Source: Selaginella moellendorffii | Taxonomy: Eukaryota; Plantae; Lycopodiophyta | NCBI RefSeq assembly: GCF_000143415.4 | Contig: NW_003314452.1 | Coordinates: 1 to 64,000, forward strand | DNA length: 64,000 nucleotides | Direction of reading: 5' to 3' | In this document: positions 1 through 64,000 of the stretch, in pieces | Numbering within the stretch: the first letter of the stretch is position 1 | How the letters are laid out: the number at the start of each line of letters is the position of its first letter | Made by a program: the position numbers and the translations under genes | Notes under the pieces: model-generated | The model's database searches: none | What the model was told of the DNA's origin: nothing | Seen by the model: only the letters and a program-made list of their open reading frames with translations

Positions 1-34
1 AAAATTAGGAAATATGGCCAAAACGATTTTAAAT

Positions 35-360
35 ATATAGTAGGGATGGGCGTGGTTGACCAACCTGAAACATCATCTAACTTCTTATTAGGCATGTTTA
101 TTTTTGTTTTATGTTTGGCTTAAGTTTAAGCCCAAACTTTGTACTATATTAGCTGGTGGAATATCTTTATGTTAGGCCACCATTATGCTAAAATAGTCCT
201 TTAGCTCCATTTTATGTGATAGTTTTGATATTGGAATGCTAAAAGCTCTATTCCTTATTCCTTATTTGTTCTTATTCCTTTGTTCATTAGCTTTATATAT
301 ACTCAAGAGTTTTGTTCATCCCTTTGTTTAGTGGCCAAGGCCCTAAAACTTAGGTGCCAC
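35..360 (+). mobile_element. Old AT-eroded LTR fragment related to the 13559 LTR family (also about 24855-25180 and 48643-48950)
   Basis: Shares atagtagggat, gaccaacct, taagcccaa, agctggtgga, gttaggccacc and gtggcc(c)aaggccct in order with LTR 14167-14555. Confidence 0.8.
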
Positions 361-1118
361 TCTATTGCCATTAGCACATATATATATAAGCTTTTAAATT
401 TGGATTTCTCATAATGTCACTAACCCCAATACTATTTAAACTTAAGGACAATATTTTAAAACCCTTAACTGATTAAAAAAAAGGGGTGCACTTTTATTTA
501 TCCCTTTATATTTGAACTCTATAGATCAATGTCTCAAATCATTCCCTTTGGTTGTTTATAATTCATTATATTTCTCTATACAGTTGCAACTCTTTTGAAA
601 CTGTACAAGTCAAGCCCAACTGGAATAAATTAGACTTGCCAAATGTTAATCTCAACACATGGTATGATTCCTCTAGCTAACTAAATGTCAAACCCGAGAC
701 CCTTTTAATACCAAATGTAAGCTCCTAAATTCAAATTTTTTGGGATGTCGCCCAATTTAGTTTATTCAAACCCAAGAACACTTAACCCCAAGTATTCCAA
801 GACCTCTAACTGATTAAAAAAAAGGTTGCACTTTTATTTATAGGCCTTTCCCCTTATATTTGAACCTCATATATCATCTCTCGAATCAATTAGAAACTAA
901 CACACGAATCAATTAGAAACTAACTTGAGACCTTCAATCCCCAAGAAGGCTCATGCAAGTGGTCGTGAGTAAGGATAAACTTGATATTACTAGAATACTC
1001 CAAGTTGTGAGAAAATAAATGTGCATTGGTGATAAACTGGAATACAATAGAGAAGTGCTAACTTTCCCCCTTAACTACTCTTACATGGTGGCAACTACCA
1101 TTTCTTCATGAGTCATGA

Positions 1119-1555
1119 NNNNNNNNNNNNNNNNNNNNNNNNNNNNNNNNNNNNNNNNNNNNNNNNNNNNNNNNNNNNNNNNNNNNNNNNNNNNNNNNNN
1201 NNNNNNNNNNNNNNNNNNNNNNNNNNNNNNNNNNNNNNNNNNNNNNNNNNNNNNNNNNNNNNNNNNNNNNNNNNNNNNNNNNNNNNNNNNNNNNNNNNNN
1301 NNNNNNNNNNNNNNNNNNNNNNNNNNNNNNNNNNNNNNNNNNNNNNNNNNNNNNNNNNNNNNNNNNNNNNNNNNNNNNNNNNNNNNNNNNNNNNNNNNNN
1401 NNNNNNNNNNNNNNNNNNNNNNNNNNNNNNNNNNNNNNNNNNNNNNNNNNNNNNNNNNNNNNNNNNNNNNNNNNNNNNNNNNNNNNNNNNNNNNNNNNNN
1501 NNNNNNNNNNNNNNNNNNNNNNNNNNNNNNNNNNNNNNNNNNNNNNNNNNNNNNN
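1119..1555. other. Assembly gap (N run)
   Basis: 437 Ns. The paralogous interval is about 1.1 kb in copy 2 and about 1.3 kb in copy 3. Confidence 1.
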
Positions 1556-2660
1556 TCTGTGAAGTGGCCTCTTGCTTGTCCACAGTGGGCTTCTTCGAAT
1601 AGATCTTGAGTTCTTCAAATTGTACACATCTTCATAGTACATTGTCTCGTCCTTTTTTGTACAATCTTCCTCCCACAACTGAATATGGTCTTGTCCTTAA
1701 GACAAATTATTTATGGTGATTAGAGATGGAGTATCGACTTAGTATTATTGTTGTTATGAGGTAGTAGTAGATGTCATTCGTCCATGTTGATGATGTGTGG
1801 ATGCAAAGTATGTTGGAGTCAGGAAAGTCATCCATGTTGTATTTTAGTTGTTCACTAGTTATAAAGTTGGCTTATACATGTTGTTTGCCAGGTTTGTGAA
1901 TAATCTCGAAGTTGTATTCTTGAAGTAATAAGAACTATCAGGAAATTCTACGGATGAAGATGGTCTTGTTGAGGAGGTGTAAAAGTGCTTTGTGGTCAAC
2001 CATGCTCTTGACTTTAGTGCCAAGTAGGTAGTGTCGAAACTTTTATAGTGCATAGACCATTCCTAAAACTTCTTTTTCAATGGTGGTGTAGTTCATCTCA
2101 GCTGAGTTGAGTCTTCGGCTTGTATAGTAGATTGGTCGGTCTTTGAGGTCTTTTGTGAGAAAGTATTGCTCTGATGGCATAATCAAAGGCATCAATGTGT
2201 ATTGAAGTTTTTGTCCTAGTTTGGTTGGGTGAGTATTGGAGCCCTTGTTAAGGAATTCTTGAGCATGTCGAATGCTTGTTGGCAATCTTGAGTCTAGTTG
2301 TAGATGTGATTTTTCTTCAAAAGATCTATAAGGGGTTTTGCAATCTTCACATAATCTTTGATGAAGCGTTGATGGTATCTCATTTTGCCGAGGAAGGATC
2401 GTAGTTTAGTGGTGTTTGTTGGGTGTTGCATGTTGATGATGGCAAGAGTCTTAGCTTTGTCAATGAAGATGCCTTTTTGCAGATGATGTGTCCAAGTAGG
2501 ATGCCAGATTTGACGAAGAAGGTAGATTTGTCAGGGTTTAAGGTGATGTTGTTCTCTTGACATTTGATGAAGCATTTCTCAAGGTGTTGGGGATGTTATT
2601 TTTTGCTGCTAAAGATGCTGAAGTCATCCATAAAAACTCACATGAAGTTGGTGAGGTAAT
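1556..2660 (-). mobile_element. Degenerate Ty3/Gypsy pol relic (RT-RNase H-integrase), copy 1
   Basis: Minus-strand VFMDDFS (RT) and SAEMNYTTIEKE (RNase H) motifs with many stops and frameshifts. Confidence 0.85.
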
Positions 2661-2835
2661 ATAGTGCTTTCAATCTTTATTCTACTCTTTCTAGACGCTT
2701 ACCATGACTCTTCTATTCTAAACAAGTATATTGTACATTATCATGTGACTAAGAAGCTACACATGTCTTTTTATTAGTCAAAGATGTGATATGATATTAT
2801 TCGATATATATATATAGCTATGTTTAATGCCAAAT

Positions 2836-3075
2836 CCTAATGCCAAGATTAACACACAAAACGGAGCTAAACAGAGCCAAATAAAGTTTAGTGCTATTTT
2901 AGCATATCAGTGGCTTAACACAAAGATATGGGTACTCCACTAGCTAATATGGTATAGAACTTGGGTTAAACCGAATGCAAAATAAAAATAGGTATGCAAA
3001 CAGAAGCTAGAGTATGCCTTAGGTTAATTGGCCATGCCTGACATACCCACAATCCCTACTACACATTTGGAACCT
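2836..3075 (-). mobile_element. Old LTR fragment of the 13559 family, inverted (longer versions at about 29040-29455 and 53000-53455)
   Basis: tatgggtactccactagc, aacttggg, tatgccttaggtt, ggccatgcc and atccctacta are the reverse complement of LTR 14165-14400. Confidence 0.8.
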
Positions 3076-4797
3076 CGGAAAACATGCTTTAAGTTATCAC
3101 CCTTAATACCAAGAGTTAGTATTTGGAATAAGCTTGAAACTTATTTAGTGAATATTAAAGAACCAAGCTCAATATAATGGGGGTTACATATGAGCTTCTC
3201 ATACTGAGTCAAGTATGCTCAGCATAAAACATATAAGAGTTCCTATATTATGTTTATCTAGTATAAGTACATACATGATGACCAGTTTCTCAATTAGCTT
3301 GGGTGGAGATTGATAAAGAGTCTAGCAATACCAACCTCTTGCTGTCGTGGCAGTAAAGAAAAAATATCTGAAATGACTCATTCATAGGTAATTTTCGATA
3401 CCTACAATCATATTCCCAACATTCATTAGGTTAATCCTCTAAAAATTGTGCATATAAAATAGCTGAAATACTTCATACAAAGGGATCATAAATAACTAGC
3501 TTCTATAGATCCACTAGTTCCTCCACCTAATATTCCTCCAAATCCCTATCAACCAAACAATTATAACTACTTTCCTTCCTTCCAAAAGGAGAGGATGATA
3601 TAAGGTTCAAGTGTATGGTTACAATGCCATTTATATTATTACCGTAATGGGATTTTGATAGCCATTGAATTGGTTTCAATTTAGATCACTAATAATTGAA
3701 TATACATATTTAGCTAATTGAATATGCATATTTTTATATTTTATGTCCATATTTCATGCACTTACAGATTTTCTTTTTATTTTGCTTTACAGAGTAAAGT
3801 CATATACCTAGATATCTAAATATATTCTTGGATATTCTCTAATCTAAGGGCTCTTAAACTTTCTCTAATTAACTTGTAATCAGTGTTTAAAGTTAATTGT
3901 CTAACTTATCACTAATGTAAATAATCTATATTGAAAAACTATTAACACTTATTAACACTAACATGTAACAGAATGCCAATTTAAACCTTAAAAATAAATT
4001 TAAAATTAACATCATTAAGCCCTCCACACTCATGGTTTCATTCTGTAATATAGAGGGCACAAAATCCAGCCATCTAAGATTGATGGCCTGATGGTTAAAC
4101 ACAAAAGAACTTAAGAGAGTTAAACATTGTTCTAGCTATTTAAAAACTAAAGACTAGTGGGGACACCATTTCTCACCATTTGTCCTGAAGTGCAATAGCT
4201 AGCAATTAACATTATGCAAATTCCTCAATCTAAACAAGTGCCTAGCCTCATTAGTTGTTATGTTTAGCATTCAAGTATGTTAAGAAATATATTAGAATAT
4301 ACATTGTGATATATTTTAGATAGCACAAAAAATAATTTAAAAAGAGGAGTAGTGTATTTTAAATAGTACAAAAAATTATTTAAAAAGAGTAGTACTCAAT
4401 GGAATTTAAGGATTGGTTCCTCGAGGTATAGAAGATAGACAGATAAAATTGATGGATCAATTCCTCTCTCTCTCTCTCTCTCTCTCTCCATTTGTTTGTT
4501 TCTTTCTATGATTTTGCAGAGTCCTCAAAAAAAGGTACTTGGCATTGAGGTTCCACCATAGGCAAAAAGAAACTCTGTTGATCTTTTATAGGGAAACGTT
4601 TTCCTACAGGCCTTTCTGAATTGAATCCACGGAACCTGGAAGTCAAAACAAGAGAGTAGCTTCAGAACACTTAAAAGCTCACCCCTGCAAGTTCTGTTGT
4701 GGTGAGTGAATGGTCAAAGGTGCGAATATTCTCTCTACAAAAATTTGAATAAGTTTTTCTACATTTCCATGGAATACGAGTCATTTTTTAGGGTATC

Positions 4798-5293
4798 ATG
4801 AAGAAAACACTCATTCTTGATCTAGACAATCCACTGGTATACGCTCATAAGGATCTCGTCTCTTCTGTAGATGTCAGCATGGAATTTGACGATGATGCAC
4901 CACTCCACATCATGAAGAGATTAGGTGTAGATGAATTTCTGGGGAAGGTTTCAAATGTGTACGATATCGTGGTGTTTAGTGCCGCCCAGGAGAAGTATGT
5001 CAACCTTGTGGTTGACCATCTGGATCCTACTCGGAGGCTTGTGTAGAGGAGGCTACATGGTGGCAATTGTGTTGTTCTAAAGGACGGGATGAAAGTCAAG
5101 AATCTTGACCATGTAGGGTTTCGGGATTTCAAGCGGGACTTCTTGGCAGATGTAGCCCCTTTCCTTCTTGCCCTGCCAAAGTGTGTGGACTTTACTGAAG
5201 TTACCCATCGCTGGAATATTGGACAATGTGGAGAAGCAAGGCAAATTGTACATCCCAGATCCATTCGATGATGAATGGGTTGTGTTTAACTGA
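4798..5293 (+). pseudogene. SCP/FCP1-like (NIF) phosphatase pseudogene A, copy 1
   Basis: Paralogue of the 195-aa gene. DLDNT changed to DLDNP, TAG at 5044-5046, a 90-bp in-frame deletion removing the VVALDD motif, and a 2-bp deletion (588-90-2=496 bp). Confidence 0.93.
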
Positions 5294-5508
5294 CTATTGT
5301 ATTTTGTAATATATGTTATAATTTTCCCCCCAATAGTTTATGGAAGTGACTTTTGAGGATTTCCTGCATGTCTTGTGTAAAACAAAATGGTAAAACAAGC
5401 CAAAAGAACACCAAGTTTTCAAGCTCTTCTGCTTCAAAAGTGTATCATCCTAGTAATGAGCTCACAACTTTTGCTTGACCGAGCCTGAAAGAGATTGGAA
5501 AAAAAGAG

Positions 5509-5725
5509 CTACCTCCTGGTACTTGATACATTAGGCAAACATGAAGGCAAAGAAGACCGGGAAGCCGACCAAGACACCCGCAACAACACCCAAATGTCAT
5601 GTCGTAGCCAAAGTAACTCTCCACAAACGCCTTGACAGTCATGTATCACACATTGGGTGTCATGAGGCGCACAAGATCATTTGCATACTGGGATGCGATC
5701 CAGCCATACAAATCCAATAGTGATC
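5509..5725 (-). pseudogene. PDR-type ABCG transporter C-terminal fragment, copy 1
   Basis: Across frameshifts it reads LYGWIASQY...TVKAFVESYFGY / LGVVAGVLVGFPVFFAFMFA*CIKY..RR*, matching the plant PDR terminus as I recall it (YGLxASQ...FxxxYFGY...FAxxIKxLNFQRR). Confidence 0.75.
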
Positions 5726-7221
5726 CACATTCTTGGAAAGTCCAAGAAAAAGCAAAAAGCTGTTTATATCCAACTTAGGTTTGGTGGTCAACACTAAACC
5801 AAAAACAATGAAGATGAATAGGACGATGTTATTGTCCCTGCCCTACAAGTATTTTTACGTGTTTTCGTTTGCAGCAGAGGAACCGCGGTACTGAATATCC
5901 ACATTCTGGTATTGAAATTAAGCTGGTCACTTGAGCGATTAGTTTTTAGCTGATCAAAACGGTTGTAATGTACAATGTTTAAATCGTGATTTTCATTTGT
6001 GAATACTTTAGTGTTCTTAATTTGGATTTTCTTTACATTTCGCTTTATAGGTATAAAGAATATACCTAAATATCTAAGTATATTCTAGAATATTCTCTAA
6101 TCTAGCAACTTTAAAGTTTTCATATAAAAAACTATGAAGTTCTTTATTTTGCCTCATATCTAGAACTGGAAGAGTATCAAGTAAAATTTGAAAAACTATA
6201 TAAAACTGAGAAACTCTATATTATCCTATAAATTACAAGGATTAACACTGACAAAGAGTCTAAAATTAACATCATTAATCTAGAGGGCACAAAATCCAAC
6301 TTCTGGACGTGTTTTAAGATTGATGTCATGATGGTTAAACACTAAACAACTTAAAAGAGTTAAAGTTTGTTCTAGCTATTTGAAAACTTGCCTCAATCTA
6401 ACCAAGCACCTAGCTTCATTATTTGTTATTCTTTGCATTCAAGTATGCAAAGAAATCAGTGGAATTTAACGATTGGTTCCTCAAGGTATGAAAAAAACAA
6501 TGGCTAGCATATTAACATTAATATTCAATACTATTCAAATGCCTCAATCTAAGGAAGCACCTTCATTATTTGTTATTCTTCACATTCACGTATGCTAAGA
6601 AGTCAGTGGAATTTAACAATTGGTTTGGAAGAAACAAGAAACCTGGATCAATTCATCTCTCTCTCTCTCTCTCCATTTGACTCTTTCTTTCTATAATTTT
6701 GCAGACTCGTCAAAAAGGTACTCGGCATTCCTGTAGGAAAACGTTTCCCTGTAAAAAGGTCAACAGGTCAAAGGTGCGAATATTCTCTCTACAAAAATCA
6801 ACAATCCCGCCATTTTCTTCATCGCATCTCCCGAGAATTGGGATAGCTCTCCAGCTTCCACTCGATCTCTGCCCACTTGAGGTGAGATGCATGGACCCTA
6901 CAAGAAGCCAGCCGTGGACACCACGCTGTTGCATCTCCCGTCAATGTGCTGTTTACCAATCCTGTTCCTTGAACCGAACCTGACTACAAGAATGTCGGAA
7001 GCCCTTGAGTTGTTCAGCAACCTTGATCGAGAACAACTCGGCCTGGCAGAAATGCAATGAACTGGCAACGAATTCATATTTCTGAATCGAAATCAGCATG
7101 CTGAAAAAGACCAAGACTACAAAGATGACAAAAAGGAGCAAGTAAATCTAAACAACTACAACGATCAGCTGCAAACAGACATGTTAGAAGCCAAGCAGAG
7201 AATCAGAGTAATGAAAGAAAC

Positions 7222-8580
7222 TCACCAAACAGATTGCCAGGCAGGATCGCAGAGGATGTCGCGCGCGGATGGACGCTGGTCGCGTCTTGCTGCGACCAGC
7301 TCCAACACCTTGGGCGCAATTGATGGGTGTTGGTACGCCCAGTCTGCTGGTAAAACGCCATCCCGGACGTCAATCAATACCGACTCCCTTTCCTACACAG
7401 ATTCACCGAACTAAGCAAGCACGTTGCACAAACTGCAGCCAAACCTGGTCCGGGGGACACCTCCAATGAAGTTCGAAGAGTATAACTCCAAGCGCAAGCA
7501 TGTCAGTGTAGGTTGAGTTGCTCCGGCGCTGGGGAGAGTAGTAAACTGCTCTCCCCTTCTTGATATTTTCGGTCTCGAGCATGGACTCCTTATTTTTAGC
7601 TGTAAGCCAACAAATGAGAGATGGAAGAGATGTTTCATTTGCCTACCAAGACCGAAATCTCCCAGCTTGATGCGTCCATCGTCTGTGACGAAGATGTTGT
7701 GTGGTGCTATATCCCGATGAACACCCACGTTGTCGTGCACATGCGCCACAGCTTGAAGAAGCTGCCTAAACGCATCTGCAGGTGGTGACTCACCGCCGAG
7801 GAGCACCGACTGGAGCGAGCGGCCACAAAACTCCATGACAATGTACACTTTCGACTTGCCCGGCTCGCCTTCCTCCTTCCACATGTCGAAGTATTCGACT
7901 ATGTTGGGGTGTTCGCAGCGCTGGAGCATCTCTCCCTCCTTGAAGACGAGCGCGACATCCTGGTCTCTGGACTTCGTTGCTGTGCGAACCTTGATGACTT
8001 TGATGGCGTAGATTTGTTCGTCCTCCTTGCTACGGCACTTGTATACTTTCCCGGACGCCCCCTGGCCAACACAAGCGAGCACTTCGTAGCTGCTGCAGAA
8101 GCGGCCTGGACAAGAGAGACAAGGGGCCACTCAGAAGCGAAAAGATGCCAAAGAGACAAATTATTGTATCCACCTGCTGCTGCAACTGGAGTCTCCCCTC
8201 CCTTTTGGATCGATTCCACGATCCCGGTCACAACATTCGCCGAGAGCATCTTGAATCTCTCCAAGCGTTGCGCCATTGCGAGGAATTGCCGAACATATTC
8301 TGCAAGTCATGAATCAAACCAGCAAAGAGTCGTGTCAGCCAACAAAAGGAATTCCTCGTACCAGCGTCAGGAGCAGCCTGCAACGCGGATGCATCATGAT
8401 CAGTTTCTCCTGCTCCTGCTTCAACGAGGATCTTCATCAGACAAGTGCAGATGTTTCAAGTTTTGACCAACCTGATCGAGCTCGGTTAATCGGATCCAGT
8501 GGGCGGGTCCTTTCGAGCATGACGTCGGATCGCTTCTGAGTGTGTAGTTTCTTCGGACCAGCAGCTCTCTTCCTCTCCAT
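7222..8580 (-). CDS. Spliced Ser/Thr kinase, stand-alone GCN2/eIF2alpha-kinase-like domain, about 357 aa (intact copy)
   Basis: Manual GT-AG model with coding exons 8580-8472, 8415-8362, 8299-8174, 8105-7647, 7599-7445 and 7392-7222 (1074 nt, open frame, introns 47-68 nt). Motifs GQGASG, YAIK, HPNIVEYFDMW, VYIVMEFC, FRQLLQAVAHVH, HRDIAPHNIF, IKLGDFGLAK, YYSPQ, DMLALGVILFEL, ERESVL..G.LP..W and RPSARDIL. Probable 5' UTR exon ending at donor 8783/8782. Confidence 0.85.
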
Positions 8581-9000
8581 GGTGGACTCTGGTCAGTGTT
8601 AACATTGTGAGTCGTTGCTGAAAGCACAAAAGAGATTGAGGAGTCGTTACTGCACTTATCCAACGGCTGGAGCCTAGAATGCGCACATCAGCTGTCCGTC
8701 AATGGATTCACAACAAACTTGCTACAATTGCATGCTCCTTCCGCCTCGCCAACAGTAGGCCGCAAACCAGCAGCGCACTCACCTCTGCCCTTGCCAGACG
8801 ATCACGGCAGCCCTAGATTTGGAATCTAAGCTGCATTGAGGATCGACGCGCTCCTCCGGCTCCCTTGGGCTTTGCCAATAGTAGGGTACAAGAATACAAA
8901 AGGCCAAGTCGGATAGAGTTTAGGGCAGACGTGGCACCTTTGGTCACCTTTTGTGGCCCTTCTTCACTTCCACGGAATACGAGTCATTTTTTAGGGTATC

Positions 9001-9581
9001 ATGAAGAAGACACTCATTCTCGATCTAGACAATACACTGGTATACGCTCATAAGGATCTCGTCTCTTCTGTAGATTTCAGCATGGAATTCAATGATGATG
9101 CACCACTCCACATCATGAAGAGACCAGGCGTAGATGAATTTCTGGGGAAGGTTTCAAAAGTGTACGATATCGTAGTGCCGCCCAGGAGAAGTATGTCAAC
9201 CTTGTGGTTGACCATCTGGATCCTACTGGGGGGCTTGTGTCGAGGAGGCTACATGGTGGCAATTGCGTTGTTCTAAAGGACGGGACGAAAGTCAAGAATC
9301 TTGACCATGTAGGGTTTCGGGATTTCAAGCGGGTGGTGGCACTGGATGACATTATTGACTTCTACCAAGGTCATCAAGAGAGCGTGGTGGTGGCTCCAAA
9401 GTTTGAGGGGTCAAAGGATGACCACTTCTTGGCAGATGTAACCCCGTTCCTTCTTGCGCTGTCAAAGTGTGTGGATTTTACCAAAGTTACCCATCGCTGG
9501 AATATTGGACAATGTGTGGAGAAGCAAGGCAAATTGTACGTCCTAGATCCATTCGATGATGAATGGGTTGTTTTAAACTGA
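9001..9581 (+). pseudogene. SCP/FCP1-like phosphatase B, copy 1, frameshifted
   Basis: 7-bp deletion (tggtgtt) at about 9172 relative to copies 2 and 3 (581 vs 588 bp) splits the ORF. Confidence 0.9.
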
Positions 9582-9991
9582 TTATTGTATTTTGTAATAA
9601 ATGTTATAATTTTTCTGCCAAAGTGTAGTTTATGCAAATGAATCTTAGTGAACTTTTGAGCTTAGGATTTCCTACATGTCTCATGTAAAACAAAATGGCA
9701 AAACAAGAAAAACAGCACACCAAATTTTCAAGCTCTTTTGCCAAGGAAATCCCCTTTACATTGAGAGCCCACAGCTTTGCAACACCCCATGAACACCAAT
9801 AGGAGCACGTGCCCACCTCAAACAACAAGCGAGACTTCAAAAAGGACATCACTGATCCAACATTTGATGCCGGAGGATAAGATGCTTAGAAGACTGATTG
9901 CTTCTGAGTTCTTTTATGTCTGTTGTTTAGTGCCTATGTGAAGCTATTGACAAAAATGTGATGATCCATATGAAGCTCTTCACAGGATCAT

Positions 9992-9992
<1 letters not shown>

Positions 9993-10026
<34 letters not shown>
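9993..10026 (+). repeat. (GA)n microsatellite upstream of the PPR; (CT)n tracts also at about 4464-4488 and 6657-6673 and in the paralogues
   Basis: Directly visible; length differs among copies. Confidence 0.95.
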
Positions 10027-10160
10027 AAGTGTCTTTGGCATGACATCCAGCGAAGTAGCAAGAGGAGTGATCGCGGTGCCTCCTGCAGGCATCTCCACGC
10101 CAAATCGCGACTCTTCTGCACCAATGTGGTGATTCCAAGTCCCTCCCACGAGGGAAGCTC

Positions 10161-11007
10161 TTGCACCGCCGCCTGGCCGCCACCCTCGACCTACGCCACC
10201 ACCCCTTGTTCAGCAATCTCCTCATCCTCATGTATGGCAAGTGCTCCAGCCTCCCGGACGCATGGTCCGTCTTCCACGATCTCGTCCACAAGAACGCCTT
10301 CTCCTGTAACATCATGATCTCGACGCTCTGCGCAAACGGCCAGAGCGCGCAAGCGATTCATCTCTTCCTCGCCCTCGCCAGCGATTCAGTCGTCCGCCCC
10401 ACCCACGTCTCGTTCGTCGCCGCGCTCGCCGCCTGCGCCAATTGCCCCGATCTCCAGTCGGGCATCCGGATCCACGCCCAGATCGTCGCCGCGCCACCCG
10501 CGATCGCGAGCAATCCAGTCGTGTGCTGCGCCCTCTTAACCATGTATGGGAAATGCGGCAGCCTGGCAGACGCGCGGAAGGTCTTTGATGACATGCCGCG
10601 CAAGACGATAGTCGCCTGGAGTGCGATGCTGGCTGCTTGCACCAGAAATCCCGATCAGGGCGGGCTCCCCGCTGCGATCGAGCTCTATCGCCAGCTCGGG
10701 GATGCCGGCATCGGTGCGGACTGGAACACTGCGATTGCCGCAAATGCCCATAATGGGCAGTTTAGAGCGGCGATTGCGCTGCTGTGGAAGTTGGATCTGG
10801 AAGGGATCGGGCCTGATATGGTGACGCTGACTGAGATCCTGGCAGCGTGTTCTTGGAAGCAGGATAAAGCACAGGGTATAAAGATCCACGGAGCGTACTT
10901 GCTCGTGTGGCTGGGAGCGTAATGTTGTCGCTGGAACCTCTATCGTCAACATGTATGGAAAGTGTGGCAGAATCAAGGAAGCATCAAGGAAGGAAGCAAG
11001 AATCTAA
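10161..11007 (+). pseudogene. Truncated PLS-class PPR gene, copy 1 (frameshift)
   Basis: MYGKCSSLPDAWSVF and MYGKCGSLADARKVFDDMP motifs; extra G at about 10890; ends mid-motif with no E or DYW domain. Confidence 0.85.
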
Positions 11008-13558
11008 AATTATTTTTTGTTTATCATGGCCTTTATAAAAAAAATTAAAATATTTTTCTTTTCATAATTTATATACCTTTATTTATATGTTGTTATATTC
11101 CATGTAGTTTCAATTTGAACCATTTGCTTTTGTATATAAATTAGAATTTTTGGGATAATTGATATACACATTTTATGTATTCCCTATCCATATTCCATGC
11201 ACTCACATTATTTTATATTTTGTGCACTCACATTGGTGGAGGTGAGGGGCACCTTTGATTATTCTTGAAAAGTGGTTAGATTTGAGATTTTGGTTTAGAT
11301 TTAGCTTTTGCATTGTCTAAATTTAGCTTTTTCCATTTTTTTCTTTTATTCTTTCCTTTTGGCATTTTGGTTTAGATCTAGCTTTTGCATTATTTATATC
11401 TCCCTTTCCTTCTAGCTTTTTTTATTTCATTTCTTTTGCTCTTTCTTTTTCATTCATCTTTATGGTAGAGCAGTAGTCTCTTCCTCCTTTAACTTTGGAA
11501 TAGCATTTTGTACAATTGCTTAATGTTATGTGATTGTAGTTGAACAACCAAACTCAGTTGATGGCAGTATTCATAACACATGGTACAACTCTTATTGCTC
11601 TTGGTGCCAATTCTTATGTTCAACTAGAGTTCTTTTATGGGAATCTTTAGGGACAATGTATACTATTGGTTCAATCACTTCATAGTGATTGCCATATATC
11701 ATTCTTGGGATGATACTCGATGTTTGTGTGAGTTTCCCACATGTTTCCAAGGGATGGCATTGTAGTGGTATAATGGTTTGAATGTAGCTATTCGTGGGGA
11801 TTAGAGTATTCTTCAAGACGTCTTCAAACACACATTTGGATATGTCAACAATTGTGATGATACTTTCCAACAATTGCATCGTCTTTGTTAAGGACCATCT
11901 AAATTGGTGATGCAATTTAGCATTTGTTTTCATAGCCTTTTGCTTCATGCGGAGCCAAATATGTTGGAGCGGATCAAACTAGGAATGTTGTGGCCAACAC
12001 TTCGTCAAAGTTTTATAGGACTTGTGCATGCACTTGCTCGAACGACCTCTAACAATGCTTTTTGTTTGGCACAACATTATGAGACATTGCCTTTTCCACT
12101 TCTCGCTACACATCTTTTAGCTCCACTTTCTGTGGGAGATGGTATTGTTTCAATGGAGGTTGATGTTACTACTGCTCAGGTTTAAGGACAAGGGTGAGGA
12201 TGTGATCATAGTTGTGATATTCGCTACTGAGCATGTAATGAAGTTGGTCACATTTATCAGTATTGTCAGCGTTTTCCGAATTGGTAGCTTCTATTTCTTG
12301 GGTGGAGACTTTAGCATCAACAATGTCTTGTTGGTATTGTTGCAGTGAAAGGTCTAGACATCGAGATGCATCCAGGAAATGAGGAGTCGTGTGAGTAATG
12401 GAGGGACCTTGCACGAATAAGTCAATGACCCCTTTATCTTTCTTTTGGAAGTATCATCAAAAGGTTCATTCGGCATCAGTTCATCTAGTGTTTGCTTTCC
12501 AAGCTTATTTTTATAACAAAAGGTCTTTTATTATTCTCTTTGTATTGATTCATACATGTTCAAGTTTATCTTCTATTGCTCGACTTGTTGCCATATGTTA
12601 CCACCTATATTTGTGTCATGCAGCAGAGTCAGTTTTCATTCTTTATGGCAATGGCCATACATATGCATATGCACGGGATGAAGTGAATTTAGTTGTGTAT
12701 ATAGGTGATCTTGAACTTGGACTGCAGTCATTGCCAGTGGTGTCGAGTTAAGCTTTTGACTTCATCCTTGGTATGGGCACAATCATGCTAAATGTGACTT
12801 TGAGGCTTCTTCCCCTTGTCTCATACTTCCTTATATTTTATCCATTCCTTTCATTTCGAAACATGTTTGTCCCTTTGCTTCTACTTCTACTTTCATTACT
12901 TTTGTCTCCCTATTATTTCCTTTTATATTTCCGTTTTATTCTGCTTTTCCCTTTTTCAATACCTCGGTTGACAAGCTCATGAAGGAGTATGCCAATCTCT
13001 TTGAGTTTCACCTATCGTCTGGGGCCAAGATTGCTATATGTCATCTGATTCCAACCAGGGATACTCATCCCATCAAAGTTTTTGTTCATCATCAATCACC
13101 CAAAGAGATCAAGATTTTACATGCAAACGTCAAGGAAATGTTGGAAAAGGGTGCTATTCAAAAGTCACGGAGTCCTTGGGCATATGAACCTCATCTTGTG
13201 ACGAAGCCTAATGCGAGTATTCATTTCTACATCGATTATCATTCGTTAAACAAAATGACGATTTTAGATGTGTATCCTCTTCCTCACCTATTGATTTCTT
13301 AGATCATCTAAAAAGAAGTTGTTAGTTCACTAAGTTAGATCTTGCTTCTGGGTAATGGCAAATACTAATGGGCGAAGAAGATATTCCTAAGAATACTTTT
13401 TATACACCATTTAGTTTGTATGAGGTTTTGGTGATTCTGTTTGGTTTGAATAATGCTTTAGCATTTTTCTAACAAATGATGGATGGGGTTCTTTGTGATA
13501 TGTTAAAGGTGATTACTTACTTCATTAGTGATGTTTTGATCCACTCGAAGGGGATATG

Positions 13559-14706
13559 TGTCGCGAATATGACTTCAGGTATCGAAAGTTACCTGTCAGC
13601 TAGTCCTTTCTGATATTCTCACCTTACTGCCACGACAGCAGGAGGTCGGTATTGCTGGACCTTTTATCAGTCCCTCTTGTGCTAGTGGAGTTAACTGGGC
13701 ATTTCGAGTGTACTTAGACCAGATGAGCATAAGGACGGAATTCCTACGTGTTATTAGCTAAGCATACTTAGCCCGGTAAGGAGTTCCCATCTCGTTTTGT
13801 CTTGCACTTGCTAGTGACAAGAACCCTCGCGTATTGAGATTAGTCCCTCAATATCGCTATATGATAGCTTACCGTGTCTGCCAAACACCCTCGCTATCAT
13901 GCCCTTTGTGTTAGTCTCATTTCGGTCCCAAATGCTATTTATGGAAAGTGTTTAGATTCGCTCATTTGGCATATCTACGGAATGTAGAGATCGGCCCGAA
14001 CACAATGGTGTTCGTCCCGTGTCCAAATTCACAATCTAGGGACATTCCATATTTAGTAAGTTTCGAGTTTGTCCCAGAGACTAACTCCTAATACTAAGGG
14101 AGGCTTGGGGTGAAAGCCCAAAGCGTGTGTTCCTCAAGGGGGGGGGGGGCTATGGGGGGTTCCAAATGTATAGTAGGGATAGTGGGTAGGTCGGGCATGG
14201 CCGACCAACCTAAGGCATAGTCTAGCTCCCGCTTGCATGCCTGTCCTTGTTCTGCGTCCGGCTTGGGTCTAAGCCCAAGTTCCATTCCATGCTAGCTGGT
14301 GGAGTACCCATACTCTCACGTTAGGCCACCGGTATGCCAAAATAGCGCCAGGCTCCGTTTGGCTCCGTTTTGCGTGCTGGTCCTGGCATTGGGATGCTGG
14401 TTGCTCTAGGACTGTTCCAAGTCACTCCGGGCCCCTGTCCCTTCGCTCCTTGGGCTATATGCTCGAGAGTTGCTCCGTGGTCCGGTTCCATCACCCCTTG
14501 GTGTCACGCTTGGGAGTTTGGCATCATTCCTTCGTTCAGTGGCCCAAGGCCCTGAACCTCGAGTTCCTGTGGACACGTGGCATGGACACGTGGCATGTGA
14601 CACATGGCATCTGTCACGTGGCACAAAGAGGGTTTAGGTTCCGCTTCGTGGTGTTATCCTATGGTAAATCACCATAGGATAAAGGGTCAAAACCACGTGC
14701 GCTACA
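13559..14706 (+). repeat. 5' LTR (1148 bp)
   Basis: TG...CA ends with a 6/7 terminal inverted repeat; direct repeat at 19715. Confidence 0.93.
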
Positions 14707-14708
14707 TT

Positions 14709-14719
14709 TGGTATCAGAG
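14709..14719 (+). promoter_or_regulatory. Primer binding site (tRNA-iMet)
   Basis: TGGTATCAGAG 2 nt after the LTR end. Confidence 0.93.
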
Positions 14720-17700
14720 AATGAGTCTCAGCGAGTACTATTCAATGAGATTGGGCAACTAGTCTCGTTGCATACGCAGAGATGAAAACGATGATCCGAG
14801 TGGGTACACGTTTGGGTGCAAAGACTTCGCATTGGTTCCTTGGGTATGGATTTGGTTACCTTCTTGTACCGTAATTATGTGAGCTTGCTCTTAGGCTCAT
14901 AAGATGGATTTGAATTGTTCCAATAGCATGAGTTTGCTCTTGGGCTCATGAGTGAGGCACATTAGCAACTCAAGGTTGCACTTTGAGTTGGTAGGATTAA
15001 TGTTAGCCTATTGGTGGTTCCATGAGTGGTTCCAGTGGTTCCATGAGTTATTCCTTGTACCATGGGTGAAAGCAAACCTACCTAGGTTTGCTATGAGTGG
15101 CAAATAGGCTGGTCCGTAGCTGTTTAGCACGGCACTAGTGGATCCTTCCTAGGCATGATTATAATTGGATCAATCAAGATTGTAGGGAATAGTCTATTGG
15201 TTCAAGTAATCATTGCCGTGCTCTCTCATAAACTTTTCTTGGATTGAACTGAAGGCAGTGCGAAAGCAAGCTTGAGGTTTGGTCAAAGATGAAACCGAAA
15301 AGAGAGTCATCGAGGACGGAGGATCAAATACGTAAATCATCTTCTCTTCTTGGAGAGATGATTTGCAACGAGGTGTTAACTCATTGCTTGTGTTCACATC
15401 ATGCAATCAAGAGTCCCTACCTTGATGCATGTTGGAAGTGATGGTCTTACAAGTGGTGAGTTATGGGATGGATAGTGGTGAAACACTAAACCATTTTGTC
15501 TAGGCTCGATATTGGAAGACTTGGGTTGCAATGCTCAATTCTTTTCCGGGGAACCTTGCTATTGCTCCTTGAGTAGCTTAGTGTTGGATTAGTGTTGAGT
15601 TTGGTCGGAAAGAGAGTGGCATGAGCTTGTCCGTGTTGTAAACAAAAGTTAGCGATGTTGGGTGTTGTAAATCTCTATTGGTGGAGTGTGGCATTTATGT
15701 TGCATTTTGTCGAATTGAGTTGGCACTTGATACTCACATAAACTTTTGAAGTAATGACATAAGCATTGCTCATTGCGTTACTCAATTGATGATCAAGTCA
15801 TTATGATGCTTATATCATATCCATGTGATAAAGAGTAATGCGTTTACAAAGTTGCTTGGATAAACGATGATCAACCCCCAACTTGGTTGATGGAGAAGCT
15901 AGTCTACTTGCATGTAGTAGCATTGTAGTAGCTTTGACTGGATTCTCTATAGTGGTCAATTATGCTAAGCTTAAGTTGGTTCCTTGTTTCCTTGAGTTGG
16001 CCCATAAGGTGTTGGAAAGGGTTGTAGCATTCATTTGCTATACCTTGTCGGTTGATCCGTTAGCACTTGGAGTAGATTGTTGGATGGAGAAAATGTGGAG
16101 TTGGGGCATTGACGTCACTAGCACTTGTGTTAGTGGAAGTGGCATTGTTATTTCAAGTGATGAGGAATTTTCCTTAGACCTTGATTTTTCATGTCATTTT
16201 TCTTGTTAGTGTTTTGGCTTCACATTGGATCTTGAAGGTGATTGAAGAAGAGTGTTAGTGCAATATGGATATCCGAAGATGTGGTCTTCGTGATCAAGCC
16301 TTGGATGTTCATTTTGCACTTTACGGATGTCGGTGTTGGATATCGGAAAAATGGGCAAAGATGTTCGATGCTTAAGCATATTGATGGATCATGAGAATTT
16401 GTGTTGAGGTGAACCTATGTGAAGTTGTAGGTAGGAGGAAGTTGGTTGAGTCTTGAAAGTTTGCAATCCTGGACTGAGAGTCATTCTTTCTCTAGGATGG
16501 GAAATTTTCCACAAATTTTCTTAGACTTCTCCAATGGCTGATCTGTTGGTCACTTTGCTCAAAAACCATTCCGTTTTTGTAAGCCAGTACAAACTAGTGA
16601 AGGGGTTGAGTTGACTTCAGTTAACTTAGACCTTGATAGGTAGTTTGTATAATGCGGCCCGAAAGGGATGTTGACTTTTGAGGCTAAAACAATTGAGTTG
16701 GATAGAGTCTAGAGTTGATATCGAAAAGTGGCCGTTGCACTTTTCTCAGAAAGGTGACCCTTGTACCTTTCTTTTGTAGCGTTATGCTTGGTGGCAGGTT
16801 GCATCTTGCATTATGTTAGACTCTATGAGAGTAGTGAGCTCTCACTGATCTTGACTTGGTCTTGGTGGCCATGCGCCTTGGCTGAGGATGGTGATGTCCA
16901 ATTTAGTTGTTTGAGGTTGCGATGTTGGTACCCGTACTATAGCTTTGTCTATGAGGAGGTTGTGTACCAATATGAGTCCATCTCATGGTCTTCACTTTAG
17001 TTTCGACTGAGTGTTGATCATGCATAGCTAGCCTCTTTAAGGCATGTTCAGAGCTATTGACTAAATGCATTAGTGAGCTTATTGCGGTTGAGTTGGATTC
17101 GAGTGGTCATTTAGTTTGTGCTTGTCTATGAACTTTTATCTCGTACCTAGGGTATTATGTTCATGTTGGACAAGTATGTGACTCGATGATATGAGTTGGT
17201 GTTTGGGTCTTGTGAACGCAAGTTGAAGAGTGATTGTTAGTTACTTTGCGACTAGTGATTACTTGTAGACTTCATCAAGGACAGTTGACATTTGCTTTGT
17301 TCGATGATGATTTAGCAGTGATGGGCTTGCTTTACCGGATGGTGTTGCAGAGGATCGTGTCGTTAGACTTGCATAGGTTTTCTATGTTAGTATATCGATT
17401 CTATCTTTGTCGATATCATTTGGTTACGTTTAGTCCGTGGTGTTGGATTTCATTGAGTCTTGGATGTGGTGATTCACTCTTTGATGAAATGTTAATATCT
17501 ATAACTGAGTATTGCTGAAGGATTGGTCTCGGATACTAAGTATAGTATCTTCAACTTTGGTTAGCTTGGTTGCTGGAAAGCTCCGAGTGGTGATTCACTC
17601 TTGCTTTCTTCTAGCTTTGTCCTGATGTTGATGGCATTGAAGTGATGCCTTGTCATTGATATTGTTGATATTGAGATCTGAGTGAAATGAGATATCCTTC

Positions 17701-19714
17701 CAAGGATTGATATTGAGTTTCATTAGTCTTGATGAATATAGTGTTGATGATTTGGCTATAGCTTTGTGTTGTTGGCATTTGTGCATTTTGCTAGTTAGCA
17801 ACTGTGTTGACGTTCAAACGAACTGAGTGGCAAGTTGAGTTAGTTGTCTTCTAGACGAGATTATTTAGTAGAGGGTTGAGCTTTAGCTTTTCCTTGAAAA
17901 GTGATTTAGTCGTGGACTATGCTAACTCTACAAGCAAAAGAGTTAGTGATCAATATTGGGAAGTTTGAATCCTTATTGGGTTTGAATTCGAATATATTGA
18001 TCATTGATGATTCCCCTTGTGCTTGTTACGATGTGAACTACGTCTTGGTATAGATGGATTCATGGAGGATCGATTAGATGATCATTTGTTGAGCATAGCT
18101 CCATTGTGCTTGGCTTTTGAGTGATGCAAATCTGCTCTTCATTAGCTTTGCATTATGAAGTATAGCTTATGGAGGTGTTTAAGCAGATGTCGTGGGTTAT
18201 ACCATGATTTCTCTTTAGCATTGATGTTAGTTCATGTGAGACTCGTGATCATTATTAGGCAAGACTTAGCTATAGGCTTCTTCGAGCTTTGGTTCTTTGA
18301 GTTTTATGCTCATTGTTCCATTTGTTAGAAGTTGTTAGGGAAGGCATTTTGGCTCATTAGCTTTAATGTTGAAGTTGGCTTTTGCATCTAGCAATCATTG
18401 GTGATGATTGACTATCATCTAGGAAAGTTGATTATCCTTGTCGAAGGTTTTGCTTGATTATCATTGATCTAAAAAGATTTGCCATTGTTCCGGATGGTGG
18501 ATTCTTTCTTCAATGACGATTATGCATCTCTTTATTGATGGGATGATTGATGATCTTTCATGATGGTTAGTTGTTCTCTTTGATGGCTTATGGCTTTTTG
18601 CAATACCACATGTTCTTTGTGGTTTGCTCTGGATTGGTCTCTTGGGTTTGAGACGTCAGTAGGATGTTGCTGACACTTGCTTAGGCAACTTGAGTTCCTT
18701 GGTATTGTTGGCTGGGATCTATTCAGATTGGCTTTTGTGATAGTTGGCAGGAATGAGTGTTTGTTGGTCTTACCACATTCATTTTCTTCTGTTGATTGTT
18801 GCTTGAGTTAGTTTTGATAGATTTGGATGTTATTTCCTTTGGGTGATACATTCGCGAGCATTGTGCTTGTTAGTCAATGATACTTTGTGTTCTTTGAGTT
18901 CTCTCTAATAAATTGTTGGCTTACTGTCTACTATCTTCGATAGTTAAGTTTTATCATTGAGTTTCCTTGATGATATACTAGCTATTGAATTTTGTTGGAT
19001 GGTCATTCCTGTGTTTGCCAAATTATGATGATCTTGGTGGTTCCTATCTACTATAATACTAGTTTATCGGATGATAACTTATTTGGAATACATTTGTGTT
19101 CTCATCTAAGCTTTATTCACTGATAATTAAATCTCTAAGATATCATTGTTTATGACTTTGATATAGTCCCTATCTATTGATCTTTGAGTTTGGGCCAGTA
19201 TAGGCAGACTGGCTTCGGCACTTCGTGTGCATGTTGAAATCTCTAGTCATGGGGTAGCTACTGTCGACTGGTCACATAACCCGCCCCTCTGTCGATGTTC
19301 CTTATTCCGTTGAAAGGGCGTGACCGTGTAAACAACTCTAACTGCCTGTTTACAGTAGTCTATCTAAACCTTACCGACGGGTTTGGTTTCTTTGCTTAGG
19401 AGGGTTGGGGCCTCTGGCTTCTCTCTCTATGTTCCTGCGGGCAGGGGCATATCACACTTTTGTAGCTGGGTGACCCCCAGAGCAGCAAGGGTGGCTGACT
19501 TCGTTGGTCATTTCCTTGTCGGCGACGGCCGGAAGGTGTCTAAGCTGGTAGCGCATCCGCGTTAGACAAAGAGGTTGCTCCCTAACTCATTTAAGTTGGT
19601 GCATTTCTCACATAGTGTGAGTACCGTGAACTTTTTCGAGAGTTGTTTCCTTGGCGGTATTCTAGACTGGAGTATGCATCGACGAGGATGTCGATCTTCC
19701 CAAGGGGGGGAGAG

Positions 19715-20677
19715 TGTCGCGAATATGACTTCAGGTATCGAAAGTTACCTGTCGGCTAGTCCTTTCGGATATTCTCACCTTACTGCCACGACGGCAGGAG
19801 GTCGGTATTGCTGGACCCTTTATCAGTCCCTCTTGTGCTAGTGGAGTTAACTGGGCATTTCGAGTGTACTTAGACCAGACGAGCATAAGGACGGAATTCC
19901 TACGTGTTATTAGCTAAGCATACTTAGCCCGGTAAGGAGTTCCCATCTCGTTTTGTCTTGCACTTGCTAGTGACAAGAACCCTCGCGTATTGAGATTAGT
20001 CCCTCAATATCGCTACATGATAGCTTACCGTGTCTGCCAAACACCCTCACTATCATGCCCTTTGTGTTAGTCTCATTTCGGTCCCAAATGCTATTTATGG
20101 AAAGTGTTTAGATTCGCTCATTTGGCATATCTACGGAATGTAGAGATTGGCCCGAACACAATGGTGTTCGTCCCGTGTCCAAATTCACAATCTAGGGACA
20201 TTCCATATTTAGTAAGTTTCGAGTTTGTCCCAGAGACTAACTCCTAATACTAAGGGAGGCTTGGGGTGAAAGCCCAAAGCGTGTGTTCCTCAAGGGGGGG
20301 GGGGCTGTGGGGGTTCCAAATGTATAGTAGGGATAGTGGGTAGGTTGGGCATGGCCGACCAACCTAAGGCATAGTCTAGCTCTCGCTTGCGTGCCTGTCC
20401 TTGTTCTGCGTCCGGCTTGGGTCTAAGCCCAAGTTCCATTCCATGCTAGCTGGTGGAGTACCCATACTCTCACGTTAGGCCACCGGTATGCCAAAATAGC
20501 ACCAGACTCCGTTTGGCTCCGTTTTGCGTGCTAGTCCTGGCATTGGGATGCTGGTTGCTCTAGGACTGTTCCAAGTCACTCCGGGCCCCTGTCCCTTCGC
20601 TCCTTGGGCTATATGCTCGGGAGTTGCTCCGTGGTCCGGTTCCATCACCCCTTGGTGTCACGCTTGGGAGTTTGGCA
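19715..20677 (+). repeat. 3' LTR lacking its last 183 bp
   Basis: Matches 13559-14523 with roughly 15 substitutions counted by eye. Confidence 0.92.
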
Positions 20678-23600
20678 CCGTTCTTTGTGATATGTTAAAG
20701 GTGATTACTTAATTCATTAGTGATGTTTTGATCCACTCGAAGGGGATATGGGAAGAATATATGTTTGTAAAGTGTTAAATCAATTATGGGAAGTTGGTTC
20801 AAAGTTGAAGTGGTCGAAGTGTGTATTTGACTCTAATGACACGACTTATCTTGAATACCGTATTTTTCGTGAGGGTTTGCAAGTTGATCCTGACAAGCTT
20901 GTGGGTGTTTTAATGTTCCCTACTCCAAAGTGTGTAAATGATATGTAGTGCTTTCTAAATAAAGTGTAGTATCTTAGTTATTTTGGGGATCATCTTTTTT
21001 ATCACATTGCACTGTTGTAAGTGCTGTCGAAGTCATCAACATCATCTTTCATCTAGTCTGTGGATTGTGAGTAGGCATTCATGGATTTCAAAAAGCTATT
21101 GACGACTCTTCCGGTTTTGGCGTATCCTAACTACACTCGACTTTTCATTTTGCACATAAATGCTTTTGATATTGGTCTTGGAGGTGTATTGATGCAAAAG
21201 AGCGTGAGTGTGTTTGGTTAGCGCCATCCCATTGCATATATAAGCTGTATATTACAACCAGCAGAAGCAAACTACTTCACGACAGAGAAAGAATATTTAG
21301 TAACAATCTGGGGTTTTGAAAAACTTCACGCATATCTACATGGTTCTTGGAAATTATTGGAAGGTGATTATGCTACCATTACTTCATTATTGAAATGAAA
21401 AAACTTTATTGGTCATATGACTCGGTGGGCTTTGAAGCTTTAGATATATAATTTTAATAATGTTCATCACCCAGGGAGTTCTATGGCTGATGCTAATGCC
21501 TTTTCTCGAGCTCCTCTTCCTTATTTGCCCTTTTCTTATGTTTCTAATGAGTGTGTTGTTCTAGCATCTGTGGATTTTCTAGACAAGGATTCTGTGTTGT
21601 TAGCAGTTGTTGTATTTAATGTTCAATATCCACAAGGTGTAAAACAGAATTTACCTTCTCTTGATGAGGTTTGTGAAGTTCAAAAGATTGAGTCATGGAT
21701 TTGAAGGCTTCATAATGGGTTTAAAAATTTTACATCACGTACTGATGACTTGCCACTCCGGCATTTACTTTTTTAATATTACTTTGGAAACAACCTTCTT
21801 TATTTTATGGGTACGAATCCTTATGATCGTTTATAGTTGGTAGTGCCTTCAATCTTTATTTCATGGTTCCTCCATGCCTACCATGATTCTCCTATTCTAG
21901 GCGGGCATATGGGACATCGTCATATGACCAAAAAGCTATGTAAATCTTTTTATTAGCCCGAGATGCAACGTGATTTTATTCAATATGTGCATAGCTGTGT
22001 TTGGTGCTAAGCTCATAATACTACCCCTTGTGCTGCAAAAGGATAGTTGGAGTCAATTGCAGTTTCCCATCCTTTTGAGTTGGTGGCATTTGATCTTATG
22101 GGACTTTTTCCATGATTGACTGCTGATAATGAGTATGTTATTATTACTTTTGACTGCTTAACTTGTTGGGTGGAAGTTGGTGCTCTTCCTAGCGCCTCTG
22201 TAACTACTGTTGGATACTTCCTCCTCAATCAAGTGGTGTTCCAACATTTTTTTCTAGAGCGGATTTTTTCGGATAATGGTCCCACATTTATCGCTGAGGC
22301 ATTTTATGTTTTGACGTCTCAGTTATGGATACGCCATACGTTCACGAGTGCTTATCATCCACAGTTAAACGATTTGATAGAACAGCTCATTTAGACATTC
22401 AAAGGGATGATCACAAAGCATGTGAATTTTTAGCATTGGATGGGATGGTTATTTATTGTCTCTTCGGTATGCGAATGTCACAGGGGTGTAGAGTTTTGTT
22501 GGTGCTTCACTATATAAACTCTTATATGGTCATGATCCAATATTACTAATGGAGTTAGATTTACTTTTGTGATTGCCACAAGCTGCCAATGCTAGGTCGT
22601 AGGATTAGTATTTGATGGGAATTCTTCCACTTATCCAAGTAGAGTCTACAAAAATCTAGGTCACGTACAAGTGGGACAACAATAGCACTACAACACCCAT
22701 CATTGTTCATTTACGGAGTACAAAGTGGATGAATTAGTGTTAGTTTGTTTTCCCCATCTTATGGTATATGGTTTATCTAAGGGGCTCTATGTTCAGTAGA
22801 AAGGACCATATAATGTGTTGCAGCAAGTTGGATCATAAGTTTATAAGGTTTAGCATGATGTCAAACAAGTTAATCCTCTAAAAATTGTGCATGTACAGCA
22901 GTTGAAACACTTTGTATAAAGGGATCAAGAACATCTAGTACCAGTTATAGATCCACCAATTTCTCCTCCTAATTTTCTTCTAGATCCTTGCCCATCTACG
23001 AGGGAACTCTAGTGGTGTTCCATTATTTCGAGAGGAGGGGATGATGTGAGGTCCAAGTGTACAACTATGATGCTATATATTAATATTGGTGTAGTTGGAT
23101 TTTAGTAGCTGTCAGATTGGTTTCAATCTGAACCACTCGCTCCTATATATAAGCTAAGGTTTTTGGGCTAATTGATATGCATATTTTTTGTATTCCCTTT
23201 TCATATTCCATGCACTCATACACAAATAATTATTCCTTTAATTACAGCCTTATTATTTTTCTCCTTTTTTATGATCATCTTTTAAAGTGCTATCTATAAC
23301 ACCTAAAATATATGTAAATAATAATATTATATAAAACTTTAAAAATAAATTACCTGCTTTTTTCATCATCTTCATCATCATATGAGATTATATCATTCAA
23401 GGTAGCATGTTTATCACCTTAAAATTATAAGTATTAACAATATATGTATAATTATTTATTATTAGCTATATATATATTTCTCTTTCTCTCTAATAAGTTA
23501 TTAATTATTTTTGTTTTATTTCTAATCTAGATGTAATATAATATAAATAAGGAACTATACAGTAACTTAAAAATTAATGTTGCTTACATCATTATTTATT

Positions 23601-23964
23601 ATATAGTTAGAAATACAATAATAATATTAAATAAATTTTCTCTAAATTATAAATAAATTATAAGAAAATATGTCTCTGATATATTATTTTTTAATTATAG
23701 TTAATTACTTGGATCCCTTGGAAATGATGAACTTGAAAAGATTACACAATAGCTAGTGCAAAATTAGTTTTATAATCTTGTAGTAGAGTAACTAATAGAG
23801 CAACAATAGTATGCATAGCAGTTTTAGTTTACTTTAGAAAATATAGTGTAAAGCATATACCTAAAATATTTAATATATAATAAAATATTCCTTATTCTAA
23901 GGGTTATAATTTCTTGCTGTAAAACTTTTCTATAATTCATTTTTATCAAGATTTAATTCTAATA

Positions 23965-24330
23965 TTCTTGGGGGATGAGAAGGGGGGTCGAGCTTCCTAT
24001 TGGGTGTGTCTATCTTTATTTTACATTTGGCTTAGGTCTAAGCTTAAGATCCATACCATGTTAGCTAGTGGAGTATTTATATCCTCGGGCTAGACCATTA
24101 ATATGTTGAAATAATGCTTTAGCTTTGTTTTACATGTTTGTTTTAATGTTGGGATGTTAAAATTTTTAAGACTATTTTTGTGTTGTTTTGTGCTCCTGTT
24201 TCATCACTCCTTAGTTGCATATTCAAGAGTTGTTCCATACTTTTATTTCTTTGTTCATTAGACATATGCTTAGGAGTTTGATTCTATCATTTTGTTTAGT
24301 GGCCTAAGGCCCTAAAACTTAGGTGTTGCC
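23965..24330 (+). mobile_element. Old AT-eroded LTR fragment of the 13559 family (target of the chromovirus in copy 2)
   Basis: ggcttaggtctaagc, ccatgttagctagtggagta and gtggcctaaggccct motifs. Confidence 0.75.
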
Positions 24331-25929
24331 CTTAGCACACATATCTCAAAAGTTAGGTCTATTCCATTGCTATCCTATAGTAATTAAAATGTGAAAATCA
24401 TGATTTTGTCTTAAAGCATATGCTAGAAGATAAAGATGATTTTATCTTGAAGCATATGCTAAAAGATAACCATGCAAAGTAAAAGAGGATCCATGACAAT
24501 CAAAAGGTGGTAATATAACCATACAAGCAATAACTTGATAGATATAAAGGAATTCAAAGTGCTCAACCATATGTTGTGTGGCATCAGAATTAATAATAAG
24601 AGTAAAAAACAACTAATAGTTAATAAAGCACCAGTAACATGAGTATGATTGTGTTGAAAATCCTTAGTTAAAAATAAAATAGGAGAAGATGAGTCATCAA
24701 TAGTAGTATATGTCTATTGTTGTTATCTATTAGAACTAGTAGCAATATAAGCTTCAGGGACTTGCCATGGATGAGGAATAACATGAGAAATTGAATAAGT
24801 ATTATTTAGACGTTGACAAAAAAATTAGGAAATATGGCCAAAACGATTTTAAATATATAGTAGGGATGGGCGTGGTTGACCAACCTGAAACATCATCTAA
24901 CTTCTTATTAGGCATGTTTATTTTTGTTTTATGTTTGGCTTAAGTTTAAGCCCAAACTTTGTACTATATTAGCTGGTGGAATATCTTTATGTTAGGCCAC
25001 CATTATGCTAAAATAGTCCTTTAGCTCCATTTTATGTGATAGTTTTGATATTGGAATGCTAAAAGCTCTATTCCTTATTCCTTATTTGTTCTTATTCCTT
25101 TGTTCATTAGCTTTATATATACTCAAGAGTTTTGTTCATCCCTTTGTTTAGTGGCCAAGGCCCTAAAACTTAGGTGCCACTCTATTGCCATTAGCACATA
25201 TATATATATAAGCTTTTAAATTTGGATTTCTCATAATGTCACTAACCCCAATACTATTTAAACTTAAGGACACTTAACCTTAATATTTTAAAACCCTTAA
25301 ATGATTAAAAAAAAGGGGTGCACTTTTATTTATCCCTTTATATTTGAACTCTATAGATCAATGTCTCAAATCATTCCCTTTGGTTTTTTATAATTCATTA
25401 TGTTTCTCTATACAGTTGCAACTCTTTTGACACTGTACAAGTCAAGCCCAACAAGAATAAATTAGACTTGCCAAATGTTAATCTCAACACATGGTATGAT
25501 TCCTCTAGCTAACTAAACGTCAAACCCAAGACCCTTTTAATACCAAATGTAAGCTCTTAAATTTAAATTTTTTGGGAGGTCACCCAATTTAGTTTATTCA
25601 AACCCAAGAACACTTAACCCCAAGTATTCCAAGACCTCTAACTGATTAAAAAAAAGGTTGCAGTTTTATTTATGGGCCTTTCCCCTTATATTTGAACCTC
25701 ATATATCATCTCTCGAATCAATTAGAAACTAACACACGAATCAATTAGAAACTAACTTGAGACCTTCAATCCCCAAGAAGGTTCATGCAAGTGGTCGTGA
25801 GTAAGGATAAACTTGATATTACTAGAATATTCCAAGTCGTGAGAAAATAGATATGCCTTGGTGATAAGCTGGAATACAATAGAGAAGTGCTAACTTTCCC
25901 CCTTAACTACTCTTACATGGTGGCAACTA

Positions 25930-28165
25930 CCATTTCTTCATGAGTCATGACTGTCAATTACGGAGCTCTACACTTTCTTTAGAGAGCTGGTCATAACTCT
26001 AAAAGGACATATCTTTAGAGTTAGGATTTTGCTCTTTGCAATGGAGTGTCAAGTTTGAGTCTCTGTCGTAACTTTCTTGAGTTTTTTCTTTGTTGGTGTG
26101 GTAGTGTTGGAGAAGCTTGCTTTGTGTTGGTGTTTAGCATGTTTATTGATGAGTCTTAAAAGATTCATTAGTCTCTAAGTCTTGTTTTTGGTTAAAATTC
26201 TTCATATTGTTTTCTTGAGCTTGATTTTTCTTGGATTTTTGAATTTGAGCTTTATGTTTTTTGATTGTGTTAAGTTTTTGAGCTTGAACTTTGTAAATCT
26301 TAAATATGTTGATATCTTGAGTTTGAGTTTTCATAGTCTTGATCTCTTGATCTTCATGCTTGTAGTTCTTCTTGATGTTTTGTTCTCGATCTTTAAAATT
26401 GAAAACCTTCATTTCTTTTAATGTTGTTTTTGATGATGTTTGAGTCGTATGATTAATATTTCTTGAGCTTGTTAAGGTTGACAGTTTAGAGATGCTCACC
26501 ATCGAATGTTGCAATTGTTGCCATTCCTGGAGCTTTAAATTTTTGGATGAGGAATGGTCCTTCCCATCTTGAATTCACTCTCAAGCCAATTTTTTCAATG
26601 TTTTTTAGAAACCAAAGTACTTGATCATTGATCTTGAATTCTTCATTTTTCTTTAATCTTCTCTTTTTGTTATGATTGGTTTTTCTTCAAGCTTGAATGG
26701 CTTCGAGTGTCCAAATTGCTTATAGTCTTTCTTCGTTAAGTTTTTTTTGTGTTACTAATCTTTTCTTAATTAATTTTTCTTGGTTGATCTTGCAGTGTAT
26801 TGCCATTTGCAATGAAGGAACGATGTACTTTAGTGGTGTTAGGGCTTCTAAGCCATAGGCAAGCTTGAATAGTGTCAAATTTGTTGAAACCTTATATGTT
26901 GTTCAATATACCCATAGGGCATTGTAAATGTGATTGTCCCAATCTTTCTAATTTGTTTTCATTATTTTGTTGAGGATGTTGTTAAGTGTCTTGTTTGTCA
27001 ACTCTGCTTAACAACATTGCCTTGAGCCTGCTTGCAAAATCTTGTGAGCTGTGATTTCTTCTGTGAAGTGGCCTCTTGCTTGTCCACAGTGGGCTTCTTT
27101 GAATAGATCTTGAGTTTTTCAAATTATACACATCTTCATAGTACATTGTCTCATCCTTTTTTGTACAATCTTCCTCCCACAACTGAATATGGTCTTGTCC
27201 TTAAGACAAATTATTTATGGTGATTAGAGATGGAGTATCGATTTAGTATTATTGTTGTTATGAGGTAGTAGTAGATGTCATTCGTCCATGTTGATGATGT
27301 GTGGATGCAAAGTATGTTGGAGTCAGGAAAGTCATCCATGTTGTATTTTAGTTGTTCACTAGTTATAAGGTTGGCTTATACATGTTGTTTGCCAGGTTTG
27401 TGAATAATTTCGAAGTTGTATTCTTGAAGTAATAAGAACTATCAGGCAATTTTACGGATGAAGATGGTCTTGTTAAGGAGGTGTAAAAGTGCTTTGTGGT
27501 CAACCATGCTCTTGACTTTAGTGCCGAGTAGGTAGTGTTGAAACTTTTATAGTGCATAGACCATTCCTAAAACTTCTTTTTCAATGGTGGTGTAGTTCAT
27601 CTCAGCTGAGTTGAGTCTTTGGCTCGTATAGTAGATTGGTCGGTCTTTGAGGTCTTGTTATGAGAAAATATTGCTCTAATGGCATAATCAGAGGTATCAA
27701 TGTGTATTAAAGTTTTTGTCCTAGTTTGGTTGGGCGAGTATTGGAGCCCTTGTTAAGGAATTCTTGAGCATGTTGAATGCTTGTTGGCAATCTTGAGTCC
27801 AGTTGTAGACGTGATTTTTCTTCAAAAGATCTATAAAGGGTTTTGTAATTTTCACATAATCTTTGATGAAGTGTTGATGGTATCTCATTTTGCCGAGGAA
27901 GGATCGTAGTCCAGTGGTGTTTGTTGGGTGTTGCATATTGCTAATGGCAAGAGTCTTAGCTTTGTCAATGAGGATGCCTTTTTTGCAGATGATATGTCCA
28001 AGTAAGATGCCAGATTTGACGAAGAAGGTAGATTTGTCAGGGTTTAAGGTGATGTTGTTCTCTTGACATTTGATGAAGCATTTCTCAAGATGTTGGGGAT
28101 GTTATTTTTTGCTGCTAAAGATGCTGAAGTCATCCATAAAAACTCACATGAAGTTGGTGAGGTAA
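25930..28165 (-). mobile_element. Degenerate Ty3/Gypsy pol relic, copy 2
   Basis: FMDDFS, LRSFLGK..Y..FIKDY, LTRAPILAQP and integrase C-terminal SRWEGPF remnants. Confidence 0.85.
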
Positions 28166-28344
28166 TATAGTGCTTTCAATCTTTATTCTACTCTTTCTTC
28201 ACGCTTACCATGACTCTTTTATTCTAAACAAGTATATTGTACATTATCATGTGACTAAGAAGCTACACATGTCTTTTTTTTAGTCAAAGATGTGATATGA
28301 TATTATTCAATATATATATATATATATATGTTTAATGCCAAACT

Positions 28345-28960
28345 CATAATACTCTTCATGTTATAGAAGGACAATTGGAGTCAATTGTAATTTCCCATCT
28401 ATTTAAGTTGGTGATGTTGATTTGATAGGGCCTTTTTCCATAGTCAATTCATGGCAATGAATATATCATTATTGCCTTTAACTACTTGATTCATTGGGTT
28501 GAAGCCAGTGCTTTTACTAGTGGACTTGTGACTATTGTTAAATACTTCTTCCAAAATTGAGTGGTATTTTAGCATTCATGTCTATAGTAGATTCTCTCAA
28601 ATAAAGTCTCATATTTATAGTTAAGATATTTCACATTTTAATGTCTTAGCTAAGGATACACAACACTTTCACAAGTGCTTATCATTTATGAACCAATGGT
28701 TTGGTATAATAGCTTATTCAGACTTTCAAAAGGATGATTAGGATTTAAATTGGGATGATTATTTGCCACTTCTTTAGTATACGTATGGCATAGGGGTACA
28801 AAGTTTCATTAGTGCTTCACTATATAAACTTCTATATGGTCATGATTTGATATTATCAATGGAGTTGAATTCACCTTTACAATTGCTATGAACTACCAAT
28901 GCTAAGTCTTAGGATTAGTGTTTGACGAGCATTTTTCCACTATTCAAGTAGCATTTATTA
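28345..28960 (+). mobile_element. Degenerate integrase fragment (also about 52305-52920; deleted in copy 1)
   Basis: Diverged paralogue of integrase relic 22015-22640 (ggagtcaattg..tttcccatc, agtgcttatcat, tggtcatgat). Confidence 0.75.
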
Positions 28961-30468
28961 AACATTTAGTATAGCACACATGGTTTTCACCCTTTATTCT
29001 ATAGTGATTTATTATAGGATAACTATGAAGCAGAACCTAAATTTTTTATATGCCACATGTCCAAAAATAGCGGAGTGGAACCCGAGTTTTAGGGCCTTAA
29101 TCCATTAAACAAAGGAATGGAATCAAACTCCCAAGCTTGCAGCTAAGGAGCGAAGGAACTAGAGTATAGAGCGACTCTTGAGCATTTAGCCCAAGAAGAA
29201 AAAGAATAGAAGCATGAAGTGACATAAGAATAGTCCTAGAGCATCAAATATCCTAATGCCAAGATTAACACACAAAATGGAGCTAAACAGAGCCAAATAA
29301 AGTTTAGTGCTATTTTAGCATATCAGTGGCTTAACACAAGGATATGGGTACTCCACTAGCTAGTATGGTATAGAACTTGGGTTAAACCGAATGCAAAACA
29401 AAAATAGGTATGCAAATAGGAGCTAGAGTATGCCTTAGGTTAGAGTATGCCTTAGGTTCCAAAAGGAGAAGATGATATAAGGTTCAAGTGTATGGTTACA
29501 ATGCCATTTATATTATTACCGTAATGGGATTTTGATAGCCATTGAATTTGTTTCAATTTAGATCACTAATAATTGAATATAAATATTTAACTAAATGAAT
29601 ATGCATATTTTTATATTTTATATCCATGCACTTACAGATTTTCTTTTTATTTTGCTTTACAGAGTAAAGTAATATACCTAGATATCTAAATATATTCTGG
29701 GATATTCTCTAATCTAAGGGCTCTTAAACTTTCTCTAATTAACTTGTAATCAGTGTTTAAAGTTAATTGTCTAACTTATCACTAATGTAAATAATCTATA
29801 TTGAAAAAGAATTAACACTTATTAACACTAACTTGTAACAAAATGCCAATTTAAACCTTAAAAATAAATTTAAAATTAACATCATTAAGCCCTCCACACT
29901 CATGGTTTCATTCTGTAATATAGAGGGCACAAAATCCAGCCGTCTAAGATTGATGGCCTGATGGTTAAACACAAAAGAACTTAAGAGAGTTAAACATTGT
30001 TTAAAAAGAGGAGTAGTGTATTTTAAATAGTACAACAAATTATTTAAAAAGAGTAGTACTCAATGGAATTTAAGGATTGGTTCCTTGAGGTATGGAAGAA
30101 ACTAGAAACCTAGACAGATAAAATTGATAGATCAATTCCTCTCTCTCTCTCTCTCTCTCCATTTGTTTGTTTCTTTCTATGATTTTGCAGAGTCCTCAAA
30201 AAAAGGTACTTGGCATTGAGGTTCCACCATAGGCAAAAAGAAACTCTGTTGATCTTTTATAGGGAAACGTTTTCCTACAGGCCTTTCTGAATTGAATCCA
30301 CGAAACCTGGAAGTCAAAACAAGAGAGTAGCTTCAGAACACTTAAAAGCTCACCCCTGCAAGTTCTGTTGTGGTGAGTGAATGGTCAAAGGTGCGAATAT
30401 TCTCTCTACAAAAATTTGAATAAGTTTTTCTACATTTCCACGGAATACGAGTCATTTTTTAGGGCATC

Positions 30469-30964
30469 ATGAAGAAAACACTCATTCTCGATCTAGACAA
30501 TCCACTGGTATATGCTCATAAGGATCTCATCTCTTCTGTAGATTTCAGCATGGAATTTGACGATGATGCACCACTCCACATCATGAAGAGATTAGGTGTA
30601 GATGAATTTCTGGGGAAGGTTTCAAATGTGTACGATATCGTGGTGTTTAGTGCCGCCCAGGAGAAGTATGTCAACCTTGTGGTTGACCATCTGGATCCTA
30701 CTCGGAGGCTTGTGTAGAGGAGGCTACATGGTGGTAATTGTGTTGTTCTAAAGGACAGGATGAAAGTCAAGAATCTTGACCATGTAGGGTTTCGGGATTT
30801 CAAGCAGGACTTCTTGGCGGATGTAGCCCCTTTCCTTCTTGCCCTGCCAAAGTGTGTGGACTTTACCGAAGTTACCCATCGCTGGAATATTGGACAATGT
30901 GGAGAAGCAAGGCAAATTGTATGTCCCAGATCCATTCGATGATGAATGGGTTGTGTTTAACTGA
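30469..30964 (+). pseudogene. SCP/FCP1-like phosphatase pseudogene A, copy 2
   Basis: Same lesions as 4798-5293. Confidence 0.93.
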
Positions 30965-31179
30965 TTATTGTATTTTGTAATATATGTTATAATTTTCCCC
31001 CCAATAGTTTATGGAAGTGACTTTCGAGGATTTCCTGCATGTCTTGTGTAAAACAAAATGGTAAAACAAGCCAAAAGAACACCAAGTTTTCAAGCTCTTC
31101 TGCTTCAAAAGTGTATCATCCTAGTAATGAGCTCACAACTTTTGCTTGACCGAGCCTGAAAGAGATTGGAAAAAAAGAG

Positions 31180-31395
31180 CTACCTTCTAGTACTTGATAT
31201 ATTAGGCAAACATGAAGGCAAAGAAGACCGGGAAGCCGACCAAGACACCCACGACAACACCCAAATGTCATGTCGTAGCCAAAGTAACTCTCCACAAACG
31301 CCTTGACAGTCATGTATCACGCATTGGGTGTCATGAGGCGCACAAGATCATTTGCATACTGGGATCCGATCCAGCCATACAAATCCAATAGTGAT
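31180..31395 (-). pseudogene. PDR/ABCG C-terminal fragment, copy 2
   Basis: Paralogue of 5509-5725. Confidence 0.75.
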
Positions 31396-32861
31396 CCACA
31401 TTCTCGGAAAGTCCAAGAAAAAGCAAAAAGCTGTTTATATCCAACCTAGGTTTGGTGGTCAACACTAAACCAAAAACAATGAAGATGAATAGGACGATGT
31501 TATTGTCCCTGCCCTACAAGTATTTTTACGTGTTTTTGTTTGCAGCAGAGGAACCGCGGTACTGAATATCCACATTCTGGTATTGAAATTAAGGTCACTT
31601 GAGCGATTAGTTTTTAGCTGATCAAAACGGTTGTAATGTACAATGTTTAAATCGTGATTTTCATTTGTGAATACTTTAGTGTTCTTAATTTGGATTTTCT
31701 TTACATTTCGCTTTATAGGTATAAAGAATATACCTAAATATCTAAGTATATTCTAGAATATTCTCTAATCTAGCATATAAAAAACTATGAAGTTCTTTAT
31801 TTTGCCTCATATCTAGAACTGGAAGAGTATCAAGTAAAATTTGAAAAACTATATAAAACTGAGAAACTCTATATTATCCTATAAATTACAAGGATTAACA
31901 CTGACAAAGAGTCTAAAATTAACATCATTAATCTAGAGGGCACAAAATCCAACTTCTGGACGTGTTTTAAGATTGATGTCATGATGGTTAAACACTAAAC
32001 AACTTAAAAGAGTTAAAGTTTGTTCTAGCTATTTGAAAACTTGCCTCAATCTAACCAAGCACCTAGCTTCATTATTTGTTATTCTTTGCATTCAAGTATG
32101 CAAAGAAATCAGTGGAATTTAACGATTGGTTCCTCAAGGTATGAAAAAAACAAGAAACCTGGATCAATTCATATATATATATTTCTCTCTCTCTCCATTT
32201 GACTCTTCCTTTCTATAATTTTGCAGACTCGTCAAAAAAGGGGCTTTGAGGGGGCAAAAAGAAACTCATTCACCCTGTACCAACAGAACTTGCAGGGGTG
32301 AGCTTTTGAGTGTTCTGAAGCTACTCTCTTGTTTTGACTTCCAGGTTCCTTGGATTCAATTCAGAAAGGCCTGTAGGAAAACGTTTCCCTGTAAAAGGGT
32401 CAACAGGTCAAAGGTGTGAATATTCTCTCTACAAAAATCAACAATCCCGCCATTTTCTTCATCGCATCTCCCGAGAATTGGGATAGCTCTCCAGCTTCCA
32501 CTCGATCTCTGCCCACTTGAGGTGAGATGCATGGACCCTACAAGAAGCCAGCCGTGGACACCACGCTGTTGCATCTCCCGTCAATGTGCTGTTTACCAAT
32601 CCTGTTCCTTGAACCGAACCTGACTACAAGAATGTCGGAAGCCCTTGAGTTGTTCAGCAACCTTGATCGAGAACAACTCGGCCTGGCAGAAATGCAATGA
32701 ACTGGCAACGAATTCATATTTCTGAATCGAAATCAGCATGCTGAAAAAGACCAAGACTACAAAGATGACAAAAAGGAGCAAGTAAATCTAAACAACTACA
32801 ACGATCAGCTGCAAACAGACATGTTAGAAGCCAAGCAGAGAATCAGAGTAATGAAAGAAAC

Positions 32862-34220
32862 TCACCAAACAGATTGCCAGGCAGGATCGCAGAGGATGTC
32901 GCGCGCGGATGGACGCTGGTCGCGTCTTGCTGCGACCAGCTCCAACACCTTGGGCGCAATTGATGGGTGTTGGTACGCCCAGTCTGCTGGTAAAACGCCA
33001 TCCCGGACGTCAATCAATACCGACTCCCTTTCCTACACAGATTCACCGAACTAAGCAAGCACGTTGCACAAACTGCAGCCAAACCTGGTCCGGGGGACAC
33101 CTCCAATGAAGTTCGAAGAGTATAACTCCAAGCGCAAGCATGTCAGTGTAGGTTGAGTTGCTCCGGCGCTGGGGAGAGTAGTAAACTGCTCTCCCCTTCT
33201 TGATATTTTCGGTCTCGAGCATGGACTCCTTATTTTTAGCTGTAAGCCAACAAATGAGAGATGGAAGAGATGTTTCATTTGCCTACCAAGACCGAAATCT
33301 CCCAGCTTGATGCGTCCATCGTCTGTGACGAAGATGTTGTGTGGTGCTATATCCCGATGAACACCCACGTTGTCGTGCACATGCGCCACAGCTTGAAGAA
33401 GCTGCCTAAACGCATCTGCAGGTGGTGACTCACCGCCGAGGAGCACCGACTGGAGCGAGCGGCCACAAAACTCCATGACAATGTACACTTTCGACTTGCC
33501 CGGCTCGCCTTCCTCCTTCCACATGTCGAAGTATTCGACTATGTTGGGGTGTTCGCAGCGCTGGAGCATCTCTCCCTCCTTGAAGACGAGCGCGACATCC
33601 TGGTCTCTGGACTTCGTTGCTGTGCGAACCTTGATGACTTTGATGGCGTAGATTTGTTCGTCCTCCTTGCTACGGCACTTGTATACTTTCCCGGACGCCC
33701 CCTGGCCAACACAAGCGAGCACTTCGTAGCTGCTGCAGAAGCGGCCTGGACAAGAGAGACAAGGGGCCACTCAGAAGCGAAAAGATGCCAAAGAGACAAA
33801 TTATTGTATCCACCTGCTGCTGCAACTGGAGTCTCCCCTCCCTTTTGGATCGATTCCACGATCCCGGTCACAACATTCGCCGAGAGCATCTTGAATCTCT
33901 CCAAGCGTTGCGCCATTGCGAGGAATTACCGAACATATTCTGCAAGTCATGAATCAAACCAGCAAAGAGTCGTGTCAGCCAACAAAAGGAATTCCTCGTA
34001 CCAGCGTCAGGAGCAGCCTGCAACGCGGATGCATCATGATCAGTTTCTCCTGCTCCTGCTTCAACGAGGATCTTCATCAGACAAGTGCAGATGTTTCAAG
34101 TTTTGACCAACCTGATCGAGCTCGGTTAATCGGATCCAGTGGGCGGGTCCTTTCGAGCATGACGTCGGATCGCTTCTGAGTGTGTAGTTTCTTCGGACCA
34201 GCAGCTCTCTTCCTCTCCAT
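32862..34220 (-). pseudogene. GCN2-like kinase, copy 2, with a nonsense codon in the third coding exon
   Basis: Near-identical to copy 1 (offset 25640), but CAA>TAA at 33926-33928 gives EYVR*. Initiation at the MAQRL ATG (33916) could still yield the whole catalytic domain. Confidence 0.7.
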
Positions 34221-34547
34221 GGTGGACTCTGGTCAGTGTTAACATTGTGAGTCATTGCTGAAAGCACAAAAGAGATTGAGGAGTCGTTACTGCACTTATC
34301 CAACGGCTGGAGCCTAGAATGCGCACATCAGCTGTCCGTCAATGGATTCACAACAAACTTGCTACAATTGCATGCTCACCTCCTTCCGCCTCGCCAACAG
34401 TAGGCCGCAAACCAGCAGCGCACTCACCTCTGCCCTTGCCAGACGATCACGGCAGCCCTAGATTTGGAATCTAAGCTGCATTGAGGATCGACGCGCTCCT
34501 CCGGCTCCCTTGGGCTTTGCCAATAGTAGGGTACAAGAATACAAAAG

Positions 34548-34579
34548 GCCACGTCGGATAGATTTAGGGCAGACGTGGC
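34548..34579. promoter_or_regulatory. Pair of inverted ABRE-like elements in the kinase/phosphatase divergent promoter (also 58844-58876; left element mutated in copy 1 at 8903-8910)
   Basis: GCCACGTC (34548-34555) and GACGTGGC (34572-34579) are exact reverse complements; ACGTGGC is the ABRE core. Confidence 0.5.
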
Positions 34580-34644
34580 ACCTTTAGTCACCTTTTGTGG
34601 CCCTTCTTCATTTCCACGGAATACAAGTCATTTTTTAGGGTATC

Positions 34645-35232
34645 ATGAAGAAGACACTCATTCTCGATCTAGACAATACACTGGTATATGCTCATAAGGA
34701 TCTCGTCTCTTCTGTAGATTTCAGCATGGAATTCGACGATGATGCACCACTCCACATCATGAAGAGACCAGGCGTAGATGAATTTCTGGGGAAGGTTTCA
34801 AAAGTGTACAATATCGTGGTGTTTAGTGCCGCCCAGGAGAAGTATGTCAACCTTGTGGTTGACCATCTGGATCCTACTGGGGGGCTTGTGTCGAGGAGGC
34901 TACATGGTGGCAATTGCGTTGTTCTAAAGGACAGGACGAAAGTCAAGAATCTTGACCATGTAGGGTTTTGGGATTTCAAGCGGGTGGTGGCACTGGATGA
35001 CATTATTGACTTCTACCAAGGTCATCAAGAGAGCGTGGTGGTGGCTCCAAAGTTTGAGGGGTCAAAGGATGACCACTTCTTGGCAGATGTAACCCCGTTC
35101 CTTCTTGCGCTGTCAAAGTGTGTGGATTTTACCAAAGTTACCCATTGCTGGAATATTGGACAATGTGTGGAGAAGCAAGGCAAATTGTACGTCCTAGATC
35201 CATTCGATGATGAATGGGTTGTTTTTAACTGA
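34645..35232 (+). CDS. Intronless SCP/CTDSP-like (NIF/FCP1, HAD) phosphatase, 195 aa
   Basis: KKTLILDLDNTLV (DxDxT), KRPGVDEFL, VVFSAA.EKY...VVD.LDP, VKNL..VG and RVVALDD motifs; open ATG-to-TGA frame. Confidence 0.92.
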   Translation: MKKTLILDLDNTLVYAHKDLVSSVDFSMEFDDDAPLHIMKRPGVDEFLGKVSKVYNIVVFSAAQEKYVNLVVDHLDPTGGLVSRRLHGGNCVVLKDRTKVKNLDHVGFWDFKRVVALDDIIDFYQGHQESVVVAPKFEGSKDDHFLADVTPFLLALSKCVDFTKVTHCWNIGQCVEKQGKLYVLDPFDDEWVVFN

Positions 35233-35643
35233 TTATTGTATTTTGTAATAAATGTTATAATTTTCTGCCAAAGTGTAGTTTATGCAAATGAATCTTAGTG
35301 AACTTTTGAGCTCAGGATTTCCTACATGTCTCATGTAAAACAAAATGGCAAAACAAGAAAAACAGCACACCAAATTTTCAAGCTCTTTTGCCAAGGAAAT
35401 CCCCTTTACATTGAGAGCCCACAGCTTTGCAACACCCCATGAACACCAATAGGAGCACGTGCCCACCTCAAACAACAAGCGAGACTTCAAAAAGGACATC
35501 ACTGATCCAACATTTGATGCCGGAGGATAAGATGCTTAGAAGACTGATTGCTTCTGAGTTCTTTTATGTCTGTTGTTTAGTGCCTATGTGAAGCTATTGA
35601 CAAAAATGTGATGATCCATATGAAGCTCTTCACAGGATCATGA

Positions 35644-35675
<32 letters not shown>

Positions 35676-35806
35676 TGTCTTTGCCATGACATCCAGCGAA
35701 GTAGCAAGAGGAGTGATCGCGGTGCCTCCTGCAGGCATCTCCACGCCAAATCGCGACTCTTCTGCACCAATGTGGTGATTCCAAGTCCCTCCCGCGAGGG
35801 AAGCTC

Positions 35807-37112
35807 TTGCACCGCCGCCTGGCCGCCACCCTCGACCTACGCCACCACCCCTTGTTCAGCAATCTCCTCATCCTCATGTATGGCAAGTGCTCCAGCCTCC
35901 CGGACGCATGGTCCGTCTTCCACGATCTCGTCCACAAGAACGCCTTCTCCTGTAACATCATGATCTCGATTCTCTGCGCAAACGGCCAGAGCGTGCAAGC
36001 GATTCATCTCTTCCTCGCCCTCGCCAGCGATTCAGTCGTCCGCCCCACCGTCTCGTTCGTCGCCACGCTCGCCGCCTGCGCCAATTGCCCCGATCTCCAG
36101 TCGGGCATCCGGATCCACGCCCAGATCATCGCCGCGCCACCCGCGATCGCGAGCAATCCAGTCGTGTGCTGCGCCCTCTTAACCATGTATGGGAAATGCG
36201 GCAGCCTGGCAGACGCGCGGAAGGTCTTTGATGACATGCCGCGCAAGACGATAGTCGCCTGGAGCGCGATGCTGGCTGCTTGGGAAGAAATGCATAATAC
36301 AGCACCCCTCACTCTTACGTGGTTGCCCCTTTGCCACGCTCACTCCTCGCGTCCTCCGTGGCAGCACGCCTCACTCTTACGTGGTTGCCCCTTTGCCACG
36401 CTCACTCCTCGCGTCCTCCGTGGCGTGTTTAGTCACGCCCAGCTCTGCACCCTAAATGTTTAAGAGAACCCATTGCCGCGATCATTAGGTTCCATTAAAC
36501 TATGTCTTTGAAAGGGATTCTCTTAAACATCACGATTGCATCGTTAAACTCCACAATTGCACCTAGGAGGCTGTTCCACAAGCAGCAGTCCCACTCGGGC
36601 ATCTCAAAGATTTATCTCTTTAATTTATAATAATGAGGTGGCATGCGCAAGTAAGCAATGAGGTGGCATGCAAATCCAAATAAACAAATGGGGCCCACCC
36701 TAAATAAGGGGGGGTGCTGTATTATGCATTCTACCCGCTGCTTGCACCAGAAATCCCGATCAGGGCGGGCTCCCCGCTGCGATCGAGCTCTATCGCCAGC
36801 TCGGGGATGCCGGCATCGGCGCGGACTGGAACACTGCGATTGCCGCAAATGCCCATAATGGGCAGTTTAGAGCGGCGATTGCGCTGCTGTGGAAGTTGGA
36901 TCTGGAAGGGATCGGGCCTGATATGGTGACGCTGACTGAGATCCTGGCAGCGTGTTCTTGGAAGCAGGATAAAGCACAGGGTATAAAGATCCACGGAGCG
37001 TACTTGCTCGTGTGGCTGGGAGCGTAATGTTGTCGCTGGAACCTCTATCGTCAACATGTATGGAAAGTGTGGCAGAATCAAGGAAGCATCAAGGAAGGAA
37101 GCAAGAATCTAA
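35807..37112 (+). pseudogene. Truncated PLS-class PPR gene, copy 2 (TE insertion plus the same frameshift)
   Basis: Interrupted at 36283-36736 and carries the ccacggagcg +1 G. Confidence 0.88.
36283..36736. mobile_element. Non-autonomous TIR DNA transposon (Mutator-like MITE), 454 bp
   Basis: TIRs ggaagaaatgcataatacagcacccc / ggggtgctgtattatgcattctaccc; TSD gctgcttg at 36275-36282 and 36737-36744 (7-9 bp depending on end call); absent in copies 1 and 3. Confidence 0.88.
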
Positions 37113-39462
37113 AATTATTTTTTGTTTATCATGGCCTTTATAAAAAAAATTAAAATATTTTCTTTTCATAATTTATATACCTTTATTTATATGTTGTTAC
37201 ATTTTATGCCAAGTTTCATATCATCAAAGAGATAATGGCTGAAGAACTAGTTTATAACTTGCACATAAAGATAGAAAATTATTTACTGGACAATAATATT
37301 TATATTCAAAAGTTAATTCAAATTTGTAAAACAACTAACCAGAATTATCTTGATTCTCTATTTATTTAAAAACTTCCAAATTCTTTTTGTTTATATCTTG
37401 GCTTACTATTAATTGAAATATAGAAATGTGAGGTCAAGTGTATAGCTACAATAATGTATACTAATATTAGCATAGTGGGATTTTGGTAGCCATCAGATTA
37501 GTTTCAATATAAACTAGAGTTTTTGGGATAATTGATATGCATATTTTATGTATTCTCTTTCTATATTCCATACACTCACATTATTTTATATTCCATGTAA
37601 TTTCAATTTGAACCACTTGCTTTTGTATATAAACTAGAGTTTTTGGGATAATTGATATACACATTTTATGTATTCCCTATCCATATTCCATGCACTCACA
37701 TTATTTTATATTCCATGCACTCACATTGGTGGAGGTGAGGGGCACGTTTGATTATTCTTGAAAAGTGCTTGGATTTGGGATTTTGGTTTAGATTTAACTT
37801 TTGCATTATCTAAATTTAGCTCTTTCCATTTCTTTCTTTTATTCTTTCCTTTTGGGATTTTGGTTTAGATCTAGCTTTTGCATTATCTATATCTCCCTTT
37901 CCTTCTAACTTTTTTTAATTTTATTTCTTTTGCTCTTTCTTTTTCATTCATCTTTATGGTAGAGCAGTAATCTCCTCCTCCTTTGACTTTGGAGCACAAT
38001 TGTTTGATGCTATGTGATTGTAGTTGAATAACCAAACTCAGTTGATGGCAGTATTCATAACACATGGTACAACTCTTATTGCTCTTGGTGCCAATCCTCA
38101 TGTTCAACTAGAGTTCTTTTATGGGAATCCTTAGGGACAATGTGTACTATTGGTTCAATCACTTTATAGTGATTGCCATATATCATTCTTGGGATGATAC
38201 TTGATGTTTGTATGAGTTTCCCACGTGTTTTCAAGGGATGGCGCTGTAGTGGTATAATGTTTTGAATGTAACTATTCGTGGGGATTAGAGTATTCTTCGA
38301 AACGTCTTCAAACACACATTTGGATATGCTGACAATTGTGATGATACTTTCTAACAATTGCATCGTCTTTGTTAAGGACCATCTAAGTTGGTGATGCAAT
38401 TTAGTATTTGTTTTCGTAGACTTTTGCTTCATGCGGAGCCAAATATGTTAGAGTGGATCAAACTAGGAATGTTGTGGCCAACACTTCATCAAAGTTTTGT
38501 AGGACTTGTGCATGCACTTGCTCGAACAACCTTTAACAATGCTTTTTGTTTGCCACAACATTATGAGACATTGCCTTTTCCACTTCTCGCTACACATCTT
38601 TTAGCTCCACTTTCTGTGGGAGATGGTTTTGTTTCAATGGAGGTTGATGTTACTACTGCTCAGGTTTAAGGACAAGGGTGAGGATGTGGTCATAGTTGTG
38701 ATATTCGCTACTGAGCATGTAATGAAGTTGGTCACATTTATCAGTATTGTCAGCGTTTTCCGAATTGGTAGCTTCTATTTTTTGGGTGGAGACTTTGGCA
38801 TCAACAATGTCCTGTTGGTATTGTTGTAGTGAAAGGTCTAGATATCGAGATGCATCCAGGAAATGAGGAGTCATGCGAGTAATGGAGGGACCTTGCACGA
38901 ATAAGTCAATGACCCCTCCATCTTTCTTTTGGAAGTATCATCAAAAGGTTCATTCGGCATCAGTTCATCTAGTGTTTGCTTTCCAAGCTTATTTTTATAA
39001 CAAAAGGTATTTTATTATTCTTTTTGTATTGATTCATACATGTTCAAGTTTATCTTCTATTGCTCGACTTGTTGCCATATGTTATCACCTATATTTATGT
39101 CATGCAGCAGAGTCAGTTTTCATTCTTTATGGCAATGGCCATACATATGCATATGCACGGGATGAAGTGAACCTAGTTGTGTATATAGGTGATCTTGAAC
39201 TTGGACTGCAGTCATTGCCAGTGGTGCCGAGTTAAGCTTTTGACTTCATCCTTGGTATGGGCGCAATCATGCTAAATGTGATTTTGAGGCTTCTTCCCCT
39301 TGTCTCATACTTCCTTATATTTTATCCATTCCTTTCACTTCGAAACATGTTTGTCCCTTTGCTTCTACTTCTACTTTCATTACTTTTGTCTCCCTATTAT
39401 TTCCTTTTATATTTCCATTTTGTTCTGCTTTTCCTTTTTTCAATCCCTCGGTTGACAAGCTC

Positions 39463-42052
39463 ATGAAGGAGTATGCCAATCTCTTTGAGTTTCACCTATC
39501 GTCTGGGGCCCAAGATTGCTATATGTCATCTGATTCCAACCAGGGATACTCATCCCATCAAAGTTTCTGTTCATCATCAATCTCCCAAAGAGATCAAGAT
39601 TTTACATGCAAACGTCAAGGAGATGTTGGAAAAGGGTGGTATTCAAAAGTCACGGAGTCCTTGGGCATATGAACCTTATCTTGTGACGAAGCCTAATGTG
39701 AGTATTCATTTCTACATCGATTATCATTCGTTAAACAAAATGACGATTTTAGATGTGTATCCTCTTCCTCACCTGTTGATTTCTTAAATCATCTAAAAAG
39801 AAGTTGTTAGTTCACTAAGTTAAATCTTGCTTCTGGGTAATGGCAAATACTAATGGGTGGAGAAGATATTCCTAAGAATACTTTTTATACACCATTTAGT
39901 TTGTATGAGGTTTTGGTGATTCTGTTTGGTTTGAACAATGCTTTAGCATTTTTCCAACAAATGATGGATGGGGTTCTTTGTGATATGCTAAAGGTGATTA
40001 CTTACTTCATTAGTGATGTTTTGATACACTCGAAGGGGATATGGGAGGAATATATGTTTGTAAAGTGTTAAATTAATTATGGGAAGTTGGTTCAAAGTTG
40101 AAGTGGTCGAAGTGTGTATTTGACTCTAATGACACGACTTATTTTGAGTACCGTATTTTTTGTGAGGGTTTGCAAGTTGATCCTGACAAGCTTGTGGGTG
40201 TTTTAATGTTCCCTACTCCAAAGTGTGTAAATGATATGTAGTGCTTCCTAGGTAAAGTGTAGTATTTTAGTTATTTTGGGGATCATCTTTTTTATCACAT
40301 TGCACTATTGTAAGTGCTGTCGAAGTTATCAACATCATCTTTCATCTAGTCTGTGGATTGTGAGTAGGCATTCATGGATTTCAAAAAGCTATTGACGACT
40401 CTTCCGGTTTTGGCGTATCCTAACTACACTCGACTTTTCATTTTGCACATAAATGCTTTTGATATTGGTCTTGGAGGTGTATTGATGCAAAAGAGCGTGA
40501 GTGTGTTTGGTTAGCGCCATCCCATTGCATATATAAGCCGTATATTACAACCAGCAGAAGAAAACTACTTCACGACAGAGAAAGAATATTTAGTAATAAT
40601 CTGGGGTTTTGAAAAACTTCATGCATATCTACATGGTTCTTGGACATTATTGGAAGGTGATTATGCTACCATTACTTCATTATTGAAATGAAAAAACCTG
40701 ATTGGTCATATGACTTGGTAGGCTTTGAAGCTTTAGATATATAATTTTAATAATGTTTATCACCCAGGGAGTTCTATGGCTGATGCTAATGCCTTTTCTC
40801 GAGCTCCTCTTCCTTATTTGCCCTTTTTTCATATTTCTAACGAGTGTGTTGTTCTAGCATCTGTGGATTTTCTAGACAAGGATTCTGTGTTGTTAGCAGT
40901 TGTTGTATTTATGTTCAATGTCCACAAGGTGTAAAATAGAATTTACCTTCTCTTGATGAGGTTTGTGAAGCTCAAAAGATTGAGTCATGGATTTAAAGGC
41001 TTTATAATGGGTTTAAAAATTTTATATCACTTGCTGATGACTTGCCATTCCGGCATTTACTTTTTTAATATTACTTTGGAAACAACCTTCTTTATTTTAT
41101 GGGTACGAATCCTTATGATCGTTTATAGTTGGTAGTGCCTTCAATCTTTATTTCATGGTTCCTCCATGCGTACCATGATTCTCCTATTCTAGGCGGGCAT
41201 ATGGGACATCGTTATATGACCAAAAAGCTATGTAAATCTTTTTATTAGCCCGAGATGCAATGTGATTTTATTCAATATGTGCATAGCTGTGTTTGGTGCT
41301 AAGCTCATAATACTACCCCTTGTGCTGCAAAAGGATAGTTGGAGTCAATTGCAGTTTCCCATCCTTTTGAGTTGGTGGCATTTGATCTTATGGGACTTTT
41401 TCCATGATTGACTGCTGATAATGAATATGTTATTATTACCTTTGACTGCTTAACTTGTTGGGTGGAAGTTGGTGCTCTTCCTAGCGCCTCTGTAACTACT
41501 GTTGGATACTTCCTCCTCAATCAAGTGGTGTTCCAACATTTTTTTCTAGAGCGGATTTTTTCAGATAATGGTCCCACATTTATCGCTGAGGCATTTTATG
41601 TTTTGACGTCTCAGTTATGGATACGCCATACGTTCACGAGTGCTTATCATCTACAGTCAAACGATTTGATAGAACAGCTCATTTAGACATTCAAAGGGAT
41701 GATCACAAAGCATGTGAATTTTTAGCATTTGAATTGGGATGGTTATTTATTGTCTCTTCGGGATGCAAATGTCACAGGGGTGTAGAGTTTTGTTGGTGCT
41801 TCAGTATATAAACTTTTATATGGTCATGATCCAATATTACTAATGGAGTTAGAATTACTTTTGTGATTGCCACAAGCTGCCAATGCTAGGTCGTAGGATT
41901 AGTATTTGACGGGAATTCTTCCACTTATCCAAGTAGAGTCTACAAAAATCTAGGTCACGTACAAGTGGGACAACAATAGCACTACAACACCCATCATTGT
42001 TTATCTACGGAGTAAAAAGTGGATGAATTAGTGTTAGTTTGTTTTCCCCATC
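39463..42052 (+). mobile_element. Degenerate Ty3/Gypsy pol relic, copy 2 (uninterrupted)
   Basis: Paralogue showing the empty site ggggatatg|ggagg; followed by a deletion of about 1.1 kb at about 42058. Confidence 0.88.
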
Positions 42053-42450
42053 CCCATCATAATAAAATATTCCTTATTCTAAGGGTTATAATTTCTTGCT
42101 GTTAAACTTTTCTATAATTCATTTTTATCAAGATTTAATTCTAATATTCTTGGGGGATGAGAAGGGGGGTCTAGCTTCCTATTAGGTGTGTCTATCTTTA
42201 TTTTACATTTGGCTTAGGTCTAAGCTTAAGATCCATACCATGTTAGCTAGTGGAGTATTTATATCCTCGGGCTAGACCATTAATATGTTGAAATAATGCT
42301 TTAGCTTTGTTTTACATGTTTGTTTTAACGTTGGGATGTTAAAATTTTTAAGACTATTTTAGTGTTGTTTTGTGCTCCTGTTTCATCACTCCTTAGTTGC
42401 ATATTCAAGAGTTGTTCCATACTTTTATTTCTTTGTTCATTAGACATATG

Positions 42451-42837
42451 TGTCAGGAATCCCCCAATTCTTGCCACATTCCTGACTCTCGCCGGATTCC
42501 TGACCTGCAGACCACATTCCTGACTCTCGAGACACTTCCCTATTCCTGACTCTCGAGACACTTCCCGATTCCTGAGTCTCGAGACACTTCCCGATTCCTG
42601 AGTCTCGAGCCACATTCCTGATGATGATGTGGCGCCTCCTCGACCTCAGCTGTATTTAGGCCGTCCTCGATCCAAGAGTGGTGGAGCTTCATCAACCTAT
42701 AGTATATATAGGTTAGCCTTGTTCCATTTTTCCACAATCTGAATCAACACCAGTCTAAGGCTTCTTCTTTGTTTTCACTAGCTTTTTCTCTTTGTCTTTA
42801 GCATTTTCCAGTCTTGATCTTGTTGGGGGTCTTGACA
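42451..42837 (+). repeat. 5' LTR containing about 26-bp tandem repeats (attcctga[c/g]tctcgagacacttccc)
   Basis: Direct repeat of 47666-48052; TATATATA at 42703-42710. Confidence 0.96.
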
Positions 42838-42839
42838 GT

Positions 42840-42855
42840 TTGATTCAGATTGTGG
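42840..42855 (+). promoter_or_regulatory. Self-priming-type primer binding site
   Basis: ttgattcagattgtgg is the exact reverse complement of LTR 42732-42747; no TGG tRNA-type PBS next to the LTR end. Confidence 0.85.
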
Positions 42856-42936
42856 TTTTTTGCTTTTCTTTTAGCTCGTTTTGATTATTTGATTGCCTTT
42901 GTCTTTTTCCCCCTTTTCTTTTCTTTCTTCTTGCCA

Positions 42937-43908
42937 ATGGAGTCTCTAAGCCATCCTGATTTCTTTGCCGAAGTCCTTGCAAAAATCCAGTCTGAGAATA
43001 CCGAGCTGAAGGCGACCCTTCTTCGCATGCAGCAGGAGCTTGCTTTACTTTCGGCTCAAGGATCCAGCAAAGTTCCTGAACCGAAGGTGAGTTTTCCGGC
43101 GAAATTTTCAGGCAAGCATTCGGAGCTTCGTGGATTTTTGAACCAAATGGAGCTGATCTTTGCACTTCAACATCGGCGGTACCCCACTCCCGAGTCTCAA
43201 ATTGGCGCGATTGGGACGTTGCTCGAGGGTGCAGCTTTGTCATGGTTTTCTCCTCTTCTGGAGAAGAGCATGAAAGGGGTCGTGGTTCAGGAGCTGACGG
43301 ATCTTCAATTGTTCAAAGAGAAGCTCGAAGCATGTTTTGGCGAGACGGATCGGGTTCGGGCTGCTACCACAAAGATGAGACGTCTCTCTCAGGGGTCTCG
43401 TCCTGCCTCAATCTACGCTGCAGAGTTCTAACTCCTTGCCTTGGACACTCAGTGGGATGAGCGGGCCCTGATTGACCAATTTCGTTTCGGCCTCAACAAC
43501 GGTGTCAAGGATTTGTTGCTCACCATGGAGGATCCCAAGGACCTGTCGGACGCCATCAACAAAGCTGTTCAATGTGACAATCGTCTCTTTGAACGTCGTC
43601 AGGAAAGTCGCCGCGCCGCTGTTTTTCCGTCCCAGACTCAGGAATCCCAGCTTGAGTCTTCGGGGCATAGTCCTGAACCTACTACTCCGGTCCCGATGGA
43701 TATTTCTGGTACTCCTCAACTCATTAGAGGGAAGTTGAGTCCTGCTGAGAGGCAACGTCGAATATCTCATAATCTTTGCCTCTACTATGCTGATCCTAAT
43801 CACAAAGCAGCTGTGTGTCCCAGGAAGCCTCCCCGATTGCTCGAGTTCACTCTGCCTCAGAGTCCACTTCTGTTACAGTCGGGAAACGACCCTGTCCAAA
43901 CAGAGTAG
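42937..43908 (+). pseudogene. gag: Gag with an in-frame stop
   Basis: PAKFSG..LRGF, LLEGAALSW, QGSRPASIYAAEF*, FRFGL and VPMDI motifs; zinc knuckle CLYY...H....C with the second Cys changed to Tyr; TAA at 43429-43431. Confidence 0.9.
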
Positions 43909-43965
43909 GAGCTGTCTGTTTGGACTCCCCAAATAAAAATCACTTTTCTTCCTTATCAAGCTCCT
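43881..43965 (+). promoter_or_regulatory. -1 ribosomal frameshift signal (G GGA AAC plus H-type pseudoknot)
   Basis: Slippery heptamer at 43881-43887 in the gag frame; stem 1 gtccaaacaga/tctgtttggac (43894-43904/43915-43925); loop aggagct pairs with agctcct at 43959-43965. Confidence 0.85.
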
Positions 43966-46900
43966 CACCACCTTTCATCAAAGCCACCACCAATTCCCGC
44001 AACTTCCGCGTCCCATGTCTCCTTTCTTTCACCGGACAATCAGGACTCAAGGCTTTGGCGCTACTGGACTCGGGTGCAACTTCCTGCTTCATGGACACGG
44101 ACTTTGCTGCCCGATATCACGTTCCTCTTTCTCCTACCATACGGGATCTAAGGGTTGAAGGCATCGGCGGGCATTTTGTGTCTCCATCTTCTGGACTTAG
44201 GGAAACGTTGCCCGTTCGAGTACACATCGGGTCCACCGTCACCGATATCGCCTTCAACATCATCAACAGCAAGTCCTCTTCTGTGGTGCTCGGTCTTCCT
44301 TGGTTCCAACTACATCAGCCTCAGATTTGTTGGAAGGACTTACAGCTCATCTCTCCCACATCACCATCTCCCACGGTTTCCCCTGGTGTTCATCGAGTCC
44401 GAATCAGGAAAAGTTCCCTAAACTCAAGTCGGGGTTCTGTTCCTGACTCTACGAAGTTTTCATCCTCTTCTTTTTCCTCTCTTCCATCTTACACTAGACA
44501 GTATCCTCGTCTCATCATTCCATTTAGTCGTACCCCTTCTCCTATCTCCACAATCACTATGAAAGAACTCCTTCATGAAGAACCTCTTTTTCTTTTTGCT
44601 TTGCATGTTTCTCCTGTCAGTCTTCCTGAGAAGTATCATGATTTTGGGGATGTGTTTGACAAGAAAAAAGCTAGTGTACTGCCTGTTCATCGGCCTTATG
44701 ATTGTCCCATTGATTTACAGGAAGGAGCGTCACCTCCGTGGGGGCCTATCTATGGGTTATCCCCGTCCGAGCTTAAGGCCCTCAAAGAGTACGTGGATGA
44801 GAACCTTGCCTCGGGCTACATTCAGCATTCGCAGTCCCCGGCTGGAGCGCCTGTCTTCTTTGTCAAGAAGAAGGATGGGAGCTTGCGGCTAGTCATCGAC
44901 TACCGAGGTTTGAACAAGGTGACTGTTTGGAACCGTTATCCGCTGCCCCTGATCTCGGACCTGTTGGAACGCCTCGGCGGTGCCCGCTTCTTCACCAAGA
45001 TCGACCTCCGTGGAGCATACAACCTGATCCGGATCTGGCCTGGTGATGAATGGAAGACTGCGTTCCGAACCCGCTATGGCCACTTCGAGTACACTGTCAT
45101 GCCATTTGGCTTGACAAATGCTCCCGCGGTTTTCCAACACATGGCAAACGACATTTTTCGGGAGTTTCTTGATCAGATGGTGATCGTCTACCTTGATGAC
45201 ATCCTCATCTACTCAAAAACTCAGGAGGAGCATGACGAACATGTTCGCAAGGTGCTAGTGAAGCTGCGAGAACACGGCCTATACGCGAAGCTTGAGAAAT
45301 GTTCCTTTGATCAGCAGTCTGTGGAGTTCCTTGGGTACATTGTCACTCCTGAGGGTATCACGATGGATCCTGCTAAAGTCAATACTATTCTCGAATGGGA
45401 GCCTCCACAATCAATGTCGGACGTTCAGGTTTTCCTTGGCTTCGCCAACTTCTACCGCAAATTCATTGATCACTACTCTGACATTGTCCTTCCTCTCACA
45501 CGTCTCACTCGCAAGGATGTTCCCTTCTCTTGGTCTGCTGCTGCCCAGTAGGCCTTCGACACACTCAAGGCGGCCTTCAGTTCTGCTCCTGTCTTGATCC
45601 ATGCTGATTCCTCACAACCTTTCTTCATCGAGGCTGACGCCTCCGACTTTGCCATTGGTGCTGTGCTGTCTCAACTCGGAGCGGATCACGAACTTCATCC
45701 GGTCGCTTTCCATTCTCGGAAATTCCAGCCTGCGGAGATCAATTACGAAATCCACGACAAGGAGCTCCTTGCCATCGTGGATTCCTTTGGAGAGTGGCGC
45801 CGTTTCTTGGAGGGGGCGAGCCATCAAACAACAGTCTGGACGGATCACAAAAATCTCGAGTACTTTGCCACTTCCCGAGTTTTAAGCCGTCGTCAAGCAA
45901 GGTGGGCACAATTCCTGAGTCGGTTTGACTTTGTTATCAAGTACAGACCTGGAAAGTTTCAAGGCCTTCCTGATGCTCTTTCAAGGCGCTCCTATCTCAG
46001 TCTTAGGCCTGGTAATCCTGCCTTCGATCAACAGGATCAAGTTATCCTCGGTCCTGATCGGCTTCAAGTTATGGCAATTTCCCTGGCCCCTCAGGACTCC
46101 TCCTTGATGGATGCAATCAGAAACAATCTTCAATCCGATGATCTCGCTAGCGACATTTTCCCCCATCTTCAGGCTGGACACCCAGTGACTCCCGACTGCC
46201 GGCGATTTGACGAGTTCGAGTTCTTAGATGGCTTATTGTACCGTGGGGAGCAGCTTTACGTTCCTGAAGGTGATGCTCGAAGGTTGGTCCTGATGGCGTG
46301 CCACGATAGCCCGACTGCTGGTCACTTCGGCATTGCGAAAACCTATGAGCTAGTTGCACAGGACTTTTGGTGGCCTCACATGGACGACTACATCAAAGCT
46401 TTTGTTACCTCCTGTGACACTTGTGCCCGGAATAAGGTACCTCGCCACCTTCCTTCAGGTTTGCTTCGTTCCCTTCCGGTCCCTTCAGGTCCTTGGGAAT
46501 CCATCTCCATGGATTTCTTGAGTGATCTTCCGAGTTCTGGAGGCTTCAACAGCATTTTAGTCGTGGTGGATCGCTTCACAAAGATGGTGCACTTCTTGCC
46601 ATGTACCAAGGAGTTTTCGGGCGAGGACATGGCAAAACTGGTATTCAGGGAAATTTTCCGACTTCATGGGATTCCTACAGATGTGGTTTCGGATCGGGGG
46701 CCTCAGTTCATCTCTCATTTCTGGCAACGGTTTTTGCAGCTGCTTGGAGTGAAGGCCAACCTCTCTTCGGCATATCATCCTCAAACTGATGGGCAGTCCG
46801 AGCGAACGATTCAGACGTTGGAACAATTCTTGAGGTGCTTCATCAACTATCATCAGGATAACTGGTTCGATATCCTTCCCCTTGCTGAGTTTTCCTATAA

Positions 46901-47654
46901 CAACTCTGTTCACTCCTCTCTTCGAGTTTCCCCCTTCTTTGCGAACTCTGGCCGAAATCCCCGATTCAATCTCTCACTTCCTTCTCCATCTGAATCCTCT
47001 CGTTCAAATCCCCGCTCTGAGGCATTTATCTCCAACCTCCAGGAAATCCACAACTCCATCTCCTTCCACCTCCATCATGCTTAGGAATCTCATAAAACAT
47101 TTGCCAATGTCCATCGTCAGGATTGTCCCCCTTACAATATCGGGGATAAAGTCTGGCTCCTCAGGCGAAATATCTCCACCACCAGGCCCTGTCCAAAGCT
47201 CGATTTCAAACGCCTTGGTCCTTTCCCTATCACTGCCATCATTAATCCTGTCACTTATCGCCTTGCACTTCCCTCCTCATATCAAATTCACCCCGTTTTT
47301 CACTCCTCTCTCCTTGAGCCTTATATTCCCAGTCCTATTCCAAATCGGGTCATTCCTCCGCCTCCACCAGTGCAGCTCGAGGATGGGTCTGAGTACGAGG
47401 TTCAGGACATCCTTGATTCCAAGATTTCACGGTCTAAACTCTACTATCTAGTGGACTGGAAGGGTTACGGACCTGAGGAACGCACTTGGGAACCTGCGGA
47501 CAACCTGATTCATTCTCCTGACCTTGTTCAAAACTTCCACCGCCGCTATCCTTCTCATCCCAGTCCTCATTTTTTTTCTCCCTCTCCCATCCCTCACCGC
47601 TCATCTCATCCTCCTCTTCGTTCTCGTTCACATCCTCGTTCCACTCGTTCTTGA
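43881..47654 (+). pseudogene. pol: Pol (protease, RT, RNase H, integrase, chromodomain) in the -1 frame, with two in-frame stops
   Basis: LLDSGA, YLDDILIY, EADASDFAIG, HHCC and SDRGPQF/TDGQSER, and chromodomain YEVQDILD...YLVDWKGYGPEERTWEP; TAG at 45549-45551 and 47082-47084. Confidence 0.95.
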
Positions 47655-47665
47655 GGAGGGGGTGC

Positions 47666-48052
47666 TGTCAGGAATCCCCCAATTCTTGCCACATTCCTGA
47701 CTCTCGCCGGATTCCTGACCTGCAGACCACATTCCTGACTCTCGAGACACTTCCCTATTCCTGACTCTCGAGACACTTCCCGATTCCTGAGTCTCGAGAC
47801 ACTTCCCGATTCCTGAGTCTCGAGCCACATTCCTGATGATGATGTGGCGCCTCCTCGACCTCAGCTGTATTTAGGCCGTCCTCGATCCAAGAGTGGTGGA
47901 GCTTCATCAACCTATAGTATATATAGGTTAGCCTTGTTCCATTTCTCCACAATCTGAATCAACACCAGTCTAAGGCTTCTTCTTTGTTTTCACTAGCTTT
48001 TTCTCTTTGTCTTTAGCATTTTCCAGTCTTGATCTTGTTGGGGGTCTTGACA
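47666..48052 (+). repeat. 3' LTR
   Basis: One substitution relative to the 5' LTR seen by eye. Confidence 0.96.
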
Positions 48053-49699
48053 ATATGCTTAGGAGTTTGATTCTATCATTTTGTTTAGTGGCCTAAGGCC
48101 CTAAAACTTAGGTGTTGCCCTTAGCACACATATCTCAAAAGTTAGGTCTATTCCATTGCTATCCTATAGTAATTAAAATGTGAAAATCATGATTTTGTCT
48201 TAAGCATATGCTAGAAGATAAAGATGATTTTATCTTGAAGCATATGCTAAAAGATAACCATGCAAAGTAAAAGAGGATCCATGACAATCAAAAGGTGGTA
48301 ATATACCCATACAAGCAATAACTTGATAGATATAAAGGAATTCAAAGTGCTCAACCATATGTTGTGTGGCATCAGAATTAATAATAAGAGTAAAAAACAA
48401 CTAATAGTTAATAAAGCACCAGTAACATGAGTATGATTGTGTTGAAAATCCTTAGTTAAAAATAAAATAGGAGAAGATGAGTCATCAATAGTAGTATATG
48501 TCTATTGTTGTTATCTATTAGAACTAGTAGCAATATAAGCTTCAGGGACTTGCCATGGATGAGGAATAACATGAGAAATTGAATAAGTATTATTTAGACG
48601 TTGACAAAAAAATTAGGAAATATGGCCAAAATGATTTTAAATATATAGTAGGGATGGGCGTGGTTGACCAACCTGAAACATCATCTAACTTCTTATTAGG
48701 CATGTTTATTTTTGTTTTATGTTTGGCTTAAGTTTAAGCCCAAACTTTGTACTATATTAGCTGGTGGAATATCTTTATGTTAGGCCACCATTATGCTAAA
48801 ATAGTCCTTTAGCTCCATTTTATGTGATAGTTTTGATATTGAAATGCTAAAAGCTCTATTCCTTATTCCTTTGTTCATTAGCTTTATATATACTCAAGAG
48901 TTTTGTTCATCCCTTTGTTTAGTGGCCAAGGCCCTAAAACTTAGGTGCCACTCTATTGCCATTAGCACATATATATAAGCTTTTAAATTTGGATTTCTCA
49001 TGATGTCACTAACCCCAATACTATTTAAACTTAAGGAAATATTTTAAAACCCTTAACTGATTAAAAAAAAGGGGTGCACTTTTATTTATCCCTTTATATT
49101 TGAACTCTATAGATCAATGTCTCAAATCATTCCCTTTGGTTGTTTATAATTCATTATGTTTCTCTATACAGTTGCAACTCTTTTGACACTATACAAGTCA
49201 AGCCCAACTGGAATAAATTAGACTTGCCAAATGTTAATCTCAACACATGGTATGATTCCTCTAGCTAACTAAACATCAAACCCGAGACCCTTTTAATACC
49301 AAATGTAAACTCCTAAATTTAAATTTTTTGGAAGGTCACCCAATTTAGTTTATTCAAACCCAAGAACACTTAACCTCAAGTATTCCAAGACCTCTAACTG
49401 ATTAAAAAAAAGGTTGCAGTTTTATTTATGGGCCTTTCCCCTTATATTTGAACCTTATATATCATCTCTTGAATCAATTAGAAACAAACACACGAATCAA
49501 TTAGAAACTAACTTGAAACCTTCAATCCCCAAGAAGGTTCATGCAAGTGGTCGTGAGTAAGGATAAACTTGATATTACTAAAATATTCCAAGTCGTGAGA
49601 AAATAGATGTGCATTGGTGATAAACTGGAATACAATAGAGAAGTGCTAACTTTCCCCCTTAACTACTCTTACATGGTGGCAACTACCATTTCTTCATGA

Positions 49700-52130
49700 G
49701 TCATGACTGTCAATTACGGAGCTCTACACTTTCTTTAGAGAGCTGGTCATAACTCTAAAAGGACATATCTTTAGAGTTAGGATTTTGCTCTTTGCAATGG
49801 AGTGTCAAGTTTGAGTCCCTATGGTAACTTGAGTTTTTTGTTTTTTGGTGTGGTAGTATTGGAGAAGCTTGCTTTGTGTTGATGTTTGGCATGTTTATTG
49901 ATGAGTCTTAAAAGATTCATTAGTCTCTAAGTCTTGTTTTTGGTTAAAGTTCTTCAAGTTGTTATTTTTCTTCATATTGTTTTCTTGAGCTTGATTTTTC
50001 TTGGATTTTTGAATTTAAGCTTTATGTTTTTTGATTGTGTTAAGTTTTTGAGCTTGAACTTTGTAAATCTTAAATATGTTGAAATCTTGAGTTTGAGTTT
50101 TCATAGTCTTGATCTCTTGATCTTCATGCTTGTAGTTCTTCTTGATGTTTCGTTCTCGATCTTTAAAATTGAAAACCTTCATTTCTTTTAATGTTGTTTT
50201 TGATAATGTTTGAGTCATATGATTAATATTTCTTGAGCTTGTTAAGGTTGACAGTTTGGAGATGCTCGCCATCGAATGTTGCAATTGTTGCCATTCCTGG
50301 AACTTTAAATTTTTGGATGAGGAATGGTCCTTCCCATCTTGAATTCACTCTCAAGCTAATGTTTTCAATGTTTTTTAGAAACCAGAGTACTTGATCATTG
50401 ATCTTGAATTCTTCATTTTTCTTTAATCTTCTCTTTTTGTTATGGTTGGTTTTTCTTCAAGCTTGAATGGCTTCGAGTGTCCAAATTGCTTATAGTCTTT
50501 CTTCGTTAAGTTTTTTTAGTGTTACTAATCTTTTCTTAATTAATTTTTCTTGGTTGATCTTGTAGTGTATTGCCATTTGCAATGAAGGAACGATGTACTT
50601 CAGTGGTGTTAGGGCTTCTAAGCCATAGGCAAGCTTGAATAGTGTCAAATTTGTTGAAACCTTGTATGTTGTTCAATATACCCATAGGGCATTGTAAATG
50701 TGATTGTCCCAATCTTTCTAATTTGTTTTCATTATTTTGTTGAGGATGTTGTTAAGTGTCTTGTTTGTCAACTCTGCTTAACTGTTGCCTTGAGGGTAAT
50801 ATGGTGTTGAAGCCTTATGTTTGTTTCGCTTGAAGCTTGTTATGAGTAGTCCAACGAAGTCGAGTTCCTATCATTGAAATAGTTCCAGTGGTGTTGTTGG
50901 ATGAAGCTTTTGAGTTTGTTTCTTTAGTGTGTACTTGGTTTGTTGACAAATGTCGCATTCTCAACAAAATTTTGCTAAGTTATGCCAAAGTGTTAGCCAC
51001 TAGAGTCCTACTTGCAAAATCTTGTGAGCTGTGATTTCTTCTGTGAAGTGGCCTCTTGCTTGTCCACAGTGGGCTTCTTCGAATAGATCTTGAGTTCTTC
51101 AAATTGTACACATCTTCATAGTACATTGTCTCGTCCTTTTTTGTACAATCTTCCTCCCACAACTGAATATGGTCTTGTCCTTAAGACAAATTATTTATGG
51201 TGATTAGAGATGGAGTATCGATTTAGTGTTATTGTTGTTATGAGGTAGTAGTAGATGTCATTCGTCCATGTTGATGATGTGTGGATGCAAAGTATGTTGG
51301 AGTCAGGAAAGTCATCCATGTTGTATTTTAGTTGTTCACTAGTTATAAGGTTGGCTTATACATGTTCTTTGCCAGGTTTGTGAATAATTTCGAAGTTGTA
51401 TTCTTGAAGTAATAAAAACTATCAAGCAATTCTACGGATGAAGATGGTCTTGTTGAGGAGGTGTAAAAGTGCTTTGTGGTCAACCATGCTCTTGACTTTA
51501 GTGCCGAGTAGGTAGTGTCGAAACTTTTATAGTGTATAGACAATTCCTAAAACTTCTTTTTCAATGGTGGTGTAATTCATCTCAGCTGAGTTGAGTCTTC
51601 AGCTTGTATAGTAGATTGGTCGGTCTTTGAGGTCTTGTTGTGAGAAAGTATTGCTCTGATGGCATAATCAGAGGCATCAATGTGTATTGAAGTCTTTGTC
51701 CTAGTTTGGTTCTTGCTAAGGAATTCTTGAGCATGTCGAATGCTTGTTGGCAATCTTGAGTCTAGTTGTAGACGTGATTTTTCTTCAAAAGATCTATAAG
51801 GGGTTTTGCAATCTTCACATAATCTTTGATGAAGCGTTAATGGCATCCCATTTTGCCGATGAAGGATCGTAGTCCAGTGGTGTTTGTTGGGTGTTGCATA
51901 TTGATGATGGCAAGAGTCTTAGCTTTGTCAATGAGGATGCCTTTTATGCAGATGATGTGTCCAAGTAGGATGCCAGATTTGACGAAGAAGGTAGATTTGT
52001 CAGGGTTTAAGGTGATGTTATTCTCTTGACATTTGATGAAGCATTTCTCAAGATGTTGGGGATGTTATTTTTTGCTACTAAAGATGCTGAAGTCATCCAT
52101 AAAAACTCACATGAAGTTGGTGAGGTAATA
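49700..52130 (-). mobile_element. Degenerate Ty3/Gypsy pol relic, copy 3
   Basis: Paralogue of the above with the IHIDASDYAI RNase H motif; retains an integrase segment (about 50795-51005) deleted in copy 2. Confidence 0.85.
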
Positions 52131-55100
52131 TAGTGCTTTCAATCTTTATTCTACTCTTTCTTCACGCTTACCATGACTCTTCTATTCTAAACAAGTATAT
52201 TGTACATTATCATGTGACTAAGAAGCTACACATGTCTTTTTATTAGTCAAAGATGTGATATGATATTATCCGATATATATATATATAGCTATGTTTAATG
52301 CCAAACTCATAATACTCTTCATGTTACAGAAGGACAATTGGAGTCAATTGTAATTTCCCATCCATTTAAGTTGGTGATGTTGATTTGATAGGGCCTTTTT
52401 CCATAGTCAATTCATGGCAATGAATATATTATTATTGCCTCTAACTACTTGATTCATTGGGTGGAAGCCAGTGCTTTTGATAGTGCACTTGTGACTATTG
52501 TTAAATACTTCTTCCAAAATTGAGTGGTATTCTAGCATTCATGTCTATAGTAGATTCTCTCAAATAAAGTCTCATATTTATAGTTAAGATATTTCACATT
52601 TTAATGTCTTAGCTAAGGATACACAACACTTTCACAAGTGCTTATCATTTATGAACCAATGGTTTGGTATAATAGCTTATTCAGACTTTCAAAAGGATGA
52701 TTAGGATTTAAATTGGGATGATTATTTGCCACTTCTTTAGTATACGTATGGCATAGGGGTACAAAGTTTCATTAGTGCTTCACTATATAAACTTCTATAT
52801 GGTCATGATTTGATATTATCAATGGAGTTGAATTCACCTTTACAATTGCTATGAACTACCAATGCTAAGTCTTAGGATTAGTGTTTGACGAGCATTTTTC
52901 CACTATTCAAGTAGCATTTATTAAACATTTAGTATAGCACACATGGTTTTCACCCTTTATTCTATAGTGATTTATTATAGGATAACTATGAAGCAGAACC
53001 TAAATTTTTTATATGCCACATATCCAAAAACAGCGGAGTGGAACCCGAGTTTTAGGGCCTTAATCCATTAAACAAAGGAATGGAATCAAACTCCCAAGCT
53101 TGCAGCTAAGGAGCGAAGGAACTAGAGTATAGAGCGACTCTTGAGCATTTAGCCCAAGAAGAAAAAGAATAGAAGCATGAAGTGACATAAGAATAGTCCT
53201 AGAGCATCAAATATCCTAATGCCAAGATTAACACACAAAATGGAGCTAAACAGAGCCAAATAAAGTTTAGTGCTATTTTAGCATATCAGTGGCTTAACAC
53301 AAGGATATGGGTACTCCACTAGCTAGTATGGTATAGAACTTGGGTTAAACCGAATGCAAAACAAAAATAGGTATGCAAATAGGAGCTAGAGTATGCCTTA
53401 GGTTAATTGGCCATGCCTGACATACCCACTATCCCTACTACACATTTGGAACCTCGGAAAACATGCTTTAAGTTATCACCCTTAATACCAAGAGTTAGTA
53501 TTTGGAATAAATTTGAAATTTATTTAGTGAATATTAAAGAACCAAGCTCAATATAATGGGGGTTACATATGAGCTTCTCATACAGAGTCGAGTATGCTCA
53601 GCAAGAAACATATAAAAGTTCCTATATTATGTTTATCTAGTATAAGTACATACATGATGACCAGTTTCTCAATTAGCTTGGGTGGAGATTGATAAAGAAT
53701 CTAGCAATACCAACCTCTTGTTGTCGTGGCAGTAAAGAAAAAATATCTGAAATGACTCATTCATAGGTAATTTTCGATACCTACAATCATATTCCCAACA
53801 CTTGAGTTGCATACAAATGGGATAACAATGGTGTTACAACTCCCATCATTGTTAACCTATAGAGTATAAAGCAGATGACCTTATGTTAATTAATCTTCCC
53901 AATCTTATAGTGTATAGTTTGTCTAAATAGCTCCTTACTTATTGGAAGAGACTGTATTAAATGTTGTGGTAAGTTGGATGTAAGCTCTTGAATTTATACT
54001 TCTCGGGAAGTCACCTAACTTAGTACTATTCAAAATATTTCAAGACCCTTAATCAATTAAAAAAAGGGGGTGCACTTTTATTCATGGGCCCTTTCCTCCT
54101 ATATTTGAAGCTTTATAGATTATCTCGCAAATCATCTTTTTTATATTGGACCACAAGTATATGAAGTTTGGCATAACATTCAATAGGTTAATCCTCTAAA
54201 AATTGTGCATATAAAATAGCTAAAATACTTCATACAAAGGGATCATAAATAACTAGCATCTATAGATCCACTAGTTCCTCCACCTAATATTCCTCCAAAT
54301 CCCTATCAACCAAACAATTATAATTACTTTCCTTCCTTCCAAAAGGAGAGGATGATATAAGGTTCAAGTGTATGGTTACAATGCCATTTATATTATTGCC
54401 GTAATGGGATTTTGATAGCCATTGAATTGGTTTCAATTTAGATCACTAATAATTGAATATAAATATTTAACTAATTGAATATGCATATTTTTATATTTTA
54501 TGTCCATATTTCATGCACTTACAGATTTTCTTTTTATTTTGCTTTACAGAGTAAAGTCATATACCTAGATATCTAAATATATTCTTGGATATTCTCTAAT
54601 CTAGGGGCTCTTAAACTTTCTCTAATTAACTTGTAATCAGTGTTTAAAGTTAATTGTCTAACTTATCACTAATCTAAATAATCTATATTGAAAAACTATT
54701 AACACTTATTAACACTAACATGTAACAGAATGCCAATTTAAACCTTAAAAATAAATTTAAAATTAACATCATTAAGCCCTCCACACTCATGGTTTCATTC
54801 TGTAATATAGAGGGCACAAAATCCAGCCGTCTAAGATTGATGGCCTGATGGTTAAACACAAAAGAACTTAAGAGAGTTAAACATTGTTCTAGCTATTTAA
54901 AAACTAAAGACTAGTGGGGACACCATTTCTCACCATTTGTCCTGAAGTGCAATAGCTAGCAATTAACATTATGCAAATGCCTCAATCTAAACAAGTGCCT
55001 AGCCTCATTAGTTGTTATGTTTAGCATTCAAGTATGTTAAGAAATATATTAGAATATACATTGTGATATATTTTAGATAGCACAAAAAATAATTTAAAAG

Positions 55101-55227
55101 AGGAGTAGTGTATTTTAAATAGTACAACAAATTATTTAAAAAGAGTAGTACTCAATGGAATTTAAGGATTGGTTCCTCGAGGTATGGAAGAAACTAGAAA
55201 CCTAGACAGATAAAATTGATGGATCAA

Positions 55228-55264
<37 letters not shown>

Positions 55265-55569
55265 GTTTGTTTCTTTCTATGATTTTGCAGAGTCCTCAAA
55301 AAAAGGTACTTGGCATTGAGGTTCCACCATAGGCAAAAAGAAACTCTGCTGATCTTTTATAGGAAAACGTTTTCCTACAGGCCTTTCTGAATTGAATCCA
55401 CGGAACCTGGAAGTCAAAACAAGAGAGTAGCTTCAGAACACTTAAAAGCTCACCCCTGCAAGTTCTGTTGTGGTGAGTGAATGGTCAAAGGTGCGAATAT
55501 TCTCTCTACAAAAATTTGAATAAGTTTTTCTACATTTCCACGGAATACCGAGTCATTTTTTAGGGTATC

Positions 55570-56065
55570 ATGAAGAAAACACTCATTCTCGATCTAGACA
55601 ATCCACTGGTATACACTCATAAGGATCTCATCTCTTCTGTAGATTTCAGCATGGAATTTGACGATGATGCACCACTCCACATCATGAAGAGATTAGGTGT
55701 AGATGAATTTCTGGGGAAGGTTTCAAATGTGTACGATATCGTGGTGTTTAGTGCCGCCCAGGAGAAGTATGTCAACCTTGTGGTTGACCATCTGGATCCT
55801 ACTCGGAGGCTTGTGTAGAGGAGGCTACATGGTGGCAATTGTGTTGTTCTAAAGGACGGGATGAAAGTCAAGAATCTTGACCATGTAGGGTTTCGGGATT
55901 TCAAGCGGGACTTCTTGGCAGATGTAGCCCCTTTCCTTCTTGCCCTGCCAAAGTGTGTGGACTTTACCGAAGTTACCCATCGCTGGAATATTGGACAATG
56001 TGGAGAAGCAAGGCAAATTGTACGTCCCAGATCCATTCGATGATGAATGGGTTGTGTTTAACTGA
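55570..56065 (+). pseudogene. SCP/FCP1-like phosphatase pseudogene A, copy 3
   Basis: Same lesions as 4798-5293. Confidence 0.93.
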
Positions 56066-56280
56066 TTATTGTATTTTGTAATATATGGTATAATTTGCCC
56101 CCCAATAGTTTATGGAAGTGACTTTCGAGGATTTCCTGCATGTCTTGTGTAAAACAAAATGGTAAAACAAGCCAAAAGAACACCAAGTTTTCAAGCTCTT
56201 CTGCTTCAAAAGTGTATCATCCTAGTAATGAGCTCACAACTTTTTCTTGACCGAGCCTGAAAGAGATTGGAAAAAAAGAG

Positions 56281-56495
56281 CTACCTCCTGGTACTTGATA
56301 CATTAGGCAAACATGAAGGCAAAGAAGACCGGGAAGCCGACCAAGACACCCGCAACAACACCCAAATGTCATGTCGTAGCCAAAGTAACTCTCCACAAAC
56401 GCCTTGACAGTCGTGTATCACGCATTGGGTGTCATGAGGCGCACAAGATCATTTGCATACTGGGATGCGATCCAGCCATACAAATCCAATAGTGA
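56281..56495 (-). pseudogene. PDR/ABCG C-terminal fragment, copy 3
   Basis: Paralogue of 5509-5725. Confidence 0.75.
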
Positions 56496-57980
56496 TCCAC
56501 ATTCTCGGAAAGTCCAAGAAAAAGCAAAAAGCTGTTTATATCCAACTTAGGTTTGGTGGTCAACACTAAACCAAAAACAATGAAGATGAATAGGACGATG
56601 TTATTGTCCCTGCCCTACAAGTATTTTTACGTGTTTTCGTTTGCAGCAGAGGAACCGCGGTACTGAATATCCACATTCTGGTATTGAAATTAAGCTGGTC
56701 ACTTGAGCGATTAGTTTTTAGCTGATCAAAACGGTTGTAATGTACAATGTTTAAATCGTGATTTTCATTTGTGAATACTTTAGTGTTCTTAATTTGGATT
56801 TTCTTTACATTTCGCTTTATAGGTATAAAGAATATACCTAAATATCTAAGTATATTCTAGAATATTCTCTAATCTAGCAACTTTAAAGTTTTCATATAAA
56901 AAACTATGAAGTTCTTTATTTTGCCTCATATCTAGAACTGGAAGAGTATCAAGTAAAATTTGAAAAACTATATAAAACTGAGAAACTCTATATTATCCTA
57001 TAAATTACAAGGATTAACACTGACAAAGAGTCTAAAATTAACATCATTAATCTAGAGGGCACAAAATCCAACTTCTGGACGTGTTTTAAGATTGATGTCA
57101 TGATGGTTAAACACTAAACAACTTAAAAGAGTTAAAGTTTGTTCTAGCTATTTGAAAACTTGCCTCAATCTAACCAAGCACCTAGCTTCATTATTTGTTA
57201 TTCTTTGCATTCAAGTATGCAAAGAAATCAGTGGAATTTAACGATTGGTTCCTCAAGGTATGAAAAAAACAAGAAACCTGGATCAATTCATATATATATA
57301 TTTCTCTCTCTCTCCATTTGACTCTTCCTTTCTATAATTTTGCAGACTCGTCAAAAAAGGGGCTTTGAGGGGGCAAAAAGAAACTCATTCACCCTGTACC
57401 AACAGAACTTGTAGGGGTGAGCTTTTGAGTGTTCTGAAGCTAATCTCTTGTTTTAACTTCCAGGTTCCTTGGATTCAATTCAGAAAGGCCTGTAGGAAAA
57501 CGTTTCCCTGTAAAAAGGTCAACAGGTCAAAGGTGCGAATATTCTCTCTACAAAAATCAACAATCCCGCCATTTTCTTCATCGCATCTCCCGAGAATTGG
57601 GGTAGCTCTCCAGCTTCCACTCGATCTCTGCCCACTTGAGGTGAGATGCATGGACCCTACAAGAAGCCAGCCGTGGACACCACGCTGTTGCATCTCCCGT
57701 CAATGTGCTGTTTACCAATCCTGTTCCTTGAACCGAACCTGACTACAAGAATGTCGGAAGCCCTTGAGTTGTTCAGCAACCTTGATCGAGAACAACTCGG
57801 CCTGGCAGAAATGCAATGAACTGGCAACGAATTCATATTTCTGAATCGAAATCAGCATGCTGAAAAAGACCAAGACTACAAAGATGACAAAAAGGAGCAA
57901 GTAAATCTAAACAACTACAACGATCAGCTGCAAACAGACATGTTAGAAGCCAAGCAGAGAATCAGAGTAATGAAAGAAAC

Positions 57981-58516
57981 TCACCAAACAGATTGCCAGG
58001 CAGGATCGCAGAGGATGTCGCGCGCGGATGGACGCTGGTCGCGTCTTGCTGCGACCAGCTCCAACACCAGAAGCGAAAAGATGCCAAAGAGACAAATTAT
58101 TGTATCCACCTGCTGCTGCAACTGGAGTCTCCCCTCCCTTTTGGATCGATTCCACGATCCCGGTCACAACATTCGCCGAGAGCATCTTGAATCTCTCCAA
58201 GCGTTGCGCCATTGCGAGGAATTGCCGAACATATTCTGCAAGTCATGAATCAAACCAGCAAAGAGTCGTGTCAGCCAACAAAAGGAATTCCTCGTACCAG
58301 CGTCAGGAGCAGCCTGCAACGCGGATGCATCATGATCAGTTTCTCCTGCTCCTGCTTCAACGAGGATCTTCATCAGACAAGTGCAGATGTTTCAAGTTTT
58401 GACCAACCTGATCGAGCTCGGTTAATCGGATCCAGTGGGCGGGTCCTTTCGAGCATGACGTCGGATCGCTTCTGAGTGTGTAGTTTCTTCGGACCAGCAG
58501 CTCTCTTCCTCTCCAT
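57981..58516 (-). pseudogene. GCN2-like kinase, copy 3, catalytic core deleted
   Basis: Junction ccaacac-c-agaagcg at about 58068 removes 823 bp (copy 1 equivalent 7310-8132), i.e. almost the whole kinase domain. Confidence 0.93.
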
Positions 58517-58930
58517 GGTGGACTCTGGTCAGTGTTAACATTGTGAGTCGTTGCTGAAAGCACAAAAGAGATTGAGGAGTCGTTACTGCACTTATCCAAC
58601 GGCTGGAGCCTAGAATGCGCACATCAGCTGTCCGTCAATGGATTCACAACAAACTTGCTACAATTGCATGCTCACCTCCTAACGCCTCGCCAACAGTAGG
58701 CTGCAAACCAGCAGCGCACTCACCTCTGCCCTTGCCAGACGATCACGGCAGCCCTAGATTTGGAATCTAAGCTGCATTGAGGATCGACGCGCTCCTCCGG
58801 CTCCCTTGGGCTTTGCCAATAGTAGGGTACAAGAATACAAACGGCCACGTCGGATAGAGTTTAGGGCAGACGTGGCACCTTTGTGGCCCTTCTTCACTTC
58901 CACGGAATACGAGTCATTTTTTAGGGTATC

Positions 58931-59518
58931 ATGAAGAAGACACTCATTCTCGATCTAGACAATACACTGGTATACGCTCATAAGGATCTCGTCTCTTCTG
59001 TAGATTTCAGCATGGAATTCGACGATGATGCACCACTCCACATCATGAAGAGACCAGGCGTAGATGAATTTCTGGGGAAGGTTTCAAAAGTGTACGATAT
59101 CATGGTGTTTAGTGCCGCCCAGGAGAAGTATGTCAACCTTGTGGTTGACCATCTGGATCCTACTGGGGGGCTTGTGTCGAGGAGGCTACATGGTGGCAAT
59201 TGCGTTGTTCTAAAGGACGGGACGAAAGTCAAGAATCTTGACCATGTAGGGATTCGGGATTTCAAGCGGGTGGTGGCACTGGATGACATTATTGACTTCT
59301 ACCAAGGTCATCAAGAGAGCGTGGTGGTGGCTCCAAAGTTTGAGGGGTCAAAGGATGACCACTTCTTGGCAGATGTAACCCCGTTCCTTCTTGCGCTGTC
59401 AAAGTGTGTGGATTTTACCAAAGTTACCCATCGCTGGAATATTGGACAATGTGTGGAGAAGCAAGGCAAATTGTACGTCCTAGATCCATTCGATGATGAA
59501 TGGGTTGTTTTTAACTGA
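58931..59518 (+). CDS. Intronless SCP/CTDSP-like phosphatase, 195 aa
   Basis: Same motifs intact; only a few amino acid differences from copy 2. Confidence 0.92.
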   Translation: MKKTLILDLDNTLVYAHKDLVSSVDFSMEFDDDAPLHIMKRPGVDEFLGKVSKVYDIMVFSAAQEKYVNLVVDHLDPTGGLVSRRLHGGNCVVLKDGTKVKNLDHVGIRDFKRVVALDDIIDFYQGHQESVVVAPKFEGSKDDHFLADVTPFLLALSKCVDFTKVTHRWNIGQCVEKQGKLYVLDPFDDEWVVFN

Positions 59519-60085
59519 TTATTGTATTTTGTAATAAATGTTATAATTTTTCTGCCAAAGTGTAGTTTATGCAAATGAATCTTAGTGAACTTTTGAGCTC
59601 AGGATTTCCTACATGTCTCATGTAAAACAAAATGGCAAAACAAGAAAAACAGCACACCAAATTTTCAAGCTCTTTTGCCAAGGAAATCCCCTTTACATTG
59701 AGAGCCCACAGCTTTGCAACACCCCATGAACACCAATAGGAGCACGTGCCCACCTCAAACAACAAGCGAGACTTCAAAAAGGACATCACTGATCCAACAT
59801 TTGATGCCGGAGGATAAGATGCTTAGAAGACTGATTGCTTCTGAGTTCTTTTATGTCTGTTGTTTAGTGCCTATGTGAAGCTATTGACAAAAATGTGATG
59901 ATCCATATGAAGCTCTTCACAGGATCATGGAGAGAGAGAGAGAGAGAGAGAGTGTGTCTTTGCCATGACATCCAGCGAAGTAGCAAGAGGAGTGATCGCG
60001 GTGCCTCCTGCAGGCATCTCCACGCCAAATCGCGACTCTTCTGCGCCAATGTGGTGATTCCAAGTCCCTCCCGCGAGGGAAGCTC

Positions 60086-60931
60086 TTGCACCGCCGCCTG
60101 GCCGCCACCCTCGACCTACGCCACCACTCCTTGTTCAGCAATCTCCTCATCCTCATGTATGGCAAGTGCTCCAGCCTCCCGGACGCATGGTCCGTCTTCC
60201 ACGATCTCGTCCACAAGAACGCCTTCTCCTGTAACATCATGATCTCGATTCTCTGCGCAAACGGCCAGAGCGTGCAAGCGATTCATCTCTTCCTCGCCCT
60301 CGCCAGCGATTCAGTCGTCCGCCCCACCCACGTCTCGTTCGTCGCCGCGCTCGCCGCCTGCACCAATTGCCCCGATCTCCAGTCGGGCATCCGGATCCAC
60401 GCCCAGATCGTTGCCGCGCCACCCGCGATCGCGAGCAATCCAGTCGTGTGCTGCGCCCTCTTAACCATGTATGGGAAATGCGGCAGCCTGGCAGACGCGC
60501 GGAAGGTCTTTGATGACATGCCGCGCAAGACGATAGTCGCCTGGAGCGCGATGCTGGCTGCTTGCACCAGAAATCCCGATCAGGGCGGGCTCCCCGCTGC
60601 GATCGAGCTCTATCGCCAGCTCCGGGATGCCGGCATCGGCGCGGACTGGAACACTGCGATTGCCGCAAATGCCCATAATGGGCAGTTTAGAGCGGCGATT
60701 GCGCTGCTGTGGAAGTTGGATCTGGAAGGGATTGGGCCTGATATGGTGACGCTGACTGAGATCCTGGCAGCGTGTTCTTGGAAGCAGGATAAAGCACAGG
60801 GTATAAAGATCCACGAGCGTACTTGCTCGTGTGGCTGGGAGCGTAATGTTGTCGCTGGAACCTCTATCGTCAACATGTATGGAAAGTGTGGCAGAATCAA
60901 GGAAGCATCAAGGAAGGAAGCAAGAATCTAA
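60086..60931 (+). pseudogene. Truncated PLS-class PPR ORF, copy 3 (281-aa open frame)
   Basis: Open frame extending upstream to ATLLRQCGDSKSL, but bounded by an in-frame TGA with no ATG before the first motif; stops just after MYGKCGRIKEA with no E/DYW domain. Confidence 0.65.
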
Positions 60932-62191
60932 AATTATTTTTTGTTTATCATGGCCTTTATAAAAAAAATTAAAATATTTTCTTTTCATAATTTATATACC
61001 TTTATTTATATGTTGTTACATTTTATGCCAAGTTTCATATCATCAAATAGATAATGGCTGAAGAACTAGTTTATAACTTGCACATAAAGATAGAAAATTA
61101 TTTACTGGACAATAATATTTATATTCAAAAGTTAATTCAAATTTGTAAAACAACTAACCAGAATTATCTTGATTCTCTATTTATTTAAAAACTTCCAAAT
61201 TCATTTTGTTTATATCTTAGCTTACTATTAATTGAAATATAGAAATGTGAGGTCAAGTGTATAGCTACAATAATGTATACTAATATTAGCATAGTGGGAT
61301 TTTGGTAGCCATCAGATTAGTTTCAATATAAAGTAGAGTTTTTGGGATAATTGATATTTTATGTGTTCCCTATCCATTTATGACATTTTATGTATTCCCT
61401 ATCCATATTCCATGCACTCACATTATTTTATATTCCATGCACTCACATTGGTGGAGGTGAGGGGCACGTTTGATTATTCTTGAAAAGTGCTTAGATTTGG
61501 GATTTTGGTTTAGATTTAGCTTTTGCATTGTCTAAATTTAGCTTTTTCCATTTCTTTCTTTTATTCTTTCCTTTTGGGATTTTGGTTTAGATCTAGCTTT
61601 TGCATTATCTATATCTCCCTTTCCTTCTAGCTTTTTTTTATTTCATTTCTTTTGCTCTTTCTTTTTCATTCATCTTTATGGTAGAGCAGTAATCTCCTCC
61701 TCCTTTGACTTTGGAGCACAATTGCTTGATGCTATGTGATTGCAGTTGAACAACCAAACTCAGTTGATGGTAGTATTCACAACACATGGTACAACTCTTA
61801 TTGCTCTTGGTGCCAATCCTCATGTTCAACTAGAGTTCTTTTATGGGAATCCTTAGGGACAAGTGTACTATTAGTTCAATCACTTTATAGTGATTGCCAT
61901 ATATCATTCTTGGGATGATACTCGATGTTTGTATGAGTTTCCCACGTGTTTCCAAGGGATGGCACTGTAGTGGTATAATGGTTTGAATGTAGCTATTCGT
62001 GGGGATTAGAGTATTTTTCCAGACGTCTTCAAACACACATTTGGATATGTTGACAATTGTGATGATACTTTCTAACAATTGTATTGTCTTTGTTAAGGAC
62101 CATCTAAGTTGGTGATGCAATTTAGCATTTGTTTTCGTAGCCTTTTGCTTTATGCGGAGCCAATATGTTGGAGCGGATCAAACTAGGAATG

Positions 62192-64000
62192 TGTGAGACA
62201 CAAAATCCCTAGGCCCCAAAGTGGAGCCGGAAGGGTGCCACGTGGTAGTGGCCGAAGCGAAAGCCAAACGAGCATAACACGTTTGGACTAAAAGCTCCGA
62301 CTTGAAAGGTCGAGAGCGGGAGTGGAACTCCCAACAAAGTGCTCGAGGAACAAGCACGAAGCGAGCAATAAGCGAAGCTCCAAAAAGGGACCCAAAAGGA
62401 CCAACACATGACACGTGGAAGAGTCCGAGATGGACCGAGACGGAGTCTGAGATGGAGTCCGAGATGGACCAAGACGGAGTCCAAGATAGACCCGAGATCG
62501 ACCCGAGTTGGAGTCCGAGATGGAGTCCGAGATGGACCAAGACGGAGTCCGAGATGGAGTCCAAGGTGGAGTCCGAGGTGGAGTTCGAGATGGAGTCCGA
62601 GATGGACCGAGACGGACTCTGAGATGGAGTCCGAGGTGGAGTCTGAGATGGAGTCCGAGATGGAGTCCAAAGTGGAGTCCGAGATGGAGTCCGAGATGGA
62701 CCGAGACGGAGTCCGAGATGGAGTCCGAGATGGACCGAGACGGAGTCCGAGATGGAGTCCGAGATGGACCAAGATGGAGTCCGAGATGGAGTCCGAGATG
62801 GACCCGAGATGGAATCCGAGATGGAGTCCGAGAAGGACCCGAGATGGAGTCCGAGGTCAAGACCGAGACCGGGACCGAGACCAAGACCGAGACCAAGACC
62901 GGGACCGAGACCGAGACCGGGACTGAGACCAAGACCGAGGCGGAGGCCGAGACTGAGCCCGAGTCCGAGTCCGAGTCCGAGTCCGAGTCTGAGTCTAAGT
63001 CCGAGTCCGAGTCCGAGTTCGAGTTTGAGCCTGAGAGGGTGAAAGCCCAAAGCGTTCGTCTCCCAAACCCTGGGGGGTTTGGTGAGCTCCAAAAGTATAG
63101 TAGGGGGAGGACTGCAGTGGAGCCAATTTGGCTAGGAAATGCCAGTTTGGCCCAGGAAGGCCAGATCCAGTGTTGGGTGATGAATTGACCATTGGGAAGT
63201 CCAAGACTAGAGTGAATACGGACCGACAAGTGGGGTAGCTTGGTGAAGTGTTCAAGAGCCGGCTCTAGTTCCCCCGGGAGATCGACTGGCCGATGCTCCC
63301 AGTCCAAGTGTGGGTGGCACTACCTACTTGGATACCAGGCGTGGCTCAACGGAACCTCGCTCTAAGCCCATGGCTAGAGCACCTAAAGGCGGAAGGCGGG
63401 GAGAGTACCCACGGGGCTCACGTAGGCCCACGGTGTTCTGAAATGTTGTCCTGAAGTCCCAAATGGGGGAAAGGAGGAAGAGTAGTCCTTTAGTGTAGTG
63501 ACTAAAGATACAGTTACATGGTGAAGAAGTCCCTGGAGGACCATGGGACTTAGTGTCAAGGCCTGTGGCCGTTGATCGAGTGGCAGTGGTACGAACATGC
63601 GCAAGGACAGAAAACAGACTTGGTAGGACTTAACGAAGGGATATTGGGGAAGTCTATTCCCCATGTCTGTGGCATCCTAAGGATGCTGAGGAGTGGATCT
63701 AGGATGACCACTCGTGGTCGGATGGCCCAGGCTTGGAGAGACAGGTTTGTGATGCAAGTGGTATTGGACCACTAGTGTGGCAAAGGTGAATAGACATGGC
63801 CTTAGCGTAACGGGCCGATATGTCAGTGGTACCTTTGGCTGTCGGTCTTGGGACCGGACACATGGAGCACTTGGACTAAGTGCAAGGGATGAGTGGCATG
63901 GGTGCCATTCTCGGGGCTAGCAAGTCCCAAGTCCTGAATTGGACTTAAGGAGGTTGTGAATGAGACTCCTCCAAGTGGTTGAAAGTGTGGTTAAGTGACT
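62192..64000. mobile_element. Probable LTR retrotransposon terminus, cut by the window end
   Basis: Abrupt departure from the paralogous unit at ggaatg|TGTGAG; GC-rich; shares gggtgaaagcccaaagcgt...ccaaa.gtatagtaggg with LTR 14108-14180. Confidence 0.7.
62420..63030. repeat. Hexamer/dodecamer tandem array (GATGGA-GTCCGA, GACCGA, GAGTCC variants)
   Basis: Directly visible; grades from gatggagtccga to gaccga to gtccga units. Confidence 0.95.

What the first reader, a model, noticed from the sequence alone, without database searches (positions are those of the whole stretch)
7222..9581. Head-to-head GCN2-like kinase and SCP-type phosphatase: candidate writer/eraser or poison-antidote module
Seen: a kinase and a DxDxT phosphatase are divergently oriented with ATGs about 420 bp apart (8580 and 9001), and the pair is amplified as a unit amid transposon debris. 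Established: these are opposing enzyme classes, and GCN2 activity inhibits translation initiation through eIF2alpha. Inference: a co-regulated two-gene switch, possibly a toxic kinase restrained by its partner. I know of no described plant module of this kind. Caveat: the known eIF2alpha phosphatases are PP1-type, not HAD-type, so the shared substrate is unknown.
Basis: partly seen in the sequence, partly recalled or inferred. Interest (0 to 1): 0.85.

Follow-up and report, generated by a model that had tools for sequence, protein, structure and literature searches.

The report
Linked kinase and phosphatase gene pair
In the spikemoss Selaginella moellendorffii an expressed, unusual eIF2-alpha-kinase-like gene lies head-to-head with a small SCP-type phosphatase gene inside a 25-kb repeat; the pairing is old, but the phosphatase is almost silent and nothing shows a switch or poison-antidote system.

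Summary
The genome is Selaginella moellendorffii, and RefSeq already annotates both genes ("eIF2-alpha kinase-like", "probable phosphatase PSR2").

**In this window**
- The window holds three tandem units of about 24-25 kb, each with the pair plus an extra phosphatase pseudogene.
- No unit has both genes intact:
  - Unit 1 (the finding): kinase intact, phosphatase has a 7-bp frameshift.
  - Unit 2: kinase has a nonsense codon.
  - Unit 3: the kinase core is deleted.
- Across all 13 copies read, counting 10 from the older assembly, 7 have both genes intact.

**Expression**
- RNA-seq shows a strongly expressed, spliced kinase. Its transcript start is about 130 bp from the phosphatase ATG.
- The phosphatase ORF has zero reads in three of four runs.
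- Recent phosphatase copies vary as fast as intergenic DNA.

**In favour of a real link**
- The only kinase paralogue (39% identity, same odd HRDIAP catalytic loop) also has a phosphatase of the same Selaginella-specific clade about 650 bp upstream.

**Verdict**
- The two genes are anciently linked neighbours, recently amplified.
- Co-regulation was not observed, poison-antidote is unsupported, and eIF2-alpha as substrate is untested.

The scan noted the same pair earlier in unit 2 of this window (s1-358639).

The parts
1..24820 (.). Tandem unit 1 of an approximately 24-25 kb segmental repeat
   Evidence: Self-BLAST and repeat families: 95-100% identity to units 2 and 3
24821..48608 (.). Tandem unit 2. 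It carries a unit-specific Ty3/gypsy insertion at about 42450-48049 and a MITE-like insertion at 36289-36730
48609..64000 (.). Tandem unit 3, cut off by the end of the window
7112..8870 (-). Unit 1 kinase transcription unit. The ends are projected from the RNA-seq ends seen on unit 2 (32752 and 34509-34515). It has 5'UTR introns at about 8589-8650/8655 and 8673-8738
   Evidence: (joints, begin/end places), with the unit 1/unit 2 offset
7165..8580 (-). Unit 1 kinase CDS, intact, 357 aa. Coding introns lie at about 7169-7225, 7392-7443, 7600-7646, 8105-8172, 8300-8361 and 8415-8470 (three are ambiguous by 1 nt). It is a PEK-like kinase-domain-only protein with HRDIAPHN, KGR and SPQ in place of HRDLKPxN, KGT and SPE
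8871..9000 (.). About 130 bp between the kinase transcript 5' end and the phosphatase ATG. This is a candidate bidirectional promoter, active only towards the kinase in the libraries examined
9001..9581 (+). Unit 1 phosphatase copy (NIF/SCP type, intronless). It is a pseudogene: a 7-bp deletion between 9173 and 9174 shifts the frame after 'YDIVV' and removes motif II
4798..5290 (+). Second phosphatase copy of unit 1, with no kinase partner. It is a pseudogene with an in-frame stop and an approximately 90-bp deletion that removes motif IV (DD)
32752..34515 (-). Unit 2 kinase transcription unit, the stretch on which reads were laid. The CDS has a nonsense codon (Q59 to stop) at 33926-33928
34645..35232 (+). 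Unit 2 phosphatase: intact 195-aa ORF with DLDNT, VFSAA, K..KNL and LDD motifs
30469..30961 (+). Extra phosphatase pseudogene copy of unit 2
57987..58516 (-). Unit 3 kinase remnant. An 820-bp deletion (equivalent to unit 1 positions 7309-8128, junction at about 58065-58068) removes the kinase core
58931..59518 (+). Unit 3 phosphatase: intact 195-aa ORF
55570..56062 (+). Extra phosphatase pseudogene copy of unit 3

Best explanation
This is an old gene neighbourhood that was recently multiplied, not a demonstrated two-gene switch.

**Shown**
- A Selaginella-specific kinase-domain-only protein lies head-to-head with an intronless SCP/NIF-type HAD phosphatase gene. The kinase is closest to the eIF2-alpha-kinase (PEK) group but has an atypical active site.
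- The cassette sits in a tandem segmental repeat of about 24-25 kb, with at least 13 sequenced copies 98.8-99.7% identical.
- The kinase is the active partner. It is abundantly transcribed and correctly spliced, and its coding sequence varies about 4 times less than the DNA around the phosphatase.
- The phosphatase copies are silent or nearly silent in the sampled RNA.
- Individual copies of either gene have been disabled: 3 of 13 kinases and 3 of 13 phosphatases. All three units of this window have one partner broken.

**Inferred**
- The pair descends from an ancestral kinase-phosphatase neighbourhood that duplicated as a block. The paralogous kinase has a paralogous phosphatase upstream, and the phosphatase tree splits into two lineages, each with a kinase-linked member, as block duplication predicts. 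Adjacency persisted mainly because less than 1 kb separates the genes.
- The recent phosphatase copies drift close to the neutral rate; their variant density matches intergenic DNA, but the test against neutrality has little power.
- Amplification happened by unequal crossing-over of the 25-kb unit.
- No coupling of the two enzymes on a shared substrate is needed to explain what is seen.
For: **Identity**
- RefSeq S. moellendorffii proteins match at 97-99%.
- Pfam gives Pkinase at 1.9e-41 and NIF at 8.3e-37, with no other domain.

**Tandem units and breaks**
-.
- State of the 13 copies: kinase intact in 10, phosphatase intact in 10, both intact in 7, none of those in this window.

**Expression**
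- Kinase depth is about 100-250 (X21) and 20-80 (X22), all from the minus strand, with 8 GT-AG introns.
- The phosphatase bins 34612-35319 have depth 0 in X21, X22 and X1.
- The 14 RNA-like runs hold at most 0.42 of the stretch's words. That fits the kinase mRNA alone, which is about 0.37 of the stretch.

**Variation among the 13 copies**
- Phosphatase ORF 0.043 variants per site, against 0.048 for intergenic DNA. pN/pS is 0.60 (17 non-synonymous, 8 synonymous).
- Kinase CDS 0.010 variants per site, pN/pS 0.36.

**Phosphatase paralogues without a kinase**
- P0124, P0123, P0353 and the extra copies in each unit.

**Old block duplication**
- Kinase paralogue P0129/P0275 is 39% identical and shares the HRDIAP loop.
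- A NIF gene lies at L007 8717-9355, 646 bp upstream of it, and is 38% identical to this phosphatase.
- The NIF tree is ((P0121,P0124),(P0280,(P0353,P0354))).
Against: - Both kinase lineages keep a phosphatase of the same clade within 650 bp, despite a change of orientation. Under plain neutral fractionation that is only moderately likely, so some selection for linkage cannot be excluded.
- The phosphatase family is under long-term purifying selection (NIF7 against P0353: dN/dS 0.14). Seven of 13 cassettes keep both ORFs.
- One run (X10) has short low-depth phosphatase contigs with no intron or intergenic background, so the phosphatase may be expressed under some conditions.
- Only four runs from three studies were laid, and their tissues are unknown.
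- Nearly all reads carry the K167 allele (161 of 163), which is not the allele of units 1 and 2. Expression of this window's own copies is therefore barely seen.
Confidence: 0.6

Rival explanations
1. The two genes form a real writer/eraser module. They act on a common phosphoprotein, or the phosphatase acts on the kinase itself, and they are kept adjacent by selection. The phosphatase is switched on only under conditions not sampled here.
For: - The linkage recurs at the anciently diverged paralogous locus, within the same two Selaginella-specific clades.
- The kinase transcript start is about 130 bp from the phosphatase ATG.
- All four HAD motifs are intact in the unbroken phosphatase copies.
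- The phosphatase family is under long-term purifying selection.
- Low-depth phosphatase contigs occur in run X10.
Against: - There are no phosphatase reads where the kinase is abundant, in three of four runs.
- The recent phosphatase copies vary at the intergenic rate.
- Orientation differs between the two loci, and a pantothenate-kinase domain lies between phosphatase and kinase domain at the paralogue.
- Each phosphatase lineage also has members far from any kinase.
- No shared substrate is known. The established eIF2-alpha phosphatases are PP1-type (general knowledge).
Confidence: 0.2
2. The roughly 4-5 kb cassette is cargo of a mobile element, for example a Pack-MULE-like element with long terminal inverted repeats. 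The two genes would then travel and multiply together because they were captured, not because they work together.
For: - In the older assembly the cassette is flanked by inverted-repeat arms of about 0.5 kb (L003 6456-6947 and 11641-12103; also L004 and L005).
- The block matches the window at 97-98% while the flanks match at about 80%.
- The phosphatase segment alone has been copied and inverted relative to its flank (extra copies; L002).
- Other first-stage notes report NIF domains on DNA transposons in this genome (unchecked).
Against: - The arms are 76-89% alike with gaps and have no clean termini. No target-site duplication was looked for.
- The window's units lack the second arm.
- In the window the amplification is plainly tandem, with a period of about 24-25 kb.
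- The kinase is a normal multi-intron, expressed gene, not a captured fragment.
Confidence: 0.1
3. The pair is a selfish poison-antidote element. The kinase is toxic, for instance by shutting down translation, and the neighbouring phosphatase neutralises it. That would drive the spread of the pair.
For: Tight linkage, high copy number and lineage restriction are typical of such elements.
Against: - The kinase mRNA is abundant with no detectable phosphatase mRNA.
- Cassettes with an intact kinase and a broken phosphatase persist (unit 1, L009, L014).
- The kinase lacks three residues normally needed for full activity.
- Copy number is explained by tandem duplication of a 25-kb unit that carries other sequence as well.
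Confidence: 0.03

Closest known systems
eIF2-alpha kinases (PEK family: HRI, PERK, GCN2, PKR)
   Same: - They are the best PDB matches over the whole kinase domain (HRI 1.1e-29, PERK 6.5e-28, GCN2 2.6e-26).
- The best named hits in the 1.84-billion-protein library are fish and frog PKR-like proteins.
- The 'W.E' motif after beta-4 and the C-lobe 'ER..VL..VRDG.LP' stretch align with HRI and PERK.
   Different: - There is no sensor or regulatory domain, and only a short beta4-beta5 link.
- The catalytic loop reads HRDIAPHN (Lys replaced by Ala), the 'GT' threonine is Arg, and SPE is SPQ.
- The lead over NEK1, Myt1 and CDPK is only about 10-20 bits.
- The substrate is untested.
Small CTD phosphatases (human SCP1/CTDSP1; yeast Psr1/Psr2; CTDNEP1)
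   Same: - It consists of the FCP-homology (NIF) catalytic domain alone.
- DxDxT, the motif II Ser, the motif III Lys and the motif IV DD are all present in the intact copies.
- SCP1 is the best PDB hit at 6.4e-21.
   Different: - It belongs to a Selaginella-specific clade of intronless genes that is well separated from other NIF proteins (224 bits against 127 bits or less).
- It was not transcribed in most of the libraries examined.
- The substrate is unknown.
Head-to-head gene pairs that share a bidirectional promoter
   Same: The two genes diverge, with 420 bp between the ATGs and about 130 bp between the kinase transcript start and the phosphatase ATG.
   Different: Transcription runs in one direction only in three of the four runs.
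Kinase-phosphatase paralogue locus on GL377674.1 (NIF7 followed by a pantothenate-kinase/PEK-like kinase gene)
   Same: The same two Selaginella-specific clades lie side by side and are also locally duplicated, with a period of about 12.9 kb.
   Different: - The genes are in tandem orientation.
- A Fumble (pantothenate kinase) domain is fused to, or lies next to, the kinase.
- Both genes are 38-39% identical to their counterparts in this window.

Membership tests
eIF2-alpha kinase (PEK) family | The kinase domain is closest in sequence to HRI, PERK, GCN2 and PKR | tested here: met
   The top four of 868 PDB hits are PEK kinases (107-96 bits). The best non-PEK hit, NEK1, scores 95 bits, so the margin is small. 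The best named library hits are PKR-like. The embedding search was not specific.
eIF2-alpha kinase (PEK) family | Canonical catalytic loop HRDLKPxN and the activation-segment 'GT...SPE' motif | tested here: not met
   The sequence reads HRDIAPHN, KGR and SPQ (alignments). Ala at the Lys position occurs only in the two Selaginella lineages, among about 400 catalytic loops of collected homologues.
eIF2-alpha kinase (PEK) family | Large insert between beta-4 and beta-5 | tested here: not met
   Only about 10 residues ('KEEGEPGKSK') lie between the 'W.E' motif and beta-5. The HMMER alignments to HRI and GCN2 split at their inserts.
eIF2-alpha kinase (PEK) family | Phosphorylates eIF2-alpha on Ser51, docking through helix alpha-G | not testable with these tools
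   The C-lobe stretch around alpha-G aligns with HRI and PERK, but substrate recognition needs an assay.
GCN2 | RWD, pseudokinase, HisRS-like and C-terminal domains flank the kinase domain | tested here: not met
   Pfam finds only Pkinase (residues 104-350 of 358).
FCP/SCP (NIF) HAD phosphatases | Pfam NIF domain scoring above the gathering threshold | tested here: met
   126.8 bits against a cut-off of 21.8.
FCP/SCP (NIF) HAD phosphatases | Catalytic motifs: DxDxT, motif II Ser/Thr, motif III Lys, motif IV DD/DN | tested here: met
   DLDNT, VFSAA, KVKNL and ALDD are present in units 2 and 3 and are invariant across the Selaginella clade. Motif II is lost in the unit 1 copy, which is the copy in the finding.
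Co-regulated bidirectional gene pair | Head-to-head genes less than 1 kb apart | tested here: met
   420 bp between the ATGs, and about 130 bp from the kinase transcript 5' end to the phosphatase ATG.
Co-regulated bidirectional gene pair | Both genes are transcribed together | tested here: not met
   Kinase depth is 100-250 while phosphatase depth is 0 in X21, X22 and X1. Only X10 has phosphatase contigs, at depth 2-3. Few samples were examined.
Poison-antidote (toxin-antidote) element | The antidote is always present and expressed where the toxin is | tested here: not met
   Copies with an intact kinase and a broken phosphatase exist (unit 1, L009, L014), and kinase RNA is present without phosphatase RNA. 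Supply from other copies in trans is not excluded.
Poison-antidote (toxin-antidote) element | The toxin is harmful on its own and is rescued by the partner | not testable with these tools
   This needs expression experiments.
Conserved linked gene pair | Homologues of both genes are adjacent at a diverged locus | tested here: met
   NIF7 lies 646 bp upstream of the paralogous kinase gene on GL377674.1. The phosphatase tree splits into two lineages, each with a kinase-linked member. Each phosphatase lineage also has unlinked members. Other species could not be searched.

The most novel reading that the evidence does not exclude
A Selaginella-specific clade of sensor-less, PEK/PKR-like kinases with a re-wired catalytic loop (HRDIAP) has stayed next to a clade of SCP-like phosphatases since before the two loci diverged to about 40% identity. 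Together they would form a lineage-specific phospho-signalling module, perhaps a second eIF2-alpha-kinase-type stress or antiviral pathway in a land plant. Land plants are thought to have only GCN2 (PMC2504353). Copy number in tandem arrays would be under selection, and the phosphatase would be induced only on demand.
Probability: 0.12. Interest if true: 0.7.

Novelty: new member of a known kind. Interest (0 to 1): 0.3.

Why it matters
If the two enzymes really worked together, this would be a rare case of a plant kinase and phosphatase kept as a physically linked pair. It would also bear on an old question: whether any land plant has an eIF2-alpha kinase besides GCN2. The 'plant PKR' activity of the 1990s never found a gene (PMC2504353).

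As it stands, the result is more modest:
- a lineage-specific, expressed, atypical PEK-like kinase;
- an old neighbourhood with a small phosphatase;
- a clear picture of how a young tandem array breaks one partner or the other in individual copies.

Tried and rejected
- **Giant-virus or horizontal origin.** Rejected. The kinase has 8 spliceosomal introns confirmed by RNA-seq, and its only close relative is another Selaginella gene.
- **Transposon cargo.** The older assembly shows inverted-repeat arms around the cassette, but they are diverged, gapped and lack clean ends, and they are absent on one side in the window. Kept only as a minor rival.
- **Kinase next to the closest phosphatase paralogues.** None lies within 10 kb at P0124, P0123 or P0353.
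- **Kinase next to the sister plant NIF genes in Asimina.** Only an ordinary lectin receptor kinase is nearby.
- **ESM Atlas search of the kinase.** It returned generic kinase clusters (MAPKK, mos) and did not help with family placement.
- **Scan notes searched by sequence and by words.** Both came back blank.
- **Papers.** No paper linking Selaginella with an eIF2-alpha kinase was found. Plant kinome papers do list a 'PEK_PEK' class beside 'PEK_GCN2', which I did not follow further.
- **A named kinase phylogeny (PEK against NEK, WEE, CDPK).** Not possible, because PDB sequences cannot be fetched as proteins here.
- **Structure prediction.** Not run, because kinase folds would not separate these families.
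- **An earlier reading of mine was corrected.** After I read the window as 'reciprocal decay of every copy'. The 13-copy survey showed 7 cassettes with both ORFs intact.
Full report
**What is in the sequence**

Positions 7222-9581 hold a protein-kinase gene on the minus strand and a NIF/SCP-type HAD phosphatase ORF on the plus strand. They are head-to-head, with ATGs at 8580 and 9001. Pfam gives Pkinase (1.9e-41 for the full protein) and NIF (8.3e-37), and nothing else.

The genome is Selaginella moellendorffii. [quoted passage not shown] Both genes are therefore already annotated. No paper on them was found.

**Structure of the window**

The window is three tandem units of about 24-25 kb (1-24820, 24821-48608, 48609 to the end), 95-100% alike.

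Each unit carries:
- the kinase;
- the phosphatase next to it;
- a PPR fragment;
- a second phosphatase copy about 4.2 kb away with no kinase. This copy is dead: it has an in-frame stop and an approximately 90-bp deletion that removes motif IV.

Two LTR-retrotransposon insertions are each present in one unit only, and therefore probably arrived after the units duplicated. One lies at 13550-20680 in unit 1, with 974-bp LTRs 97.9% alike. The other is a Ty3/gypsy element with gag, protease, RT, RNase H and integrase at about 42450-48049 in unit 2. So 'amplified amid transposon debris' is right, but the amplified unit is a 25-kb segment, not the pair.

**State of the copies**

| Copy | Kinase | Phosphatase |
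|---|---|---|
| Unit 1 (the finding) | intact | 7-bp deletion between 9173 and 9174; frame shifts after 'YDIVV', motif II lost |
| Unit 2 | stop at codon 59 (33926-33928) | intact |
| Unit 3 | 820-bp deletion removes the core | intact |

The 7-bp deletion is also present in the older assembly at L009, so it is real. No unit of this window has both genes intact.

The older assembly holds at least ten more copies of the cassette on six or more scaffolds, 98.8-99.7% identical to the window's copies. Over all 13 copies:
- the kinase is intact in 10;
- the phosphatase is intact in 10;
- both are intact in 7;
- the phosphatase sits head-to-head with the kinase in every copy.

**Expression**

Reads and contigs of four runs were laid on unit 2, positions 32370-35900. 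Two of them (X21, X22) are raw stranded RNA-seq runs chosen by species label, so they are unbiased with respect to these genes.

Kinase:
- Depth is about 100-250 in X21 and 20-80 in X22, all from the minus strand.
- Six coding introns and two 5'UTR introns are confirmed, all GT-AG on the gene's strand. This includes an intron just before the stop codon, so the CDS ends at 7165 in unit 1 rather than 7222.
- The transcript runs from about 34509-34515 to about 32752. Its start is therefore only about 130 bp from the phosphatase ATG.

Phosphatase:
- The ORF bins (34612-35319) have depth 0 in X21, X22 and the contig set X1.
- Only X10 has two short contigs at depth 2-3. One of them carries the 90-bp deletion of the dead extra copies.
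- The 14 RNA-like runs hold at most 0.42 of the stretch's words. That fits the kinase mRNA alone, which is about 0.37 of the stretch. This is indirect evidence.

Which copies are expressed:
- 161 of 163 reads carry T at 33536 (Lys167). That is the allele of all ten older-assembly copies, not of units 1 and 2 (Glu167).
- Only 5 of 178 reads carry the unit 2 stop allele.
- The RNA therefore comes almost wholly from other copies or from the other haplotype.

Caveats: few samples, unknown tissues, and a tool filter against human-like reads. That filter should not affect a gene with no nucleotide similarity to human DNA.

**Recent evolution of the copies**

Among the 13 copies:

| Region | Variants per site | pN/pS |
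|---|---|---|
| Phosphatase ORF | 0.043 | 0.60 (17 non-synonymous, 8 synonymous) |
| Intergenic region | 0.048 | n/a |
| Kinase CDS | 0.010 | 0.36 (6 non-synonymous, 5 synonymous) |
| Kinase introns | 0.015 | n/a |

The phosphatase ratio is not clearly below 1. The counts are small, but they fit a constrained kinase and redundant, drifting phosphatase copies.

**What the kinase is**

- Its best PDB hits over the full domain are HRI, PERK and GCN2 (1e-29 to 1e-25). NEK1, Myt1, CDPK and PKR follow closely.
- In a library of 1.84 billion representatives, the only relative above 36% identity is another S. moellendorffii protein: P0129, or P0275 in a longer gene model (39%). The next named hits are fish and frog PKR-like proteins and bacterial Ser/Thr kinases.
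- The glycine loop, the VAIK lysine, the alpha-C glutamate, HRD Asp, Asn and DFG are present.
- The catalytic loop reads HRDIAPHN (Lys replaced by Ala), the 'GT' threonine is Arg, and SPE is SPQ. The paralogue reads HRDIAPKN and SPK.
- Ala at the Lys position is unique to these two lineages among about 400 loops of collected homologues. It is therefore an old, retained feature and not recent decay.
- There is no RWD, pseudokinase or HisRS-like domain.

So it is 'PEK-like, kinase domain only', not GCN2. Whether it is catalytically active, and on what substrate, is open.

**What the phosphatase is**

- It is an FCP-homology domain alone. SCP1 is the best PDB hit (6.4e-21), followed by CTDNEP1 and TIM50.
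- All four HAD motifs are present in the intact copies.
- It belongs to a Selaginella-specific clade of small intronless NIF genes, well separated from other NIF proteins (224 bits against 127 bits or less).

The result is mixed.
- Against linkage: the nearest phosphatase paralogues are unlinked from any kinase. P0124 (54% identical) lies next to an asparaginase gene. P0123 (92%) lies next to PPR and ABC-transporter genes. P0353 lies in a gene-dense region. The extra copies inside each unit also have no kinase.
- For linkage: the only paralogous kinase lineage, on GL377674.1, has a 213-aa NIF gene (NIF7, P0280) 646 bp upstream on the same strand. This phosphatase is 38% identical to the one in this window and has all catalytic motifs. 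That locus is itself locally duplicated, with a period of about 12.9 kb.
- The NIF tree is ((P0121,P0124),(P0280,(P0353,P0354))), with 99-100% support for the two lineages and 89% for their union, under a long-branch warning. Each of the two kinase lineages is thus paired with one of the two phosphatase lineages, at similar divergence (39% and 38%).
- The simplest history is an ancestral kinase-phosphatase neighbourhood that duplicated as a block, followed by phosphatase-only copies dispersing from each lineage.
- The phosphatase family is under long-term purifying selection (NIF7 against P0353: dN/dS 0.14 at dS 1.16).

**Weighing the evidence**

- For some functional tie: retention of both genes at both loci, with an orientation change and a pantothenate-kinase (Fumble) domain now between them at the paralogue. 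I rate this a likelihood ratio of perhaps 5-10.
- Against a co-regulated switch: the absence of phosphatase RNA where the kinase is abundant, the intergenic-level variation of the recent phosphatase copies, and cassettes with an intact kinase and a broken phosphatase.
- Against poison-antidote: the same points weigh more strongly. In addition, the kinase's active site lacks three normally important residues, which makes a potent toxin less likely.

I therefore put about 0.6 on 'old neighbours, recently amplified, no demonstrated coupling', about 0.2 on a real but conditionally expressed writer/eraser pair, about 0.1 on transposon cargo, and about 0.03 on a selfish poison-antidote element.

**Context**

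[quoted passage not shown] Plant kinome papers do list a 'PEK_PEK' class beside 'PEK_GCN2'. An expressed, PKR/HRI-like, sensor-less kinase clade in a lycophyte is a modest curiosity worth an assay, but nothing here shows that it touches eIF2-alpha.

The scan's first readers had flagged the same pair in unit 2 and the kinase alone in units 1 and 2. An earlier follow-up had named the genome, which I confirmed independently.

Noticed in passing
L007:10001-12471 (GL377674.1), paralogue locus: The RefSeq model of the paralogous kinase (P0275, 635 aa, named 'wee1-like protein kinase 2') joins a nearly complete pantothenate-kinase (Fumble) domain to the PEK-like kinase domain. A shorter model (P0129) keeps only the last 70 residues of Fumble. 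It is not known whether this is a real fusion or two merged genes.
   Followed up: partly
window:42450-48049: A Ty3/gypsy LTR retrotransposon has long open gag, protease-RT (578 aa) and RNase H-integrase (496 aa) ORFs. It is present in unit 2 only, so it probably inserted after the units duplicated.
   Followed up: partly
window:13550-20680: An LTR-element insertion is specific to unit 1. Its direct repeats of 974 bp (13550-14523 and 19707-20677) are 97.9% alike, and it has no ORF of 130 aa or more.
   Followed up: no
window:36289-36730: A MITE-like insertion of about 440-455 bp with 44-nt terminal inverted repeats is present in unit 2 and absent at the matching place in unit 1 (10632-10639).
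   Followed up: no
L003:6456-6947 and 11641-12103 (also L004, L005): In the older assembly the cassette, together with a 2OG-Fe(II) oxygenase fragment, is bracketed by diverged inverted-repeat arms of about 0.5 kb (76-89% alike). The window has only the arm on the kinase side (6520-6940 and 32160-32580).
   Followed up: partly
window:33536, 33928, 34254 (unit 2) and 7896 (unit 1): RNA reads carry almost only the alleles of the older-assembly copies (Lys167: 161 of 163 reads). Glu167 is private to units 1 and 2 of this window. Either this haplotype is nearly silent or the sequenced plants lack it. GL377738.1 (L009, L013) looks like the counterpart of units 1 and 2.
   Followed up: partly
window:34228-34379 (5'UTR of the unit 2 kinase): The 5'UTR is alternatively spliced: donor 34228 joins 34291, 34296 or 34379. 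A 3-nt acceptor choice at the second coding intron explains RefSeq isoforms X1 and X2 (358 and 357 aa).
   Followed up: no
run X10 (labelled as a different organism, 'organism B'): A run filed under another organism name holds spliced kinase contigs that are nearly identical to this locus (at most 1 difference in 450 nt), plus low-depth phosphatase contigs. This could be a mislabelled sample, a mixed sample or a very close relative.
   Followed up: no
window:10161-10922 (and 35800-37200, 60080-61000): A PPR-repeat ORF of 253 aa directly follows the phosphatase in each unit. It is probably a fragment. At L002 the same flank lies in the opposite orientation relative to a phosphatase copy, so the small phosphatase segment has been inverted at least once.
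   Followed up: partly
window:1106-1678: A low-complexity stretch gives overlapping ORFs of 156-190 aa on both strands. It interrupts the unit-to-unit alignment, so its length probably varies.
   Followed up: no

Follow-up and report, generated by a model that had tools for sequence, protein, structure and literature searches.

Three tandem kinase–phosphatase units

The window analysed here, the whole 64,000-nt stretch of Selaginella moellendorffii DNA at scaffold GL377756.1:1-64000, consists of three tandem units of a segmental duplication, each ~19–25 kb long. Self-alignment delimits unit 1 at 1..24820 (with a run of N, marking a gap in the assembly, at 1119-1555), unit 2 at 24821..48608 and unit 3 at 48609..64000, the last continuing beyond the window to scaffold position ~67956, and gives 95–99% identity between unit 1 and units 2 and 3. 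A fourth unit starts at ~67957 and is followed by an inverted piece, as read via L021 in sequence extending to scaffold position 69518; no intact kinase protein among those checked falls on the remainder of GL377756.1. Every unit carries a minus-strand kinase gene and an intronless SCP/NIF phosphatase gene in a head-to-head, divergent arrangement, as well as an older dead phosphatase paralogue, pseudogene 'A', which the first-pass annotation of this DNA had missed. In unit 1 this pseudogene (4798..5290, plus strand) carries an in-frame stop and two deletions, of 87 bp and 2 bp, and its equivalents lie at 30469-30961 in unit 2 and 55570-56062 in unit 3.

Kinase copy 1 (7165..8580, minus strand) is intact, with an uninterrupted coding sequence (CDS) for 358 aa (P0040; NCBI XP_024523518) spread over exons 8580-8472, 8418-8362, 8299-8174, 8105-7647, 7599-7445 and 7392-7226 plus a short seventh terminal exon; RNA joints over the equivalent stretch of copy 2 show its introns. 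Copy 2 (32805..34220, minus strand) is the same as copy 1 across ~1.7 kb except for a nonsense codon at 33926..33928, a CAA>TAA change (C>T on the minus strand) at codon 60 of the 358-aa isoform or codon 59 of the 357-aa isoform. This is the sole CDS difference between the two copies, and the CAA base is kept at this position in 17 of 17 other family loci examined. Copy 3 is a remnant (57924..58516, minus strand) that retains exons 1–3 and at which NCBI called no gene. In the assembly sequence 823 bp are missing at the junction 58068|58069, the equivalent of copy-1 positions 7310-8132; the deletion begins within intron 3, spans exons 4–5 and runs into the first part of exon 6, and it takes away nearly the whole catalytic domain. 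The first-pass annotation had described the three genes in these terms, and CDS comparison bears it out on the intact copy 1 and the single coding change in copy 2, as does the assembly on the exact length of the copy-3 deletion.

The phosphatases are damaged in a different unit. B1 (9001..9581, plus strand) has a 7-bp deletion after 9172 that shifts the frame and leaves a 91-aa product, whereas B2 (34645..35232, plus strand) and B3 (58931..59518, plus strand) are each intact at 195 aa, B2 with the DLDNT catalytic motif and four private amino-acid changes. The sequence agrees here too with what had been claimed, and module L003 on another scaffold, GL377738.1, has the identical 7-bp deletion.

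The only domain found in the kinase is Pkinase (Pfam, residues 104-350 of 358 aa), with no sensor or regulatory domain. Its best matches among solved structures (PDB) are the eIF2-alpha kinases HRI, PERK, GCN2 and PKR (E 1e-30 to 1e-21), with which it shares an HRD...NIF signature; NCBI names the gene 'eIF2-alpha kinase-like', and NEK (NEK1) and CDPK kinases score nearly as high. Unlike the eIF2-alpha kinases, it lacks a stress-sensing domain, has SPQ in place of APE/SPE and, in every copy, has the catalytic loop HRDIAPHN rather than the canonical HRDLKPxN, so that the loop Lys is replaced. With such an atypical loop, the kinase may be weak or inactive. It is also lineage-restricted, the next-best matches outside S. 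moellendorffii in a protein word search being 28–40% identical.

The phosphatase resembles the SCP1/CTDSP1-type small CTD phosphatases (Pfam NIF, HAD superfamily). Its NIF domain is full length (positions 1-159 of 160, E 3e-36), its DxDx(T/V) nucleophile motif reads DLDNT at residues 8-12 (DLDNP in the 'A' pseudogenes) and its best structural matches are CTDSP1 structures. It differs from that type in being a minimal 195-aa, intronless protein gene that has been co-amplified with a kinase and for which the RNA data sets used here show little, if any, transcription.

That at least one of the three lesions is an assembly or sequencing error, a caveat raised in the first-pass annotation, seems to us very unlikely. 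The scaffold belongs to a Sanger draft and has N gaps, and near-identical repeat units are prone to mis-assembly; against this, the TAA base was read in an independent RNA run, and the 7-bp deletion has its second occurrence in L003. The 823-bp deletion is seen in the assembly, where its junction is clean; no RNA joint across it is listed, and at a share of ~3% few such reads are expected anyway. A DNA-like contig (X1) tried as a further check on the lesions turned out to be another family copy (G at 33928, T at 33536) and is silent on this array.

Transcription and the copy-2 stop codon

RNA-seq confirms the spliced kinase gene model, and the mRNA includes the 8580/34220 ATG in a strong context. 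Whether the exons downstream of the 8580 ATG are coding had been left to transcript data, and the 8580-ATG model is the one seen transcribed. RNA joints and read ends place the spliced 5′ UTR, in copy-2 coordinates, at 34229..34547 (minus strand), with an acceptor at 34228 that sits 8 nt upstream of the ATG. Its exons (~34312-34291 and 34379 to ~34515/34547, minus strand) contain, by an inventory of ATGs, a 7-codon upstream open reading frame (uORF) in a weak context, which is all that precedes the near-perfect context of the upstream ATG, CCACCATGG.

Because the mRNA carries the 8580/34220 ATG, the copy-2 stop lies within the main open reading frame. The first-pass annotation had conceded that normal initiation at the downstream MAQRL ATG would make this stop harmless. 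That concession fails in so far as the stop is not in the 5′ UTR, and stands in so far as the in-frame ATG could still yield a 295-aa kinase, which is the protein that NCBI models for copy 2 (P0034, start at 33916). In such a case copy 2 would not be inactivated at all: initiation or re-initiation at the MAQRL ATG, 9 nt past the TAA and in a good context (GCAATGG), would give a product that keeps the entire kinase domain (residues 104-350), and the array would have two working kinases. Transcripts with the TAA are also present at about the share of one copy and are thus not obviously cleared by nonsense-mediated decay. Re-initiation after a 59-codon open reading frame across a 9-nt spacer is, however, expected to be inefficient, and the mRNA has the upstream ATG in its near-perfect context with nothing but the 7-codon uORF before it. 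The lost N terminus, moreover, includes a cluster of basic residues, perhaps a nuclear-localization signal, and the E168 base specific to copies 1 and 2 is scarce in reads (2/163). We infer that most kinase output from copy 2 is lost to the stop, and regard a functional copy 2 as a doubtful alternative, though one to be taken seriously.

The same reads bear on expression of the family as a whole. At the copy-2 position, 173 of 178 reads from an unrelated 2026 run have the family base and ~5 of 178 (~2.8%) the TAA base. Other private kinase variants are found at 15.6% (S80, present in 6 of 21 modules), 6.7% (D91, 2 modules) and 6.8% (N171, 2 modules) of reads. These RNA shares roughly match the copy shares, and many kinase copies are therefore expressed.

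By contrast, the phosphatase appears nearly silent in the data sets that show the kinase transcribed. Its region (34580-35600) has zero reads in raw RNA run X24, at a kinase depth of ~100–250; it has no contig in data set X17, although the kinase reaches a depth of 380 there; and in data set X15 it is represented by a low-depth contig. With no phosphatase reads in two of the three data sets, from unspecified tissues, and a well-expressed kinase family, these data give no support to a coupling of the two doses at the transcript level.

A family of modules across the genome

The two-gene module extends far beyond the window. A search for further copies, which the first-pass annotation had recommended, turned up 18 or more additional modules, spread over 12 other scaffolds and ~99% identical to the window modules over 2.7 kb. 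The 21 modules compared, those of the window included, are 98.9–99.7% identical over ~2.6 kb. A family of this size, more than 20 copies, had gone unnoticed, and the dose in the window is not the dose in the genome. Both genes are intact in 13 of the 17 other-scaffold modules that could be assessed. Three others combine an intact kinase with a broken phosphatase: L003, with the 7-bp deletion of unit 1 (W1); L008, with a frameshift leaving 148 aa; and L010, with a ~5-kb insertion. In L019 the kinase is broken by a 1-bp deletion next to an intact phosphatase, and in L017 it is broken by a 1-bp insertion, the phosphatase lying beyond the scaffold end. The assembly includes both haplotypes (PMC3680112), so some of these modules are allelic; even allowing for this, several intact pairs per haplotype remain.

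Losses are roughly balanced between the two genes. Across the family, 4 kinases and 4 phosphatases are broken, each of ~21–22, and at least 16 kinase genes are intact; none of the modules is broken in both genes, where ~0.7 would be expected. The disabling lesions are unrelated to one another, comprising the TAA, the 823-bp deletion and the +1 and −1 frameshifts in kinases, and the 7-bp deletion, a frameshift and the 5-kb insertion in phosphatases. Constraint among copies looks weak in either gene: the kinase has a pN/pS of 0.48, from 8 nonsynonymous and 5 synonymous changes, and the phosphatase one of 0.54, from 19 and 10, values that come from small counts and from loci picked by kinase protein identity. 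The kinase half of the module is homogenized far more than its surroundings. GL377738.1 may be the other haplotype of this array, its modules (L003 and L007) being the closest relatives of those in the window; the identity of the flanks, however, reaches only 93–98%, with a different arrangement to the right of the module. We found no paper on this kinase–phosphatase module in the literature.

Complementary losses in the window

No unit in the window keeps both genes, and the first-pass annotation had proposed from this a dose of one kinase to two phosphatases, brought about either by selection on kinase dosage or by reciprocal subfunctionalization, in which each unit comes to depend on the others through complementary losses and the array is thereby locked in place, its collapse leaving an unopposed kinase. 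If true, the latter reading would make the window a rare example from nature of a tandem array locked by complementary degeneration; if it fails, the finding is an ordinary one of pseudogenes within a redundant family. Several lines of evidence point to failure.

First, 13 modules elsewhere in the genome keep both genes; the dose is therefore not 1:2, and with at least 13 intact modules on other scaffolds the array could collapse without leaving a kinase unopposed. Second, modules with an intact kinase and a broken phosphatase recur (W1, L003, L008 and L010), contrary to the idea that a kinase without a neighbouring phosphatase is not tolerated. Third, the RNA data examined show little sign of co-expression of kinase and phosphatase. 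Finally, the distribution of one lesion per unit, which had been taken as a signal, arises by chance with a probability of 8/20 = 0.4 when three lesions fall on six genes. An array locked by reciprocal loss is thus extremely unlikely. The duplication–degeneration–complementation or reciprocal gene loss model of Force and Lynch is defined by one requirement, that complementary copies be indispensable together. The window duplicates resemble that model in having lost different components (the phosphatase is dead in W1, and the kinase is hit in W2 and W3) and depart from it on this very requirement, with both genes kept in 13 other modules.

Selection that lowers kinase dosage, with copies silenced adaptively because excess kinase is harmful, would account for the disabling of two of the three window kinases, and of 4 of ~22 in the family despite very low substitution diversity among kinases. 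It would also account for the fact that the single base separating copies 1 and 2 in ~1.7 kb creates a stop. Since ~3% of random substitutions in this kinase stretch would be nonsense, that difference is a weak hint of selected silencing. Yet at least 16 kinases are intact and their variants appear in RNA roughly by copy number, phosphatases are disabled equally often, and the number of disabling events is about that predicted from 13 point substitutions and the usual share of indels. We therefore consider selection on kinase dosage unlikely.

The module could instead be a selfish poison–antidote element, the kinase acting as poison and the phosphatase as antidote, with copies free to decay as the antidote acts in trans. 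The tight head-to-head linkage of the genes, the lineage restriction of the kinase and the presence of more than 20 near-identical copies would suit such an element. A phosphatase that appears silent where the kinase is expressed would not, nor would the equal frequency of kinase-only and phosphatase-only modules, and with its HRDIAPHN loop the kinase may be weak or inactive. The four poison-only modules (W1, L003, L008 and L010) also count against the element, although an antidote acting in trans would permit them. On balance this origin is highly improbable. We give similarly little credence to a broader version, in which a dosage-sensitive or poison–antidote-like module present in more than 20 copies has its kinase homogenized by gene conversion while selection repeatedly silences single copies, as with the TAA on an otherwise identical 1.7-kb tract, complementary decay then being the outcome of a copy-number conflict.

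Birth-and-death decay in a redundant amplified family, which the first-pass annotation had held in reserve as neutral decay, is the reading favoured by the evidence. It is probably the correct one, with the one-lesion-per-unit pattern a coincidence and neither dosage selection nor an array lock at work. Counting against it, besides the nonsense change in copy 2, damaged units are more frequent in the window (3/3) than elsewhere (5/18), with a hypergeometric p of ~0.04 that is post hoc and comes from a survey skewed toward intact kinases. The window would be part of one array in a segmental-duplication family that was amplified recently and is highly redundant; in it, single copies of either gene are disabled, whether by a nonsense codon, by small frameshifts, by a large deletion or by an insertion. 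Such losses would be tolerated because many intact copies remain, while gene conversion would hold the kinase part nearly uniform; the lesions themselves are presumably selectively neutral.

The family is more notable than the three lesions: a lineage-restricted, kinase-domain-only gene with an atypical loop now exists, alongside a mostly silent SCP-type phosphatase amplified with it, in more than 20 near-identical copies. Plant NLR clusters are an example of birth-and-death evolution, with pseudogenes among functional copies. The family described here resembles such tandem families in its near-identical arrayed paralogues, scattered independent lesions, apparently weak constraint and signs of gene conversion, and differs from NLR clusters in that the repeat is a divergent two-gene module within a 19–25 kb segmental duplication, either partner of which may be lost.

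Three tandem modules, each with one lesion

Self-alignment of positions 1–64000 of the 86,265-bp scaffold GL377756.1 resolves three tandem units, 94–99% identical, that start at 1, 24821 and 48609, with a gap of Ns at 1119–1555. Each unit holds a minus-strand protein kinase gene, its domain interrupted by short introns, head-to-head with a plus-strand, intronless phosphatase gene, B, that lies about 420 bp away, encodes 195 aa of NIF/SCP type (Pfam NIF, E 3e-36) and is followed by a PPR gene. Kinase and phosphatase proteins of the window are 92–97% identical to NCBI models of Selaginella moellendorffii. An older phosphatase paralogue, pseudogene A, sits about 4.2 kb upstream of B in every unit (4798–5290, 30469–30961 and 55570–56062). 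All three copies of A carry the same in-frame stop, 87-bp deletion and 2-bp deletion, with DLDNP instead of DLDNT, indicating that A died before the units duplicated; A is homologous to the live copy from about 45 bp before the ATG onward. Fragments of retrotransposon reverse-transcriptase and integrase-like ORFs lie inside each unit (2043–2285, 12979–13302 and 22116–22394), marking the repeat unit as a composite segmental duplication. Past the window, unit 3 continues to about 67956 and gives way to a fourth unit at about 67957; this stretch (GL377756.1:64001–69518) includes 1121 N and an inverted segment, 68346–69184, that matches window positions 54086–53248. A GC-rich minisatellite at 62421–63017, with about 38 copies of the 12-nt unit GAGTCCGAGATG grading into a GACCGA hexamer array, is found after unit 3 only.

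The three lesions reported in the first-pass annotation are confirmed in every detail. Kinase copy 1 encodes 358 aa without interruption, matching P0040/XP_024523518, and a 7-bp deletion after 9172 in its partner phosphatase, B1, yields a frameshifted 91-aa product. Copy 2 differs from copy 1 by one base in the kinase coding sequence, as had been noted: CAA>TAA at codon 60 (33926–33928). In the assembled sequence, copy 3 lacks exactly 823 bp, the equivalent of 7310–8132 (junction 58068|58069), comprising exons 4 and 5 and the start of exon 6, essentially the entire catalytic domain. Phosphatases B2 and B3 are intact. In an independent 2026 RNA run, position 33928 shows the family base in 173 of 178 reads and the copy-2 TAA base in about 5, and each of the 17 other loci keeps the CAA base, making the stop private, derived and transcribed. 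The 7-bp deletion recurs, with an identical 91-aa product, on scaffold GL377738.1. The single DNA-like contig aligned is from another family copy.

Lesions across the wider family

Ordinary decay, tolerated in single members of a redundant two-gene module, is the best explanation of the lesions in the window, and their reciprocal pattern is best read as coincidence. The family-wide census is decisive here. A 90%-identity kinase cluster contains 17 distinct NCBI proteins over many scaffolds, and exact-protein look-ups placed 18 further modules on 12 scaffolds, all about 99% identical to the 2.7-kb module. Thirteen keep both genes intact (L002, L004–L007, L009, L011–L016 and L020), two of them, L013 and L014, with an in-frame 6-bp phosphatase deletion. 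Three pair an intact kinase with a broken phosphatase: L003, with the 7-bp deletion shared with B1; L008, with a frameshift to 148 aa; and L010, with an insertion of about 5 kb. In L019 a 1-bp deletion in exon 5 breaks the kinase beside an intact phosphatase, and in L017 a 1-bp insertion in exon 4 breaks the kinase while the phosphatase lies beyond the scaffold end. These loci were found through kinase proteins and are biased to intact kinases, so the census may understate how many kinases are broken. Both haplotypes are present in the assembly (PMC3680112), and some modules are therefore alleles; several intact pairs nevertheless remain per haplotype.

The module is highly redundant and was recently amplified. 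Neutral decay, which the first-pass annotation had kept as its fallback, is the reading supported here, and the two selective readings in that annotation are not. Selection limiting kinase dosage had been proposed from a net dose of one kinase to two phosphatases; the genomic dose is not 1:2, given the 13 other modules with both genes, and kinase-only modules occur elsewhere. Reciprocal losses had also been suggested to lock the array in place, as collapse to copy 1 would leave an unopposed kinase, but with intact pairs on other scaffolds such a collapse leaves none.

Of the 20 ways in which three lesions can be distributed over six genes, 8 put one in each unit. Damaged units are more frequent in the window (3/3) than elsewhere (5/18; p ~0.04), in a post hoc comparison with loci biased to intact kinases. 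Both genes have a family-wide pN/pS of about 0.5, calculated from small counts. Apart from the TAA, copies 1 and 2 show no difference over about 1.7 kb, from about 6900 to 8613 (versus 32540–34253), whereas the flanks on both sides show 14–22 events per kb (Fisher 3e-6). Family-wide, with loci L002–L020 included, diversity at silent sites is about 2% for the kinase, against 7.7% for the phosphatase and about 5% for the spacer. Together, the identical tract and the low kinase diversity suggest gene conversion, or some other process that homogenises or lowers mutation, with the expressed kinase gene at its centre. The copy-2 TAA would have arisen after this homogenisation. That the one new change in the tract is a stop, an outcome with a chance of about 3%, is the sole hint that kinase copies were silenced by selection, and a weak one.

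Transcription of the module and output of copy 2

We aligned raw stranded RNA-seq reads (X24) and two RNA contig sets (X15 and X17) to window positions 32500–35600. Every kinase intron is a minus-strand GT..AG joint with 62–180 reads. The copy 1 coding exons (minus strand; 8580–8472, 8418–8362, 8299–8174, 8105–7647, 7599–7445 and 7392–7222/6; locus GL377756.1:7165–8580 by exact-protein look-up) are followed by a short seventh exon found by RNA reads (intron 32809–32865 in copy 2), the source of the Cys that ends the NCBI model, and a NAGNAG acceptor at exon 2 gives 357-aa and 358-aa isoforms. The 5′ UTR (34229–34547, minus) has two introns, the last acceptor preceding the ATG at 34220 by 8 nt, and the 5′ ends of the transcripts lie near 34515–34547. 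Alternative splicing joins 34228 to 34291, 34296 or 34379, and most reads lack 5 nt that copy 2 has at 34375. The earlier model with exons from the 8580 ATG is thus the transcribed form, and the mRNA carries the upstream MERKR ATG (context CCACCATGG), which disposes of a normal start at MAQRL, the downstream ATG that would have made the copy-2 stop harmless. The only earlier ATG in the spliced leader starts a 7-codon uORF in weak context. NCBI models of kinase paralogues (P0005, P0006) likewise start MERKRAAGPKK and contain the segment EYVRQFLAMAQRL.

Many kinase copies are expressed, as private variants of other copies appear in RNA at roughly copy share: S80 in 15.6% of reads (6/21 modules), D91 in 6.7%, N171 in 6.8% and synonymous A65 in 7.2% (2/21 modules each). 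The E168 base common to copies 1 and 2 is found in 2 of 163 reads, indicating that the window array adds little kinase RNA. The phosphatase region, 34580–35600, has zero reads on both strands in X24 and no contig in X17, where the kinase reaches a depth of 380; X15 yields just one low-depth contig of 339 nt. In X24 and X17 the two divergent genes show no co-expression, and the X24, X17 and X15 samples give no sign of a kinase:phosphatase balance at the transcript level. The phosphatase gene starts just 100–130 bp or so from the kinase transcript start. Two NCBI models, P0042 (L015) and P0045 (GL377612.1), join the phosphatase to PPR and 2OG-oxygenase sequence that lies downstream (288 and 347 aa); they are probably chimeric predictions, because phosphatase transcription was not seen.

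The copy-2 stop cuts the main ORF after 59 codons, 9 nt before the in-frame MAQRL ATG (GCAATGG), from which NCBI models a 295-aa protein (P0034); the kinase domain spans residues 104–350. TAA transcripts make up about one copy's share of kinase RNA, and strong nonsense-mediated decay is therefore not evident. What is generally understood of scanning and re-initiation leads us to infer that copy-2 kinase output is much reduced, though not necessarily abolished. Residues 1–20 (8580–8521, minus; MERKRAAGPKKLHTQKRS) hold a basic cluster, RKR...KKLHTQKR, that resembles a bipartite nuclear-localisation signal and could be one; a product begun at MAQRL would be without it.

Nature of the two proteins

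By sequence, the phosphatase, which has the motif DLDNT, is a minimal SCP1-like enzyme of canonical type. The best solved-structure relatives of the kinase are HRI, PERK, GCN2 and PKR, with NEK1 and CDPKs scoring nearly as high; it resembles in its working, or descends from, an eIF2-alpha-type kinase domain, a likeness that does not establish membership of that functional family. Unlike the eIF2-alpha kinases, it has no regulatory domain, and the HRDIAPHN of every family copy (residues ~225–232; window ~7715–7690, minus) leaves the catalytic loop without its Lys. This protein may be a weak or atypical kinase, or a pseudokinase. All family copies also have YYSPQ, with SPQ for APE/SPE, at residues ~290–294 (window ~7535–7520, minus).
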